The notes: a model not told the origin generated them from the sequence alone. Shown: positions 1 to 64,000, counted from the stretch's first letter. The stretch is 64,000 nucleotides of DNA from Dehalococcoidia bacterium (GCA_050011565.1 JBEKIW010000001.1:576001-640000); one strand, 5' to 3'. Numbers and translations are program-made.

Positions 1-172
1 GCGACGCCATGCTGATTCTTTAAACATCTTACGTAATAAGCTTTCAGCAAATTCTGGCTGAGAATAGCTTTTAACTGCCACGCTTTGCCAATTACCAGTC
101 ATATCGATATAATTTACGGTATCTGTGATGGTTATACAGAAAAATTAGCAGATAGCAATGTAACTGATTAAG

Positions 173-1948
173 ATGTGCGGTATTATTGGCTATTGTGGGA
201 AGCAGTCGGCGGCTCCTATCGTTTTTGAAGGTTTACGGCGCGTGGAATACCGGGGCTATGACTCGGCAGGCATGGCTACCTTATCTAACGGGCGCCTGTT
301 AGTTACTAAAGATATCGGTAAACTGGAAGAAATTGAGAAGAGACACAACCTGAGCTCGTTGCCCGGGAATACAGCTATCGGCCATACCCGCTGGGCTACT
401 CATGGTGGCGTAACCCAAGTAAATGCACATCCGCATTGTGATTGCGCTGGAACTATAGCCGTCGTCCACAACGGAATAATTGAGAATTATCAGGAACTGC
501 GCCAACACCTTACTAGCACCGGACACCGTTTTACGTCAGAGACCGATACCGAGGTCATACCCCACCTCATTGAGGATGAAATGAAAAAGGGGGCTTCTCT
601 CGAGTCGGCAGTTCTGGCTGTGGCACCGAAACTCGAGGGCTCATACGCCTTTTTAGCTATATCGTCTCGCGACTCAGACAAAGTCGTGGCTACCAGAAAG
701 GATTGTCCTCTTGCTCTTGGCGTAGGAGAAAGCGGCTACTTTGTGGCTAGCGATGCCCTGGCCTTCTCCGGATTGGCCAATCAGCTTATACCGTTGGCTG
801 ATACTGAGGTAGCAGTACTAACAACAAAAGGAATTGAGTTATTCGATGCTGCGGGCAATAAAGTGGAGAAAGAAGCTCGACATATTGATTTACAGTGGTG
901 TGATAGCGATAAACAGGGCTATCAGTTCTACATGCTCAAGGAGATTATGGAGCAGCCGCAGACTGTCGAGGCAGCTATCAATCAAGATAAAGAGTTGTTC
1001 ACCAAGGTTGCCATGGATATCCTCAGGGCGGGTCAAGTAATAGTCACCGCTTGCGGTACCTCCAGATACGCTGCTCTGGTTGGCAGATACCTATTTTCCA
1101 AAGTTGGCAGAAAGTTTTGTGATGTGGTTATGGCCTCCGAATTTCATTATTTTGCTGATTCCGTTGATAAGAATACTGTGGTCTTAGCTGTGTCACAGAG
1201 TGGTGAGACACTGGACGTCATAGAAGGTGTAAAAAGGGCTAGAGATGCCGGCGCCCAAATTATTTCTATCGTCAACAGACCGTATTCTCAGTTATCTGAG
1301 ATGAGCCACCAGGTTATCAACCTAAATTGTGGCCCGGAATTATGTGTGGCAGCTACCAAGTCTTTCATCAGCCAGCTGGTCGTATTCTATCTCCTGTCCT
1401 TTGCTATGACCAATTCCTTTGATAAAGCTGCCGCAAATCTTAGAAGCATCAGCAATAAAGTGACTAAGACTATTGAATGGAACAACGACAAACTTAGGGG
1501 ACTGAGCCAAGAGTTAAAGGCAAAGAGTGACTTTTACTACATAGCCAGGGGAATCAATTTCGCTATTGCCTCCGAAGGCGCTTTGAAAGTTAAAGAAATC
1601 TCCTATATTCATGCTGAGGGTATGCCGGCAGGCGAACTGAAACATGGCACTTTAGCCCTTATTGAGCCGGGGACGCCGGTAGCTGTAATTTGTCCCGATG
1701 ATTATACGTACCGTGAGACGTTGAGCAATGCCATGGAAGCTAAATCGCGTGGTGCCTATATTATCGCTGTATCCGACAAGAAAAACGAAATCTATGATTT
1801 CTGGGTCAAGATTCCTAAAGTCGATGAGCTTTTATACCCCATAATCACCGTAGTTCCACTCCAGCTCCTGGCGTACCATCTGGCGATCAGCCGCGGTTAT
1901 GACCCGGACAGGCCAAGGAACCTTGCAAAATCGGTGACGGTCAAATAA
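173..1948 (+). CDS. glmS: Glutamine--fructose-6-phosphate aminotransferase (isomerizing)
   Basis: N-terminal MCGIIG, EYRGYDSAG, GHTRWATHG, HNGIIENY, two SIS domains, C-terminal PRNLAKSVTV. Confidence 0.97.
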   Translation: MCGIIGYCGKQSAAPIVFEGLRRVEYRGYDSAGMATLSNGRLLVTKDIGKLEEIEKRHNLSSLPGNTAIGHTRWATHGGVTQVNAHPHCDCAGTIAVVHNGIIENYQELRQHLTSTGHRFTSETDTEVIPHLIEDEMKKGASLESAVLAVAPKLEGSYAFLAISSRDSDKVVATRKDCPLALGVGESGYFVASDALAFSGLANQLIPLADTEVAVLTTKGIELFDAAGNKVEKEARHIDLQWCDSDKQGYQFYMLKEIMEQPQTVEAAINQDKELFTKVAMDILRAGQVIVTACGTSRYAALVGRYLFSKVGRKFCDVVMASEFHYFADSVDKNTVVLAVSQSGETLDVIEGVKRARDAGAQIISIVNRPYSQLSEMSHQVINLNCGPELCVAATKSFISQLVVFYLLSFAMTNSFDKAAANLRSISNKVTKTIEWNNDKLRGLSQELKAKSDFYYIARGINFAIASEGALKVKEISYIHAEGMPAGELKHGTLALIEPGTPVAVICPDDYTYRETLSNAMEAKSRGAYIIAVSDKKNEIYDFWVKIPKVDELLYPIITVVPLQLLAYHLAISRGYDPDRPRNLAKSVTVK

Positions 1949-1953
1949 CATTG

Positions 1954-2130
1954 ATGGGACTGAAGACTCAACCGGCCACATCGAGGAACATTATTGTCAT
2001 TTTCAGTCTCTACGAAGAACGATTTTTTGGCTACCTTGATATAGAAGTCGAAAATAGTAAATCGATTAATGGTCAAAACAACAGTACATTGATTGCGCGT
2101 TATTTTTTAGAGCGAAGGGAGGGAAAATGA
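1954..2130 (+). other. 58-aa ORF filling the glmS-dehydratase gap (small protein or deleted-gene remnant)
   Basis: Read by hand: ATG 1954 to TGA 2128-2130 with no internal stop; the stop overlaps the next ATG (ATGA). Confidence 0.3.
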
Positions 2131-3008
2131 AAAAAGTTTTGATAACAGGTGGCGCTGGCTTTTTGGGTAGGCACCTGACAAAAGGTTTACTTGACAAATA
2201 CAGCGATATTGAGATTAAGGCAATTTCTCGGCATGAAAATGAAATTGTAGAGATGATCGTAGCCTGCAATAACGATAAGAGGCTGAAACCTATCATAGGC
2301 GATATACGAGAAGTAGATACAGCTAAGTATGCTCTCACTGATGTTGATACACTGATACACTTGGCAGCCATGAAGCACATTGATTTCTGTGAGATGTATC
2401 CTTCGGAGGCTATCTCCGTTAATATAATTGCTACAATGAATCTATTGAAGTTATTCACGGGAGACACTTGCATAGGAATGTCAACAGACAAAGCTGTTGA
2501 AGCCACAGGGTGCTATGGGGCTACCAAACTTCTTCTGGAGAAACTAATCTTGGAGCAAGCCCGGAAAAACCCAAATCGTAGATACATGGTGGTTAGAAGC
2601 GGTAATATCTTTGGCTCGAGCGGTAGCGTAATTCAAAGGTGGAAGCAACAGATAAAACAAAACAACAAAGTGACGGTTACAAATTTAGAAATGACAAGGT
2701 TCTATATCGATGTAAACACGTTAGTAGGTTTTATCATACGAATTATTGAGGAGGGTGAAAGCGGGAAAATATATATACCATTCCAAAAGACGGCCAGGCT
2801 GGGGGCTTTGGCCAAAGCCATGGTTGAGCTTTACGGAGATACAAAAACCAGAATAGAGGTCGTAGGATTAAGAGAAGGGGAAAAGATGCATGAGCGTTTG
2901 TTCTCCTTACCCAAAAAAGATATTCTCACAGACATAACGGCTGAATGCTCAGAGTTCGGAGAGAACTTAAGCATAGATGAGATTAAAGATTGGCTGAAAA
3001 GTTGTTAG
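2127..3008 (+). CDS. Polysaccharide biosynthesis NDP-sugar 4,6-dehydratase/epimerase (PseB/CapD-like, Polysacc_synt_2)
   Basis: GGAGFLG Rossmann motif, HLAAMKH, STDKA, YGATK, RSGNIFGSSGSVI, GLREGEKMHE. Confidence 0.88.
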   Translation: MKKVLITGGAGFLGRHLTKGLLDKYSDIEIKAISRHENEIVEMIVACNNDKRLKPIIGDIREVDTAKYALTDVDTLIHLAAMKHIDFCEMYPSEAISVNIIATMNLLKLFTGDTCIGMSTDKAVEATGCYGATKLLLEKLILEQARKNPNRRYMVVRSGNIFGSSGSVIQRWKQQIKQNNKVTVTNLEMTRFYIDVNTLVGFIIRIIEEGESGKIYIPFQKTARLGALAKAMVELYGDTKTRIEVVGLREGEKMHERLFSLPKKDILTDITAECSEFGENLSIDEIKDWLKSC

Positions 3009-3018
3009 GGTTTTAGGA

Positions 3019-3792
3019 GTGGAGGTATTGAACGAGAAGGTGAGTGTAATTATACCTGCAAAGGACGAGGCAAATTGCATAGGCGAACTTATTGCCAGGA
3101 CCAAAATTAGCCTCGCTAAACACAAAGTTGAGATAATTGTTGTTGATGATGGCTCGAAGGATAACACCAAAGAAATCGCTTCGAGTAGTGGTGCCATAGC
3201 AATCTCACATGTTAAGACGCTGGGCAAAGGTGCCGCTATGAAAACTGGAGCCAGTGCTGCCAGTGGAGATATACTTGTATTTCTTGATGGCGATGGGGCT
3301 CATAATCCGGAAGATATACCGAACGTGATTACCCCTGTCCTTCAAAATAGGGCTGATTTGGTTATCGGTTCCAGAAATTTTCGCGGTTCCAGGACTCTTG
3401 GCTCCTATCTGCCGAGGCGAATTACTAATAAGCTAGCTTCCCTTGTCACCTCTATCATTATTTCTTTTTTATTGCCATTGACAACGTGGTTTAAATGTCC
3501 TATGAAATGGATTGGAATAGCAGATGCCGAATGTGGTTTCAAAGTAGTAAGCAGAGAAAAATGGCGTCAGTTTGATCTGGTTTCACAGGGATTTGAGATT
3601 GAGAGCGAGATAATATACGAAGCAGCTAAAAATAAGCTAACCATCCATAATGCCCCTATAAGCTGTAACTGGAATAGCAAGGTTTCCCGTCTTTCCATTG
3701 TGCGTGATGGCTTACAAACTCTTAGGCTTTTATTCAGCAAGCTTATTACTGACATGGGAGAAAGACAGGGCAACCAATCGAAGTCAAAATGA
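3019..3792 (+). CDS. GT2 glycosyltransferase, DPM1-like (polyprenol-phosphate sugar synthase type)
   Basis: SVIIPAKDE, VVDDGSKD, GKGAA, FLDGDGAH, DLVIGSR, D..CGFK, FEIESE. Confidence 0.88.
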   Translation: MEVLNEKVSVIIPAKDEANCIGELIARTKISLAKHKVEIIVVDDGSKDNTKEIASSSGAIAISHVKTLGKGAAMKTGASAASGDILVFLDGDGAHNPEDIPNVITPVLQNRADLVIGSRNFRGSRTLGSYLPRRITNKLASLVTSIIISFLLPLTTWFKCPMKWIGIADAECGFKVVSREKWRQFDLVSQGFEIESEIIYEAAKNKLTIHNAPISCNWNSKVSRLSIVRDGLQTLRLLFSKLITDMGERQGNQSKSK

Positions 3793-3986
3793 AGGTTCTG
3801 TTTGTTTTGGAGTATTACAGTCCACACATTGGCGGTGCCGAGGTTTTGTTCAAAAATCTCTGCGAAGGCTTGACCGGAAAAGTGCAAAGAACGGTTACAG
3901 AAAGCAAATACCGAGATGAATGCATTCAAGATATGGACAAGCTTGCGATGAGTGAGGGATTTATTAAGGAAAGGAGGCCGAAATGA
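3789..3986 (+). pseudogene. Truncated GT4 glycosyltransferase (N-terminal fragment only)
   Basis: MKVLFVLEYYSPHIGGAE is a typical GT4 start, but the ORF is only 65 aa; ATGA overlaps with both neighbours. Confidence 0.7.
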
Positions 3987-5206
3987 GCTCTAGGAACAAA
4001 AATATACTCATCACTGGCATAAGCGGTTTTGTCGGCTCACACATGGCCAAACATCTTCTTAATGAAGGTGCTAATGTCTTTGGCTTGGACAGAAGGCGCG
4101 CCGACGGCAACATCCCGCAAAACATCGAACATTTAGGAATTGAGAAGGAAGTCAGTTTGCTGGAGGGCGATGTGCGGGATATTTCTAGTATCGCTTCTGC
4201 GTTGGACCTGAGCAAACCGGATATTGTCTTTCATCTTGCTGCGCAATCTTTCATTCCCAGGTCGTTTTCCTGTCCTGGTGAAACCATAGAAATAAACTGT
4301 CTAGGGACAGCTAATCTTCTTGAGGCAGTTAGGAATAAGGGATTAAACCCGGTCACAGTATTTGCCGGCAGTAGCGAGGAATACGGGCTGGTAATTTTTT
4401 CGCGGTCCCAGTATCGGCGAGTCAAGAAGAAATACGGCGCGATTTTCCCCGAGCCAACGGCTATCCCAGAGCTACCCATCACTGAAACTAACCCTCTGCG
4501 CCCAATGTCTCCCTATGCCGTTAGTAAAGTTTACGGGGATTATCTTATGAGAAACTATCACACATGTTTCGGTCTGAGTACTGTGGTTTCCAGGGGCTTT
4601 AACCACGAGGGGGCAGGCAGAGGCAAAATGTTTGTAACTTCGGCGATAACCGGTCAGGTGATGCAATTCAAGAGGGGTGAAATCGATAAGATAATCATAG
4701 GTAATGTCAATGCCTTCAGAGACTGGTCGCATGTCAGTGATATTCTGAGAGGCTATTGTCTGCTAGCTGAGCGGGGTAAGTATGGGGAGGTTTATAATCA
4801 GGGTTCTCAGCGGACAAATTCGGTCTTGAGCTACCTTCTGCTAAGCCTAGAATGTGCTGGTTATGCCATAGACAAGATAGAGACAACCAGCGGCAACAAG
4901 GTTGTAAAAAGACCAAACGAGCTGGATAATTCGGAAATGTTCGGTCTACGCTTTGAGAAAACCAAAGTGGATAAGCTGATTTTAGAAGGCAAGCTGGAAT
5001 ACGAACTTTCAGACATAGGAATTATTGCTACTACAGATAAAGGAAAAATAACTATAGAATTTGATAAAGAGAAATTCAGGCCAGCCGAAGTGCCTATGTT
5101 ATTAACAAAAACAGCAAAAATTGGAGAGCTAGGCTTTAAAATAAGCCATACTTTGAAGGACATAATAAGCGACCAGCTCAATTATTTTTTGGATCCGTCA
5201 CGTTAG
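3983..5206 (+). CDS. gmd: GDP-mannose 4,6-dehydratase, long form with insertions
   Basis: ITGISGFVG, FHLAAQSF, GSSEEYG, PMSPYAVSK, FNHEG, RDWSHV, FRPAEV. Confidence 0.85.
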   Translation: MSSRNKNILITGISGFVGSHMAKHLLNEGANVFGLDRRRADGNIPQNIEHLGIEKEVSLLEGDVRDISSIASALDLSKPDIVFHLAAQSFIPRSFSCPGETIEINCLGTANLLEAVRNKGLNPVTVFAGSSEEYGLVIFSRSQYRRVKKKYGAIFPEPTAIPELPITETNPLRPMSPYAVSKVYGDYLMRNYHTCFGLSTVVSRGFNHEGAGRGKMFVTSAITGQVMQFKRGEIDKIIIGNVNAFRDWSHVSDILRGYCLLAERGKYGEVYNQGSQRTNSVLSYLLLSLECAGYAIDKIETTSGNKVVKRPNELDNSEMFGLRFEKTKVDKLILEGKLEYELSDIGIIATTDKGKITIEFDKEKFRPAEVPMLLTKTAKIGELGFKISHTLKDIISDQLNYFLDPSR

Positions 5207-5418
5207 AAAAATGGTTAATACTGTAATTGTGTGCGTGGCACAGGGTGTCACTGACCACTATACTGTACAACTAGCTAGCTCCCTAACAAAAAAGTGCTGC
5301 TTGGAGCATTGTTAAACACATATTCTTTATACTTTAGTAATTTAAGATATCACAATTTTAGTCATCCGAAGTTGATAAAATAGTGTAAATAGAATAATTG
5401 TAGGCAGCATAAACAAGC

Positions 5419-6387
5419 ATGCCAAAGAAAGTATCAGTTATCGTGGTCAACTTTAATGGAATGTCTCATATTGACACCTGCATTGCTTCGCTCTCAAACC
5501 AGACTTATCGGCATTTTGAAGTCATTTTTGTTGACAATAACTCTAGCGATGGAAGTTTGCAGTATGCCCAGAACAAGTCACCCCGGTTAAATTTCGTTCA
5601 AAATGACAAAAACCTTGGTTATGCCGGTGGCATCAATTCCGGCTTAGCTCATGCAACGGGAGACTACATTGCACCGCTTAACATAGACACTGAAGTTACC
5701 CCAAACTGGTTGGGCACAATGGTTAGTTTTTTGGACGCTAATCCACAGGTAGCTGCTGTAACGCCCAAAATACTGTTATTTAATGACCGTAGTAAGATCA
5801 ATGCCCTGGGTTTGAATATTCATGTGACCGGGCTTGGCTTCTGTAGACAGTTAGGTAATCCAGACGATGGTTCAATTAGTCCGGAGAAGGTATCAGGAGT
5901 CAGTGGCTGCTCTTATCTAATCAGACGTGAAATATTAGAGCGTATGGGTGGTGCCCCTGAGGAATGCTTCATGGGCAATGATGATGTAATCATTTCTTGG
6001 CTGGTGAATTTAATGGGCTATGACATATACTGTGTGCCGGAAGCAACGGTCTACCATAAATACACGTTGAAAGTGAGCCCCGAGAGGATTTACACCCTGG
6101 AGAAAAACCGCCAAGCCTTATTATTGTCTACGTTAAAACCTTTGACTTTTGCAGCTTGCTTTCCTATTTTTGCTGTAATAGAAATTTTGACGGTAGGTTA
6201 TTGCACATTAAAGGGTATGACATATCTTAAAGCTAAGTTCAGCGCCTTCAGTTCCATGTGGAAAGAAAGAGACGATATAAAACAGAAGCGCGTGAGATAC
6301 ATGCATTTGAGAAAAGTCTCCGATTTCGAGTTGTTGAGAAAACTAAAGTGGAATCTTGATTGGAAACAGATATTGCGGCTCTTTTAG
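5419..6387 (+). CDS. GT2 glycosyltransferase (rhamnosyltransferase-like)
   Basis: SVIVVNFNG, VDNNSSDGS, NLGYAGGIN, LNID, VYH. Confidence 0.9.
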   Translation: MPKKVSVIVVNFNGMSHIDTCIASLSNQTYRHFEVIFVDNNSSDGSLQYAQNKSPRLNFVQNDKNLGYAGGINSGLAHATGDYIAPLNIDTEVTPNWLGTMVSFLDANPQVAAVTPKILLFNDRSKINALGLNIHVTGLGFCRQLGNPDDGSISPEKVSGVSGCSYLIRREILERMGGAPEECFMGNDDVIISWLVNLMGYDIYCVPEATVYHKYTLKVSPERIYTLEKNRQALLLSTLKPLTFAACFPIFAVIEILTVGYCTLKGMTYLKAKFSAFSSMWKERDDIKQKRVRYMHLRKVSDFELLRKLKWNLDWKQILRLF

Positions 6388-6426
6388 CGAAATCTCACCA
6401 GACACCAAAAGTTAGGGTGGCAAAAC

Positions 6427-7479
6427 ATGCTTGCAGGGCAAGGCAAAATGGTTGCTAATGCTCCTTTTATAAGCATTGTCATAGTTAATTATAATGGCAA
6501 GCGTTTCCTAGGAGAATGCTTAGCTTCCTTAAAAAACTCAGATTATCCCCGGGACAGATTCGAGGCGATATTTGTTGATAATGCTTCTAAAGATGAGTCT
6601 GTAAAATATGTAAAGGAAACTTTCCCTTGGGTTCGTATACTGGCACTAGATAAGAATTATGGCTTCGCAGAAGGGAATAATAGGGGCGCGCAATTGGCAG
6701 ACGGAGACTTCATTTTTTTACTTAATAGTGACACAGTTGTGGAATCAACATGCATCTCTAAGCTGGTGAAGACGATGGAAACCGACCCTGCCATCGGATG
6801 TTCTGTACCTAAAATCTATTTCTATGATAGCCCGGAAGTTCTAGATAGTGCTGGCTCTACTTTTGACAATTTAGGATTTTGCTGGTCACTGAGCTTTAAA
6901 CAGGAAGATTCGAAGGAAGACAATGAAATAAAAGAGGTACCTATGGCTACCGCCTGCGCCTTGCTTTTTCGCAGGCCCATTTTGAGCCAAACTTATCTTT
7001 TCGACTCCTCTTTTTTCATGGCTTACGAAGAGCTAGATTTTAATTTGAGAGTGCGCGAGCTGGGATACAAAATTAAGCTGGTACCAACTGCCAGGATATA
7101 TCACAGATTCTCAGCCTCACAACAGACTTATTTCAGCACTCAACCTACTATCTTCAAGCAGTTCAACAGCAACAGGAATAGGGCTAAAATATTAACAAAA
7201 TACTACCCGGCCAAAATACTCCTAGCCAATGCCCCTATGATATGTTTAAGCTTTGTCTACTGGGATTTATTTATTCTTAAACACGGTGGCTTTCTGAAAT
7301 TCTTTCAGGCCATCGGGGCTCAGCTCAGCTTCGCAATGTCCGGCTTAATCGAACGCTGGCAACGAAAAGACCGGCACCCGGAAAGATGGATCAACTTTAT
7401 GAGGCATCATTCACTCCGCGAATTAGTTCGATTTGGTACGCAAATGAGCGAACTGTATGAGGGTAAATTAGAGTTATGA
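6427..7479 (+). CDS. GT2 glycosyltransferase (rhamnosyltransferase-like); alternative start 6448
   Basis: SIVIVNYNG, VDNASKD, NYGFAEGNN, LLNSD, FFMAYEELD. Confidence 0.9.
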   Translation: MLAGQGKMVANAPFISIVIVNYNGKRFLGECLASLKNSDYPRDRFEAIFVDNASKDESVKYVKETFPWVRILALDKNYGFAEGNNRGAQLADGDFIFLLNSDTVVESTCISKLVKTMETDPAIGCSVPKIYFYDSPEVLDSAGSTFDNLGFCWSLSFKQEDSKEDNEIKEVPMATACALLFRRPILSQTYLFDSSFFMAYEELDFNLRVRELGYKIKLVPTARIYHRFSASQQTYFSTQPTIFKQFNSNRNRAKILTKYYPAKILLANAPMICLSFVYWDLFILKHGGFLKFFQAIGAQLSFAMSGLIERWQRKDRHPERWINFMRHHSLRELVRFGTQMSELYEGKLEL

Positions 7480-8627
7480 AAGTTTTAATGCTCAGCTTTA
7501 TTAGCGGAATATTAGTGGAGGATTATCTAAAGCCTCTGATTACCAGTTTGTTACAAAACGGCCAAGTTGCTGACATAACTCTGGTTGTCCCAGAATACAA
7601 TGACGCTCCATCTTTTATCGACGATCTGGGTATGAGCAATTGTGAGGTACGGAAATTTCGATTCTGGTCAGGTCTTTCCAAGGCTATGGCAGGTGCACTC
7701 AATCCTCACCTTTACCGTCGTTTAGTTAAGGACATAGAGGCGATAAACCCAGACATTGTCCACATTGTCTTTGAGCATCGGATACCTTTTCTCTTCGTCG
7801 CTGAACTCCATCAAAAATACCCCATAGTGAGCACAATTCACGAGCCCAGAGCAATAATACACACGGCACTAAGGTCTAGTTTACTCAATCTAATCCAAGA
7901 GACAAATTGTAAATTTATCATGAAATCATCGGACAAAATAATAGTACATGGACAAAACCATATGCAATATTTGTTGGCTAAAAGTATTCCAGACCATAAG
8001 ATTCGGATAATTCCACTTGGTGCCTTCTCGTCTTTCGCACCTTTACGAAATGACGAGGTGCAAACTCAACCAGAGAATATTTTATTCTTTGGCAGGATAA
8101 CTCCCTACAAAGGCATAGAATATTTGATAGAGTCAGGAAAGCTGATTAAGCAGCAGTTTCCTGAAATAACCATAACTATTGCTGGCGAGGGGGACTTTAA
8201 CAAATACAGAGGGCTTATCAAAGGGGATAGCCACTTTACAATCTGCAATAGGTTTATACCTGATAATGAGGTTGCCATGCTTTTTCAAAAAGCGGCTATC
8301 GTGGTTCTACCCTATACTGACGGCTCACAAAGTGGCATCATATCTATTGCCGGCAGTTTCAAAAAGCCGGTTGTTGTCACAAATGTTGGCAACTTCTCTG
8401 AAATGGTGGAAAATGGGAAGACTGGTTTCGTGGTTGCGCCAAGAGATGCCACGGGCCTAGCAAAAGCTATAATTAAGCTACTGAAAAATGATAAATTGAG
8501 ACAGGAAATGGGTGAAAACGCCTATAGTGCCATAAAAGAGAGATTCTCCTGGGATGATATTGCCCAAAAAACAGTTTGTGTCTATGAAGAGGCAATCAAG
8601 ATTTGGCGCACAGATAACTTCAGGTGA
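7476..8627 (+). CDS. GT4 glycosyltransferase
   Basis: ILFFGRITPYKGIEYL, LPY..SQSG, PVVVTNVG, ENGKTG, FSWD. Confidence 0.92.
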   Translation: MKVLMLSFISGILVEDYLKPLITSLLQNGQVADITLVVPEYNDAPSFIDDLGMSNCEVRKFRFWSGLSKAMAGALNPHLYRRLVKDIEAINPDIVHIVFEHRIPFLFVAELHQKYPIVSTIHEPRAIIHTALRSSLLNLIQETNCKFIMKSSDKIIVHGQNHMQYLLAKSIPDHKIRIIPLGAFSSFAPLRNDEVQTQPENILFFGRITPYKGIEYLIESGKLIKQQFPEITITIAGEGDFNKYRGLIKGDSHFTICNRFIPDNEVAMLFQKAAIVVLPYTDGSQSGIISIAGSFKKPVVVTNVGNFSEMVENGKTGFVVAPRDATGLAKAIIKLLKNDKLRQEMGENAYSAIKERFSWDDIAQKTVCVYEEAIKIWRTDNFR

Positions 8628-8662
8628 AGTAGAGAATAGAGTTCAATAGAGGTGTCCACTGA

Positions 8663-11005
8663 GTGACTATGCCTAATGATTGGGGAATTAAGAAAAGCCT
8701 GATTTTGTCGCTGGCTATTTTGTTGGCTTGGCTCGGGCTTCTTGGGCTAGCTAGTGCTGGTTTCGATGTCCCATATCTAAGGCAGATCGTTGGCTTCATT
8801 TTTTTAACCTTTGTCCCCGGCATGCTCATACTCAGGATACTGCGAATTCACAACGTTGGCTTAATAGAGAGCCTGGTCTACTCAGTTGGCTTAAGCCTGG
8901 CCTTCATTATGTTCAGTGTGGCATCGATAAACTTCATCCTTCCGCTCATTGGCATTCTTCGGCCGATTTCACTGCTGCCGGTAACCGCCACTCTGGTAGT
9001 GCTGACGCTAATATTGATGACTCTCGCCTATGTGCGAGACAGAGGTTTCACACATCAAGGTGAGGCAAAGCCGAGAGAAAAAATATACTTGCCGGCAGTC
9101 CTCTTCCTTATCTTGCTCCTCCTGTTGACCGTTCTCAGCGTCGCCTTAATCGATGCCTATCAGAATAACATTTTGCTTCTCATTTGCTTAGTTGCCATAG
9201 CTGGAGTTGTTGGCCTGGCTGCCTTCGGCAAGTTCATCCAACCGAACATCTATCCGCTGGCCATATTCATCATAGGCCTCTGTCTTCTGTACCAGACAAG
9301 TCTGATGTCCCCTTACCTGATAGGCTCGGACATTTACACCGAGTACCACTACTACAAACTTGTGGCTAGCTCCGGCTTATGGGATGCTTCAATCCCCAGC
9401 ACCGTCAATTCATGCCTGAGCATCACCATGCTGGCGCCGGTCTATTCGCTATTCCTCAACATAGATGGTATATGGATTTTCAAAGTGGTTTATCCTCTTC
9501 TCTTTGCGTTGGTGCCCTTAATTCTGTTCCATACTTTCAGCCAGCAGATGAGTTCAAAGAAGGCGTTTCTCGCCACCTTCTTTTTCGTGGCGGTGCCCAC
9601 CTTCTCGCTGGAGATGATTTCCCTGTGCCGGCAGCAGATTGCCGAGCTTTTCCTGGCTCTGGTCATTCTGCTTCTGGTGGACAGAAAGCTTAGCTTGATG
9701 CCAAAATTGGCACTGGCACTCATCTTTGCCACCTCAATAGTCGTCTCCCACTATAGTGTAGGCTTTATTGGTTTCATCTATATGGGGCTTTTCCTGCCAT
9801 TTGTATTGCTGCTAAGAAATAACATCTTCAGGAAGGCATGGAGCTGGTTGACCAAAAAATTCGGCGGCTTGCCCAAGAGCTTAATGTCACCAAAAGCCCT
9901 GCCCTTAAAATTGCTGATAATATTAGTAGTCATATACTTCGTAGCTGGCTTTGCCTGGTACGGGACTATTGCCTCGGGAGTAAACCTTAATTTGCTAAGT
10001 AGCGTGTGGACTGGACAAACGGGTGTTATCACAACCGAGCTTGCTAAAATACCTACTCAAACTACTCAATCTGCTCAACCTCTTGCGTTCTTTGACTTCA
10101 GCAATCGTGATCCATTGATTCAGACTGCCTTAGGGCTTGATTTCCCACAGGCATCATTACAAGGAAAAGGCTTCCGGATATTCCAGTTTATAACCCAAAT
10201 TTTCCTGATTGCTGGATGTCTCAGGCTCATCTTCAGGCCTAAAGGCTTGAGATTTACCACTGAATACATTGCCCTAAGTGTGACCAGTGTCCTGCTAATA
10301 TCAGCCTGTATTTTCCTGCCCGGATTTGCCAAGGGGCTGAACACCACACGGTGGTATCACATCACCTTGATCACATTAGCACCTTTCTGCATCTTGGGTG
10401 GTGAGGCTATCTGGCTGGGTATAAATTCTCTATGGCATAGGTTAAGGCATGCGATACACAAAGCCGTGGCCGAAAAGGCTGAGGACAGCCAAGCTTTCCT
10501 TGGCTTCATGGCTCTGGGCATTTTGATACCCTACTTCTTGTTCACCTCCGGCTTCATCTACGAGGTCACTAGGCAAGAGGTTACTGACAGAGTTGACACC
10601 CCTTACTCCATCGCTCTCAGCAGCTACCGCCTGGACCTGGCTGGTGTCTACTACTGGCAGGATGATGCTGCTGCCAGCTGGCTGACACAACAAGCCAGCG
10701 ACAAGACCAAGGTTTACACTGACTACCACGCCTCTAAGCCTCTAGCGTTCCATGAGTTCCCGGGGCAAATAGTTGGTTTACCCTTGGATGCCAGCAAGCT
10801 TTCAGAAGACGGCTACTTCTATTTTAGCACCTGGAACATGGGCAAGGGTGAAATGACCTTTGTTGTTTACCAAATATCTGGGCAGCCTATAGCTGGGCTG
10901 AGGCAGAGTAAAAGCTTTGCTGATATTCCGGGACTGAACGAAGTTATGGGGGAGAAAAACAGAGTCTACAACAACGGCGGCGCTCAAATTTTGGCGCCAA
11001 GGTAA
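8663..11005 (+). CDS. Large multi-pass membrane protein, DUF2206-like (archaeal-type; possible GT-C fold)
   Basis: Many hydrophobic segments, LRQIVGFIFLTFVPG, GSDIYTEY loop, RQQIAE, SHYS, C-terminal NRVYNNGG; family assigned from memory of its motifs. Confidence 0.7.
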   Translation: MTMPNDWGIKKSLILSLAILLAWLGLLGLASAGFDVPYLRQIVGFIFLTFVPGMLILRILRIHNVGLIESLVYSVGLSLAFIMFSVASINFILPLIGILRPISLLPVTATLVVLTLILMTLAYVRDRGFTHQGEAKPREKIYLPAVLFLILLLLLTVLSVALIDAYQNNILLLICLVAIAGVVGLAAFGKFIQPNIYPLAIFIIGLCLLYQTSLMSPYLIGSDIYTEYHYYKLVASSGLWDASIPSTVNSCLSITMLAPVYSLFLNIDGIWIFKVVYPLLFALVPLILFHTFSQQMSSKKAFLATFFFVAVPTFSLEMISLCRQQIAELFLALVILLLVDRKLSLMPKLALALIFATSIVVSHYSVGFIGFIYMGLFLPFVLLLRNNIFRKAWSWLTKKFGGLPKSLMSPKALPLKLLIILVVIYFVAGFAWYGTIASGVNLNLLSSVWTGQTGVITTELAKIPTQTTQSAQPLAFFDFSNRDPLIQTALGLDFPQASLQGKGFRIFQFITQIFLIAGCLRLIFRPKGLRFTTEYIALSVTSVLLISACIFLPGFAKGLNTTRWYHITLITLAPFCILGGEAIWLGINSLWHRLRHAIHKAVAEKAEDSQAFLGFMALGILIPYFLFTSGFIYEVTRQEVTDRVDTPYSIALSSYRLDLAGVYYWQDDAAASWLTQQASDKTKVYTDYHASKPLAFHEFPGQIVGLPLDASKLSEDGYFYFSTWNMGKGEMTFVVYQISGQPIAGLRQSKSFADIPGLNEVMGEKNRVYNNGGAQILAPR

Positions 11006-11048
11006 CCATTGAAAGCTCATGACGCGGTAGGCGACAGTTGAGCATTCA

Positions 11049-12215
11049 TCAGGCTTTGGTGTGGATATGGCGGGAAGAATAAGTATCTTCGAGTATTTGA
11101 AGTGTTTGTTGCGCTGCCTTTTTCCAGGAAAAGAGCTTAGCCCTTTCCAATCCCTTCCTACGCATTTGCTCCCGGAGCTTACCGTCTGAAACAACTTTAT
11201 ATATTGCTTCAGCTATTTCATCAACGTTATACGGGTCTACAAGTATGCCAGCATCACCTACCACTTCGGGCAGTGAAGAGGCGTTTGAGGTTATCACCGG
11301 CGCACCACAGGCCATTGCCTCAAGTGGTGGTATCCCGAAGCCTTCGTGAAGAGAAGGAAAGACGAACACATCGGCACCGCTCATCAAAAGAGGCAATTCT
11401 TCTTGAGGCACATACCCAGTAAAAATTACCTCACCCTCTAATCCATTTCTTCTCACCGCCTGAAAAACCTTTTCATCGCCCCACGCCCGCTTGCCAGCTA
11501 TGACCAGCTTGTGAACGATTTTGCCATCTCTTTTTAGAGAAGCGAAGGCTTCAACAAGCCTGAGGATGTTCTTCTTCGGTTCCAATATGCCAACGTAGAT
11601 TATATAGCTACTAACTATGCCATATTTCCGCAATGCAGTTTCTACCTTATGTGGATCTGGTGAGGGTTTGAAAATATCGTCATCATATCCAGGATAGACA
11701 ACGGAAATCTTCTCAGGTTTTGCCCCGAGAAGGTTGATTAAATCTTTCTTAGTTGACTGAGAAATCGCGATAATTTTGTTGGCACGTCTAGCTGCATGCG
11801 AAACCTCTTTGCCAAACTTAAACCGGAAATCAGCCCTATGAGCACCTTTCAGAACCACAGGAGTAAGGTCATAAATTATAACAACCCGGGGATAAGGGTG
11901 GTATAGAGGCAGAGCGGGATGTGTTGACAGAAACAAATCTGGCTTGTCCAATGATAGTTGCGCGGAAAAGCCAGTATAGTACCAGAACGTCCAGGAGTAC
12001 CAGAATGGCAGAAAGCTGAGTAGGTCCGGTACCTCTTTAATCGTGAAATTGTCATTCTCAATGCTGAGTTTCCCAGTCTCAAGCCGCATACTATATACAG
12101 TATATCTGTTTCTGCTATCGACCTTGGCTAAAGATTCAAGCAGGTTGGTGGTATAAGTTGCCAGCCCCGCTCCCTGCCTATCTCCTAGCCATACAGCATC
12201 AATAGCAATATGCAT
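11049..12215 (-). CDS. GT4 glycosyltransferase (mannosyltransferase MtfB/WbaZ-like)
   Basis: Start moved to MHIAID; YVGILEPKKN, FVFPSLHEGFGIPPLEAMACG. Confidence 0.92.
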   Translation of the reverse strand: MHIAIDAVWLGDRQGAGLATYTTNLLESLAKVDSRNRYTVYSMRLETGKLSIENDNFTIKEVPDLLSFLPFWYSWTFWYYTGFSAQLSLDKPDLFLSTHPALPLYHPYPRVVIIYDLTPVVLKGAHRADFRFKFGKEVSHAARRANKIIAISQSTKKDLINLLGAKPEKISVVYPGYDDDIFKPSPDPHKVETALRKYGIVSSYIIYVGILEPKKNILRLVEAFASLKRDGKIVHKLVIAGKRAWGDEKVFQAVRRNGLEGEVIFTGYVPQEELPLLMSGADVFVFPSLHEGFGIPPLEAMACGAPVITSNASSLPEVVGDAGILVDPYNVDEIAEAIYKVVSDGKLREQMRRKGLERAKLFSWKKAAQQTLQILEDTYSSRHIHTKA

Positions 12216-12234
12216 ATGCAATCTCCCACGGTCA

Positions 12235-13365
12235 CTATCGAGAAAAAGCCTCAAATAACCGCAGCATTTCTTTTGCCGCCTTGTGCCACGAGAATAACCT
12301 TGCTCTTTCCAATCCCTTTCGGCGCATTTGTTCGCGAAGGTTACTGTCCGATATCACACGGTACATTGCCTCTGCAATTTCTTGGATATTGTACGGGTCT
12401 ACCAATATACCAGCATCACCTACCGCCTCTGGAAGAGAGGAGGCATTAGAGGTTATCACCGGTGTGCCGCAGGCCATGGCTTCAAGCGGCGGTATCCCGA
12501 AGCCTTCATGGAGTGACGGGAAAACAAAAACATCTGCCCCATTCATCAGCAAAGGCAGTTCCTCATGCTGCACATAGCCTGCAAGGATGACCTCATCATG
12601 TATAGCAAACTTGTCAATTGCACGAGAAACAGCCTCATGACCGAATGATTTCTTGCCAACCATCACAAGTTTATGTGGAAGCCTTCGTTCCTTCTTCAAA
12701 AGAGCGAAGGCTTCGATGAGGCGAGGAATATTCTTGTTGGTCTGCAAAGTCCCGGCGTACAGTATATACTTATGAGGTATATTGAATTTTCGCATGGTTG
12801 ATTTCACCTTGTTTGGTTGCACTTCAGGTTTAAAGACACTGTCATCATATCCTGGATAAATGACATGTATCTTCTCAGGCTTAGCGCCGAGCCGATGGAT
12901 TAAATCATTCCGTGTTGATTGCGAAATGGCGACAATTGCATCAGCATTTTTGACTGTGTGTGAAATATACTTCTCGAATATAGCACGTGCGTACCACGGG
13001 TAAGTTCCCTCAACGATTAGTGGTATTATGTCATAAACTATGGCAATTGCTGGTGATGGGCAATAGAGAGGTAATGCAACATCCGTCGATAGGAATAAAT
13101 CCGGCTTACCTAGTGATAGCTGCACATCAAAGCCAATGCGGTGCCACAACCTCCAAATAAGCCTAAGAATTTTGGGGCGTGGTATCTTTTCAATTCGGAA
13201 CTTATTGCTTTCGATACCCAATTCTATCTTACTAAACTGCGTACCTTGAATAGTGTAATTGTTTGTTCTATCGATACTGGCTAGCAGTTTAAGTATGTTT
13301 AAAACATAAGTTTGTACACCTGTTGGCTTTTCACCAAGCGGCGATGCGTCAACGATAATATGCAT
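12235..13365 (-). CDS. GT4 glycosyltransferase, tandem paralog of the adjacent gene
   Basis: MHIIVDA, YAGTLQTNKN, FVFPSLHEGFGIPPLEAMACG. Confidence 0.92.
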   Translation of the reverse strand: MHIIVDASPLGEKPTGVQTYVLNILKLLASIDRTNNYTIQGTQFSKIELGIESNKFRIEKIPRPKILRLIWRLWHRIGFDVQLSLGKPDLFLSTDVALPLYCPSPAIAIVYDIIPLIVEGTYPWYARAIFEKYISHTVKNADAIVAISQSTRNDLIHRLGAKPEKIHVIYPGYDDSVFKPEVQPNKVKSTMRKFNIPHKYILYAGTLQTNKNIPRLIEAFALLKKERRLPHKLVMVGKKSFGHEAVSRAIDKFAIHDEVILAGYVQHEELPLLMNGADVFVFPSLHEGFGIPPLEAMACGTPVITSNASSLPEAVGDAGILVDPYNIQEIAEAMYRVISDSNLREQMRRKGLERARLFSWHKAAKEMLRLFEAFSR

Positions 13366-13550
13366 GTAACTTCAGCTATGAAATACTAGTTTAGTATGGA
13401 ATTGCAGACCACTATGCGAATCCTGTAAAATGAACCCACCTACTGGAAGGCATTTTCTAGCAGTGCGATTATATCACATAAGCGCTACGCAGTTTACCGC
13501 TGTTGCTGGACATATTCATCACTTAATATGCGAGAATGCGAGATTGAGCG

Positions 13551-14543
13551 TTGCTAATTTCAATGATAAACGTTCTTAATAAATTATGGCTGGCATTTAA
13601 AAAACTGGTACGTGGCTTGACGAAAAACATACTTCAGAGAAATCCAGAAATTGAATATAAAGTATCCACCATCAGCGAACGCATAGATGATATGTTGTAT
13701 AAAATTAGTAGTAAGAATTATGAATATATGAATGGTTTTCCGTATCCAAGGAAGGTAAATTTGCTGCGATCCAAATTATGTACAGAGTCTGATTTCCATC
13801 AACGTTGGTTTAGGCATTGGCGCAAGTTGCTGGGTTATAAATCTACGCAGTTGCATAGAAAAATCTGGGAATATGCCACCATTGCACAAGCACTTTACGA
13901 AAGAAACATGCTTGAACCAGGGAAAAAGGGGCTTGGTTTTGGCGTGGGGACAGAACCTCTGCCTTCATTATTCGCATCACGCCATTGCCATGTCCTGGCC
14001 ACAGATATTGGGCCTGATACAGAGGGAGGAAAACTATGGGTGCAATCAAAGCAACACTTGTTTTGTACAGGTGACTTAATCAAAAACAACCTCTTCGACG
14101 CAGCTTCCTGTAGAAAATATGTATCATACCAGCAAGTTGATATGCGTAACATACCTGAAAGCCTTAGGGATTTCGATTTTACGTGGTCTAGTTGCGCATT
14201 TGAGCATCTCGGCTCTATCCAAAATGGTATTAATTTTATAGTAAATCAGATGAGTTGCCTTAAAGAAGGCGGTTGGGCAGTTCATACGACAGAATTCAAT
14301 TTGACATCTAATGAGCGAACGTTGGAAGGCAAAGACCTTGTATTTTTCAGGAGGAGTGATATTGAGCACCTGATAGAGTTGCTAAATCAAAAAGGGTATT
14401 TTGTGGAAGAATTAGATACCAGCGTTGGATTGACGAAAAGTGATTATTTTGTAGATGTACCTCCTTATAGCCACAGCCCGCATCTGAAATTAAGAATGGG
14501 TAATTATGTTATTACTTCTATTATTCTTATTATTCGTAAGTGA
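13551..14543 (+). CDS. Class I SAM-dependent methyltransferase-like protein (start uncertain)
   Basis: HRKIWEY, GLGFGVGTEP, VDMRNIP, FDFTWSSCAFEHLG, LKEGG, HTTE. Confidence 0.8.
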   Translation: MLISMINVLNKLWLAFKKLVRGLTKNILQRNPEIEYKVSTISERIDDMLYKISSKNYEYMNGFPYPRKVNLLRSKLCTESDFHQRWFRHWRKLLGYKSTQLHRKIWEYATIAQALYERNMLEPGKKGLGFGVGTEPLPSLFASRHCHVLATDIGPDTEGGKLWVQSKQHLFCTGDLIKNNLFDAASCRKYVSYQQVDMRNIPESLRDFDFTWSSCAFEHLGSIQNGINFIVNQMSCLKEGGWAVHTTEFNLTSNERTLEGKDLVFFRRSDIEHLIELLNQKGYFVEELDTSVGLTKSDYFVDVPPYSHSPHLKLRMGNYVITSIILIIRK

Positions 14544-14619
14544 ATTGTGTTCAAGTGGCAATTTCTAAGATTTAATTTGTAATGCTTAACAGAAAATACT
14601 CTGGGGGCAGTCGTTAACA

Positions 14620-15708
14620 ATGTCCACACTAACTATAAAGAGCGCCGTGTTTAATGCCCTCAGGCATCTGGTCAGGCCTCTTTTTGGTACAGGAATAAGC
14701 AGACTTCCTGTGATAAAGAATCTATATCGTAATTTTTTGCTCAGCTTTGTGAATACTCCGCTGACTGTAAATGGCTACAAAATGTTTTGGTATCCTGAGC
14801 ACGCTGAGAAAGATGACCGGATCATGGAGACGTTATTTGCGTTTCACAACTACGAACCATACACTACAAGTCTATTTAAGCGGTTTGTAAGCGAAGGCAT
14901 GACTGTGGTCGATGTTGGTGCAAATCATGGTTACTTCACGCTATTGGCCTCTAAGCTTGTTGGCGATAAGGGCAAGGTATTTGCCTTCGAGCCTGACCCC
15001 GAAAGCTATGCAACGCTGGTTAAGAATATTGAGTTGAACGGCTACAAAAATATAGCCCCTTTACAGAAGGCAGTATCAGATAGAAGAGGGAAAGCCACCT
15101 TGTTTCAATATGAAGGTTCGGGAGTCAATAGCTTGCTTGTCTCTTACCATCGTTCAATAGGAAGTCGTTCACATCAATCGGTAGTAGTTGATTGCATAAG
15201 CCTCGATGAGTTTTTCGAAGAGAAAAAGCGTGAAATTGATGTGATTAAAATAGACGTTGAGGGTGGCGAAGTATCGGTGTTGAAAAGCATGAAAAAGATA
15301 CTTGAAACCAGTAATGAATTAAAGATTTTTATTGAATTTAATCTCGATTTCCTTCTAGAGGCGGGGATTGCACCACAGGAATACTTTGACCAGCTAACCA
15401 GCAGCGACTATAAATATATATACCGCATAGACGAAACGGAAGGTAAAATTGAGACGACTGATTGTGAACAAGCGGTTGAGTTTTGTTACAAATTAAAGTC
15501 GCCGCGATGCACAAATCTCCTCTGTTCCAAATGTGCAATAAATGTCGACAACAATATACAGCTGACTATCCATAAAGTTTCGACCCAGCGTCAGAATCGA
15601 ATAACCCGTCCCTGGCTCCGCGGTAACAGGCAGCGAGCTGCTTCATCTTCCGACGATACATCAAACTGCCGGTCACAAACCAGAAGCTGTAGCCAAAAAA
15701 GTAGATGA
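14620..15708 (+). CDS. FkbM-family methyltransferase
   Basis: YEPYTT, VVDVGANHGYFT, VFAFEP, IKIDVEGGE; the tail after about 15530 overlaps the convergent gene. Confidence 0.9.
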   Translation: MSTLTIKSAVFNALRHLVRPLFGTGISRLPVIKNLYRNFLLSFVNTPLTVNGYKMFWYPEHAEKDDRIMETLFAFHNYEPYTTSLFKRFVSEGMTVVDVGANHGYFTLLASKLVGDKGKVFAFEPDPESYATLVKNIELNGYKNIAPLQKAVSDRRGKATLFQYEGSGVNSLLVSYHRSIGSRSHQSVVVDCISLDEFFEEKKREIDVIKIDVEGGEVSVLKSMKKILETSNELKIFIEFNLDFLLEAGIAPQEYFDQLTSSDYKYIYRIDETEGKIETTDCEQAVEFCYKLKSPRCTNLLCSKCAINVDNNIQLTIHKVSTQRQNRITRPWLRGNRQRAASSSDDTSNCRSQTRSCSQKSR

Positions 15709-16498
15709 AAAAAATGATACATTGGCATCTTGTGGCATGCTTCTTAATAAGGCGTATTCGATTTCGCGTGCCATAATAATCCCTAAATCCGACATTTGTC
15801 TTATTCGCCGATTGCCCGACCTTGTGCCAGATCCTTGCCACAGGAGCATATATAACTCTGTATCCTGCTTTCTTCGCCCTGATACAATAGTCGACATCTT
15901 CCCAATAGCAGAAATAGGCCTCATCAAATAGTCCAACCTTCTGAACAACTTCATTTTTGACCAGCAGGCAAGCGGCGATACAGTCAACATCCTGCTGCTT
16001 CTCGTACTGACCATCGTCTATCTGTTTATCGCCAATAGAAAAACTCAGACCCTTAACCATAAGTACCTTGGAACCGGCGCTTTGGATGCGCTTAGGAAAA
16101 GCATAGTAGTAAACTTTCGGACCAGCTATTCCAATCGAAGCACCAGCCATGGCTGCCTCGACTAGATGGTCAAGAAAATCAGGGGCGACAGTAACATCAT
16201 TATTAAGCAACAGGAGGTAATCGGGCTGGGAATTATCCATGGTATATTTCATTCCGATGTTCATTCCACCGGCGAAGCCGTCATTCCTGTCGTTCTGAAT
16301 GAGATGTATATAATCGCCAAACGTTTCCTTTAGCACCTGGGCGTCATTCCCTTGAGAGCCATTGTCCACGACGATAACTTCATAATTGGGATAGGTAATC
16401 TTCTTCAGAGACTCAAGGCATTCTACAGTATCCTCAAGCCCGTTCCAGTTTAGGATTATGATGGAGACCCTGGGTTGTGCAAGTTTCACTTTTGCCAT
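15566..16498 (-). CDS. GT2 glycosyltransferase
   Basis: SIIILNWNG, VVDNGS, GFAGGMN, LLNND, YFCYWEDVDYC, IWHKVG. Confidence 0.92.
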   Translation of the reverse strand: MAKVKLAQPRVSIIILNWNGLEDTVECLESLKKITYPNYEVIVVDNGSQGNDAQVLKETFGDYIHLIQNDRNDGFAGGMNIGMKYTMDNSQPDYLLLLNNDVTVAPDFLDHLVEAAMAGASIGIAGPKVYYYAFPKRIQSAGSKVLMVKGLSFSIGDKQIDDGQYEKQQDVDCIAACLLVKNEVVQKVGLFDEAYFCYWEDVDYCIRAKKAGYRVIYAPVARIWHKVGQSANKTNVGFRDYYGTRNRIRLIKKHATRCQCIIFFIYFFGYSFWFVTGSLMYRRKMKQLAACYRGARDGLFDSDAGSKLYG

Positions 16499-17265
16499 TG
16501 TAGTAGCCCTATTCCACTCCAGCCCTGATTCCAGTCGCTAATAATCTCAGAATACTCATATTTAGGTTGCTTAATCTCATCCCAGAATCTACTTACTTCG
16601 CAGCCAGTTACCGCAGGCTTAATAACTATATCATGTAAGGCTATGATGCCCCCCCTTCTGACCAGGCGGCTAAACATCTCAAAATCTGTTTTTACACCTT
16701 CGTATGAATGATCACCGTCAATAAAAACAAAATCGACTTCTTTGCCGCCCAAAATATTCTTAACCCTAGCCAATATTTCCCAGCTGTGAGAATCTCCCCT
16801 TATCAAATGCAACTTCTGTTTTGGTAACCTGAACGTTTTATATAAGGGAATTCTCCACCAAGAATATCCGCCACCGAACTTGCCATAAGGAAGGTCAATG
16901 CTGATTATTGTGGCATCTTTGGCGGCTACACGACAAAATAAGAATAAAGTTCCCCCATTAGCGGTCCCGATTTCAATGATAACTTTGGGTCTTGCCTTAC
17001 TCAAAACCCTTAGCAGCCCCACAACCTCATCTCGAACCTGCATAGGCCTAATTGCCCCAGCATAACTGTGGAAGACATCGTCCACCAACTCGCCCAGAAT
17101 ATTTGAGTTGAACTTTTTTATCTCTAGAAACGCATAAGGAACGCCGAGAAACTCTCGCCATACATAGGCCAGAGCTTTTCGAGAGAACTCGACTATACCC
17201 TCTGTCCTGAGAATTTCCAGCGCTCTCGTTACGAAATTGTTCTTTCTTCCCATAAGGGTGACCAC
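16486..17265 (-). CDS. SAM-dependent methyltransferase (Methyltransf_24-like)
   Basis: IEIGTANGGT, SIDLP, GDSH, FIDGDHSYEGV, HDI. Confidence 0.88.
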   Translation of the reverse strand: MVTLMGRKNNFVTRALEILRTEGIVEFSRKALAYVWREFLGVPYAFLEIKKFNSNILGELVDDVFHSYAGAIRPMQVRDEVVGLLRVLSKARPKVIIEIGTANGGTLFLFCRVAAKDATIISIDLPYGKFGGGYSWWRIPLYKTFRLPKQKLHLIRGDSHSWEILARVKNILGGKEVDFVFIDGDHSYEGVKTDFEMFSRLVRRGGIIALHDIVIKPAVTGCEVSRFWDEIKQPKYEYSEIISDWNQGWSGIGLLQWQK

Positions 17266-17300
17266 TATCTCCTGACAATGTCTTGCTTATCTTTCAGATC

Positions 17301-17348
17301 CGCTAACACCTGAGCATCATCCCCTTGGAGCCATTGTCCACTACGATT
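17301..17348 (-). pseudogene. Frameshifted GT2 remnant (IVVDNGS / GDDAQVL)
   Basis: Reverse complement atcgtagtggacaatggctc-caaggggatgatgctcaggtgtta matches the IVVDNGSQGNDAQVL codons of the 15566-16498 gene with a 1-nt deletion. Confidence 0.7.
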
Positions 17349-17396
17349 GACCCTCACAATATATTAAGTTTTGCGTTATAAACAATTACCTTAGTT

Positions 17397-18251
17397 CTAT
17401 ACCCTTACGGCTATGATAATGTCTTGATAACTTAGGTAATCCTTCCTCCCACACCATGAACCATACTGTATTGAATTTACAATTTTTAGCCCAAATTTTT
17501 CATATAACTTATGGATATATTCTTCCGTATAAGCAACAGCATTTTCAGAAGTAGTTTTGCTTATTGTGCGATAATTCCCAAAACCGTACTTGAAATCCAA
17601 GGTGCTCAATTTTGCGTCAATAAGGGCCAATGACTGTGCGTTTAATAAGAAGTAAGTAATTAAGCATCTCTGCCCTTTTTTGAGAACACGGCTCACTTCA
17701 GAGAGATAGTTTTCCATGTCTTGGGGAAGCATATGAGTAAATACGGACTTGAGGAATACGAAGTCAAAGGATTCATCTTGATAGGGGAATCTGTATTCAG
17801 ATGCTTTAAATTTCCCCTTTGGGTTGTAGCCTTTGTTGAATATATCGGCTAACTGAAAGTGAAAATTTTGGTATTTAGAAGAAATGTTCGCTACGCACCA
17901 TTTAATCAATGCAGGAACTATGTCAAACCCTTCATATGTAGCACCTTTGTTCAAGTATTTTGTTAGTGGAGCAGCCATTTGACCACAGCCACAGCCAACA
18001 TCCAATACATCTTCGTTTGGTTTCAGACCGCATCTGTCTTTGAAGTACCTGAAAAACTCTTCGCCCACGGCTGCGTAAGAAGCGGCATCACTAAAAGGAC
18101 CCACGAGAGTTCTAATATAATATGGAGGTGTCAATGTATCCGTTAAAGATGGCACCCCATGTATCTCATATCCTAAGCTATTTACAATCTTTTGAACGAA
18201 ATATTTTGCTTTTTCAGTTATATTCATAGCCTTGCCTTCTACCAAATGCAC
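17397..18251 (-). CDS. Class I SAM-dependent methyltransferase (alternative start 18227)
   Basis: VLDVGCGCG, YEGFDI, FDFVFLKSVFTHM, RVLKKG. Confidence 0.9.
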   Translation of the reverse strand: MHLVEGKAMNITEKAKYFVQKIVNSLGYEIHGVPSLTDTLTPPYYIRTLVGPFSDAASYAAVGEEFFRYFKDRCGLKPNEDVLDVGCGCGQMAAPLTKYLNKGATYEGFDIVPALIKWCVANISSKYQNFHFQLADIFNKGYNPKGKFKASEYRFPYQDESFDFVFLKSVFTHMLPQDMENYLSEVSRVLKKGQRCLITYFLLNAQSLALIDAKLSTLDFKYGFGNYRTISKTTSENAVAYTEEYIHKLYEKFGLKIVNSIQYGSWCGRKDYLSYQDIIIAVRV

Positions 18252-18283
18252 TTCTTTCTCCTATGCACCATATTCTTCAGAAT

Positions 18284-19039
18284 TCATTTATTTCCCCTCA
18301 GTACGAAAACAACAGCCTTGGAAAAATTACACTTCCATTTTCTAACCAGCTTCGAGTTAGATAAGTAGGTATTTATGCCCTGCACTAAATAAAATGCTGC
18401 GGCGCAAAAGACATTATTCTTAGCCGCGAAACCATCTATGTCAATGATTTCAAAGCCATTATTCCCTATTAGCTTAAGCCACTTTTTGTAGCTCCACAAG
18501 CGTTCATCACCGTAAAGGCCCTGTTTTTCTACATTTTTGGTAGGGATACCGAAAATTACCATATCTGCAACTCTGGTATGCTCTTTTAATGCCCTGACAA
18601 TATCATCTTCATCGTAATGTTCCAGCACGCCGTAATGATAAATGATAGCAATGCTCCTAGCCTTAAACGGTAGGTCAAATAGGGTTCCTCTGATAAATTC
18701 AACAGCTCCGCCCAGCGATTCGTTATTTTGTTTACCACCGTCTATCACCTGAAAATCTATATCAAGAGCAATGACTTTATATCCAGAATTCAGGCTACTC
18801 AAGAAAATCGAGGTGAATCCGGTTCCAAACCCGGTCTCCAGGAGCGTATCACCTATCCTGGCATATTTCCTTATCATGGCTATGTATGGATAGTACCCCA
18901 AGGTTTCTTCCACAAAATAGGACAGCAAACCACCGGCTCGTTCCCTTCGTTCGGCAAAGGTGGACATCCATTTAGATGTAACGTGCAGTTTAGTCATTTC
19001 ATGATTAGCGCTTTTCAGCAATAAATAACCGACCGCCAC
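18284..19039 (-). CDS. Class I SAM-dependent methyltransferase
   Basis: LLETGFGTG, ALDID, LPF, GVLEHY. Confidence 0.85.
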   Translation of the reverse strand: MAVGYLLLKSANHEMTKLHVTSKWMSTFAERRERAGGLLSYFVEETLGYYPYIAMIRKYARIGDTLLETGFGTGFTSIFLSSLNSGYKVIALDIDFQVIDGGKQNNESLGGAVEFIRGTLFDLPFKARSIAIIYHYGVLEHYDEDDIVRALKEHTRVADMVIFGIPTKNVEKQGLYGDERLWSYKKWLKLIGNNGFEIIDIDGFAAKNNVFCAAAFYLVQGINTYLSNSKLVRKWKCNFSKAVVFVLRGNK

Positions 19040-19793
19040 CTTTCTTTATCTTCTTTTGCGATTCTGGAAAGTCACTACTCTCGCCAGACAACTTTCTGTA
19101 CAGAAGTGACAGTATTGCCTTTCTCCGCAACAGCAAGCCCCACAAAGATGCTGTATAGGGTACACGTGTACGATAACCGATATCTAAACAGTCCCACAGT
19201 TTCATAAAACCCAGCGGTGCATAGAGCAACGTTTGGGCCACATTGAATCCTGAGTTATCTAATAGATTTTCCCAGGTCTCCAGGGTAAATAGGTTGATGT
19301 GTGATAAATGCCTATTCCTCATGTTTGCGTACCACTTGCTATGAAATAGTAACATGTCGTTGAAGAATTCGGAAGGTACAGTCATGATGAATTTGCCTTT
19401 CTTGTCCAATACTCTATTGACCTCGGCAATACATTTTTCTGGATTGTTAATGTGCTCCAGCGTGCAGTTACAGAAAACCGTTTTAAAACTATTGTTGGGA
19501 AACGGCAGGTCTCTAGCATCAGCAGCAAGCAAAATATCGTATACATTTAAATTCCTAGCAGCTTTTAGTAGTTCGGCATTCGAGTCCACGCCAGCTTTAA
19601 TTTTTTGGAAAAGAGCATAACTGAATTGCCCGTTGCCACAGCCCAAATCCAATAGCGGTGCCTCCATTTGTGGCACCGCCAAAGAGATCTCCTTGAACTC
19701 AAGAAATCGCCACAGAGCTTCAGAAATAGCAAGGTTTGCTGATAATTTTAGAAAGGCATCTTTCTCTGCGTCTTCTCGTTGATTGATGAACAT
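19005..19793 (-). CDS. Class I SAM-dependent methyltransferase (Methyltransf_11-like)
   Basis: LLDLGCGNG, DARDLPF, CTLEHI, RVLDKKG, MTVP. Confidence 0.88.
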   Translation of the reverse strand: MFINQREDAEKDAFLKLSANLAISEALWRFLEFKEISLAVPQMEAPLLDLGCGNGQFSYALFQKIKAGVDSNAELLKAARNLNVYDILLAADARDLPFPNNSFKTVFCNCTLEHINNPEKCIAEVNRVLDKKGKFIMTVPSEFFNDMLLFHSKWYANMRNRHLSHINLFTLETWENLLDNSGFNVAQTLLYAPLGFMKLWDCLDIGYRTRVPYTASLWGLLLRRKAILSLLYRKLSGESSDFPESQKKIKKGGGRLFIAEKR

Positions 19794-19864
19794 CCTCTAT
19801 CACCTTTTCGCTTATATAAAAGTTGAAACTTGAAATTTGCAAATAATGCTTTTTGTTCACTTGT

Positions 19865-21004
19865 TCATTGATTTTGACTGAGGGCTTTTTGGAAAACCTT
19901 TTCCATGTTCTTGGCATATGAGTACCAGGACAAGTTGTTTTTAACGTAATTCAGCGCGTTTTCACCCATTTTCATAGCTAGTGTTGGATTATCAATCAGC
20001 CTCTCGATTTCTGTCGCGATTACTTCCGGTGTCGCATTATCCATAACAATACCATTTATATTGTTTTCTATTATTTCAGAAACCCCAGCTTTCCTAGAGA
20101 CAATGACTGGTTTACCAGCTGCCATAGCTTCGGTTACAACGAGGCCCCATGTTTGTTCGGCAGGGAAGACACAAACATTACATGCCTTATAGATATTGGC
20201 AAGCTCCTCATCGCTAATATCACTAAGAAACAGGACTCTTCCCAGCACCCCTAACTCAGATGCAAGTTCTTTATATGGTTTAACCAATCCAGGTCCTACC
20301 AATACAAGCTTAACCTTTTCCGGCAAATATGTTAATGCTTTGATGGACATATCTGGATGTTTATAATAAATAAATGAACCCACCTGGAGGACGAGAAAAT
20401 TATTCCCTAAGCCATATTTTAGCCTGAATTTTTCTCCGCATCCACTTTGGAAAAATTCAACGTCAACGCCTTCCCTTATTAGCGTAGACGGTCTACCATA
20501 AGCATTCTTTACTAAACCTGCATCAATACGAGACATCACAACTATCTCATCGATACACTTAACAGCGACTTTGTCAAATATTTCAAAGAGTGGCCAGTGG
20601 ACGATAAACTTGCCCTTTCGTTGTTCAGGCTGGAAAAACCAGAAAGGCGGCTCATTGCACATCCAGACTACAGGCACTTTTAACCGCTTTTTGGCGTAAA
20701 AAGCTGCCCATTCGGTGGGAAAATTGTGGTTGTTTATTATGTCAAACCTGTCAGGTATCGCCCTTCCAATATTTAACATACAATTCAAGATATTGTAATA
20801 GCCTATCCTCCTGAATTGCGGGTATGGAATGACATTTAAAATAACATTTTTTAACATTTCAGGATAGCATTTATCTTTGTCTATTTCATTAACAAAAATC
20901 TCTATATGGTGGCCGAACTTTTGCAGTTCTATGGCCAGTCTCAGTATCAGTCTTTCCCCACCTGCAGACACAGTTAGGGGTGTATGAATCATGGCAATTC
21001 TCAT
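19865..21004 (-). CDS. GT4 glycosyltransferase
   Basis: AGGER, HNFP, QTWGLVVTEAMAAGKPV, LSW. Confidence 0.9.
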   Translation of the reverse strand: MRIAMIHTPLTVSAGGERLILRLAIELQKFGHHIEIFVNEIDKDKCYPEMLKNVILNVIPYPQFRRIGYYNILNCMLNIGRAIPDRFDIINNHNFPTEWAAFYAKKRLKVPVVWMCNEPPFWFFQPEQRKGKFIVHWPLFEIFDKVAVKCIDEIVVMSRIDAGLVKNAYGRPSTLIREGVDVEFFQSGCGEKFRLKYGLGNNFLVLQVGSFIYYKHPDMSIKALTYLPEKVKLVLVGPGLVKPYKELASELGVLGRVLFLSDISDEELANIYKACNVCVFPAEQTWGLVVTEAMAAGKPVIVSRKAGVSEIIENNINGIVMDNATPEVIATEIERLIDNPTLAMKMGENALNYVKNNLSWYSYAKNMEKVFQKALSQNQ

Positions 21005-21029
21005 TCTATTTAGCCTCCAGCGCTCATAT

Positions 21030-22493
21030 CTATGTTGCGATACTTTCTCTTGTAAACAGGTTTTTTAGAATCGCCACATCCTGCTTATCTAATCCCCTTA
21101 CTATATAAAGCACCAAGAAATATATTAGCGCGGATATTAAAACTATCAAAAATAAATTGATACCGCTGGCAAATCGGATGAAAACAAGCATTGCCAGGCA
21201 GGATACTAACGCTTTCGCTATATTTTTTAAGGAGTTTAGACGTAGCTTATAATCAGTATTTGCCAAGGTGAATACCAGCATTAGGAGTGCTGCCAAGTTT
21301 GAGAGAACTGCTGCGATACTCGCTCCAACATAGCTGTACGCCGGTATAAGGATAATGTTCAAAATGACGTTTACAATGACTGTAATTATCATTATCTTGG
21401 CAACTGTAGTTTGCCTATCGATGGAATACAGCAAAAAGTCAAAAGCGCTGTTCGTATAAATTAAAACAGTGTTCCAGGCTAGAATTTGCAGGGCAATCGC
21501 CGATGCCTCATATTCGATGCCAAAGACCTGCAGTACAATCCTGCTGGCCAACATTGTAATACCTACTCCGATGGGGATGCTCAATATGAGCATGTATTTC
21601 AGGCTACGTTCATATACAAGTTTCAAAGATTCCAGAGAGGATTTATATAACTTGGACATGACAGGGAAAACGGCTGCAAAGAAAGAGGCGGGAATAAAAA
21701 CCAGTGCCAATACTACTTTATATGCAGCATTATACCAACCTACAGCTTCATTTCCTTTAACGACAGAAAGAATCACAGAGTCAATACCAAGGTAACCGCC
21801 GACCAGAAAGGCTATAAGCCCAAACGGCAGTGCCTGTCTTATCGTCTGCAACCAGAAACTCCTATCGAACTCAAGATGTCCAGCACCTCCTTTGATTAAG
21901 GCAGAGAATTTAATTCTCATGACAGCCAAGCAATATATAAGGACTATTATACTGGCCAGTAAATACAAAGAAGCGAAATCCACCACGTTAAAATTGCATT
22001 TTATTGATATGAACACTCCTCCAAGAATCACTGCAACGCTCAGCAATTGTCCTACACTCTGATATTCCATTTTTTCAAACGCTTGAAAAATGGAAAAATA
22101 AACCGAGGCAAAGGCGGCTGATATCACTGATAAACCCACCAGATAGACGACCATAACTGTATCGCGGGGATATCCCATGAGATTTATAGCAAGTGCAATA
22201 AGGACAAAGGTTACGATAGCCAGAAGTATTTTTAGCAGGCTTATATTGGCTAGGTATTTTGATGCCAGGGATTTCTCCTTGGCAATTTCCCTTACGGAAA
22301 GCTGCTGGAGGCCGATATCGCCAAAAACAGCGAATATTCCGGTAAAAGCCAAGGCAAAGGATAAAACCCCGAAACCCGCAGGGCCAAGACTTCGTAGAAT
22401 GTATATGGTACAGAAAAGGCCAACTATAAAGCTTAAAACTTGACCTATGAGCAGAACTATGGTGTTTTTGGCAATTGTTTTAACAGTGCTCAA
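21030..22493 (-). CDS. Oligosaccharide flippase (Wzx/RfbX, MOP family)
   Basis: IAKNT, LG...FG, DIGL, FQAFEKM, AVGWYNAAY, LIP.Y..VGA; many TM segments. Confidence 0.9.
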   Translation of the reverse strand: MSTVKTIAKNTIVLLIGQVLSFIVGLFCTIYILRSLGPAGFGVLSFALAFTGIFAVFGDIGLQQLSVREIAKEKSLASKYLANISLLKILLAIVTFVLIALAINLMGYPRDTVMVVYLVGLSVISAAFASVYFSIFQAFEKMEYQSVGQLLSVAVILGGVFISIKCNFNVVDFASLYLLASIIVLIYCLAVMRIKFSALIKGGAGHLEFDRSFWLQTIRQALPFGLIAFLVGGYLGIDSVILSVVKGNEAVGWYNAAYKVVLALVFIPASFFAAVFPVMSKLYKSSLESLKLVYERSLKYMLILSIPIGVGITMLASRIVLQVFGIEYEASAIALQILAWNTVLIYTNSAFDFLLYSIDRQTTVAKIMIITVIVNVILNIILIPAYSYVGASIAAVLSNLAALLMLVFTLANTDYKLRLNSLKNIAKALVSCLAMLVFIRFASGINLFLIVLISALIYFLVLYIVRGLDKQDVAILKNLFTRESIAT

Positions 22494-22498
22494 ATGGC

Positions 22499-22996
22499 TT
22501 AGCCTTGCTTTAGTGCCCAGTCATAGGGAATGTCATTATCAAACGGGTCGATGCGGAATTCGTCTGGTTTTTGTGCGTTATAAGGCTCGGTGACAGTATT
22601 TACCACATAGACGGGTTTGGAGCCATATGCCTTGAATCCATGTATAACCAGGCGCGGAATGTGTATAAGCACGGGATTGTCTTCACCGGCGAAAAATTCG
22701 TTGACCAACCCTCTGGTTGGAGAACCCTGCCTGTCATCGTAGAGAACCACTTTGGCCATGCCTTTGATAACTACAAAGTTATCATCTTGTTTCTTATGAT
22801 AATGCCAGGCTTTAACCACCCCGGGGTAACAGGTGGTTACATATACCTGGCCGAAATTCTGAAGCATCGAGTCGTCACTTCGAAGCATCTCCATTAATTT
22901 TCCTCGCTCATCAGGTATCCATTTAAGTTGTTTAATTTGAACACCCTGGATGAGCTGCTTCGCCGGGACTTTATATTTTTTGCCTTTCAACTGCAT
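22499..22996 (-). CDS. rmlC: dTDP-4-dehydrorhamnose 3,5-epimerase (short cupin type)
   Basis: DERG.L.E, PGVVKAWHYH, YDDR..SPT, HGFK; start at ATG 22996 (TAATG overlap). Confidence 0.88.
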   Translation of the reverse strand: MQLKGKKYKVPAKQLIQGVQIKQLKWIPDERGKLMEMLRSDDSMLQNFGQVYVTTCYPGVVKAWHYHKKQDDNFVVIKGMAKVVLYDDRQGSPTRGLVNEFFAGEDNPVLIHIPRLVIHGFKAYGSKPVYVVNTVTEPYNAQKPDEFRIDPFDNDIPYDWALKQG

Positions 22997-23052
22997 TATA
23001 AACCTCTCCCGCATATCATATAGTCTTTAAGCGCTTTCTGCAAACTTCTCGT
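22996..23052 (-). pseudogene. Diverged duplicate of the rmlD 3' end (TRSLQKALKDYMICGRGL*)
   Basis: Matches the rmlD C-terminus MRSWQEALKDYMTRKG at 31 of 39 nt by manual alignment; the stop overlaps the rmlC ATG. Confidence 0.8.
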
Positions 23053-23085
23053 ACTCGTCCAGTACATTGGTGAAACCACTCGTTT

Positions 23086-23425
23086 TGTCATTTTGGGGGA
23101 GCAGTCGTTTTTTGCATCGCAAGGCTTGGCTCCGTGGCGGTCTCATTCTATTTCCTGTCATCCTGAGAGAGCCCTTCGCCTTTGTCATCCTGAGGGAGCG
23201 AAGCGACCGAAGGATCTAGCTCAGGATGAACTCCGCGACCGAAGAATCTCGCGGGGCTTAGGGCAAACTCCGCATGGCAATCCCTGTGGTGGGGAAGGTG
23301 TGAGATTCTGCCCCTTCCCCTTCGCCTCCGGCTCAGGGTCAGGGTCAGGATGACAGGAAGTGAAAGACTCGGAGCGGCATATAGCGAAGGGCTCGCAATG
23401 ACATAAAAAAGGGCTCGCAATGATG
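23086..23425. repeat. Cluster of nested REP/RPE-like palindromic elements
   Basis: Perfect 15-bp inverted repeat ttcctgtcatcctga (23152-23166) / tcaggatgacaggaa (23345-23359); inner tcatcctgag/ctcaggatga; gagcccttcgc/gcgaagggctc; duplicated gggctcgcaatga. Confidence 0.8.
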
Positions 23426-23466
23426 TAAGAGAATGGCTCCCGTCTATCTTGGCGAGCTTAAACTCA

Positions 23467-26115
23467 TCATGGCACCTGATTTACAGTGAAGCTTATGGTC
23501 GTTGACCAGTTACTCCATCCGCCAATATTACCCGCTCTTGCCCGCCAGTAATATATCGTACCAAATGAGAGGCCAGTTACTTCCTGTGATGTATTGTTGC
23601 CCACATCGGCATCGAATACGGTTGTGGTAAAAGAAGAGCTGGTGCCAACCTGCAACTGGTATTTTGTGGCACCATTTGGCGCTCCCCATTTAAGGATGAT
23701 AGCTGCCCCAGGAGATATAGGGTCGGGTGGGTTTGGAGGTGTATGAGGCGTAGTGGTACCCCAGCCCGCGATGAAGTAAGTGTAGCCTGTTTGGGTGTTC
23801 CAGCCTGAGCCCGCGGAACCCGGCCAGGTCCATGAGGCGTAGGTAGAAGGTTGCCAGCGGACGGTTGCTGATGGATCATTGGAGTGGTAGTAGATGTTGG
23901 CGGAATCGCTGACCACTGCCAGCCAGTAGTATGTACCTGAGGTAACGGGAGTAGATGTGATGGGTATTGTATTCCACCCCGTGGTAACAGGGGTGCTGTC
24001 TACGACGGCAAGGCGGGAGTTGGGCTGGCCGGAATTATCGTCGTAGATGGCGACCTTAACGTTGCCGCCGGCGCTGACCTTGACTCTAAATTCGGTGATG
24101 GAACCTGTAGAAGCGGCGAGGAAACGCTGCAGTATGACGGTGCCGCTGGCACCACCTCCGTTACCGCCGGTGGAGGCGGTATCGGTGGCTACGCCGATGA
24201 GTATCTGAGTTTGAACCGGAGTGGTGAATTGAGCGCTGGTACCCGCCCAGGCGGGACCGGCGGAATTGCTGGCATAGCATCTATAGAAGTAGGGGGCGTT
24301 GGGGATAAGGTTGGATACATCGGTGTAGAAAGTGCCTAAGGCTTTAGTTCCCAGGTCAACGTGGTTGGCCCAGCTACCTGTGGTAGTGCCGCCATCGGTG
24401 GTGCCATAGTAGACGGTAACGGCAGGGTTCTCGTTGCCGGTTGAGGTAACCTCGCCATTCAGTCTGGCTGAGGTTGAGGTGATGTTGGTGGCGCCGATGG
24501 AGTTGGTGATGGTCGGTGATGTTGGAGGTGTGATGGCGCTCCGACCGGCAACGAAGTAAGTATAGCCCGTTTGAATATTCCAGCCTACGCCAGCGGAACT
24601 TGGCCAGGTCCATGAGGCGTAGGTAGAAGGTTTCCAGCGGACGGTTGCTGATGGATCATTGGAGTGGTAGTAGATGTTGGCGGAATCGCTGACCAGCGCC
24701 AGCCAGTAGTAGGTACCAGAAGTGACAGCGATGGAGGGGGTGATGGGTATGGTATTCCACCCCACGGTAGTAACAGGGGTGCTGCTGTCTACGGCGGCAA
24801 GGCGGGAGTTAGGCTGGCCTGAGCTGTCGTCGTAGATAGCGACCTTAACGTTGCCGCTGGCGCTGACCTTGACTCTAAATTCAGCTATAGAACCGGTGGA
24901 AGTGGCGAGGAAACGCTGCAGTATGACGGTGCCACTGACACCTCCACCACTACCTCCGGTGGAGGTGGTGCCTGAGGCTACGCCAATAAGTTGTTGTGGG
25001 TCGCTTGAAGAAGATGTCCCATAAATGGACTGGATGCCGGCTATATCATCGGCGGTAAGAGCGCGCTTTGTGGTACCCGAGCCGCTGTAGCCGTACATTA
25101 CCTTGGCGGCGTCAGCGGGGCCATAATACAAATCGTCTAAACACAGCCAGTGTCCAAATTCGTGCAGACCCACGGACTGCACATCATAGTATCCGCCCGG
25201 GCACGTCGGCAACGTGCTCCAGTTATAGTAGTCATTAAACTCTACGTCATTTTCGAGGAGGGTGCTGCCGCTGTACCATATGTGTGTGACTGCCAGGATA
25301 CCTGTGTCTAGCGTATTAACCCACATAATCTCGTTAACACCATCATAGCCGTAAGCAGTGGCTGTAGTGGTGCCGGCATAGCTGAATGAGAAGTTGGCAC
25401 CGGCAGTGGACCACGTCGACGCTGCGTTTTGCACCGCTGCTCCTTCACCGGTGCTGTCCGAAGTATTTTCGTTTATACGGTATCCAACAGGAATCTTGTT
25501 AGAAGGCCAACTGTAACCGGCATATAAGTAAGGCATGGTAACGACAGAGGGGGAGATATCCAATTCCGTGGCTGGCAGGGCTTGTCCCTTGAGAACGCTA
25601 TTTATCCGTCCCTTGAACTCGGCTACAGGTAAATTGTTAGCTTTGTCTCCCTTGATGGGAAACTTGCCTCGAAAGCCCTGGTAGACCTCAAATTGCTGCG
25701 CGGGAAATTTGTCTGGCAGGGACATCGCTTTAGACGGCTGGGCATTGTTGAGCTTCTTCAGGAATACCACCGCCTTTTCACCTTGGTCAAAGCTAGGCAT
25801 TTCCGACACAAACTCTCCTATGCCTTCAACCTCTCCACCGGGTACGGTGATGGTAACTTTGTCCGGACCAGCCTCGCCCTTAATCCTATCCTCTACGGAG
25901 AAGGCCACCGAGGTGTAAATCTGTGTGTGCGCATCATTCCAGTAGCTGTTGCGGTCAGTAACCGTACCAACTAAAACGGAGTCGGCACCGTTGGTCAGGT
26001 CCTTAAGATTTATCTTGCCCGAATCAGCCTGTGCTGCGCTGGTGAATGCCAGCGGTAGTAGCGAGCTTACTATTATGAATAATATAGCAACACTTAGCCA
26101 ACGAAATCTCTTCAT
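23467..26115 (-). CDS. Secreted matrixin (M10)-like zinc metalloprotease with repeated beta-sandwich/FN3-like C-terminal domains
   Basis: Signal peptide MKRFRWLSVAILF..AQA, HEFGHWLCLDD, Met-turn KVMYG, ALTADDIAGIQSIYG, internal repeats. Confidence 0.85.
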   Translation of the reverse strand: MKRFRWLSVAILFIIVSSLLPLAFTSAAQADSGKINLKDLTNGADSVLVGTVTDRNSYWNDAHTQIYTSVAFSVEDRIKGEAGPDKVTITVPGGEVEGIGEFVSEMPSFDQGEKAVVFLKKLNNAQPSKAMSLPDKFPAQQFEVYQGFRGKFPIKGDKANNLPVAEFKGRINSVLKGQALPATELDISPSVVTMPYLYAGYSWPSNKIPVGYRINENTSDSTGEGAAVQNAASTWSTAGANFSFSYAGTTTATAYGYDGVNEIMWVNTLDTGILAVTHIWYSGSTLLENDVEFNDYYNWSTLPTCPGGYYDVQSVGLHEFGHWLCLDDLYYGPADAAKVMYGYSGSGTTKRALTADDIAGIQSIYGTSSSSDPQQLIGVASGTTSTGGSGGGVSGTVILQRFLATSTGSIAEFRVKVSASGNVKVAIYDDSSGQPNSRLAAVDSSTPVTTVGWNTIPITPSIAVTSGTYYWLALVSDSANIYYHSNDPSATVRWKPSTYASWTWPSSAGVGWNIQTGYTYFVAGRSAITPPTSPTITNSIGATNITSTSARLNGEVTSTGNENPAVTVYYGTTDGGTTTGSWANHVDLGTKALGTFYTDVSNLIPNAPYFYRCYASNSAGPAWAGTSAQFTTPVQTQILIGVATDTASTGGNGGGASGTVILQRFLAASTGSITEFRVKVSAGGNVKVAIYDDNSGQPNSRLAVVDSTPVTTGWNTIPITSTPVTSGTYYWLAVVSDSANIYYHSNDPSATVRWQPSTYASWTWPGSAGSGWNTQTGYTYFIAGWGTTTPHTPPNPPDPISPGAAIILKWGAPNGATKYQLQVGTSSSFTTTVFDADVGNNTSQEVTGLSFGTIYYWRARAGNIGGWSNWSTTISFTVNQVP
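23761..24992 (-). repeat. Two copies of a ~145-aa domain (about 23761-24204 and 24541-24992) in the protease gene
   Basis: VILQRF..EFRVKVSA.GNVKVAIYDD..YYWLA..DSANIYY..QTGYTYF occurs twice; DNA nearly identical over 23822-23915 vs 24602-24695. Confidence 0.9.
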
Positions 26116-26285
26116 GTCATATCTCCTTAGTCGTTATGATATATAATTATATAGCAGTAAAATGGGAATTACCTCTCGGATACATGGTACTTTAGTACTT
26201 GAAGGGGTTTTAATACAGTGATTGCAGTTTTTTCGGGCGGTACTCAGGAGACAAAGGATAACCACCAGACCAAGTGTAAGATTTT

Positions 26286-27155
26286 TCATCCCGAATGGCC
26301 TTTACGTGTCATGTAGTCCTTGAGCGCTTCCTGCCAACTCCTCATGTCAGCCATACCTAATAGCCTGAGTTGATAGTTATCCAGGGCTGAATTGTTGGGT
26401 CGCCTGGCTTTTTGAGGATATTCAGCCGACGTGATGGGTGTTATAGGAGTCTTCAGGCGTGCCAGCTTTAATACTTCTACGGCAAACTGATACCAGGAGC
26501 AGGTACCACTATTGGTTATATGGAAAATCCCGTAGTACTCGGTGGCTATAAGCTGAACTATCTTACTGGCTAAATCCGGTGTATAAGTGGGGGAAAAGAC
26601 CTGGTCATTTACCACCCTCAGCTCATCACGCTCTTTAGCCAGCTTGATTATAGTCTCAATGAAATTACCACCCTTACCCATGGCGCCAGCTATGCCGAAA
26701 AGTGATGAAGTCCTGACTATAAAATATCTGGTACAAAGATGCTGGACAAGGTTTTCACCAGCGAGCTTGGATTTACCATAAAGATTTAAGGGGATTGGTA
26801 CGTCAAATTCAGTATAGGGAGACCTCTTAGGCTCAGGCTCACCACCGAAGACATAGTCTGTGCTGATATGGACGAGTTTGGCTTCTAATTCCTGCGCTAC
26901 AACGGCTATATTTCTGGCTCCAAGGGCGTTTACCATAAAGGCTTTATCTTGCTCGGCCTCACAATCGTCAACACGGACAAAAGCAGCCGTGTTTACTATC
27001 GCATCTGGCTTATATTTATGCAAAGCTTTTCTAACAGAGTCCATGCTGGTAATTTCGATATCATTCTGAGTGAGTGGTACAACCTCAAAGTCATTCAGAG
27101 CCTGACATAAATCTGTGCCTAGCTGCCCATCGGCACCGGTAATCACGACTTTCAT
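26286..27155 (-). CDS. rmlD: dTDP-4-dehydrorhamnose reductase
   Basis: GADGQLG, VDDCE, HISTDYVFG, YGKSK, DQVFSPT. Confidence 0.95.
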   Translation of the reverse strand: MKVVITGADGQLGTDLCQALNDFEVVPLTQNDIEITSMDSVRKALHKYKPDAIVNTAAFVRVDDCEAEQDKAFMVNALGARNIAVVAQELEAKLVHISTDYVFGGEPEPKRSPYTEFDVPIPLNLYGKSKLAGENLVQHLCTRYFIVRTSSLFGIAGAMGKGGNFIETIIKLAKERDELRVVNDQVFSPTYTPDLASKIVQLIATEYYGIFHITNSGTCSWYQFAVEVLKLARLKTPITPITSAEYPQKARRPNNSALDNYQLRLLGMADMRSWQEALKDYMTRKGHSG

Positions 27156-28156
27156 CTATGGAGATACATCCTCTCATAGTATTTGGCATACTCACCGCTT
27201 TTGATCTGGCGCCACCAGGGTTCATGGCTCATATACCAGTTGACCGTATGCTTTAATGCTTCTTCGAAGGCATGTGAGGGACTCCATCCGAGCTCACGAG
27301 TTATCTTGGAGATGTCCAAGGCGTAGCGACGGTCATGGCCGGGACGGTCCTTAACAAAGGTGATCAGCTCTCCAGGTTTACCCATTACGTTCAGTAGACT
27401 GTGGATTAGTTCCAGGTTTGTTTTCTCTTGATTGGCAGCTATATTATATATCTGGCCGGGCTCGCCTTTCAGAATGACCGATTCCAAAGCTCGGCAGTGG
27501 TCCTCAACGTAAATCCAGTCACGGACGTTCAGACCATCGCCATAGATAGGAATTGATTTGTCTTCTAAAACATTGGTGATGGCCAGGGGGATTAGCTTTT
27601 CGGGAAACTGATACGGCCCAAAATTATTGGAGCAGCGGGTGATAATTACTGGAACCCCATAAGTATGGTAATAGGCAAGACATAGAAGGTCAGCGGCTGC
27701 TTTGCTGGCTGAATACGGACTTCTGGGGGATAGAGGTGATTCCTCTGTAAAGCTGCCGCTTTCTATAGAGCCGTAAACCTCGTCTGTCGATACCTGGATA
27801 AATTTTTTTATGCCATACTGCTTGCTACCTTCAAGCAATACCTGTGTTCCCTTGATGTTGGTCTCGATAAACGGCCGGGCGTCCATGATACTGCGGTCAA
27901 CATGAGATTCGGCAGCAAAGTTAACTACGATTTCGAATTTATTTCCGAGGAGTTCGTTGACTAGTTTTCTGTCAGCGATGTCGCCTTTGATAAAATGATA
28001 GCCAGGCTGGTTTTCAACAGCACTCAGATTTTCTAGGTTGCCAGCATAAGTAAGCTTATCCAGAGTTGTTACTTGCCAATCCGGATGTTGTTGAAGAATA
28101 CAATAGATGAAATTGCTGCCGATAAAGCCGGCACCACCGGTTACAAGCAGTCTCAT
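27152..28156 (-). CDS. rmlB: dTDP-glucose 4,6-dehydratase
   Basis: Start MRLLVTGGAGFIGSN; DKLTYAGN, AAESHVDRS, STDEVYG, YSASKA, DRPGHDRRY. Confidence 0.96.
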   Translation of the reverse strand: MRLLVTGGAGFIGSNFIYCILQQHPDWQVTTLDKLTYAGNLENLSAVENQPGYHFIKGDIADRKLVNELLGNKFEIVVNFAAESHVDRSIMDARPFIETNIKGTQVLLEGSKQYGIKKFIQVSTDEVYGSIESGSFTEESPLSPRSPYSASKAAADLLCLAYYHTYGVPVIITRCSNNFGPYQFPEKLIPLAITNVLEDKSIPIYGDGLNVRDWIYVEDHCRALESVILKGEPGQIYNIAANQEKTNLELIHSLLNVMGKPGELITFVKDRPGHDRRYALDISKITRELGWSPSHAFEEALKHTVNWYMSHEPWWRQIKSGEYAKYYERMYLHR

Positions 28157-28169
28157 CTCCCAGTCCTTA

Positions 28170-29237
28170 TCATAGCTCGAATTTGGTGTTATCTCCAGCA
28201 AACAATTTTATAGTCCGGAACTGGCCCTCTGATTTGCTAACCTCAACCTCTCTACCTAGCAGGCTGTCTCCAAGCCGCTCAATGCGGCAAATATGACAAT
28301 CTTCTAGAATCACCGAATGCTCTATGGATGAGTCTTCGACCTTTGTCCCGGCACCTATACTGGTGAACGGCCCAATCAAGGAGTTCCTGATATAACATTT
28401 TTCAGCAATAGCTACGGGGCCGCGTATAATACTATTTTCCACCTTGGTTCCTTCTCTAATCTCGACTCTGCCGACCACCTGACTTTTAGAGTCGACCTCT
28501 CCCTCTATGCTGCGCTGAATCAAATCATCAAGCACCACCCGATTGGCTTCAAGCAGGTCGTCTTTTTTCCCTGTGTCAAGCCACCAACCTTTGAGGATAT
28601 GGCTGCGAACATCTTTACCAATATCGAATAGTTTCTGAATAGCATCGGTTATTTCAAGCTCGCCTCGCGAGGAAGGCTTTATCTGGTCTATTACCAGATG
28701 TATCTCAGGGGTAAAGAGGTAAACCCCCACCAGGGCCAGGTTGCTTTTTGGCTCTTTGGGTTTCTCGACCAGACGGACTATCTTCCCTGACTTGTCGAGC
28801 TCGGCAACACCGAAAAGACGGGGGTCTGCAACTTCTTTCAACAGGACAAGGGCATCAGGTTTGTATTTAAGGAACTCATCGACAAAATTCTTAACACCGC
28901 CGTGAATCAAGTTATCTCCCAGGAACATTAGGAACGGAGAATCACCGAGGAAATTCTTAGCCGTTTTAACTGCATGTGCCAGACCCAGAGGCTCATTCTG
29001 CAAAATATAGGTGATTTGGGCATTCCACCGGGAGCTATCTCTTATAGCTTGTTTAATATATTGGCCAGTTTCCGGGGAGATAATAATACCGATGTCGGTG
29101 ATACCGGCTTCCGTGATCTGGTCAAGGACGTAAAACAAAATGGGCTTATTGGCTACAGGAAGAAGCTGTTTAGCCGTCGTATTGGTTAAGGGTTTCAGTC
29201 TGGTGCCTTTACCACCGGATAACACCAATGCTTTCAT
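28170..29237 (-). CDS. rmlA: Glucose-1-phosphate thymidylyltransferase (long form)
   Basis: [42 protein letters not shown]-terminal hexapeptide region. Confidence 0.93.
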
Positions 29238-29349
29238 AGGATTTTTACCAAAACCATAAACTGTGAATTAATTCTACATGAAGATATATGATCAGTCTAC
29301 TTTTCTAAACGTCCCGTTTTTAGAAAACTACCATAGCCGCACTCCCCGG

Positions 29350-32300
29350 TTACGGTGTAACGCTTCCGGTGGAAGACCAGCCACTCCACCCTCCAGTATT
29401 ACCAGCCTTTACTCGCCAGTAATAGGTTGTGCCGATGGTAAGTTTCACATCCTGCGAAGTAGTGCTTACCTCGGCATCAAACATGCTGGTCCCGGTGAAA
29501 TCAGACGCGGTATTCACCTGCAGGCGGTACTTCGTCGCCCCGCTGGAGGCATTCCACTCAAAAGTGACAGAGGTCTTCGGAGTTACAATAGCCGGAGGGG
29601 CCGGCGGTGCAGGTAATGTGATGGCAGCCCAGCCAGCGATAAAATAGGTATAACCTGTTTGGGTATTCCAGCCTGAGCCTGCCGGGTCCGGGAATGTCCA
29701 GGAGGAGTAGGTTGAAGGTTTCCAGCGGACGGTTGCGGATGGGTCGCTAGAGTAGTAAATGTTGGCGGAATCGCCCACCACCGCCAGCCAGTAATATGTG
29801 CCGGAATTGACGGATGTAGAAGTGATTGGTATAGAAGTCCAGGCTCCCGCCGAAACCGGTGTGGAGGTGTTAACGGCGTTGCGCAGGGCACCTGGGCTGC
29901 CTGCGCTATCGTCATAGATGGCGACCTTTACGTTGCCGCTGGCGCTGGCCTTAACCCTAAATTCGGTGATGGGACCTGTGGCGCTGGCGGGGAAACGCTG
30001 CAGTATGACGGCGCCACTGCCGCCGCCACCACCTCCGGTAGAGGCGGCATCGGCGGCTACGCCGATGAGCTGCCCTGCTCCTCCAGCCGCAGTGTTAAAG
30101 GTTGCGCTGCTATCTGGCCAGTCGCTTCCGCCTGAATTGGAGGCGAAGCACCGGTAATAATATGTAGTGCCACGATTCAAGTCGGTTATTCCTGTGGAGA
30201 AAGATGCGCTTTGTGTACCCAGGTTAACACTGTGGTCCCAGCTAACCGCGTTTGTTGCGCCGTCATTGTCGCCCCAGTAGACAATAACAGTTGGATTCTC
30301 ACCACCGGTATCGGTTATGGCTCCATTTAACCTGGCTGAGGTTGCGGTAATACTGCCGGCGCCGGTGGAGTTGGTAACCGTTGGTGCACCAAGAGCCGGG
30401 GTAGCCGGGGTCATGAAGCTATCACTGCTACCTACCCAGTTGCTTCCGCCTGAATTGGAGGCGAAGCACTGATAATAATATGTAGTTGAAGGAGTCAATC
30501 CAGTTATAGGTGTGGAGAAAGTTCCGGCGACTTGGGTACCCAGGTTGACGCTATGGTCCCAACTGGTGTAGGTTGTGTGGCCATCGCTGGCACCCCAGTA
30601 GACAATAACGGTTGGATTCTCACCGCCGGTAGCAGTTATGGCTCCATTTAACGTGGCTGAGACTGGGGTAAGATTGCTTTCGCCGGTGGAATTGGTAACC
30701 GTTGGTGCGCTGGGAATAACAGTAGACCAGCCGGCGATAAAGTAGGTATAACCTGTTTGGGCACTCCAGCCTGAGCCCGCCGGGTCGGGGTATGTCCAGG
30801 AGGAGTAGGTAGCGGATTTATAGCGGACGGTTGCGGATGGGTCGCTGGAGTAGTAAATGTTGGCGGAATCGCTGACCACCGCCAGCCAGTAATAGTTACC
30901 GGAGGTGACGGAGGTAGAGTTGATTGGTATAGAAGTCCAGGCTCCCGCCGAAACCGGTGTGGAGGTGTTAACGGCGTTGCGCAGGGCACCTGGGCTGCCT
31001 GCGCTATCGTCATAGATGGCGACCTTTACGTTGCCGCTGGCGCTGGCCTTAACCCTAAATTCGGTGATGGGACCTGTGGCGCTGGCGGGGAAACGCTGCA
31101 GTATGACGGCGCCACTGCCGCCGCCACCACCTCCGGTAGAGGCGGCATCGGCGGCTACGCCGATTAGCTTCTGACCCGCACCGGCTGGATTGCTTATGAT
31201 GAGGGAGAAGTCTTTGTTACCCGATTGCAGGCCGGATACTACACGGACATTGAAATTGAAGGTGCGGGCCTCTGTTGGTATGCCCGTGATTGTACCACTG
31301 GTAGAATCGAGATTAAGATCAGCTGGCCAGTCGCCAGTATGTGACCACGCATTGCCTCCAGAGCCGCCGGTAGCCTGAAGTGTCACCGGTCCGTAGGGCA
31401 TATTTTTAGTCCCACCGGGAAGAGGCGCGGTATTGGTAATAACAATAGTGCCACTGGAGACAATAAGCGTGAAATTCTGGTAAGTCGCCTGGGTGCCGTC
31501 GTTGGCCTGAAGGGCAAAATTGAACCCGCTCATATTGACCACTGTCGGCGTTCCGGTTAAATTGCTGCCAACAATATGGAGTCCGCCAGGCAATGACCCC
31601 GAATACAGCGACCAGGTATATGAGCCGGTGCCGCCGCTGGCGGATAGAGGTCCAGGATAATAGACGCCGGTAGTGCCGTCGGGCAAGGTTGTAGTAGTAA
31701 TCCCAATTTGGCCCCCCACCGGCGGAGTCCCGGTATATGCTGAAACCAGCCAGGGCTGGAAATTAATGAAGGTCGAAGTCGAAACACTATCGCCAAAGCT
31801 CAGGCCATCATAACTTGGTCCCGAGGCATGCCCCCAGTAGTTGAACTTGGCATTAAGTGTGCCCGTACCAGTATTGGAGACACCATAGCTGGTATTCCCT
31901 GCAATGTTATTATTGCTCACTGTCAGAGTAGTAGCATCAACTCCGGTTGCAACATCAATACCAATACTGTTACTGGAAACATTGTTACCTGTCAATGTAG
32001 TATTGTTGCTATTAGTTTTTAGCTTAATTCCATCGACGACGTTCGAGTTAGCTGTATTTCCGATCAATGTGTTGCCTGTTGAATTATCTATGCGGAAACC
32101 GTGCTGACCGTTCGAGTTTGCGGTGTTATTGGTGAATGTATTGTCGTTGCTCCCGGCGCCAGTCCCCTTAACCAGGAAGAATCCTACGGCATTGCTGCTG
32201 GTGTAACTGTTCGAGTTCGCTATGTTACCCGTGAATGTATTGTTACTAGCCGAGTCCAGTCTGAATCCGTTGCCGTTGGGGCCGTTCGCGTTTGCTGTGT

Positions 32301-33933
32301 TGTTGATGAATGTATTGTAGGTAGAGTGGTATACCTCAAAGCCCTGTTGGTTGCCAGAAGCATTATTGCCCGTTAATGTGTTGTGGTTGCTACCATCACC
32401 CAACCAGATGCCATCGTAGTTACCCGTCAGAATATTATTGGAGATGTTGGAGTTCGCCACTCCAGCGCCAAGGTATATCCCTGCTTGTCCTCCTCCGGTT
32501 GCGCCACGCACTGTGAATCCCGAGATGTTCACGTAATTAGCAGTGACATTAAAGACGCTAGCGGCTGGATCCGGTGCGGTCACAATCACAGTAGTGCTGC
32601 TGGCGCCTGTCAGGGTGAGCGGTATATTCACAGATAAATTCTCGTTGTATGTCCCTGCCGGCACGGTGATGGTGTCGCCGGAGACGGCGACAGCGATGGC
32701 AGCCGTGATAGTTGCATATCCAGTTGTGGTTACACCGTGAATAAGCTTCACGGCGGTAATTTCGTAGGGGCTTGAAGTTATATGTGTTGGCTCAACACTT
32801 GTCCAGACGGTCACATTGTAGAAGCCGAAGGTAGTTGGGTTCAGGATGCCAGAGGCTTTGTTGAAGGTAACCGTGAATTGCTGACCGGGGACAATAGGCG
32901 CCGTTGCCGGTATAGTTACCGTTACCTGCTGTCCAGCTACAGTTACAGTAACACACGGGGTACCTTTCACAAAAACATTCCCCGGGGTACTACTAAAATC
33001 AGGGACGGTTGTGTTAGAGGGGAATACTATGGTGATAGTGTCACCCGCATTCAGGCTGGCGCCGGTGGTCATGGTAATGCGGTAGCCGGTGTTGAGGCCG
33101 ATGAAACGGGTATCGTATGGGTTCACGGTTATACTGTTGGGCGGCGTTGGAGGTATGGTGGTCGACATAGACGGTAGGGTGACGATGTTGCTGTCTAACG
33201 TGACTGCGCCAACTCGCGCCAGCGCTCTACCGTTCAGCGTTGCGCCGGTCGTCATCGTGATGGATTGATCTGCCAGTATGTTCCCTTGAAAGACAGACGT
33301 CGTTCCGAGGGTCGCCGAGGTGCCAACTTGCCAAAAGATGTTGGCCGCATTAGCGCCGCCGCTCAGGATAACCTTGCGACCGGATGTCGTTGTAAGTGTG
33401 GACGCTATCTGGAAGATCCAAACAGCATCCGCGTTGCCCTGGGCGTCTAGAGTGAGATCCCCTGACGATATCGCCAGCGAGGACGTGGATTTGTAGAGAC
33501 CCGGAGCAAGGGTTTGCCCGCCAATATTTCCTGCCACAGTGACAGGTGCAAGTGTTCGTCCAGCGGCGTCGTTGTATGCAGTGGTCAAGTCCAGTTTGGC
33601 CTGGCCTGCGGCAGAACCAACGCCTGTGTATGTCTCCCCGTTCACGCTTCCGGGCGGGAATCCAGGAACTGCAGTACCGGGGCTCACCCCAAGATCCCCA
33701 TTAACCGTGGTAGCACCTGTATTGGTGACCGTGGACCCAGCCAGGACCGCGAACGCAGCCGCTGAACCCAGCGGTACGATTAGTTGGGCCGTCTGATGCA
33801 GCGGTGTTGGTTGGGCCGACTGTTGCAATATGCTTGCCTGCACCGTTCTCGCCGGCACCACTGCCACCAGCGATGACATCAGTAACAGAACCATGAACAG
33901 CGAGAATGGTTTCCATAGTTTTAATTTAGACAT
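29350..33933 (-). CDS. Large secreted surface protein: DUF3494 ice-binding-like domain, parallel beta-helix (NosD-like), putative Ig repeats, repeated beta-sandwich/FN3-like stalk
   Basis: GGAGGT RBS before ATG 33933; signal peptide; FAVLAGSTVTNTG..TLAPGLY..IFWQVGTSATLG; Asn-rich coils; LPDGT...ASGG.GSYTWS. Confidence 0.88.
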   Translation of the reverse strand: MSKLKLWKPFSLFMVLLLMSSLVAVVPARTVQASILQQSAQPTPLHQTAQLIVPLGSAAAFAVLAGSTVTNTGATTVNGDLGVSPGTAVPGFPPGSVNGETYTGVGSAAGQAKLDLTTAYNDAAGRTLAPVTVAGNIGGQTLAPGLYKSTSSLAISSGDLTLDAQGNADAVWIFQIASTLTTTSGRKVILSGGANAANIFWQVGTSATLGTTSVFQGNILADQSITMTTGATLNGRALARVGAVTLDSNIVTLPSMSTTIPPTPPNSITVNPYDTRFIGLNTGYRITMTTGASLNAGDTITIVFPSNTTVPDFSSTPGNVFVKGTPCVTVTVAGQQVTVTIPATAPIVPGQQFTVTFNKASGILNPTTFGFYNVTVWTSVEPTHITSSPYEITAVKLIHGVTTTGYATITAAIAVAVSGDTITVPAGTYNENLSVNIPLTLTGASSTTVIVTAPDPAASVFNVTANYVNISGFTVRGATGGGQAGIYLGAGVANSNISNNILTGNYDGIWLGDGSNHNTLTGNNASGNQQGFEVYHSTYNTFINNTANANGPNGNGFRLDSASNNTFTGNIANSNSYTSSNAVGFFLVKGTGAGSNDNTFTNNTANSNGQHGFRIDNSTGNTLIGNTANSNVVDGIKLKTNSNNTTLTGNNVSSNSIGIDVATGVDATTLTVSNNNIAGNTSYGVSNTGTGTLNAKFNYWGHASGPSYDGLSFGDSVSTSTFINFQPWLVSAYTGTPPVGGQIGITTTTLPDGTTGVYYPGPLSASGGTGSYTWSLYSGSLPGGLHIVGSNLTGTPTVVNMSGFNFALQANDGTQATYQNFTLIVSSGTIVITNTAPLPGGTKNMPYGPVTLQATGGSGGNAWSHTGDWPADLNLDSTSGTITGIPTEARTFNFNVRVVSGLQSGNKDFSLIISNPAGAGQKLIGVAADAASTGGGGGGSGAVILQRFPASATGPITEFRVKASASGNVKVAIYDDSAGSPGALRNAVNTSTPVSAGAWTSIPINSTSVTSGNYYWLAVVSDSANIYYSSDPSATVRYKSATYSSWTYPDPAGSGWSAQTGYTYFIAGWSTVIPSAPTVTNSTGESNLTPVSATLNGAITATGGENPTVIVYWGASDGHTTYTSWDHSVNLGTQVAGTFSTPITGLTPSTTYYYQCFASNSGGSNWVGSSDSFMTPATPALGAPTVTNSTGAGSITATSARLNGAITDTGGENPTVIVYWGDNDGATNAVSWDHSVNLGTQSASFSTGITDLNRGTTYYYRCFASNSGGSDWPDSSATFNTAAGGAGQLIGVAADAASTGGGGGGSGAVILQRFPASATGPITEFRVKASASGNVKVAIYDDSAGSPGALRNAVNTSTPVSAGAWTSIPITSTSVNSGTYYWLAVVGDSANIYYSSDPSATVRWKPSTYSSWTFPDPAGSGWNTQTGYTYFIAGWAAITLPAPPAPPAIVTPKTSVTFEWNASSGATKYRLQVNTASDFTGTSMFDAEVSTTSQDVKLTIGTTYYWRVKAGNTGGWSGWSSTGSVTP
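29629..31170 (-). repeat. Two further copies of the same domain (about 29629-30072 and 30728-31170) flanking two FN3-like repeats
   Basis: 29823-30066 and 30921-31164 read as identical over 244 bp. Confidence 0.92.
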
Positions 33934-33962
33934 TTGACACCTCCGTTTATTTTTTGCTTCAT

Positions 33963-34013
33963 AAATAGAAAAAGGCAGTGGCAGCACCCAAAAACTGGTA
34001 CTATCACCGCCTT
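33963..34013 (-). terminator. Intrinsic terminator-like hairpin in the leader of the adhesin gene
   Basis: Minus strand AAGGCGGUGAUAGUACC-loop-GGUGCUGCCACUGCCUU (16 of 17 pairs including GU) followed by UUUCUAUUUAU, 30 nt before the ATG. Confidence 0.7.
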
Positions 34014-34102
34014 CTCATTTCTTGCAACCTGAGCCTCCTTATCGAGTAAAATAGCAGGACTAGCGCAAGCGCCAGCACCACGGCAAATGGAATGCCAAAC
34101 AT
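34004..34102 (-). CDS. 32-aa hydrophobic, Arg-tailed leader peptide (MFGIPFAVVLALALVLLFYSIRRLRLQEMRRR)
   Basis: Translated by hand; one TM-like stretch plus a basic tail; the stop codon lies in the 5' arm of the hairpin; no strong RBS. Confidence 0.4.
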   Translation of the reverse strand: MFGIPFAVVLALALVLLFYSIRRLRLQEMRRR

Positions 34103-34319
34103 CTTCTGCTATTTGATTTCGACAAAAACCACCTCTACCGTCTCCTCTTTCAACCACAAACCAACCTCATTGGGTCGGTTTCACTATTGGCTCAGCATTA
34201 GAACAAGACCATATTATGCCTACTACTTCTTTGCCCCCCCCAAATATCGGACAATTGATCTCACTACCTAGCTAAATTTATATGCAATTATCTATCTGAA
34301 TTCAATATACGATGTTTAT

Positions 34320-34347
34320 ATAATACAGCACAAATGACAGTTGTCAA
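34320..34347 (-). promoter_or_regulatory. Sigma70-type promoter toward the adhesin/rml genes
   Basis: TTGACA-16 nt-TATTAT on the minus strand; overlapped by the near-palindrome tgacagttgtca. Confidence 0.55.
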
Positions 34348-34613
34348 GACCTCTTGATAAGCTTTATTTAGACTTTTTTGGTAAAATTAAAGTGTATTCT
34401 GAAAGCAGATGCTTTAGGTAGTGCGTTTATCAGGCAATGTCAGTTAAACCAAATTCAAAGGGTAGGTAACAAGTTTATGCCAGAAGTTCCCACGGTTTCC
34501 AGCTATGACTAATAGCCAATCTAGCTAAGCCATATACTACAGGAAAGTCCAAACTTTTGTTCATGTCGGCAACCGATATTCTATCAAAACGGCAAATATT
34601 TTGGAATAGGGGA

Positions 34614-34642
34614 TTGACAGATTAATACGTTCGTGATATATT
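34614..34642 (+). promoter_or_regulatory. Sigma70-type promoter with extended -10 for the RHH gene
   Basis: TTGACA-17 nt-TATATT with TG at 34634-34635. Confidence 0.7.
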
Positions 34643-34678
34643 AAGAATAAATAATATCACTTAAGTGAGGTATATCAA

Positions 34679-34873
34679 TTGGGTGAATTGAGAATAACTG
34701 TATCTGACAAACTCCACAGAAAATTAAAGTACAAAGCGCTCGATGAGGAGATGACTCTCAGAGAGTTGGTTTCCGCTATTCTCGAGAGCTATTTTGGCTC
34801 GGAACCCACCACCAGAATGGTAAGAAGAGAAGGAGCGGGAAAAGCTACAAGCTCTGATCAGGCACAAATTTGA
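34679..34873 (+). CDS. Small ribbon-helix-helix (CopG/ParG-like) DNA-binding protein
   Basis: LRITVSDKLHRKLKYKA...MTLRELV..ILE pattern; GAGGT RBS and a strong promoter. Confidence 0.7.
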   Translation: MGELRITVSDKLHRKLKYKALDEEMTLRELVSAILESYFGSEPTTRMVRREGAGKATSSDQAQI

Positions 34874-34892
34874 GGGTTGGCCTACTGTCGAA

Positions 34893-37208
34893 TCATTTTG
34901 TGTACTCGAAAATTTTTACTTCAGGAACCGTACCTATTGCAGGGTCCGCGACCAAGCTTTTTGAGGTATAGATTAATCTATAATGTTCCACGGCTGGTAA
35001 CGGCACCGGGCTAACATACTGGTTATTGCTGACTATCCTGTAGTTGCCTGATTTCTGACTGGTAACATAGTTTTGGGCTTCTGCATAGCTATCGAAGGAT
35101 TGCACACTGGTAATCTGTCTGTAGTATTGACCATCGGGGGTGACTTTCTCCTGGTAAGAAATCACTATAGAACTTTTAGGAATGACATTTCTGCCATCAA
35201 AATTGTAGAGGCGGACGACAAGCGAGCGGTAATATTCAGGATAAAATAGTATTATCGGCTCAAGTGTGTTGTTTGTGAGTTGATAATAAATACCAAAGAA
35301 TTTGTCCGGGTTACTGCCGCTAAGGGTTGCTAAGGCGTGGAACTTACCACCCATTATTGTGCTTATATCATGGTCGACGATAACATACTTCGAGCCCCAC
35401 TGGTCTAATATTTTGTTAGCCGAGGCTTCATCTTGAGCAATAAAAATGAATTGCTCCCCCGCGGCTCCGGTGCCTGGGTTAGAAGTGGGTATGCGATGGC
35501 CAATTCTAGTTATCCAATAGCCGTAGTCCCACCAGGCGGTTACGCCGTAAGCGGTTTCAGGATTAGTGTAGCTTTCTCCGGATGGTGGTTCTTTGTATAG
35601 CTCATAATAATAATCGGGGTTGCCGAATGGCTCAGGTGTATTGTCTTTTAGCCAAGAGAGAGATTCGCACCATGCATTCGAGGGAGCAAACGGTGCCGCG
35701 CTGGCAGTATCTACAGCTTTGCCGATATTAGGGAAAAATACAAGGAAGAAGACAGCTATAACTCCCAATGCCATGAGTACTTGCCTGCCGGCGCGAGACC
35801 CCTCTCGTCTTTTGGGCTTGGGTCTCCGTTTAGTCTCTACGGGCATGCCATCAGGTGCGACTGACGGTTCTTTAAAACCGGTTAATTGCAGAATTAGCCA
35901 GGAAAGGTAGCCGGCCAATAAAGCTACATTGACAACAAAGTAATAGGCGAAACGCCGCATAGATAAAGTAGCTGCCAGCATAATCAGGCTCCAGACAACG
36001 AACATCGTTTTTTCCGTTTCACCACGTTTGATGACAAGGTATACGAGTATGCCTAAGGATATAAAGGTGAGGAAAAAGCTGGTAGTGAAATTACCCCAGG
36101 CGATTGTCCATGAGAAACTGCCATAAGGAAGGAGCAGAGGCTGCATCTCAAGGACAGTGGTACCAATAGGCCAGTTAAAAATGCCGAGACGTCCTACTAT
36201 CGCATAGTAAAGAGATGGGGTAACGATACGAAAAACCACAAGGCTCACTAGCCCTAATCCGATGATAGCTGCCGGATATATTATTGGCTTTACGTTGCGT
36301 TTAGCCATGAAGTGGGAAAGCACAGCCATAGCTATAGGGATAATAATAGCGATTGCTAAAGAAGCTAAAGCCATCCTGTCCCGAGAAACAAGTAAAAACA
36401 TCAATAGGGCAACGATAAAAGTAATGGTGCTGACGAAACAGAGGTATTCAGTAGGCCTGCGCCTCAAATGGTCAAAAATAAACTGGACAATTAAATAGAC
36501 AAAGATAATGAAAACGAACATCAGCGCTCCGCCCCAGGTGAGGAAGTATATTCCCAGGAAAATGCCGGCTATAAGGCTATAGATAAGTGGCTTGGTCACG
36601 GTTGACCACTGCCTGTGCCACAAGCTATCAAATGTTAATTGCTTTTCTGTGCCAATCTTCACCGCCAGAATCAGGAACAGCATGGTCACCGTAGTAAATA
36701 GTACTTCGGCAACGTGATAGTCGGTGAAACCAAGTATTGACCTGCCGAGAAACTCGCTGGGGAAGATAGCAACCAGACCGGCAGCTATTACACCAGCCCA
36801 ACGATTGAACAACGTTTTTCCGATAAAGTACACCGGAATGGTGGTCAGGGCGCCAAGGATTGCAGGGAAATAAACACCTACCATATCTACCACATGTTGA
36901 CTTGGAGAACCAAAACCGAATAGCCAGGCCACTCCGGAAATAAGGTAGGGCCAAAATGTTTGAGCGCTAAGCGCCGATCCGCTATGATAAAGTAGGTAAG
37001 GGTCAAAAGTTATTAGGTGAGGAAAATTATGGACCAGGTTATCGACGATCCGCATGAAAAAATAAGCATCATTGCCAGTAAACTTGATCCAGTCGCCGAC
37101 AAATACTTTGTCGTAGGGCAACACAACTCGAAGATACAAGGCGGCGCCAAAACATACCGCTACTAATATGCCGGAAACAAGTTTCGAGTTAAACTCAGTG
37201 CGGTTCAT
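34893..37208 (-). CDS. aglB: STT3/AglB-type oligosaccharyltransferase (archaeal-like)
   Basis: GNDAYFFMR, DYHVAE (DxH), TVLEMQP (TIXE-like), RRFAYY, AWWDYGYWI, SNP, GKF; many N-terminal TM segments and a soluble C-terminal domain. Confidence 0.92.
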   Translation of the reverse strand: MNRTEFNSKLVSGILVAVCFGAALYLRVVLPYDKVFVGDWIKFTGNDAYFFMRIVDNLVHNFPHLITFDPYLLYHSGSALSAQTFWPYLISGVAWLFGFGSPSQHVVDMVGVYFPAILGALTTIPVYFIGKTLFNRWAGVIAAGLVAIFPSEFLGRSILGFTDYHVAEVLFTTVTMLFLILAVKIGTEKQLTFDSLWHRQWSTVTKPLIYSLIAGIFLGIYFLTWGGALMFVFIIFVYLIVQFIFDHLRRRPTEYLCFVSTITFIVALLMFLLVSRDRMALASLAIAIIIPIAMAVLSHFMAKRNVKPIIYPAAIIGLGLVSLVVFRIVTPSLYYAIVGRLGIFNWPIGTTVLEMQPLLLPYGSFSWTIAWGNFTTSFFLTFISLGILVYLVIKRGETEKTMFVVWSLIMLAATLSMRRFAYYFVVNVALLAGYLSWLILQLTGFKEPSVAPDGMPVETKRRPKPKRREGSRAGRQVLMALGVIAVFFLVFFPNIGKAVDTASAAPFAPSNAWCESLSWLKDNTPEPFGNPDYYYELYKEPPSGESYTNPETAYGVTAWWDYGYWITRIGHRIPTSNPGTGAAGEQFIFIAQDEASANKILDQWGSKYVIVDHDISTIMGGKFHALATLSGSNPDKFFGIYYQLTNNTLEPIILFYPEYYRSLVVRLYNFDGRNVIPKSSIVISYQEKVTPDGQYYRQITSVQSFDSYAEAQNYVTSQKSGNYRIVSNNQYVSPVPLPAVEHYRLIYTSKSLVADPAIGTVPEVKIFEYTK

Positions 37209-37384
37209 CTGATTCCCCCAAGCATAAAGTTAAAATTTATCGGAAGTATCTTAAAGAATTATATCTAAAATCGGCTTCGTTCAAAGATGATAACAGACCT
37301 CACAAAGCTGTGCAAGTTGAATGCATTTGGTTTGTCCTCCGATGTCTGATGTGATAAACTCAAATAGTTTTTCAGGAGACTGCT

Positions 37385-38170
37385 TTGAAGATACTCGTTA
37401 GCAATGATGACGGAGTATATAGTGAAGGGCTGTGGACACTGGTAAGGGAGCTAACAAAAATAGCCGAGGTATCTGTGGTTGCTCCCGATAGAGACCAGAG
37501 CGGCTCCGGCACATCGATAACGCTTAGTCATCCCTTGAGAATGATTAATATCAAGCCACCGGTAGATGGTGTGGCCGCATATTCCGTGGAGGGAACCCCA
37601 GCAGATAGCGTTATTCTAGCCCTCAGACTAATTTTGAAAGAAGGCGTAGACTTAGTGGTTTCAGGCATCAACGAAGGCCCAAATCTGGGAGATGATGTTT
37701 ACGTTTCAGGAACGGTTGGTGCTGCTTTGCAGGGGTTTTTTTACGGTATTCCGGCTCTGGCTTTTTCAATAGCTGCTTTTGGGGATATTCATTTCGACGT
37801 GGCTGCCGTACTGGCCAGGATAATGGTCAGCGAGCTGGCCGAGAAAGGCTTTCCCGAGAGAATGTTATTGAATGTTAACCTGCCTAACCTGCCGCAAGAC
37901 AAACTTGAGGGGATTGAGATGACCCGCCTGGGCCAACGTAAATATGTAGACCGGATAGAACCGGGACATGACGGTAAAAGGCAATACCATTGGATTATGC
38001 GCGGTAAGCCTGAGTGGAAATCGGCCTCTGGAACTGATATAGGGGCACTGGAAAAGAATAAGATTTCGATTACTCCATTATTTGGAAATATGGACGGCTC
38101 GAGCCGTGAGTTGCTGAAGAAACTTGTCCCGCATCTTTTTCATAAATTGCTGGAGAACAGCGCTTCTTGA
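37385..38170 (+). CDS. surE: 5'/3'-nucleotidase SurE
   Basis: ILVSNDDG, VAPDRDQSG, GTPADSV, SGINEGPN, SGTVGAA. Confidence 0.95.
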   Translation: MKILVSNDDGVYSEGLWTLVRELTKIAEVSVVAPDRDQSGSGTSITLSHPLRMINIKPPVDGVAAYSVEGTPADSVILALRLILKEGVDLVVSGINEGPNLGDDVYVSGTVGAALQGFFYGIPALAFSIAAFGDIHFDVAAVLARIMVSELAEKGFPERMLLNVNLPNLPQDKLEGIEMTRLGQRKYVDRIEPGHDGKRQYHWIMRGKPEWKSASGTDIGALEKNKISITPLFGNMDGSSRELLKKLVPHLFHKLLENSAS

Positions 38171-38192
38171 ACTAGATAAGGAATAGAGAATT

Positions 38193-39482
38193 ATGACAGA
38201 AGTAGCTATTGTAAGCGGCGTCAGAACCGCAATTGGCGCCTTCGGTAGCTCCTTAAAAGATGTCCCCGTGGTGAATCTTGGTGCACTGGTTATCCGCGAA
38301 GCATTGAAACGAGCCGGCCTGAGGCCTAAGGCAGGGAAAAATCTGTCTGATTATGCCCCTAAAGCACTGAACGATGCCGGGCCGGTCGAGCTGGAAAAAG
38401 CTCACTATAACTGGGATGATTCACTCAGGGAAGTACATGTTGATGAAGTGATTATGGGTAATGTGTTACAGGGCGGCCAGGGACAGAATACTGCCAGACA
38501 AGCTACAATTTACAGCGGTTTACCTAAAGAGACGTATGCCTTTACCGTCAATAAGATTTGCGCCTCGGGGCTTAAGGCAATCACCTTGGGAGCTCAGACG
38601 ATAGCACTCGGTGAGGCCGACGTAGTCATTGCCGGTGGTATGGAAAATATGAGTCTGGCACCTTACGCATTGCCTCGGGCACGCTGGGGATACAGGATGG
38701 ATGTTACTGCTAAAGGAGAAGTCATTGACCTTATGGTTTATGACGGGCTTTGGGAGATATTCTACGGCTATCACATGGGGCTGACCGCTGAGAACATTGC
38801 TGCCAAATATAACATTTCAAGGCTGGAACAGGATGAACTGGGGTTATTGAGTCATCAGCGGGCCAGATCTGCTATAAATCAGGGCTTATTCAGAGAAGAA
38901 ATAGTACCGGTGAATATTCCTCAGAAGAAGGGGGAGGCTGTGGTTTTTGATACCGACGAACGGCCGATGGATACCAGCTTGGAAAAGATGGCAAAGCTGC
39001 CTCCGGTGTTTAAGAAAGATGGCACCGTAACCGCCGGTAATGCCTCCGGTATTAACGATGCCGCAGCGGCAGTAGTGTTGATGAGCCTGCAAAAGGCCAG
39101 GGAATTGAATCTGTCACCGATGGGTATTATCAAGGCTTATGCCTCAGGTGGTGTCGACCCAGCCTATATGGGATTAGGGCCAATACCTGCGGTAAAGAGA
39201 GCGCTGGAAAGGGCTGGCATAGGTATTAAAGATTTAGATGTAATCGAGCTGAACGAAGCCTTTGCTTCGCAAGCCATTGCCTGCATGAGAGAGCTGGGAT
39301 TAAGTACAGATAATACCAACGTGCACGGTAGTGGGGTCTCCCTGGGACATCCCATCGGCTGTACCGGCGCTAGATTGGTAGTGACTATACTACACGAGAT
39401 GAAGAGGCAAAACTTGCGTCTGGGTCTGGTAACCATGTGCATCGGCGGCGGCCAGGGTATGGCCATGGTTATAGAAAGATAG
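38193..39482 (+). CDS. Acetyl-CoA C-acyltransferase (thiolase)
   Basis: NKICASG, GGMENMS, TAGNASGINDAA, ELNEAFA, GHPIG, CIGGGQG. Confidence 0.95.
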   Translation: MTEVAIVSGVRTAIGAFGSSLKDVPVVNLGALVIREALKRAGLRPKAGKNLSDYAPKALNDAGPVELEKAHYNWDDSLREVHVDEVIMGNVLQGGQGQNTARQATIYSGLPKETYAFTVNKICASGLKAITLGAQTIALGEADVVIAGGMENMSLAPYALPRARWGYRMDVTAKGEVIDLMVYDGLWEIFYGYHMGLTAENIAAKYNISRLEQDELGLLSHQRARSAINQGLFREEIVPVNIPQKKGEAVVFDTDERPMDTSLEKMAKLPPVFKKDGTVTAGNASGINDAAAAVVLMSLQKARELNLSPMGIIKAYASGGVDPAYMGLGPIPAVKRALERAGIGIKDLDVIELNEAFASQAIACMRELGLSTDNTNVHGSGVSLGHPIGCTGARLVVTILHEMKRQNLRLGLVTMCIGGGQGMAMVIER

Positions 39483-39560
39483 CAGGTTTGATAGATTTGA
39501 TCGTCATTCTGAGAAAAGCGATGTGTCTTCTCAGTTAAAGAGAATTCGGGAGTCAGAACT

Positions 39561-40175
39561 GTGACGCGGCTTATCATAGTCAGGCATGGCCGGACTGAAT
39601 GGAATAGGATAGAAAGGTTTCGCGGCAGAGCAGATATCGGACTTGATGAGGTGGGCATGAAGCAGGCTGAAGCTGCGGCTAAACGAATTGGAGAATGGCC
39701 GATTTCAGTGATTTACTCGAGTCCGCTGCGCCGGGCTTTGACCACGGCCGAAGTAATGGCGGGCCCGTTGGGGTTAAACGTACTGCTAGTGCCTGGTATT
39801 GTCGATATAGACTATGGTGAGTGGCAAGGGTTGTCCACGGAAGACGCAGTTGCCAGGGATGGTTATCTTTATTCACAATGGATTGAAAGTCCGCATAAGG
39901 TGGAGTTTCCGGGCGGTGAGAGCTTTGCTGAGGTCAGAGAAAGGGCTGCTTCAGCAGTCGACGGCTTGATACAACAGCACCCAAAGGAGACAGTGGTTTT
40001 GGTGTCACATAAGGTGATTTGCCAGATTCTTATTCTCAGTTTGCTGGGACTGGATAGTTCACATTTCTGGCAAATAGCTCAGGACGTCTGCGCTATGAAC
40101 CTTTTTGAAGTGAGAGGTGGTATACCTTCAGCTTTGTTTCTCAACGATACCTGTCACCTGGAAGGTCTGAATTAA
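39561..40175 (+). CDS. Histidine phosphatase family protein (GpmB/CobC-like)
   Basis: RHGRT.WN, SSPLRRA, YGEWQG, GGES, VSH, LNDTCHL. Confidence 0.9.
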   Translation: MTRLIIVRHGRTEWNRIERFRGRADIGLDEVGMKQAEAAAKRIGEWPISVIYSSPLRRALTTAEVMAGPLGLNVLLVPGIVDIDYGEWQGLSTEDAVARDGYLYSQWIESPHKVEFPGGESFAEVRERAASAVDGLIQQHPKETVVLVSHKVICQILILSLLGLDSSHFWQIAQDVCAMNLFEVRGGIPSALFLNDTCHLEGLN

Positions 40176-40195
40176 AATATTTTGTGGGGTTGGTT

Positions 40196-41224
40196 ATGGC
40201 AAAATTTAAAGTTGGCATCATAAATGTTACCGGATATGCCGGTGTGGAATTGGCCAGGCTATTACATAGGCACCCAAGGGTGGAGCTTAGCTCGATTACC
40301 GGCCGAAGTGCTGCCGGGCAGAAGCTAGCAGACGTGTTTCCACACCTGGCGGATATAGATATGACTATTACCGCCGAGCTTGGCGAAGTCGGCCTCGCCT
40401 TTTCAGCAATGCCGCATAAGTCGAGTGCTGAAGTCATCATACCTCTGGTTGAGCGCGGTATCAAAGTTGTTGACATCAGTGCCGATTTCAGACTCAAGGA
40501 TGCCGGTGAATATCCAAAGTGGTACGATTTCACCCATCCGGCGCCGAAATTGCTGCGCAAAGCGGTTTATGGTCTACCTGAAATCCATCGCGTTGAAATA
40601 TCTGGAGCCAGTTTGGTAGCCAATCCCGGTTGCTATCCTACGGGAGCCTTGCTGGCTTTGGCGCCGGCAGTCAAAGAAGGGCTTATTCATTCGGATATTA
40701 TTATTGACAGCAAGTCAGGTGTGTCCGGTGCCGGCAGGACCTTGAGCCTGTCAACACATTTCACTGAAGCTGTCGATAACGTCCGCGCCTATTCCGTGCA
40801 AGGGCATCGCCATCTACCGGAAATCGTACAGGAACTCAAAGCGCTAGCGAACTTTTCTCCTTCGGTGACATTTCTACCTCATCTGGTGCCTATGTCACGA
40901 GGCATACTCAGTTCATGCTATGCCACGTTGAAAGAGGGCAAGTTAGGGAAGAAGGAAGGGAAGCTGACCGACCTGTACCGTGATTACTACAAAGGGGAAC
41001 CGTTTGTCCGTGTGGTGGATAAGCCGCCTGAGACCAAGCAGACCTGGGGAAGCAATCTTTGCCTTGTTTATCCTACGGTTGATGTCAGGAACGGCAGGCT
41101 CATAGTCATTAGCTGCATAGACAATCTGGTGAAGGGCGCTGCTGGACAGGCAATACAGAATATGAATATAATGCTTGGTTTTTCTGAGACTGACGGGCTT
41201 GAAGCCCTGCCGGTCTATCCTTAA
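40196..41224 (+). CDS. argC: N-acetyl-gamma-glutamyl-phosphate reductase
   Basis: TGYAG, DISADFR, ANPGCYPT, SGVSGAG, HRHLPE, DNLVKGAAGQA. Confidence 0.96.
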   Translation: MAKFKVGIINVTGYAGVELARLLHRHPRVELSSITGRSAAGQKLADVFPHLADIDMTITAELGEVGLAFSAMPHKSSAEVIIPLVERGIKVVDISADFRLKDAGEYPKWYDFTHPAPKLLRKAVYGLPEIHRVEISGASLVANPGCYPTGALLALAPAVKEGLIHSDIIIDSKSGVSGAGRTLSLSTHFTEAVDNVRAYSVQGHRHLPEIVQELKALANFSPSVTFLPHLVPMSRGILSSCYATLKEGKLGKKEGKLTDLYRDYYKGEPFVRVVDKPPETKQTWGSNLCLVYPTVDVRNGRLIVISCIDNLVKGAAGQAIQNMNIMLGFSETDGLEALPVYP

Positions 41225-41231
41225 TGGAGTT

Positions 41232-41307
41232 GCCCCCATCGTCTAGGGGACTAGGACGTCAGCCTTTCAAGCTGAAAACAGGGATTCGAATTCCCTTGGG
41301 GGTACCA
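41232..41307 (+). tRNA. tRNA-Glu (anticodon TTC)
   Basis: gcccccatcgtctag..tcagc-ctTTCaa-gctga..gattcgaattc..gggggtacca; cloverleaf with encoded CCA. Confidence 0.95.
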
Positions 41308-41315
41308 AAAATTCT

Positions 41316-41561
41316 TTAGCCGAGCCGGGCCACACATACCTCTCCGCCCTCTATGACCACTGTCATAGTCCTTCGGCAGTTAGGGCAGGTGAGTGGGCCG
41401 CTGTAGTTCATCTTGGATGGCTCCAGGGGGATACCTTTGCCGCAGCCCAAGCAGATTACACCTTCAGGTCGGCTCGAACCGGACTGGTGCTGTTTTTTAT
41501 GCCGGGCTAGCTCTTCGATATTCTCGAATTCAATTCCGCAGGTAACGCATTTAAATCGCAT
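41316..41561 (-). CDS. Small protein with a canonical C2H2 zinc finger and a C4 zinc ribbon
   Basis: Start MRFKCVTC after an AGGAG RBS; F-x-C-x2-C-x3-F-x5-L-x2-H-x3-H, then CLGC...CPNC. Confidence 0.8.
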   Translation of the reverse strand: MRFKCVTCGIEFENIEELARHKKQHQSGSSRPEGVICLGCGKGIPLEPSKMNYSGPLTCPNCRRTMTVVIEGGEVCVARLG

Positions 41562-41854
41562 CTCTGTCTCCTTTCTATAATATCTAAAGGTTTCCACCTC
41601 TCGAAAAAATTTATTATTTTCTCTAATTCTCGTTTTAAGTTCTATTTATCTGGTTGTTATAACGCAATACTGGTCGATAGGTTTACTGTGGGGTCGCATT
41701 AATCAACATCTGATATGTCATGCCGGTGCCGGTCAGTTGATGACTTATAATATTTTTAAAGGCTTTTTGGTTGGAAAGCTGGACCAGTTGAATGCCATCA
41801 TCACCCGCATGCCTGTTAGGATTCACTCAATTTTTCCCTAGTTGTATATGAGCA

Positions 41855-42442
41855 TCAAGCTATTTTTTGTATATGCTGTTTATGTTCTTCAAGTACCTTT
41901 TCGTACTGAGCATTGAGTTGACTGCTTAGATTAAGCCACTCCGCCTGGAACTGAGCTTGAAGCTGTGCTTCAATAGGTACGGCGTTACCGGATTGCTTTT
42001 GCAGAGTTTGACTGGATTCCTTTAGTCTTGCCTCAAACCCCTTTTTGAACTGCGTGTAGGTCTGCTGGCGAGCTTGCTCATAATAATTAAGCAGATTAGT
42101 TATCCGGTCGAGGATAGTTGCCAGCTGGTTTTTGTTTTCCTTCACTATTCTTAAGCCTGCCATGGCACGTTTGGTGATTTGTTGGTCGCGTTCATTTTGG
42201 GGAGGAATTATGTTGCGCATAAATATTTCCTGGGCGCCTTGAGCTATATATTTCCTCAATCCGGTGCCCTTGTATTTGGTTAGTTCAGCATCCAGGTTAT
42301 AATCCGTATCTTGAAGGTATTTAGCCGCCAGTTTATTTCCCACGGGAACGCACTCGAACTGTTTAATCTCCTCCTCAGTCAGTTTGCCCAGTTTTTCTAC
42401 TTTTTCCTGGGCCTTTTCCCAGGCGCTTTTCATCTCACCCAT
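41855..42442 (-). CDS. Conserved hypothetical helical protein
   Basis: 195-aa ORF with RBS; MGEMKSAWEKA start resembles a conserved unknown family; coiled-coil-like. Confidence 0.7.
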   Translation of the reverse strand: MGEMKSAWEKAQEKVEKLGKLTEEEIKQFECVPVGNKLAAKYLQDTDYNLDAELTKYKGTGLRKYIAQGAQEIFMRNIIPPQNERDQQITKRAMAGLRIVKENKNQLATILDRITNLLNYYEQARQQTYTQFKKGFEARLKESSQTLQKQSGNAVPIEAQLQAQFQAEWLNLSSQLNAQYEKVLEEHKQHIQKIA

Positions 42443-42486
42443 GGTACGCTCCTATATCGAGACGGCTTCGGCGTAAAGAATTATTA

Positions 42487-43149
42487 TTAAGCGACTTTTG
42501 ATGCTTCATTTACGTAGAGTGCTCCCCATCTGTGCTGATGCGCTTGTTTGAGTCGTTGAAGCCGTGATTGGAAAGCGCTGGAAGTAAGAGAATCTGTTGT
42601 CATAATTACCGCGTCTTCGCCATTGTCGGTGTAGTAAGCCCGGCGCACACCGACCTTTTGGAATCCATATTTCTCGTATAGCGCCTGGGCCTCTCTATTT
42701 GAGATACGTGCTTCCAACGTCACCACATCGGCATGTAGCTGAGCGGCCATTTCGATGATTTGAACCAGCAGCCGCTCTCCTATGCCCTGCCGGCGGCAAG
42801 CATTTCGTGTAGCCAGTGTGGTTATGTGTGCCTCATCTACCATAATCCAGAAACCGCCAATGCCGACTATGTATTCCTTTGACATGGATGCCGTGTCTCC
42901 ACCAAAGAAGCGTTCCTGGTCGAAAAGGTGCAGTAATTTATATAAAAATCCTTTGTTCTCACAATCATGTGTTTCCGTTTCGCCTTCTATCGGTTTAGCG
43001 ACCACTATATAGCAGGCTAATCGGTTGCGGAGTTCCTGCTTAAAAGAAGTATATGATGGTCTGGGCCATTGTGTCGGAAAAGCCTCATGGTCAATCTCAA
43101 GAGCCTGAGGTATATCTTTATCCTGCATGCCTCGCACAATATAACGCAT
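42487..43149 (-). CDS. rimI: Ribosomal-protein-alanine N-acetyltransferase (GNAT)
   Basis: DEAHITT, RRQGIGE, TLEAR.SN, YEKYGF, RRAYYTDNGEDA. Confidence 0.9.
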   Translation of the reverse strand: MRYIVRGMQDKDIPQALEIDHEAFPTQWPRPSYTSFKQELRNRLACYIVVAKPIEGETETHDCENKGFLYKLLHLFDQERFFGGDTASMSKEYIVGIGGFWIMVDEAHITTLATRNACRRQGIGERLLVQIIEMAAQLHADVVTLEARISNREAQALYEKYGFQKVGVRRAYYTDNGEDAVIMTTDSLTSSAFQSRLQRLKQAHQHRWGALYVNEASKVA

Positions 43150-43302
43150 TAGATGTCGGATATCTTGATTTTGCTGATTTCAAACTGCTGAAGGAGATTT
43201 TAGCATATTTTCTTGGTCGATGATAAGAAACTACACTATCATTTATCAAGCTGCTTGGTTATACTATAGACATAGATTGAACTGCCAGACTAGGAGGTTG
43301 CG

Positions 43303-43626
43303 ATGAAGGGGCAAGTTGTGGCTGAGGTGTCTATAGTCCCAATTGGCACTGCTGATGCCGGCATCAGCCGGTACGTCGCTGCTAGTCTTGAGGTTTTAGA
43401 GGGTAGGAAAGATTTGTCTTACCGTCTGACGCCAATGGGTACCGTTATCGAAGGTCCGCTCAATAAAGTACTTGAAGCAATCCGCGATATGCACGAAGTT
43501 CCGTTCAGCAAGGGGGCGGCGCGGGTGGTTACCAACATCAAGATTGATGACCGACGGGACAAAACAGCGACTATGAATGGCAAATTGGAATCCGTGCGCA
43601 AATTGAGGCCATCTATTAAAACTTGA
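43303..43626 (+). CDS. MTH1187/YkoF-family thiamine-binding protein
   Basis: VSIVPIGT, SRYVA, TPMGTVIEG, IKIDDRRDK. Confidence 0.88.
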   Translation: MKGQVVAEVSIVPIGTADAGISRYVAASLEVLEGRKDLSYRLTPMGTVIEGPLNKVLEAIRDMHEVPFSKGAARVVTNIKIDDRRDKTATMNGKLESVRKLRPSIKT

Positions 43627-43627
43627 A

Positions 43628-44554
43628 ATGGTTGACTTAAGCGTCCAGTTAGCTCCAAACCATCCAAAAGGCCTGCTTCTGGCTAATCCCGTAATGACAG
43701 CCTCGGGCACATTCGGCTATGGAATTGAATATAGCGAGCTAATTGATATACAAAGGCTGGGGGCTATAGTTTGTAAAGGCACAACCTTGAAACCGAGAGA
43801 AGGCAACCCTCAACCGCGGTTGGTTGAAACAGCTTCGGGTGTGCTAAATTCGGTAGGTCTGGAGAATGTTGGGGTTGAGGCTGTAATAAAGGAAAAAGCT
43901 CCAATTTGGGCAAAATGGCAGGTGCCCGTTATTGTTAATATCGCAGGTGAAACAATAGACGAATATAAAGAAATTGCTGCCAGATTAGAAGGCGTTGCCG
44001 GCATAGGTGGTATTGAGGTAAATATAAGTTGCCCTAACGTGTCGTCTGGAGGAATCGAGTTTTGCACAAACAGCGTGTCTGCCGCGGAAGTGACCGCAAA
44101 AGTTAAATCGGTCAGCAGCTTACCCGTAATCGTAAAGCTAAGCCCTAATGTAACTGATATCGGTGAGATTGCCTTGGCGGTAACTGAAGCCGGAGCCGAT
44201 GCCATAACCCTGATTAATACGGTTCGGGGAATGGCTATAGATGCAAGTAGATGCCGACCTTCCCTGGGAAACGGCGTGGGCGGACTTTCCGGGCCAGCTA
44301 TCAAGCCGATAGCTCTTTACATGGTGTATAAAGTTGCCGGAATCGTAGATATACCTATAGTTGGTTGCGGTGGCATCAGTTGTATCGAGGACGCTATAGA
44401 ATTCCTGATGGCTGGTGCCAGTGCAGTCGAGGTTGGTACGGCTAACTTGACCAGTCCTCAGGCGGCTCTCGAGGTGCTGAACGGCATCGAGCAATTCATG
44501 ATAAAAAAGGGCGCGCCCAATCTAAAGGCCGTTATTGGCAAAGCCAGAAGCTGA
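43628..44554 (+). CDS. pyrD: Dihydroorotate dehydrogenase, family 1B catalytic subunit
   Basis: NPVMTASGTFG, GNPQPR, NISCPN, VKLSPNVTDI, GGLSGPAIKP. Confidence 0.95.
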   Translation: MVDLSVQLAPNHPKGLLLANPVMTASGTFGYGIEYSELIDIQRLGAIVCKGTTLKPREGNPQPRLVETASGVLNSVGLENVGVEAVIKEKAPIWAKWQVPVIVNIAGETIDEYKEIAARLEGVAGIGGIEVNISCPNVSSGGIEFCTNSVSAAEVTAKVKSVSSLPVIVKLSPNVTDIGEIALAVTEAGADAITLINTVRGMAIDASRCRPSLGNGVGGLSGPAIKPIALYMVYKVAGIVDIPIVGCGGISCIEDAIEFLMAGASAVEVGTANLTSPQAALEVLNGIEQFMIKKGAPNLKAVIGKARS

Positions 44555-44563
44555 TATCTCGTT

Positions 44564-44971
44564 TCAATTATTCCTGGCAGCTACTTCTTTCTTAATAAAC
44601 TCAATAATCTTGGGTGTGGGGGTACCAGGTCCAAAAACAGCTTTTATGCCCATTTTACGCAACGCAGGTATGTCCTCATCAGGTATAATACCGCCGGCAA
44701 CAAGTAGAACATCGGTCTTTCCTTTTTTCTTGAGTCCAGCCGCAATCAGCGGGAACAGCACCAGGTGTGCTCCGGAGAGGATGCTTAAGCCAACGACATC
44801 GACATCCTCTTGCACGGCGGCTTCAACTATCATCTCTGGTGTTTGCCTTATTCCAGTGTAAACTACCTCCATGCCGGCGTCTCGTAGCGCTCTAGCAACG
44901 ACCTTAGCTCCACGGTCATGGCCGTCAAGACCAGGTTTAGCCACCAGTACTCGGATTTTATCTTCTGCCAT
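44564..44971 (-). CDS. Methylmalonyl-CoA mutase small (B12-binding) subunit
   Basis: [32 protein letters not shown]. Confidence 0.95.
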
Positions 44972-44982
44972 GGCCTTTCTCC

Positions 44983-45384
44983 TTATACTTTTTGTGCCAG
45001 TTCAATCAGCACACCTTTGGTTGATTTAGGATGTAAGAAACCGACTTTACCGGCCAAACCAGGACGCCCCTGCTTATCAATAAGTTGAACGCCTTTATTG
45101 GCCAATGTAGTGAGCTCGTGGTCGACGTCCTCGACTTCCAGGCAAATGTGATGAATTCCCTCGCCTCGGATTTCCAGGAATTTGGCGATGCCGCTTTGTG
45201 GGTCGATAGGTTCGAGAAGCTCAATTTCACTGCCTTCACCCATGGGTAGCAAGGCTGCTTTTACCCCCTGCTGTTTGATGGTCTCTATCTTGCTGGGTTT
45301 AACATTGAACAGGTTATCATAAAGTTGAAGTGCCTCATCCAGGTTTTTGACTGCAATAGCGATATGGTCGACTTTCTTAATCAT
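44983..45384 (-). CDS. mce: Methylmalonyl-CoA epimerase
   Basis: [34 protein letters not shown]. Confidence 0.93.
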
Positions 45385-45393
45385 TTTCCTCCT

Positions 45394-46539
45394 CTAACCT
45401 TCTCTCAAAAGAGCTCTGGCTATGGTCATTCTCTGCATCTCTGAGGTTCCCTCATAAATTTCGGTTATTTTAGCATCGCGCAGGTAGCGTTCTACTGGAT
45501 AATCTTTACAGTAGCCATAGCCGCCGTGAATTTGGATAGCATTATTGGTAACCATTTTCGATGTTTCCGCGGCGTAGACTTTGGCCATAGCCGCCTCTTT
45601 AATAAATGGGATATTATGGTCTTTCAGCCAGGCAGCGCGATAAGTCAGCAGACGGGCAGCATCGATATGTGTTGCCATATCGGCCAGCATCCACTGAATC
45701 GCCTGGAAGTTAGCCAGTGGCTCTCCGAATTGCTGGCGGTCCTTGGCATAGATAAGAGAATCATCAAACGCGGCTTGTGCAATACCCAATGCCTGAGCAG
45801 CCACCGTCACCCGGCTGGAATCTATAGCCTCCATGGCTACTCTCAGCCCACGACCCTTTTCACCCAGAAGGCTGGCTGCCGGAATTTGGCAGTTTTCAAA
45901 GACCAGCTCGGTTGTTGATGAGCCCCGTATACCGAGTTTATTCTCTTCCTTGCCCACCGAGAAACCGGGAGTACCTTTTTCAACTATAAAAGCTGTGATG
46001 CCCCGATGCCCCAAAGATTTATCGACATTGGCAAAAACGACGGCGGTCCCGGCTTCAGCGCCGTTGGTTATAAATATTTTAGTGCCGTTGAGGATATACT
46101 TATCGCCTTGAAGTGTAGCAGTAGTTGCTAACGCTCCAGCGTCGCTTCCAGCTCCGGATTCGGTCAACGCGAAGCAGGCTAGCTTTTCGCCTTTGGCTAA
46201 CGGTGTAACATACTTGTGCTTTTGCTCTTCGCTGCCAAACTTGTAAATGGGGTAGCAGGCTAGTGATAAGCTGGCTAGAAAGACCGTGCCCACAGAAGCT
46301 GAAGCGCGGCAAAGTTCTTCGGCAGCAATCGCCATGCCTAGATAATCTCCGGCGCAGCCTCCATACTCTTCAGAAATAGTTATGCCGAACAGCCCCAAGT
46401 TGGCTGCTTTCTTAATGATTTCAGTCGGGCATTTCCCTTCCTCGTCGATTTTTGCTGCCAGAGGCTTAACTTCATTGGTGGCAAAGTCACGCACCATGGT
46501 CTGGAACATCTTTTGCTCTTCAGTTAGTTGGAAATCCAT
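45394..46539 (-). CDS. Acyl-CoA dehydrogenase (short-chain type)
   Basis: FALTE.GAGSD, NGTKIFITN, KLGIRGS, RQQFG, QIHGGYGY, IYEGTSE. Confidence 0.95.
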   Translation of the reverse strand: MDFQLTEEQKMFQTMVRDFATNEVKPLAAKIDEEGKCPTEIIKKAANLGLFGITISEEYGGCAGDYLGMAIAAEELCRASASVGTVFLASLSLACYPIYKFGSEEQKHKYVTPLAKGEKLACFALTESGAGSDAGALATTATLQGDKYILNGTKIFITNGAEAGTAVVFANVDKSLGHRGITAFIVEKGTPGFSVGKEENKLGIRGSSTTELVFENCQIPAASLLGEKGRGLRVAMEAIDSSRVTVAAQALGIAQAAFDDSLIYAKDRQQFGEPLANFQAIQWMLADMATHIDAARLLTYRAAWLKDHNIPFIKEAAMAKVYAAETSKMVTNNAIQIHGGYGYCKDYPVERYLRDAKITEIYEGTSEMQRMTIARALLREG

Positions 46540-46577
46540 ATGACACTCCTCCTTGTTTTATATATAGGCGTGTCTGT

Positions 46578-48233
46578 TTAAAAGACAAGGTATTCTTTCT
46601 GTGTGCCAAAGACTTTGCGCAGCACATCGCATATCTCACCGACGCTGGCATAAGCCTCAACACAATCGATAAATGCCGGCATGGTATTATCCTGGCTACG
46701 AGCTATTTCTTCGAGTTTTTTGAGCGCTTTCATAACCTTGCCGTTATCTCTATTTTTCTTTATCCCGGTTAATCGTTCTATTTGCTTCCTTTCCAGTTCT
46801 GGGTCTACTCGCAGGAGTTCTGGTATTTCAGTGGAGGGAGAGACAAATTTATTGACACCCACCACAGTAGATTTATTCTCCTCGATATTTTTCTGCTGGC
46901 GATAAGAGCTTTCCTGAATTTCCTTTTGTTGAAAACCCTGCTCTATGGCGGCCACAGCACCCCCCAACTTATCGATTTTATCGATGTATTCGGAGGCTAG
47001 TTTTTCTAAAGCATCAGTAAGATACTCCATGAAATAGGAGCCACCAACGGGGTCGACAATATCGCCGATACCCATCTCGTACGCTAATAGCTGTTGAGTG
47101 CGTAAGGCAATGGTTACTGCTTCCTGTGACGGCGTGGCATAGGCCTCATCGAAAGAATTGGTATGAAGAGATTGTGTTCCACCGAGAGCAGCGGCCAAAG
47201 CCTGGATGGCCACTCTGACGATATTGTTATATGGTTGTTGTGCAGTTAAAGTGCAGCCGGCGGTCTGCGTATGGAAACGGAGCATCATCGAACGTGGGTC
47301 TTTGGCTTTAAACCTTTGACTCATAATCTTCGCCCAGAGGCGACGCGCCGCTCTAAACTTAGCCACCTCCTCAAAGAGATTGTTATGGGCGTTAAAAAAG
47401 AAGGACAGCCTGCCGGCAAATTCATCCACATCCAGGCCGGCATCAATAGCTGCCTGAACATAAGCGATACCATTGGCCAGAGTAAAGGCGATTTCCTGGG
47501 CTGCCGTGGAGCCAGCTTCACGTATGTGATAGCCGCTGATGCTGATGGTATTCCAACGAGGTATGTAACGGCTGCAATAAGCAAAAATGTCGGTGGCCAG
47601 CCGCATCGAGGGACGAGGCGGAAAGATGTGAGTGCCTCGAGCAATATATTCCTTGAGTACATCATTTTGGACAGTGCCGTCCAGCTTAGCCGGGTCGATG
47701 CCTTGTTTCTTAGCCAGTGCCATGTACATGGCCAGAAGTATGGGCGCTGTAGAGTTTATGGTCATCGATGTGCTGACTTTGTCTAATGGAATATCTTTAA
47801 ACAGAATTTCCATGTCCTCTAAGGTATCGATAGCTACTCCGACTTTACCGACTTCCCCCCTGGCAAGAGGGTTATCTGAATCGTATCCGATTTGGGTAGG
47901 CAGTTGAAAGGCAATGCTCAGGCCCGTTAGTCCTTGTTCCAGAAGATACCGGTAGCGCTTGTTAGACTCCTCGGCAGTGCCAAAGCCGGCGTACTGACGC
48001 ATGGTCCACAGTCTGCCACGATACATATTTGGCTGTATCCCGCGGGTAAAGGGGTATTCTCCGGGATAGCCCAAATCAGCATGATAGTTGAAGTCCGACA
48101 TATCATCCGGTGCATAAACGGGCGAGATGTCGATTCCGGAGCTGGTCTTAAATTTCTCTTGTCTCTCGGGAAAGCGATTGACGGTTGGAGCTACAGTGAC
48201 TTTTTGCCACTCTTGCTTGTTTTTGCTCGACAT
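46578..48233 (-). CDS. Methylmalonyl-CoA mutase large (substrate-binding) subunit
   Basis: [47 protein letters not shown]. Confidence 0.94.
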
Positions 48234-48337
48234 CAGTGGTCTCCTACTGCTAAATCTACGACTCCGGGTCGGGACATTGTAACACGAGTGACAGGAATTG
48301 ATAAAGTATTTATGAGCAGTTTTGGTGGAGGCCTAAT

Positions 48338-48952
48338 TTACTGCGGCATATTTCCGGCGGCCAGTTTTTGGCCGATGGAGAAGGCATCTTTCAGTGCTGT
48401 TGGATGTAAATGGATAGACTCACTTTCGTCGATTCCGGAAAAAACCACTTCGCCGGCGTACTTGATATCCAGAGTTGTGAACCAGCTTTTGACGGTAGCC
48501 ATGGCTGGCTTAAATAGATTACGTAGTTTTGTTCCACCTACGGAGACAAAGATTCCTTTGCGTTCTTTACCGGGGTTAATCGCTACTGGAAGCTTAAGTA
48601 CATATTTGATGACCCAGAGTGCCTGGCAGCGGTCAATCATGGCTTTGGTTTGCGCCGTAACACCCATAAAAAAGATGGGGGAGGCTAAAACTATACGGTC
48701 GGCCCCTCTTAAATCGGTGTGCAGCCATTGCATATCGTCGTCCACCACACATTTACCCGTTTTAATACAGCCATCGCAGTGACGGCAGGGTAAGATGTTC
48801 AGTTCGCTCAGGACCACTGTTTTAGTTTCGGCTCCCTGGCTTGATGCGCCGGCCATCACCTGTTGAAGCAGATGGTCGGTGTTACCATCGCGGCGTGGGC
48901 TACCGGCAATACCCAAAACCTTCAGTTGAGGAGCACGTTTATTCTGTGACAA
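48338..48952 (-). CDS. Iron-sulfur flavoprotein / multimeric flavodoxin
   Basis: GSPRRDGNT, C.HC.GC...G.C...DDM, ASPIFF, MIDR. Confidence 0.88.
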   Translation of the reverse strand: MSQNKRAPQLKVLGIAGSPRRDGNTDHLLQQVMAGASSQGAETKTVVLSELNILPCRHCDGCIKTGKCVVDDDMQWLHTDLRGADRIVLASPIFFMGVTAQTKAMIDRCQALWVIKYVLKLPVAINPGKERKGIFVSVGGTKLRNLFKPAMATVKSWFTTLDIKYAGEVVFSGIDESESIHLHPTALKDAFSIGQKLAAGNMPQ

Positions 48953-49184
48953 CTTACCACCTGGTTATTTCTGCTCTTTATATGATAGCATTTCCTTTGG
49001 ATATTTGGGGGAAATTTGTCTCTCAGTGTTAGTTTATAATGTTCAGCGGCATGCATCTTGATTATGCTGAAGGATGACCCGGTAATAAATTAATGGCTAC
49101 GCTTGTTGGTGTTTTGCATGCGGTGGTGAAATAGGCTAAAATTGAAGCCGCTTTTATGGCTGATAACAAGAAGGGGGAGCTTAT

Positions 49185-49886
49185 ATGACCAAAACCGAGA
49201 TATTAAAGCAAGCCAGAAAAGAGAACAGGACACAATTAACGGAGGTCGAGTCTAAAGAACTTATTAAAGAAGCTGGAATACCTGTCGTTGAAGCCAAGCT
49301 GGCTCAAACAAAGACTGAAGCAATTTCTTTGAGCAAAAAGATGGGCTTCCCCGTAGCGATGAAAATAGTCTCACCTGACGTTATTCATAAGAGCGATTCC
49401 GGCGGCGTTGAATTAGGCTTGACTAATGCGGCTCAGGTAGGCGAGGCTTACGTCAAAATCCTATCTGCTATTAAGAAGCACTACCCAAAGGCGAAAATAC
49501 AGGGTGTATCTGTGCAGAAAATGGCACGTCCCGGGGTAGAAGTCATCGTAGGTATGACCAAGGATGCACAATTCGGGCCGGTGTTAATGTTTGGGCTGGG
49601 CGGGATACTGGTTGAAGTATTGAAAGATGTCGCTTTTCGTATAGTCCCGCTGACCAAGAGGGATGCCCACGAGATGATAAAGGATATAAAAGGTTATCCG
49701 GTGCTCGAGGGTTATAGAGGTCATGAACCCGCGGATATTGCTTTTCTAGAGGATTTGATACTAAAGGTTTCCGATTTCGTTGATAAGAATCCCGAAATAA
49801 AAGAGCTTGACCTTAATCCGGTTTTCGCTTATAAGAACAGGGCAGTGGCGGTTGATGCCAGGGTGATTTTAGAGCCTGCTTCGTAA
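49185..49886 (+). CDS. ADP-forming acyl-CoA synthetase beta subunit (ATP-grasp)
   Basis: LTEVESK, GFPVAMKIVSP..HKSD.GGV, FGPVLMFGLGG..VE, ELDLNPV, VDAR. Confidence 0.9.
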   Translation: MTKTEILKQARKENRTQLTEVESKELIKEAGIPVVEAKLAQTKTEAISLSKKMGFPVAMKIVSPDVIHKSDSGGVELGLTNAAQVGEAYVKILSAIKKHYPKAKIQGVSVQKMARPGVEVIVGMTKDAQFGPVLMFGLGGILVEVLKDVAFRIVPLTKRDAHEMIKDIKGYPVLEGYRGHEPADIAFLEDLILKVSDFVDKNPEIKELDLNPVFAYKNRAVAVDARVILEPAS

Positions 49887-49996
49887 TAGCAGATGTTCGT
49901 TAATTCTCTTACCACTCTCGGTTCCTTCGTGCAACATTTCGCAGAAGTCAGTCCCCATCTATGGGTCCCTAATATCAAACAATCACGATACTTGGC

Positions 49997-50025
49997 TTGA
50001 CACCAAATCTTGACATTGTTAGTAT
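49997..50025 (+). promoter_or_regulatory. Promoter of tRNA-Ala
   Basis: TTGACA-17 nt-TAGTAT with extended TG, 11 nt before the tRNA. Confidence 0.55.
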
Positions 50026-50036
50026 TGGTTTCACAA

Positions 50037-50112
50037 GGGGATATAGCTCAATAGGGAGAGCGCCGCGTTCGCATCGCGGAGGTCGGGGGTTCGAATCCCC
50101 CTATCTCCACCA
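50037..50112 (+). tRNA. tRNA-Ala (anticodon CGC)
   Basis: 76 nt, G3:U70 pair, ccgcg-ttCGCat-cgcgg anticodon arm, GTTCGAATC, CCA end. Confidence 0.96.
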
Positions 50113-50339
50113 AATATGATTGTAAGAACCTAAAAATCCCCAGCGCTATCCTTAAATTTTACGATTTTGTAACTATTGTGTATCCGATTTTATAACTTTT
50201 CCACGGTTAAGCCGCTAGAATGAGCATATTATTCAAATCAGTTGTATAATCTATAATTGTGACTATTTTGACGACGCCCTTTTGCCTGCCGTTAGAGATT
50301 TGTTCCGAAACTAAATCCACATCTAAAAGGAGTATATAA

Positions 50340-51476
50340 ATGTTCAGAGGTGGCATACCAATAGGAAAAGCATTCGGTATATCTCTCAGGCTGCATTATT
50401 CCTGGTTTTTCATTTTTGCTCTGGTAACATGGTCGTTGGCTGCAGTTTATTTCCCAGCCACTCATCCAGAATGGAGTTTGTCACTGAAAATAGGGGCTGG
50501 TCTACTAGCGAGCCTCCTGTTCTTCGGCTCGGTGTTGTTTCATGAGCTTATGCACAGCCTGGTCTCCATACGCCAGGGTACGCAAATCCAGTCCATAACT
50601 CTATTCTTTTTGGGCGGCGTCTCAGAGATGACCGGAGAACCTAAAACAGCCGGTGACGAGTTCCGTATGGCGGCTGCCGGTCCATTCAGCAGTCTCGTCC
50701 TTGGCGGCCTGTTTCTGGGGATTTATTTCGCATTGCGCAGTGCCACCAGCGAAGCCGCCCAATTCGGAGCCGCCATTTCCTTCTATCTCGGATTAATTAA
50801 TATACTGCTTGGCGTCTTTAATTTGATACCCGGCTTTCCATTGGACGGCGGGCGCGTACTCAGGTCATTGATATGGTGGCGAAGCCGAAATTTGCAGAGC
50901 GCTACTAAAATTGCGTCAAACATCGGCCGTGTCATTGGGTTCCTGTTCATTTTTGGCGGCATATGGCTCGCTTTCACGGGTAACTTATTCAATGGTATCT
51001 GGTTGGTACTTATAGGGTGGTTTTTGGAGACCGCTGCCAGCGGTAGTTACAGACAGATGTTGCTTCAAGATATGCTCAAAGGACATACTGCCAGCGAAGT
51101 TATGTCGCGAGACTGCATGGTGGTACCACCGGATATCACTGTTGAGCGCCTGGTAAATGAGCATATATTGAGTTCAGGCAGGCGCTGCTTCCCTGTGGTC
51201 TCAGGAGGTCATACCGAAGGCCTCGTGACATTAGGTAATGTAAGGTCGATTCCCCGTGATGCCCGGAAGACAACACTGGTTAGAGAGGCCATGACCCCAC
51301 TCAGCCAGGTGAAATCAGTGTCACCGAACGAAGACCTGGGTAATATTCTGCAGATTTTATCTGAAAACGATATCAACCAGGTTCCGGTTGTCTGGGAAAA
51401 TAAAGTGGTGGGTATCGTAGCCCGGGATAACCTGATTAACTTCATCAATACCAGAAATGAACTTCAGCGTGGCTGA
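50340..51476 (+). CDS. Site-2 protease (M50) with tandem CBS domains
   Basis: HELMH, AAAGP, FNLIPGFPLDGGR, C-terminal CBS pair. Confidence 0.93.
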   Translation: MFRGGIPIGKAFGISLRLHYSWFFIFALVTWSLAAVYFPATHPEWSLSLKIGAGLLASLLFFGSVLFHELMHSLVSIRQGTQIQSITLFFLGGVSEMTGEPKTAGDEFRMAAAGPFSSLVLGGLFLGIYFALRSATSEAAQFGAAISFYLGLINILLGVFNLIPGFPLDGGRVLRSLIWWRSRNLQSATKIASNIGRVIGFLFIFGGIWLAFTGNLFNGIWLVLIGWFLETAASGSYRQMLLQDMLKGHTASEVMSRDCMVVPPDITVERLVNEHILSSGRRCFPVVSGGHTEGLVTLGNVRSIPRDARKTTLVREAMTPLSQVKSVSPNEDLGNILQILSENDINQVPVVWENKVVGIVARDNLINFINTRNELQRG

Positions 51477-51592
51477 GTACTTGACAGCCAAAATAACTTT
51501 TAGTTAAAGTAATATACTTATAGATTGAGGTACCTGTTTGATGCAATGCCTGTCCCTGGACGGGCTTCTATTTTGAGGGAGGTTATAAGAAC

Positions 51593-52516
51593 ATGAGAAG
51601 ATTTAAATTCACTTACTGGTTAACCTGTGTAGCGCTGCTGTCCGCCATGTTTGGCGGATTGTTGCTTCACTCAATAGCTCAAGCGCTACCGGAAACACTT
51701 GCCAAGCCAGCTTCGATAGCACCAAACCAGACATCACCCACTGAGAAAATCACACTCACCTGTCAATATCCATCGATCAGCACCTATGCCGGTTCCTATT
51801 TCTCATATACAGTTGATTTGCAGTACATAGGAGGTAAGGAGCCGCGCGTTTTCGACCTTCAAGCCAAGGTACCGGACGGTTTCACCTCTTCCATTACGCC
51901 AAGCTACGGAAGTAGCTCGCAAATCGCCGCTATCCGTCTAGACCCTTCGAAGACATACCCGGATTCGATTACGGTTACGGCCACACCCTTGTCCTGGCAA
52001 GCGGCACAGCCAGGAGAGTACCCCATAACAGTGGCCGTCAGTTCTGGAGACATCAAAGCCAGCATTAACCTTAAAGCTATAGTAACGGCCAAATATGACC
52101 TGCAACTAAAAACTTCCACCGGATTACTTAATACAAATGCCACATCCGGCGATGATAATTATTTAACTATCTCCGTTATAAATACGGGGACGGCGGACCT
52201 CGAGAAAATTGGATTCAGCTCAAAAACAAGCGCCCCGTCCGGTTGGAGTATCACCTTCGACCCGAAGGAGATTGACATATTGTCGGTAGGTGATACTCGT
52301 GATGTTCAGGTTGACATAAAGCCAGCCAAGAAGTCTATATCCGGAGATTATATGGTTACTATATCGGCTCAGCCACAAGCCAAGAATGCGTTTGGCAGTT
52401 TTGATCTTAGAGTAACTGTGCTAACGCCTACAATTTGGGGTTGGGTAGGTGTCGCCATCGTAGTTCTGGTTATTGCCGGTCTGGCATATATGTTTATGCG
52501 CCTGGGTAGACGCTGA
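51593..52516 (+). CDS. NEW3 (NPCBM-associated) Ig-like exported protein with a C-terminal TM anchor
   Basis: Signal peptide, NTGTADL, P.GWSITFDP..I, GDYMVT, WGWVG TM segment ending GRR. Confidence 0.8.
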   Translation: MRRFKFTYWLTCVALLSAMFGGLLLHSIAQALPETLAKPASIAPNQTSPTEKITLTCQYPSISTYAGSYFSYTVDLQYIGGKEPRVFDLQAKVPDGFTSSITPSYGSSSQIAAIRLDPSKTYPDSITVTATPLSWQAAQPGEYPITVAVSSGDIKASINLKAIVTAKYDLQLKTSTGLLNTNATSGDDNYLTISVINTGTADLEKIGFSSKTSAPSGWSITFDPKEIDILSVGDTRDVQVDIKPAKKSISGDYMVTISAQPQAKNAFGSFDLRVTVLTPTIWGWVGVAIVVLVIAGLAYMFMRLGRR

Positions 52517-52521
52517 ATAAA

Positions 52522-53457
52522 ATGAGAAAACAGGCCGTCATAGAAACCAAAGAGCTGGTTAAAACCTACGGCAAATTTATCGCCGTGGATAAATTAAATC
52601 TACGTGTAGATGAGGGCGAGGTTTTCGGCTTTCTTGGGCCCAACGGCGCCGGTAAGACTACTACACTGCTAATGCTTCTAGGACTTACGGAACCAACTTC
52701 GGGCACGGCTAGTATATGCGGTTTTGATTCTACCAGAGAACCCATCGAAGTAAAGCGTATGACAGGCTATCTGCCGGAAAAGGTCGGTTTCTACGATGAT
52801 TTGACCGCCAGTGAGAATCTGGATTATACGGCAGCATTAAACGGCTTGCCACGAGAAGCAGCATCGAAGAAAATTGATGAATTGCTGAATATGGTGGGGC
52901 TGTCTGAAGTGGTCAAGCATAAGGTTGGTACTTTTTCCCATGGCATGAAACAGCGCCTGGGAATTGCCGATGTCATGATTAAAGACCCTAAGGTAGCTTT
53001 GTTCGATGAGCCGACAGCTGGAATAGACCCTGAGGGAATTGAACGGGTCCTTGAGCTCATCGCTAACATGGCCAGACAGAAAGTAACCGTCGTTCTATCT
53101 TCGCACCAGTTACACCAAGTACAGAAAATTTGTACCAGGGTGGGAATACTATCCAAAGGACATCTGGTAGCTGAAGGGTCCGTGGAAGAGCTTGGTCGGG
53201 AGAAAATCGGCGGTGGCAAGCTAAGGATAGAGGTCCAGGTAGTCGAGCCTACAAGCAAGCTTGTGAAATCGATGAAGAGTATCAAGGGTGTGACCAATGT
53301 GGAAAGTTCTGGCGACCTGCTGCTTATTAGCTGCGATAAAGACCTGAGGCGCCAAATAGCGAAAGTGGCGACCGAATGTGACAGCCTCATAGTTCAAATG
53401 AAGATTGAAGAATATGGTCTGGATGAAATCTACATGAAATATTTTCGTGAGTCTTAG
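52522..53457 (+). CDS. ABC transporter ATP-binding protein
   Basis: GPNGAGKT, FSHGMKQR, DEPT, SSH. Confidence 0.95.
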   Translation: MRKQAVIETKELVKTYGKFIAVDKLNLRVDEGEVFGFLGPNGAGKTTTLLMLLGLTEPTSGTASICGFDSTREPIEVKRMTGYLPEKVGFYDDLTASENLDYTAALNGLPREAASKKIDELLNMVGLSEVVKHKVGTFSHGMKQRLGIADVMIKDPKVALFDEPTAGIDPEGIERVLELIANMARQKVTVVLSSHQLHQVQKICTRVGILSKGHLVAEGSVEELGREKIGGGKLRIEVQVVEPTSKLVKSMKSIKGVTNVESSGDLLLISCDKDLRRQIAKVATECDSLIVQMKIEEYGLDEIYMKYFRES

Positions 53458-53459
53458 CT

Positions 53460-54410
53460 ATGTCCGGATTAGCTGCTGTTTTTTGGAAAGAACTGGCTGA
53501 CCAGTTTAATAGTAAGCGATTTATCATTTTATCTCTGCTGATTTACCTGGCCGGCATAGCTACCATATATGTAGCAGCGCAAAACATTAGGACAGGTATA
53601 ACCGAGAACACTCAATTCATCTTTTTGCGGCTGTTCATCGTCTCCGGCGAAAACTTACCCTTTTCCTTCCCGTTTTTCCTCTCACTGTTCATACCTATAG
53701 TCGGTATAGCTCTGGGCTTTGATGCCATAAACAGCGAGCGAACCAGCGGCAACCTTAGTCGGATTCTGTCACAACCTCTTTACCGGGATTCGGTAGTCAA
53801 TGGAAAATTTCTGGCTGGGCTGGTCACCTTATCTATACTCGTGGCGGGCATAGTCATTCTTGTCGGTGGGATGGGATTGCGCATGATCGGGGTGCCGCCG
53901 ACTGCCGAGGAGATACTCAGGCTTCTTGCCTTCATTTTCGTTAGCATAGTCTACGGCGCTTTTTGGATGGCATTGGCTGTACTATTCTCGGTTTCTTTTA
54001 GGCGGACAGCTACTTCAGCTTTGGCTTCTATAGCCTTGTGGATTTTTGTTTTCCTGTTCGTATCTTTGATTGCCAAAGCTATCGCCGGTGCGGTTATTCC
54101 TATTGACCAAAACTCGAGCTTAGATTTAATAGCCAGGAACGACGAAATTTATCGCACCATAAGTCGCATCTCACCGAGTACTTTGTACGGAGAGACAGTT
54201 CAAGTCTTACTTTTACCGGAGATGGGGAATCCCAGCTCGACGTTAATGTTGCTTAGCATCTACGCCGGTGGTATGACACCGACGCCTCTGCCCTTGGGAC
54301 AAAGCCTGTTACTCGTCTGGCCTCAGTTGACCAGTCTGATTGCATTGACCGCTTTATGCTTTACCGGCTCCTATATCAGGTTTATGCGCGAGGAAATAAG
54401 GGCAACTTAG
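53460..54410 (+). CDS. ABC-2 type permease
   Basis: KELAD, LGFDAINSER, LSQP.YRD.V.NGKF, several TM segments. Confidence 0.9.
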   Translation: MSGLAAVFWKELADQFNSKRFIILSLLIYLAGIATIYVAAQNIRTGITENTQFIFLRLFIVSGENLPFSFPFFLSLFIPIVGIALGFDAINSERTSGNLSRILSQPLYRDSVVNGKFLAGLVTLSILVAGIVILVGGMGLRMIGVPPTAEEILRLLAFIFVSIVYGAFWMALAVLFSVSFRRTATSALASIALWIFVFLFVSLIAKAIAGAVIPIDQNSSLDLIARNDEIYRTISRISPSTLYGETVQVLLLPEMGNPSSTLMLLSIYAGGMTPTPLPLGQSLLLVWPQLTSLIALTALCFTGSYIRFMREEIRAT

Positions 54411-54467
54411 AGCCATCATGCCAGCCAAAACCGCACTTTGGCTACTCTTCTCTGCAGGAACGCAAAG

Positions 54468-55091
54468 ATGATTTTGAAAACCCTGGTTGTCGGCCCTTTC
54501 GCCAGTAATTGTTACATCGTAGGCTCGGAGTCCAGCAAGCACGGAATAATTATCGACCCGGGTGCCGAAGCCAAGCTGATTCTAAGCACTGTAAATGATT
54601 TGGGCATGACAGTATCTCTTATTTTGGTTACCCACACGCACATCGACCATATTGGCGCATTAGCACCGGTTAAAGAAGGTACTGGAGCCAAGTTCGCCAT
54701 TCATGAGGCTGAAGCAACAGCCGGCCTGGGCATGTTTTCCAGGATGCTATCATCCATGAGCGGAGGTTCTTTTAATCAACCGCCTAAGCCGGACAGGTTA
54801 CTGAAGGATGGGGATACTATAGACATAGATGATTTAAGCTTTACCGTTTTGCACACACCGGGGCATAGCCCGGGAGGTATCAGCCTCTATGGTCATGGAA
54901 TTCTTTTCAGCGGCGATACACTGTTTAACTGCGGTATCGGCAGGACTGATTTTCCCGGCTGCAGCTACGAACAAATAATGGACAGCATCAAGAATAAGCT
55001 TATGACCCTGCCGGATGAGACGATTGTCTATCCCGGCCATGGTCCCGCGACTACCATCGGAAAAGAAAAAAGGGGCAATCCGTTTTTATGA
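54468..55091 (+). CDS. MBL-fold metallo-hydrolase (glyoxalase II-like)
   Basis: THTHIDHIG, HTPGHSPG, SGDTLF, GRTD, PGHG. Confidence 0.93.
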   Translation: MILKTLVVGPFASNCYIVGSESSKHGIIIDPGAEAKLILSTVNDLGMTVSLILVTHTHIDHIGALAPVKEGTGAKFAIHEAEATAGLGMFSRMLSSMSGGSFNQPPKPDRLLKDGDTIDIDDLSFTVLHTPGHSPGGISLYGHGILFSGDTLFNCGIGRTDFPGCSYEQIMDSIKNKLMTLPDETIVYPGHGPATTIGKEKRGNPFL

Positions 55092-55147
55092 TTGCCCCTT
55101 TTACTCCTTTTTCTATCTTTGTCTATAGTCTTCGCAATCGCTCGTCA

Positions 55148-57280
55148 TCAAATGAACAACGGGCACATCACCAACGTGATAGTGGCGAGCAGTTTAACCA
55201 GGACATGCAATGAAGGCCCCGCTGTATCCTTAAGCGGGTCACCGACGGTGTCACCGACAACAGCCGCAGCATGAGTGAAAGAACCCTTGCCTATTACATT
55301 GCCTTTCTCATCCTTAAGTTGGCCGTCTTCGATCATCTTTTTGGCGTTGTCCCAGGCACCGCCGCCGTTGTTCATGTATGAAGCCAGCATAATGCCTGCG
55401 ATGGTGCCGACCATAAGCAGTGCGGCTACCACCATAGCGGCATCAAAACCTAGCCACTTGAAAAGCAGCCCGACAACTACCGGTGCCAGCACCGGCAAAA
55501 GTCCGGGAGCAATCATCTCCCGTAGTGCGGCACGAGCCGTAATGTCAACTGCAGCGGCATAATCCGGCCGTGAGGTGCCAGCCATAATGCCGGGGTCAGC
55601 TTGGAATTGCCGTCGCACTTCCTGAATAATCTTGGCTGCGGTTTTGCCGACAGCCTTTATTGCCCAGGAGCTAAACAAATATACCAGCATTACTGCCAGT
55701 AGAGCGCCGACAAAGACCTCTATCTTGGCAATGTCCACAACGGCATATTTTCCTTCGACACCAAACTTGAGGAATGAGACTCTGTTCAGATATGCCTGGA
55801 ATAGCAAGAAAGCTGCCAGTCCGGCGGAAACCATGGCATATCCCTTGGTCAACGCCTTGGTAGTATTTCCAACGGCATCTAGACGGTCCGTAATCTTGCG
55901 TACGTCTTTACCGGCGCCAGCCATCTCATTGATACCATTAGCATTATCGGTTATAGGACCGAAGGTATCCATTGATAGCACGTAGGGGCAGGTCATTAAC
56001 ATGCCCATGGTAGCTACTGCGGTGCCGAAAGCACCGGCGCCTGGAACACCGCTAAGGGTGCCCATCCAGTAAGACAACAAAAGTGCCGCACCGATTATTA
56101 CAGCCGTCGCCAGCGTTGTTTCATAACCTACAGCCATGCCAATAACGATATTGGTTGCTGGGCCGGTTTTGGATGCTTCGGCGATTTCCTTCACCGGCTT
56201 GTATCGAGATTCAGTATAGTATTGAGTAACATATATGATGGCGACACTGGTAATAATGCCCACTACGCCGGCACCGAAAAGCCACCAGTTACCCAGCATA
56301 AAATGTACTGTCACGGCCATGCCAATGATTGATAGTGCAATGGCTACAAAGTATCCGCGGTTCAAGGCGTTCATGGCGTTTTCGTTTTCTTTAGCTCGGA
56401 CAATTAACAGTCCTACCATACTAGCAATCAGACCAAAAGCGCGAACGACTAATGGGAAAAGAATCCAGGCGATATTATGAGTGACAACATATGCCACGAC
56501 TCCCAGGATCATAGCACCGATGTTTTCAGCGGCTGTTGATTCAAATAAGTCGGCACCACGGCCGGCACAGTCACCGACGTTGTCACCGACTAAGTCGGCA
56601 ATAACCGCGGCATTGCGGGGGTCATCCTCCGGAATGCCGGCTTCCACTTTGCCCACCAGGTCGGCACCCATGTCAGCCGCTTTGGTATAAATTCCGCCGC
56701 CAAGCTGAGCAAAAAGGGCAACAAAACTGGCGCCAAATCCAAAACCGACAATAAGATGAGGGGCAATCTCAGGCTTACTGCCCCCGCCGAAGGCAAAGAA
56801 AATGGCGGTAACTCCAATTAAGCTAAGCGCCGTAATGAGGAATCCGGAGACAGCTCCACCCCTGAGAGCGACGGTAACCGCTTCAGTTAGACTCTTTTGA
56901 GCTCCGGCAGCGCAGCGAACGTTAGACTTGACCGCAATATACATACCTACAAAACCGGAAACACCGGAACAGAGAGCACCGACCAAAAAGGCAACTGCTG
57001 TTCGCCAGCCTATACCGAAGGGAGTCATTCCTTCGATCCCCCTCTGCCCACCCAGCAACGCTACAAGTACACCAATGACAATCGCCACCACTAGCGCTAA
57101 GATACCGATGGTACTATACTGCCTTTTTAAAAACGCCCAAGCGCCTTCAAAAATCATATCGCCGATTTCTTTCATCTTTGGCGTTCCAGCGTCGCGTCGT
57201 AGCACGTTTCTAGCTAGGAGCGCGGCGAAAATCACCGTTACTAACGCGGCTATCGGAACTATCCAGAAAATACCAGGCAT
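55148..57280 (-). CDS. hppA: Membrane-bound proton-translocating pyrophosphatase, K+-independent type
   Basis: GGGIYTKAADMGADLVGKVEAGIPEDDPRN, DNVGD, GNTTKA (Lys form), GDTVGDPLKDT. Confidence 0.95.
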   Translation of the reverse strand: MPGIFWIVPIAALVTVIFAALLARNVLRRDAGTPKMKEIGDMIFEGAWAFLKRQYSTIGILALVVAIVIGVLVALLGGQRGIEGMTPFGIGWRTAVAFLVGALCSGVSGFVGMYIAVKSNVRCAAGAQKSLTEAVTVALRGGAVSGFLITALSLIGVTAIFFAFGGGSKPEIAPHLIVGFGFGASFVALFAQLGGGIYTKAADMGADLVGKVEAGIPEDDPRNAAVIADLVGDNVGDCAGRGADLFESTAAENIGAMILGVVAYVVTHNIAWILFPLVVRAFGLIASMVGLLIVRAKENENAMNALNRGYFVAIALSIIGMAVTVHFMLGNWWLFGAGVVGIITSVAIIYVTQYYTESRYKPVKEIAEASKTGPATNIVIGMAVGYETTLATAVIIGAALLLSYWMGTLSGVPGAGAFGTAVATMGMLMTCPYVLSMDTFGPITDNANGINEMAGAGKDVRKITDRLDAVGNTTKALTKGYAMVSAGLAAFLLFQAYLNRVSFLKFGVEGKYAVVDIAKIEVFVGALLAVMLVYLFSSWAIKAVGKTAAKIIQEVRRQFQADPGIMAGTSRPDYAAAVDITARAALREMIAPGLLPVLAPVVVGLLFKWLGFDAAMVVAALLMVGTIAGIMLASYMNNGGGAWDNAKKMIEDGQLKDEKGNVIGKGSFTHAAAVVGDTVGDPLKDTAGPSLHVLVKLLATITLVMCPLFI

Positions 57281-57453
57281 TTCACCTCCTTATGATTAAT
57301 ATTTGGTTTGCGCGAGCTGATTTGCGAATAACCACCAGGTTTCAGATTCTATCGTCTTTGGCTGGCAGAGTCAAGGTTATTTGGTGTTAAATATGATTGT
57401 ACTTTGGTACAGACATGTTCACTATAAAAAACATGCGGGACACGATTACCAAG

Positions 57454-58107
57454 TCACCTTTTCTTTTTCGCAGTCCGCTCTAATTTTTCTTCCAACTCCT
57501 GTTGTCTCAGAGCCAGAGTCAAGTCACCGCGGGTCCTCTCCAGAATCCCACGTATGGCGTCACTGGTCCGCCGTAAACCGTAAGTAATACCATCTGGAAA
57601 GTCCATGGTCATGAGGACACTATATATGTCATCCATTGTGCTAAGCAATTCCTCGCATCTGGAGAGGTCGTTCCGCCTTAAGCTGTCCAGGATATAACGC
57701 CGCAGTTCACCTACTGCCTCACCTAATCCGTTTAAGTAAGCCGGGTAGCTAACTCCAAGCGCTTCCGGCTCAGGAAGTGGCTTGCTCGAAACGATGGCCA
57801 GAGTGCAACTTGCTTCAGCCAATTCCTTTTGAGCGTCATGCACGAAGCCGGCGTAAGCCAGGTCATTATTCTTCTTGAGAACATCATCAGCCAGTTCTTT
57901 GAGTAAAGCTTGAGCCGAGGCTAATAGTTGCTCGGCGTTTACTTTTTCCTGACGATGGATAGCACGAATAGTAGTGGCGCTGTAACGTATTATCTCACGG
58001 CTGAGACGCAGTGCCTTTTCTCGTGCTGCATCTTTGGCGGAGAAATAAAGACGGATTTTCTCAGCCAGGGTTTCAAGATTTTTGGTGACTTTTAGCTTCC
58101 TTTTCAA
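57454..58107 (-). CDS. Translin/TRAX (C3PO-like) family protein; likely start GTG 58089
   Basis: RE..L..SR.I...S...I..IH, QKELAEA, YLNGLGEAVGELRR, LRR..D..R..LE. Confidence 0.8.
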   Translation of the reverse strand: MKRKLKVTKNLETLAEKIRLYFSAKDAAREKALRLSREIIRYSATTIRAIHRQEKVNAEQLLASAQALLKELADDVLKKNNDLAYAGFVHDAQKELAEASCTLAIVSSKPLPEPEALGVSYPAYLNGLGEAVGELRRYILDSLRRNDLSRCEELLSTMDDIYSVLMTMDFPDGITYGLRRTSDAIRGILERTRGDLTLALRQQELEEKLERTAKKKR

Positions 58108-59134
58108 TTTCCTTGACCAGTTGGCGTGCTGCCGATTGCATATCTTTTTGATTCAATACAGCACTGATAACCGCTGCGGCATCGGCTCCGGCAGCCATTA
58201 CTTCACCGATATTTTGCCTGCTTATGCCACCTATAGCAACTATGGGGATAGATATAGCCTTCCTGATTTGGCGTAGACGTTCAAGCCCAACCACCGTAGC
58301 TTTCGGTTTGGTCGGAGAAGGGAATATGGAGCCTACGGCCACATAGTCGACTCCTTCAGATTCTGCTTTCCGTGCTAGAGCCATAGTAGATGTGGACAAG
58401 CCAATGACCTTATCGACCGGTAACTCCTTTCGTATCACAGATAGGGGAAGGTCTTCCTGACCGATGTGTATACCATCTGCCTCTGATGCCAGGGCTATAT
58501 CAAGATAGTCATTGACTATGAAAAGGACATTAGAATGGCGACACAAATCAGTCAGCTTCTTAGCTATGGTTAGGAGATCACCTTTGGAGTGCTGCTTATC
58601 ACGTAGCTGAATAACTTTAGCTCCGCCATCTATAGCTTTTCGGGCGGCATCTACCTCACCTCTTAAACCCAGCGTCTGAGTATCAATGATAACGTAAAGC
58701 CCGTGGAGCTGGTCTATTTTCTGCCGGCGTGTCAGCCGGGAGAGGAGCTCCCGCTGCAGCGTGTAAAGATTAAACCGCGCTGTCTCGAAGTCCTTTGAGT
58801 GCAATGCTGAACTTAAGTCTGGAAGCTTACTAAGCTCTTCTACGACCCGTAACGCCTCTTCTACTCTCCTGGCATTAGCGGTGACCAGCGATAACAGGTC
58901 CTGCCGATGGCTGATTTCTGTGTCGATTCCAACGTCAGTCTCTGAGTTCCTCTCAGATATCAGAGCCGGCCCGAATTGGCTCAGGGTCTTGACCAGATGA
59001 TGCCGCATCGCCTTCAATTGACGAGTCAAATCAGCATCATCAAGCAGAAATCGAGCCACATCTTCGAGGAAACGTAGCCCTTCACCGATGCGATTGCAGT
59101 TGGCGTCAATGATACGAAGCGTCTGGCGAGGCAC
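58073..59134 (-). CDS. thiE: Thiamine-phosphate synthase with N-terminal ThiD2-like domain
   Basis: RIIDANCNRIGEGLR..ED N-terminal domain; QLRDK, VNDY.D, HIGQED, SPTK, AIGGI. Confidence 0.9.
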   Translation of the reverse strand: MPRQTLRIIDANCNRIGEGLRFLEDVARFLLDDADLTRQLKAMRHHLVKTLSQFGPALISERNSETDVGIDTEISHRQDLLSLVTANARRVEEALRVVEELSKLPDLSSALHSKDFETARFNLYTLQRELLSRLTRRQKIDQLHGLYVIIDTQTLGLRGEVDAARKAIDGGAKVIQLRDKQHSKGDLLTIAKKLTDLCRHSNVLFIVNDYLDIALASEADGIHIGQEDLPLSVIRKELPVDKVIGLSTSTMALARKAESEGVDYVAVGSIFPSPTKPKATVVGLERLRQIRKAISIPIVAIGGISRQNIGEVMAAGADAAAVISAVLNQKDMQSAARQLVKEIEKEAKSHQKS

Positions 59135-59477
59135 TTTGCAGGTCCTTTACCGGTTCGGGTAGTTCACCTTCTCTGGCAGCCTGAATTTTCTGTTGAATTT
59201 CACTGGGCATCTCCATACCCATATCCTGGAACTTATTCTCCGCCCATCTGCCGATATTTCTTGGGTCTTTGTAGTAGTCAGGGCTTTCAAACTTACCCGG
59301 TTCGCCGCTCTCTTCATGTATGGTCTTGAGTGATTTATGATAGGCAAATGTGGTAATAACACGGGCTACTTCAGTACTGCCGCAGATTGAGCACTTGGGC
59401 TCAAAAGAGGAAGCACTCCTTACCAGAAAACTGCTTTTTTTACGGCACGCGGAACAGAAAAACTCATAAACAGGCAT
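59106..59477 (-). CDS. FmdB-family zinc-ribbon protein
   Basis: MPVYEFFC..C, C..CGS, DPR. Confidence 0.85.
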   Translation of the reverse strand: MPVYEFFCSACRKKSSFLVRSASSFEPKCSICGSTEVARVITTFAYHKSLKTIHEESGEPGKFESPDYYKDPRNIGRWAENKFQDMGMEMPSEIQQKIQAAREGELPEPVKDLQSASPDASYH

Positions 59478-59488
59478 ATCGTCAAACC

Positions 59489-59857
59489 TTAGTCAGTATC
59501 TTCGGAGACATCGCCGGCGCCTTTACCAATCAGCTCGGAAGGCATTTCACCCTTGTCCATCCTGCCAATCATATCTTCGTATTCCGGGGCGACTTCTTCA
59601 CCCTGGCTCATTCGCCGGTTCCATTCCGCCAAGGCACTGGGGTCGTCAGCCATCATGCCTCGCGTCAACTGCGAGTCGGAAAGGATATCTTCGTAAACAT
59701 CCTTATACGTTTTGCTGCGCACCGAGAAAGTGGAGAGCAGCCGCCGTAAAGTATCATTGCCGCATCGGGGGCAAGAAGGCAAGGCGTCGGAGAAAGTGCG
59801 CGAATATAACACTAGTTTTCGCTGGCACTGTTGGCACCAGTATTCATAGAGGGGCAT
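59489..59857 (-). CDS. FmdB-family zinc-ribbon protein (paralog)
   Basis: Start MPLYEYWCQQC; CPRCG; DDPSALAEW.RRM. Confidence 0.85.
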   Translation of the reverse strand: MPLYEYWCQQCQRKLVLYSRTFSDALPSCPRCGNDTLRRLLSTFSVRSKTYKDVYEDILSDSQLTRGMMADDPSALAEWNRRMSQGEEVAPEYEDMIGRMDKGEMPSELIGKGAGDVSEDTD

Positions 59858-59939
59858 TAATTTTCTCCTGATGTGCTGGAATTTTAGCACAATTGAGCAA
59901 AACTTAGAAACAAAAGCAGCATAATCACTGGAAGACGCA

Positions 59940-59968
59940 TTGACACTGAAGCGCCACTTCATTAAAAT
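59940..59968 (+). promoter_or_regulatory. Sigma70 promoter of the alaS operon
   Basis: TTGACA-17 nt-TAAAAT. Confidence 0.7.
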
Positions 59969-59986
59969 CCACACAGGTGAGAAATA

Positions 59987-62653
59987 GTGAATAGTGACCA
60001 GATAAGAAAAGCCTTTTTAGGCTTTTTCGAGGAAAAGCAGCACCATATTATTCCCAGCTCGTCTTTAGTGCCTCAAGACGACCCGACGCTCTTATTGACT
60101 ACCGCCGGCATGGTCCAAATCAAGCCTTATTTCCTGGGATCGGCAATACCACCAGCTCCGCGTTTGGTATCGTGCCAGAAGTGCTTCCGCACCACAGATA
60201 TCAATTCAGTCGGCGATGCCAGGCACCTGACTTTCTTTGAGATGCTGGGGAACTTCAGCGTGGGCGACTACTTTAAGAAGGAGGCTATAGCCTGGGCATG
60301 GGAATTTGTTACCGAACGGTTAAAGCTCAAGCCGGAACGACTGTGGGTATCCATCTATTTGGACGATGATGAATCGTTTGAATACTGGCGTAAAATTGGC
60401 TTTCCTGAAGATAAAATAGTGCGGCTCGGAGAGGCAGATAATTTCTGGGGTCCGGCCGGCGATTCGGGACCATGCGGGCCTTGCAGCGAAATACACTACG
60501 ATTTTGGCATGGAGGCCGGCTGCGGAAAGCCTGAATGCAGGCCCGGCTGCGACTGTGGGCGCTTTTCGGAAATATGGAACCTGGTTTTTACCCAGTACAA
60601 CCAGGACCGCGATGGAAAGCGAACCCCTTTGCCAAAGCCGAACATCGATACCGGAATGGGACTGGAAAGAACCGCAGCCATGATGCAGGGTGCGTCTTCA
60701 GTTTATGACACAGACCTTTTCATTCCCCTGCGAAATAAGATAAGCGACATAACCGGAGTGAAATATGGCAAGAGCCAAAGTAACGACCAGGCTGTCAGGA
60801 TTATAGCGGAACACGGTCGAGGCATCACCTTCCTCATCGCTGACGGTGTTCTGCCGTCCAACGAAGGCAGAGGCTACGTTCTGCGCCGGGTACTGCGGAG
60901 AGCCTGCTTTTTCGGCAGGAAACTGGGCACAGAGGAGCCATTCCTCAGCCGGATAGCGGAAACCGTTATCGCCGGTATGGGACACGTTTATCCTGAGCTG
61001 GTAAAAAACCACAGCCTTATACAAGAAGTAGTTAAGGTAGAAGAGGAAAAATTCACCAGCACCCTGGATGCCGGGATTAATCTGGTGGACAAAGCCGTCG
61101 ATGAGGCTCTGAGGCGGGGCAGAAACGTTATCACAGGCGAGGAAGCTTTCAGGTTTTGGGATACATACGGTTTTCCTCTGGAATTGACTGTCGAAATCTC
61201 TCGGGAAAAGGGACTGGATGTTGACGTAGCTGGCTTTGAGGCTGAGATGGAGAAGCAGCGGGAAAGAGCCAGGGCTGTTCACAAGTTCGGGGGCAATCAG
61301 GGTGTTGATAAGGTTAAAGCTACAAAAACTTATAAACCTGAGCCCACGAGCTTTATGGGCTATGATAAATTGAAGTCTAGCTCCAAGGTTAGCCACCTGT
61401 TTGACCAGAAGTCGTTGCAGCCAGTAGATTCTGCCGGCAAGGGCCAAAAGGTAGCTGTTGTTCTGGATAAGACGCCTTTCTATGGTGAGATGGGAGGACA
61501 GGTGGGCGATACCGGCAAGATAACCTCCGGCTCCAGCCAAATCGATATCACAGATACAGCTTGGTCTCCCTACGGCAATCTGGCTGAAGGCGCTATCATA
61601 CATCTGGGTCAGGTGGTTAAAGGGACTATCTCGGTAGGGGATTCCGTTGAAGCTTCGGTAGACTTAGCACGCCGTTTTGACACTGCCCGGAATCACACGG
61701 CTACTCACCTGCTTCAGGCAGCGCTGCGCCAGGTGCTGGGCAGCCACGTTCAGCAGAGAGGCTCTCTGGTTCATCCCGATGGCTTTCGGTTTGATTTCTC
61801 TCAACTGAACCCAATTAGTAAACAGCGGCTTGATGAAATACAGCACATCGTCAATGAACGGATAAGAGAGAATCTGCGCGTAGAAAGCAAAGAGATTCCT
61901 TATGAGCAGATTAAGCAAGATATTGAAAATGGTGATATCATCGCTCTTTTTGATGAGAAGTATAAAGACAAAGTTAGGGTGCTGAAAATAGGTGAATCTC
62001 CGATAAGCGCCGAACTCTGCGGTGGCACCCACGTCAAATCAACAGGTGAAATCGGTCTTTTTATCATAACCAGAGAAAGCAGCATAGGCACTGGTCTGCG
62101 CCGCATCGAAGCTGTCACCGGAAGAGGTGCTGAGACTTTGGTTCGAGAGCGACTTGAGGCACTTGAAACAATAGCCGAAGAGATGAGCACTTCAACCCAA
62201 GAAGCCCCCAAGAAGGTTAAGGCGGTTATTGCCGAGCTAACTGCTCAACTCAAACTTTCGGCTTCTCGGGAGATGGAGCTAGCAAGAGATAGGGTTGATA
62301 CCCTGCAGGGTAAAGCCGAGAAGGTCAACGGCATAACAGTGTTATCGGCTAAAGTGCCGTCGGCTTCGTTTGAAATCCTTAGAGAAATGGGAGATCTATT
62401 GAAAGACCGGTTGCAGAGCGCCGTTATTGTGCTGGGGACAGTTTACGACGGCAAACCTGGTTTTGTGGCTATGGTTACACCGGATTTGGTAAACAGAGGG
62501 CTGCATGCCGGCGACATCGTGAAGCAGGTTGCCGGGGTCACCGGTGGCGGTGGCGGCGGCAAGGCAAACATGGCACAGGCCGGAGGTAAAGACAAGAATA
62601 AGCTCGATGAGGCCCTGGAAGTGGTAAAGCGGTTGGTTCAGAAAGTCGGGTGA
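59987..62653 (+). CDS. alaS: Alanine--tRNA ligase
   Basis: HLTFFEMLGNFS, GPCGPCSEI, IDTGMGLER, HTATH, ELCGGTH, GGGGG..AQAGG. Confidence 0.98.
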   Translation: MNSDQIRKAFLGFFEEKQHHIIPSSSLVPQDDPTLLLTTAGMVQIKPYFLGSAIPPAPRLVSCQKCFRTTDINSVGDARHLTFFEMLGNFSVGDYFKKEAIAWAWEFVTERLKLKPERLWVSIYLDDDESFEYWRKIGFPEDKIVRLGEADNFWGPAGDSGPCGPCSEIHYDFGMEAGCGKPECRPGCDCGRFSEIWNLVFTQYNQDRDGKRTPLPKPNIDTGMGLERTAAMMQGASSVYDTDLFIPLRNKISDITGVKYGKSQSNDQAVRIIAEHGRGITFLIADGVLPSNEGRGYVLRRVLRRACFFGRKLGTEEPFLSRIAETVIAGMGHVYPELVKNHSLIQEVVKVEEEKFTSTLDAGINLVDKAVDEALRRGRNVITGEEAFRFWDTYGFPLELTVEISREKGLDVDVAGFEAEMEKQRERARAVHKFGGNQGVDKVKATKTYKPEPTSFMGYDKLKSSSKVSHLFDQKSLQPVDSAGKGQKVAVVLDKTPFYGEMGGQVGDTGKITSGSSQIDITDTAWSPYGNLAEGAIIHLGQVVKGTISVGDSVEASVDLARRFDTARNHTATHLLQAALRQVLGSHVQQRGSLVHPDGFRFDFSQLNPISKQRLDEIQHIVNERIRENLRVESKEIPYEQIKQDIENGDIIALFDEKYKDKVRVLKIGESPISAELCGGTHVKSTGEIGLFIITRESSIGTGLRRIEAVTGRGAETLVRERLEALETIAEEMSTSTQEAPKKVKAVIAELTAQLKLSASREMELARDRVDTLQGKAEKVNGITVLSAKVPSASFEILREMGDLLKDRLQSAVIVLGTVYDGKPGFVAMVTPDLVNRGLHAGDIVKQVAGVTGGGGGGKANMAQAGGKDKNKLDEALEVVKRLVQKVG

Positions 62654-62662
62654 TAGCTAAAG

Positions 62663-63085
62663 ATGCGCATATTGGGACTGGATATAGGGGATAAGAGAGT
62701 GGGGGTTGCCATCAGCGACCCCGAAGAAATTATAGCCAGTCCGCTGACGGTTATAACCAGAGACAACGATAGCTCGACCATAGACACCATTGTACGGCTC
62801 ATGGGCCAGTACGACGTAAAACTGATTGTAGTGGGCTTGCCTTATTCTTTAGACGGAAGCCTGGGCAGGCAGGCAAGCAAGGTAAAAGATTTTGTCGATA
62901 AGCTTTCCCAAAACACCAGTGCCGGCATCGAGCTATGGGACGAGCGCCTATCCACTGTGGCTGTGGAGCGCTTGCTGAGAGGAGCCGGAAATAAGAAGGC
63001 TAGAGAAAGGTCGCGCCTTGATGCTGCTGCCGCGGCTTTTATCTTGCAGGGATACCTGGATAGCCTGAAAGTCTGTGACCAGTGA
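62663..63085 (+). CDS. ruvX: Pre-16S rRNA nuclease / Holliday junction resolvase-like YqgF
   Basis: LGLDIGDKRVGVA.SD, VVGLP, WDERLST, AAA.ILQ.YLD. Confidence 0.93.
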   Translation: MRILGLDIGDKRVGVAISDPEEIIASPLTVITRDNDSSTIDTIVRLMGQYDVKLIVVGLPYSLDGSLGRQASKVKDFVDKLSQNTSAGIELWDERLSTVAVERLLRGAGNKKARERSRLDAAAAAFILQGYLDSLKVCDQ

Positions 63086-63957
63086 CACAGTTCATCGGCG
63101 TTATCGGTTACCCACTGAAGCACTCGATATCTCCTGACTTCCAGCAGGCAGCTTTAGATTACTACAAGCTCGATATGCGTTATGAAGCCCGGGAGGTGAA
63201 GGCCGACGATTTGCCGTCGGCCGTTAATCAACTGAGACAACCTCAGAATCTGGGAGCGAACATAACCGTACCTTATAAAGAGACGGTAATAGGCCTTTTA
63301 GACAAGATTGATGACTTTGCCGGACTTGTCGGCGCGGTGAACACGGTAGTCAATAGCGATGGCAGGCTGGCGGGTTTCAATACCGATGCGCCCGGTTTTC
63401 TTAAGGCCCTGCGTGTGGATGCCGGTTTTGAACCGGCAAACAAGAAGGTGCTCATTCTCGGCGCCGGCGGTGCCGCTCGCGCCGTTAGTTTTAGCCTACT
63501 GCAGGAAAAGGTAAGCGTTTTGATTATCGCTAACCGCTCCCTGGCGAAGGCAGAGAATTTAGCCGGCGCACTGGCTAAACAGGCGGCTAACAGCAAGATG
63601 AAAACCGAAATAGAGGTTGTTCCGTTATCAAGCGCGAATCTAAAGAAGACGGTGGTTCAATGTCAGTTGATAGTCAACTGTACCACAGTTGGGATGAAGT
63701 GTTCTTCTGAAGAGGGCCTGTCGCCTTTAGTGTCGGGTCTAATACCCAAAGATGCTCTGGTTTACGACTTGGTGTATAATCCTTCACAAACGCCATTGCT
63801 GAAAATGGCCAAAGCGGCGGGTACCAAAACCCTTGGCGGCTTGCCCATGCTGGTTTATCAGGGGGCTGCTTCGTTTAAGCTGTGGACGGGCAGGGAAGCA
63901 CCGCTTGACATAATGTTAACAGCCGCCAGGAAAGCATTAGTCGGAATAGGAGGTTAA
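63082..63957 (+). CDS. aroE: Shikimate dehydrogenase
   Basis: HSISP, NITVPYK, GAVNT, NTD, GAGGAARA, DLVYNP, MLVYQG. Confidence 0.95.
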   Translation: MTQFIGVIGYPLKHSISPDFQQAALDYYKLDMRYEAREVKADDLPSAVNQLRQPQNLGANITVPYKETVIGLLDKIDDFAGLVGAVNTVVNSDGRLAGFNTDAPGFLKALRVDAGFEPANKKVLILGAGGAARAVSFSLLQEKVSVLIIANRSLAKAENLAGALAKQAANSKMKTEIEVVPLSSANLKKTVVQCQLIVNCTTVGMKCSSEEGLSPLVSGLIPKDALVYDLVYNPSQTPLLKMAKAAGTKTLGGLPMLVYQGAASFKLWTGREAPLDIMLTAARKALVGIGG

Positions 63958-63960
63958 CCT

Positions 63961-64000
63961 ATGAAGAACTTTACGGCAATCATTTGCCTGACGGCTTTGC
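63961..64000 (+). CDS. 5' end of a gene running off the window (signal-peptide-like MKNFTAIICLTAL)
   Basis: AGGAGG RBS upstream of ATG 63961. Confidence 0.6.
   Translation, partial: MKNFTAIICLTAL

Follow-up and report, generated by a model that had tools for sequence, protein, structure and literature searches.

A predicted protein-glycan locus with an AglB-type oligosaccharyltransferase in an uncultured Dehalococcoidales bacterium

The gene island and its bacterial host

The 64,000-nucleotide stretch of DNA analysed here (the window) contains, at positions 173-37208, an island of glycan-assembly genes whose last gene encodes an intact oligosaccharyltransferase (OST). We consider it fairly likely that this island serves to glycosylate proteins, most likely at asparagine, in an uncultured and apparently cell-wall-less Dehalococcoidales bacterium, in whose genome peptidoglycan-synthesis genes were not seen. 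The island contains the following features:

173-1948, +, glmS (glutamine--fructose-6-phosphate transaminase), for amino-sugar precursors; TIGR01135 695 bits, cut-off 418
2127-3008, +, PseB/FnlA-like NDP-HexNAc 4,6-dehydratase-type SDR; Polysacc_synt_2 218 bits, TIGR03589 (PseB) 186, below the cut-off of 408
3019-3792, +, DPM1/AglJ-like GT2 (P0244, 257 aa); candidate polyprenyl-phosphate glycosyltransferase, as primer or as maker of a lipid-P-sugar donor
3983-5206, +, GMD-like NDP-sugar 4,6-dehydratase-type SDR; GDP_Man_Dehyd 247 bits, TIGR01472 (gmd) 177
5419-6387, +, GT2, variable cassette; Glycos_transf_2 105 bits
6427-7479, +, GT2, variable cassette; Glycos_transf_2 95 bits
7476-8627, +, GT4, variable cassette; Glycos_transf_1 96 bits
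8663-11005, +, DUF2206 membrane protein (P0123, 780 aa), GT-C-fold glycosyltransferase candidate; Pfam DUF2206 150 bits
11049-12254, -, GT4; Glycos_transf_1 146 bits
12235-13365, -, GT4; Glycos_transf_1 142 bits
13551-14543, +, weak methyltransferase-like ORF; Methyltransf_23 E 1.9e-4
14620-15708, +, FkbM-family methyltransferase; Methyltransf_21/FkbM 87 bits, TIGR01444 118, cut-off 37.7
15566-16498, -, rhamnosyltransferase-like GT2; Pfam, TIGR01556 102 bits, below the cut-off of 200
16486-19793, -, four SAM methyltransferases, including a CmcI/rhamnosyl-O-methyltransferase-like one; Pfam
19865-21004, -, GT4; Pfam
21030-22493, -, Wzx/MOP-family flippase, predicted for a lipid-linked glycan; Polysacc_synt 139 bits
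22499-23014, -, RmlC-like cupin, probable dTDP-4-dehydrorhamnose 3,5-epimerase; dTDP_sugar_isom 50.6 bits, TIGR01221 38, cut-off 156
23467-26115, -, secreted protein (P0002, 882 aa); signal peptide, Peptidase_M10 34.9 bits, fn3, two repeats in common with P0003
26286-29237, -, rmlD, rmlB and rmlA (dTDP-L-rhamnose synthesis); TIGR01214 318 (cut-off 224), TIGR01181 486 (365) and TIGR01208 479 (320)
29350-33987, -, secreted protein (P0003, 1545 aa); signal peptide, Ice_binding 225 bits, Beta_helix 64 bits (parallel beta-helix), fn3, repeats
34893-37208, -, AglB-type OST (P0001, 771 aa); TIGR04154, Pfam STT3 and AglB_core-like, PDB 3WAJ

A sequence-only reading of this DNA had described an archaeal-type N-glycosylation island. 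The gene content and the AglB-type OST agree with this description, but archaeal affinity is clear only for the OST and DUF2206, the remainder being a generic, strain-variable sugar cassette. The flippase and the glycosyltransferase set (a DPM1-like GT2 plus seven more) are present as described, with a Wzx/MOP protein and eight glycosyltransferases, four GT2 and four GT4. Of the rhamnose genes, rmlA, rmlB and rmlD scored above the NCBIfam cut-offs, whereas the RmlC-like cupin fell below its own. Six methyltransferase ORFs are indeed found, but the one at 13551-14543 is weak and below the Pfam cut-off. The gene at 3983-5206, which had been taken for a GDP-sugar gene, proved GMD-like only (TIGR01472 177 bits vs. 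a cut-off of 415).

The host organism is a Dehalococcoidales bacterium. Its genome is 99.2% complete, with 0.42% contamination, and the 16S gene in it is bacterial. To the right of the island lie bacterial housekeeping genes (surE, thiolase, asd, pyrD, alaS, ruvX, aroE), in keeping with the plainly bacterial flanks of the earlier description; as to the sigma70 promoters included in that description, the 8 sigma-70-like matches counted in 33900-37500 were no excess over the 6.8 obtained in shuffles.

The OST falls in an archaeal NCBIfam subfamily and the GC content along the island varies from 0.40 to 0.55, as might be expected if archaeal DNA had been misjoined to bacterial sequence at the OST region, or if the bin were contaminated. 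This explanation is effectively refuted and its remaining probability is negligible. The window occupies 576-640 kb of a 742-kb contig in a genome with little contamination, and nearly all of the best 80 of 503 OST relatives are bacterial MAGs. In one relative (G007) surE, thiolase and asd are found near the OST, and in another locus (L035) thiolase adjoins it. In run X1, which may be the source sample, a contig of 15.9 kb spans 34178-39500, including the OST-surE junction, with 0 differences; in run X3, from another study, the junction was crossed by two overlapping contigs, 100% identical, and contigs of runs X4 and X5 cover 37180-38085. The locus is no mis-assembly, because 29 of 41 relatives carry the OST gene, some of them with genomes assembled in one or a few contigs, and contigs of other studies cross the junction. 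Bacterial origin and continuity across 37208-37385, singled out for checking by the sequence-only reading, are supported.

The oligosaccharyltransferase is of the AglB type

The WWDYG, DxH, TVLE and GKF motifs from which an intact STT3-family OST had been recognised at the island end all align with those of Archaeoglobus fulgidus AglB-L. P0001 aligns with the AglB-L structure 3WAJ over residues 22-643 (E 1.6e-56) with every motif in register: GNDAYFF (D47), GFTDYH (D163, H165), TVLE (E354), RRFAYYF (R419), WWDYGYW (559-565) and GGKFHAL (K622). Among 47 aligned homologues, R419 and WWD are conserved in 47, D163 in 46 and E354 in 44.

Since the superfamily and the WWDYG motif are common to both types, the enzyme might be a PglB-type OST of the Campylobacter or deltaproteobacterial kind. 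The HMM scores refute this alternative, to which we assign practically no probability. TIGR04154 was the sole NCBIfam match at E up to 1e-5 (589.3 bits, cut-off 450); Pfam gave STT3 (93.9 bits) and AglB_core-like (84.5 bits), whereas the STT3-PglB_core domain gave no match at E up to 0.001. Six PDB sequences matched at E up to 0.01, all archaeal OSTs or domains thereof, with no PglB chain among them, and PglC was not found in the genome. In a tree of 47 rows, all 42 bacterial rows and the two haloarchaeal TIGR04154 proteins formed one clade (SH-aLRT 100), outside which the Asgard and Nitrososphaeria rows lie. The HMM comparison proposed by the earlier reading agrees with it, as does this tree, and by sequence the OST is of the AglB type, not of the PglB type.

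Initiation of the lipid-linked glycan

The best PDB match of P0244 was the P. furiosus Dol-P-Man synthase 5MLZ (E 1.2e-16), as expected for the DPM1-like GT2 previously reported in the island, followed by ArnC (about 1e-11), and GtrB matched at E 7.5e-6. Its best NCBIfam matches were AglJ (TIGR04182, 106 bits, below the cut-off of 325) and PpgS (83 bits).

The lack of PglC, WecA and Wzz, noticed at first for the window, extends to the whole genome. Profile searches of the whole host genome found no MraY/WecA (PF00953) and no PglC/WbaP (PF02397), and neither PBP transpeptidase (PF00905) nor Wzz (PF02706) was found in it, while UppS is present in one copy. For these reasons, the lipid-linked glycan is probably started by the DPM1/AglJ-like GT2 on polyprenyl monophosphate, although an HMM-based absence of initiator families leaves room for an unrecognised initiating enzyme. 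In euryarchaea the glycan is likewise often begun by a GT2 on a lipid monophosphate. The classical initiators are also missing in most relatives: PF00953 was found in 0 of 41 and PF02397 above cut-off in 2 of 41, namely the AglB carriers G006 and G022, so that 27 of the 29 AglB carriers have neither family above cut-off.

The DUF2206 protein

The DUF2206-like protein that had been noted in the island (P0123) gave an AF2 model with pLDDT 79.6 and pTM 0.84. Compared by VIA-align, the model matched yeast STT3 (Z 22.7), AfAglB (22.3), PglB (21.4) and ArnT (18.1); in all, 44 GT-C rows scored Z 9.7 or more, after which the values fell to 6.3. About 190 extra N-terminal residues, with transmembrane helices, lie outside the aligned GT-C core. 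No sequence-level link of DUF2206 to any solved GT-C was found, and profile comparison with AglB gave a probability of 7%. On the predicted structure DUF2206 is a GT-C-fold enzyme, an assignment that is new here. It travels with the OST: 18 of the 19 genomes with DUF2206 also have AglB, and in 8 genomes the two genes share a contig, at no more than about 25 kb from each other (adjacent in G013).

Alternatively, P0244 may provide DUF2206 with its lipid-P-sugar donor, the true primer then being another enzyme. A related and decidedly unlikely explanation is that DUF2206 and the glmS-SDR-GT2-SDR block belong to a three-component module of their own (a GT2 loading the lipid, a flippase and a GT-C enzyme, in the style of ArnC/ArnT or GtrA/B/C) decorating a surface molecule, while an enzyme not recognised here primes the donor of AglB. 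The ArnC and GtrB matches of the GT2, the GT-C fold with its ArnT match, and the fact that the block and DUF2206 are what is conserved in G005, G007 and G008 speak for it; against it, no other candidate primer was found, and the only other AglJ-like GT2 of the genome sits in another context, with GT87, DUF2064 and radical-SAM genes. Moreover, this explanation overlaps with an N-glycan locus, because in a Haloferax-type pathway the lipid-priming and lipid-P-sugar functions stand side by side.

Spread in the lineage and use of the glycan

The OST is a lineage trait, and the genes around it differ from strain to strain. AglB scored above cut-off in 28 of its 29 carriers, and the closest OST relatives among the best 80 kept of 503 found (62-66% identity) lie in MAGs titled Dehalococcoidales, Dehalococcoidia or Chloroflexi. 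Homologues of the neighbouring genes were few in 80 related loci: Wzx in 2, the AglJ-like GT2 in 7 and DUF2206 in 3, and the glycosyltransferases of 5419-8627 have few or no counterparts. The glmS-SDR-GT2-SDR block is kept in two genomes of the same genus, G005 and G008, at 69-90% identity (glmS, adjoining the other three genes, 86-87%; PseB/FnlA-like SDR 80-90%; P0244 69-82%), with the OST 5-6 kb off. As gene content beside the OST is so variable, the evidence that this cassette is linked to the OST comes from this genome and a small number of close relatives.

The two secreted proteins had been proposed as co-encoded, sequon-rich substrates. Both have signal peptides, and P0003 has the highest N-X-S/T count in the genome (25; 1.62 per 100 aa vs. 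a genome mean of 0.39), but the counts are no higher than composition predicts (25 observed and 28 expected in P0003, 7 and 10.4 in P0002). The genome's secreted-like proteins showed no sequon enrichment over composition either (observed/expected 1.01). The proposal of co-encoded substrates was not upheld, the two proteins being genome-specific: homologues of both were absent from the 80 related loci, and a large sequon-rich secreted protein stood beside the OST in 0 of 20 related loci. P0002 is a possible OST substrate.

The glycan might mainly serve another acceptor: a Wzy_C protein could attach it by O-linkage to type IV pilin or to other proteins, or it could end up in a surface polysaccharide or glycolipid, with AglB taking only part of the output or a different, simpler donor. 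We regard this as unlikely, with some evidence in its favour. The window has no WaaL-like gene, as previously stated, but the genome has one Wzy_C/WaaL-family protein elsewhere, on contig C4 (846 aa, 38.8 bits vs. a cut-off of 31.7; PglL/TfpO-like), inside a type IV pilus cluster (prepilin peptidase, PilM/N, pilin, PilC, PilB), and this protein might draw on the glycan as well. The cassette around the OST is not conserved, and in family f4 AglB occurs in 7 of 10 genomes and DUF2206 in 0 of 10. Also in its favour, O-glycosylated surface filaments are reported for a cultured Chloroflexota bacterium (PMC12488501). On the other side, known Wzy_C ligases and O-OTases use diphosphate-linked donors primed by PglC/WecA-type enzymes, and such primers, like Wzz, were not found in the genome; the OST is also the sole recognised oligosaccharide-transferring enzyme within the island. 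Use by another acceptor is compatible with N-glycan use, and both may coexist.

Proposed pathway

For the preferred reading, an N-glycan locus, we infer from sequence the N-glycosylation by island and OST, as well as which lipid donor is used, in what order the steps run, that the island feeds the OST, which proteins are acceptors and what DUF2206 does. RmlABD and the RmlC-like cupin would supply dTDP-rhamnose, and GlmS with the two SDR dehydratase-like enzymes a modified HexNAc-type sugar. The DPM1/AglJ-like GT2 would load the first sugar onto polyprenyl monophosphate, the carrier coming from the single UppS; at the cytoplasmic face, the chain would be extended by the remaining seven GT2/GT4 enzymes and O-methylated by the methyltransferases, and the Wzx/MOP protein would flip it. 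The AglB-type OST would then transfer the glycan to Asn of N-X-S/T in secreted or surface proteins. Outside the membrane, DUF2206 would probably add a further sugar from a separate polyprenyl-P-sugar, as AglS does in Haloferax from a separate lipid-P-sugar.

Comparison with known systems

The earlier statement that such a pathway has not been biochemically characterised in this group stands in so far as our literature search found no published study of an AglB-type OST in this Dehalococcoidia lineage. The novelty is lower than first claimed, as the NCBI and JGI annotations already name these genes and a published paper already describes AglB transfer from archaea into bacteria (PMC4973528).

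The OST resembles AfAglB-L (PDB 3WAJ, 3WAK, 5GMY, 7E9S) in that the EL1 Asp, D-x-H, TIxE-type Glu, (R/N)RFAYYF Arg, WWDYG and DK-type Lys all align. It differs in its bacterial host, in its length (771 aa vs. 875) and in the AglB_L1 peripheral domain, which Pfam did not find in it and which 91-99% of members have in the nearest archaeal Atlas clusters. It also scores above the curated cut-off of TIGR04154, 'oligosaccharyl transferase, archaeosortase A system-associated', and, across 94-95% of its length, is 28% identical to the two haloarchaeal members of its clade; no archaeosortase match was detected.

ArnC/ArnT and GtrA/GtrB/GtrC likewise pair a polyprenyl-phosphate GT2 with a GT-C-fold membrane transferase, the part that DUF2206 would play, but DUF2206 differs from these in lacking a sequence link to solved GT-Cs and in its N-terminal extension. 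As in the Pgl system of C. jejuni, bacterial en-bloc N-glycosylation is predicted here, with an STT3-superfamily WWDYG enzyme beside glycan genes. In Campylobacter, however, a PglC-primed Und-PP glycan is handled by PglK and PglB, whereas the OST core is here AglB_core-like, PglC/WecA were not found, and the flippase is of the Wzx type instead of the ABC type.

In the Haloferax volcanii Agl pathway (AglJ, AglG, AglI, AglE, AglD, AglR, AglS, AglB), a GT2 primes dolichyl or polyprenyl monophosphate, soluble glycosyltransferases extend the chain, a MOP flippase follows, AglB transfers the glycan and a membrane enzyme adds the last sugar, taken from another lipid-P-sugar. The island differs in that its GT2 is no AglJ equivalog, its sugars are rhamnose and methylated sugars, and its lipid is, judging from UppS, probably a bacterial polyprenol. 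By analogy, it has a candidate for every role of that pathway.

Gene content of the island and its flanks

The source genome, G000 (2.0 Mb, 8 contigs), carries the window inside a 742-kb contig. ORF listing and Pfam/NCBIfam scans gave 26 ORFs in 173-37208, and the gene inventory that had been drawn up from the sequence alone was borne out. The features are as follows.

173-37208, within: glmS (Pfam/NCBIfam scan)
Island: PseB/FnlA-like SDR gene (Pfam/NCBIfam scan)
3019-3792: GT2, 257 aa; top NCBIfam matches AglJ (106 bits, cut-off 325) and PpgS
Island: GMD-like SDR gene, 177 bits against a cut-off of 415
Island: further glycosyltransferases besides the 257-aa GT2, three GT2 and four GT4
Island: DUF2206 protein, 780 aa
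Island: six methyltransferase-type ORFs, one of them weak
Island: Wzx/MOP flippase, multi-span; PF01943 Polysacc_synt, 139 bits against a cut-off of 28.2
Island: rmlA, rmlB and rmlD (dTDP-L-rhamnose pathway), each above its cut-off
Island: RmlC-like cupin, 38 bits against a cut-off of 156
23467-26115 and 29350-33987: 882-aa and 1545-aa proteins with signal peptides
34893-37208, minus strand: OST (Pfam/NCBIfam)

The GDP-sugar gene of that inventory stands as a GMD-like SDR, but the GDP label is not established because the score lies below the cut-off. The right flank, where 25 of 26 ORFs have Pfam matches (surE, asd, pyrD, alaS, ruvX and aroE among them), consists of ordinary bacterial housekeeping genes. 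The GC content is 0.40-0.43 across most of the glycosyltransferase and methyltransferase stretches of the island, 0.53-0.55 across most of both secreted-protein genes and 0.46-0.52 in the flank. Two tRNAs were the only Rfam matches in the window, and the promoter scan gave matches at chance level. In the 0.9-kb gap between the gene of the 1545-aa protein and the OST we observed a 64-aa ORF (34679-34873, plus strand) which, judged by eye, has a ribbon-helix-helix (CopG/antitoxin-like) appearance; a strong promoter-like match (11/12) lies just upstream of it, at 34614-34642.

The OST is of the AglB type

The 771-aa OST matched TIGR04154 ('oligosaccharyl transferase, archaeosortase A system-associated') with 589.3 bits against a cut-off of 450 (E 1.4e-176), and this was its sole NCBIfam match at E <= 1e-5. 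In Pfam, STT3 covered the multi-span N-terminal domain (residues 43-322, 93.9 bits, cut-off 24.5) and PF22627 AglB_core-like scored 84.5 bits, while PF21436 STT3-PglB_core gave no match at E <= 0.001. This HMM comparison, suggested by the sequence-only reading as a way to tell AglB from PglB, sides with AglB. All six PDB matches at E <= 0.01 were archaeal OSTs or their domains, the best being Archaeoglobus fulgidus AglB-L (AfAglB-L, 3WAJ; E 1.6e-56, residues 22-643), and in the ESM Atlas structure search the first cluster after the OST's own was an archaeal 'archaeosortase A system-associated' cluster (TM 0.83). The archaeosortase family PF09721 had no match in G000, and none either in Haloferax volcanii, used as control.

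The motifs GNDAYFF, GFTDYH, TVLE, RRFAYYF, WWDYGYW and GGKFHAL are in register with those of AfAglB-L, and in the PDB alignment D47, D163/H165, E354 and WWDYG (559-563) match its motifs. Among 47 aligned homologues, R419 and WWD were kept in all 47, D163 in 46, E354 in 44, H165 in 40, D47 in 39 (seven rows are gapped there, owing to ORF trimming) and K622 in 38. Since the motifs align and the key residues are kept, the OST looks catalytically intact and of the AglB rather than the PglB type.

Some relatives encode OST ORFs much longer than the 771 aa found here (1042-1369 aa; G010:C3:119025-122873, L020, L041 and L071), which may be C-terminal fusions or extensions of AglB. In two relatives an otherwise full-length AglB match is interrupted by a single in-frame stop (TAG in G004:C103:27016-29298, TAA in G023:C280:5178-7490), and these copies may be pseudogenes or assembly errors.

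Spread, phylogeny and assembly of the OST locus

TIGR04154 was found in 29 of 41 relatives, G000 counted (28 over the cut-off), the relatives scoring 460-704 bits. By family, with G000 excluded, it was present in 19 of 24 genomes of f1, 2 of 3 of f2, 7 of 10 of f4, and in neither the two genomes of f3 nor the single one of f5. Of 301 sampled genomes of the phylum, each at least 80% complete, only nine were over the cut-off, all of the window's class, and family f7 (nine genomes, most of them single-contig and of 1.4-1.9 Mb) had none; G240, G170, G300 and G078, flagged as unpublished, are non-carriers and were counted only in the denominator. One more fragment, at a contig end in the same class, scored 218 bits, and every match in the other classes of the phylum was below 45 bits; we read these as other GT-C proteins.

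The search for OST relatives returned 503, of which the best 80 were mostly from Dehalococcoidia; these 80 also include Phycisphaerae/Planctomycetes (28-36% identity), Vicinamibacteria/Bryobacterales (27-32%) and three archaea (23-25%). The closest relatives (62-66%) come from MAGs titled Dehalococcoidales, Dehalococcoidia or Chloroflexi; together with the bacterial 16S gene of G000 (99.2% complete, 0.42% contamination), they confirm the bacterial host. A plasmid tblastn search added two haloarchaeal proteins annotated as TIGR04154, with 28% identity over 94-95% coverage.

A quick IQ-TREE analysis of 47 rows, five of them archaeal, was carried out after dropping L018 and L045, which are split ORFs. 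The 42 bacterial rows all grouped with the two haloarchaeal ones in a single clade (SH-aLRT 100), which excludes the two Asgard rows and the Nitrososphaeria outgroup. Within this clade, a polytomy joins the haloarchaea (long branch), Acidobacteriota/Planctomycetota (98), the main Chloroflexota group (83) and one stray Dehalococcoidia row. The tree is consistent with TIGR04154 membership. Naming a donor lineage was given up, considering that the five archaeal rows include no Methanomicrobia or Archaeoglobi and that the split between bacteria and haloarchaea is a polytomy.

The join between OST and surE was compared with Logan contigs of sequencing runs. In X1, possibly the source sample, one 15.9-kb contig covers 34178-39500 without a difference; X3 comes from another study, and two of its contigs (36812-37221 and 37196-37937), both 100% identical, overlap at the junction, and contigs of X4 and X5 cover 37180-38085. 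Because the OST is present in 29 of 41 relatives, is limited to one class in the phylum sample (9 of 301) and is joined to surE in the contigs of these four runs, an assembly artefact is ruled out. At its inner edge (34207-34489), the conserved OST segment is variable: X1 and X3 contigs contain a variant in which 174 bases (34207 to 34382) are skipped, and a further contig aligns to 34382-34489 with 11 mismatching positions; the pattern resembles strain variation or a short repeat. No RNA run was among the sequencing runs listed, which bears neither way on expression.

Glycan initiation and the conserved block

Genome-wide searches of G000 found neither the MraY/WecA family (PF00953) nor the PglC/WbaP family (PF02397), so that what had been noticed for PglC and WecA in the window holds for the whole genome. 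PBP transpeptidase, Wzz and archaellin (PF01917) were likewise not found, and one UppS-type cis-prenyltransferase was; in all these searches the expected control genomes gave matches. In G000 we thus see neither peptidoglycan-synthesis genes nor classical initiating enzymes. Cultured Dehalococcoides are likewise not known to have peptidoglycan, and have an S-layer-like envelope. PF00953 occurred in none of the 41 relatives and PF02397 over its cut-off in two (G006 and G022), so in 27 of the 29 AglB carriers neither classical initiating family was found over its cut-off.

Service to an archaellum is ruled out as the role of the OST in G000, since no archaellin was found there. From Methanotecta, archaellum clusters are reported to have passed to Dehalococcoidia and to Anaerolineae, and O-glycosylation is reported for the filament of one cultured strain of Chloroflexota (bioRxiv 10.1101/2025.02.02.636118; PMC12488501); AglB goes unmentioned in the accessible portions of both texts.

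The 257-aa GT2 had P. furiosus Dol-P-Man synthase (5MLZ, E 1.2e-16) as first PDB match, followed by ArnC, GpgS and GtrB, and scored 106.5 bits on the AglJ equivalog TIGR04182, below the cut-off of 325. Its sequence suggests that it acts like the polyprenyl-phosphate GT2 class. In euryarchaeal Agl pathways, the donor is a polyprenyl monophosphate primed by a GT2, and by analogy the island GT2 would prime such a donor here. In the same-genus genomes G005 and G008, the genes kept are glmS (86-87% identity), the SDR (80-90%), this GT2 (69-82%) and the GMD-like SDR (76-81%), as well as the OST (63-68%) and the DUF2206 gene (40-49%); the remaining glycosyltransferase and methyltransferase genes differ. 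In another relative, G007, surE, thiolase and asd lie near the OST.

The only other AglJ-like GT2 of G000 (C1:488.7 kb; 232 aa, TIGR04182 121 bits) is found at C1:485861-491184 (L117:3861-9184), with a 594-aa membrane GT2, a GT87 (GT-C) protein, a DUF2064 protein and a radical-SAM/DUF3641 protein as neighbours. The locus resembles a distinct module, of lipid-linked or arsenosugar type.

The DUF2206 protein

A search with the DUF2206 protein found 644 homologues; the 120 listed have 52-100% identity, and wherever their source names give a lineage it is Dehalococcoidia or Chloroflexi. The Atlas clusters of the family come from Chloroflexota, Methanobacteriota, Halobacteriota and Bathyarchaeota. 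An AF2 model built from a 38-sequence alignment (pLDDT 79.6, pTM 0.84) was used for structure searches. The first 31 Foldseek matches were all GT-C proteins, with low TM-scores (0.31-0.50). In VIA-align, model residues 188-780 gave Z values of 22.7 with yeast STT3, 22.3 with AfAglB, 21.4 with PglB, 19.9 with ALG12, 18.6 with Pmt4 and 18.1 with ArnT; all 44 rows at Z >= 9.7 were GT-C and the next row had 6.3. The protein is therefore predicted to have the GT-C transmembrane core fold. Judging from the model, DUF2206 is an uncharacterised GT-C family whose nearest solved folds are OSTs; Dehalococcoidia share it with methanogens and haloarchaea.

At the sequence level, a diverged OST was rejected: the PDB sequence search gave no match, and the HHalign probability against the AglB profile was 7%. 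The stretch 'YWQD', considered as a counterpart of WWDYG, was dropped, as no sequence-level link exists. Invariant residues include D223, E227 and D493. When PMT_2 was used to look for additional GT-C enzymes, the OST was the sole match.

DUF2206 was present in 19 of the 41 relatives and, except in G024, always together with AglB (18 of 19). The two lie on one contig within about 25 kb in eight genomes, and are adjacent in G013. An alternative to donor priming is that the island GT2 makes a lipid-P-sugar for DUF2206. Of the 10 genomes of family f4, 7 have AglB and none has DUF2206. Our conclusion is that the DUF2206 enzyme is accessory rather than required.

Candidate substrates and a possible second glycan user

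The two secreted proteins of the island had been proposed as co-encoded substrates of the OST. With 25 sequons, the 1545-aa protein ranks first among G000 ORFs of 150 aa or more (1.62 per 100 aa, the genome mean being 0.39); 28 would be expected from its composition. For the 882-aa protein the count is 7 against 10.4 expected. Genome-wide, the sequon density of secreted-like proteins is double that of proteins that are neither secreted-like nor membrane (0.69 vs. 0.35 per 100 aa), but the observed/expected ratio is 1.01, as compared to 1.07 in membrane proteins and 0.95 in the rest, and sequon enrichment was rejected as substrate evidence. Homologues of the two proteins were absent from 80 related loci, and in none of 20 related loci was the OST accompanied by a large secreted protein rich in sequons, so that no conserved pattern of OST plus neighbouring substrate was seen. 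Co-location is therefore weak evidence, and the proposal was not supported.

Both proteins lack a C-terminal transmembrane anchor. A module of about 150 residues, starting near LIGVA and followed by fn3-like domains, is present twice in each of them, so domain shuffling relates the two genes; for one copy, a weak match to the 'choice-of-anchor R' domain was obtained, below the cut-off. Elsewhere in the genome (C1:272579-288466, L108), a cluster encodes large secreted proteins with CARDB/PKD/invasin domains (1056-1177 aa, 14-18 N-X-S/T each). Possibly S-layer or surface proteins, they are equally plausible as AglB substrates.

A further possible user of the glycan is encoded outside the window.

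C4:139410-141950 (L107:2410-4950), minus strand: Wzy_C (O-antigen ligase/PglL-like) protein

This 846-aa protein, the one Wzy_C protein of G000 (38.8 bits, cut-off 31.7; weak TPR matches), is encoded inside a type IV pilus cluster with A24 prepilin peptidase, PilM/N, N_methyl pilin, PilC and PilB. Wzy_C proteins of the PglL and TfpO kind O-glycosylate pilins. The protein of G000 is a candidate for O-oligosaccharyl transfer to pilin, in a genome that gave no match to PglC or WecA, and could share the lipid-linked glycan of the island as a second consumer.

Comparison with known systems

An intact archaeal-type OST ends a strain-variable glycan island in a Dehalococcoidales bacterium. This enzyme probably N-glycosylates secreted proteins as AglB does, using a monophosphate-linked donor. 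A broader and rather doubtful reading is that a Dehalococcoidia branch without peptidoglycan genes took over a euryarchaeal envelope toolkit, made up of AglB, which would N-glycosylate surface proteins from a polyprenyl-monophosphate donor, and of DUF2206 as a second, hitherto unrecognised protein- or glycan-directed transferase alongside it.

Bacterial Stt3/AglB homologues have been placed inside a euryarchaeal clade, with archaea-to-bacteria transfer 'at least twice' (PMC4973528); Chloroflexi are unnamed in the text of that paper. NCBI and JGI annotations already name Dehalococcoidia proteins as OSTs. The OST is thus no longer new as a gene-level observation, and the gene discovery itself matters less, since annotation pipelines already name it. 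As the sequence-only reading had supposed, the literature searched contained no study of such an OST in this group: no paper was found pairing AglB with Dehalococcoidia or STT3 with Dehalococc*, or mentioning DUF2206, and searches for oligosaccharyltransferase in Chloroflexi/Chloroflexota or for 'archaeosortase A system-associated' gave unrelated papers only. The interest lies in a system unstudied in bacteria, and in the DUF2206 and missing-initiator findings.

In the nearest archaeal Atlas clusters, 91-99% of members carry the long peripheral domain AglB_L1 (PF18079), whereas the OST had no Pfam match to it; this domain is a feature of AglB-L proteins and not of OST activity. The PglB-type bacterial pathway is defined by STT3-PglB_core and by an Und-PP donor primed by PglC/WecA; the OST had no match to this core domain, and neither initiator family was found in G000. 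If the system is active, it would demonstrate that a bacterium can build its N-glycosylated envelope in the archaeal manner, and would provide glycoengineering with new OSTs and lipid-monophosphate pathways, as well as a handle on the DUF2206 family. Methanosarcina acetivorans, the only one of 14 control genomes in which DUF2206 was found, is genetically tractable, and under the broader reading DUF2206 would gain a function testable in it. To our knowledge, all characterised bacterial N-glycosylation relies on PglB and a diphosphate-linked donor; the pathway of the broader reading, if true, would be the first in bacteria to proceed without need for a phosphoglycosyl transferase.
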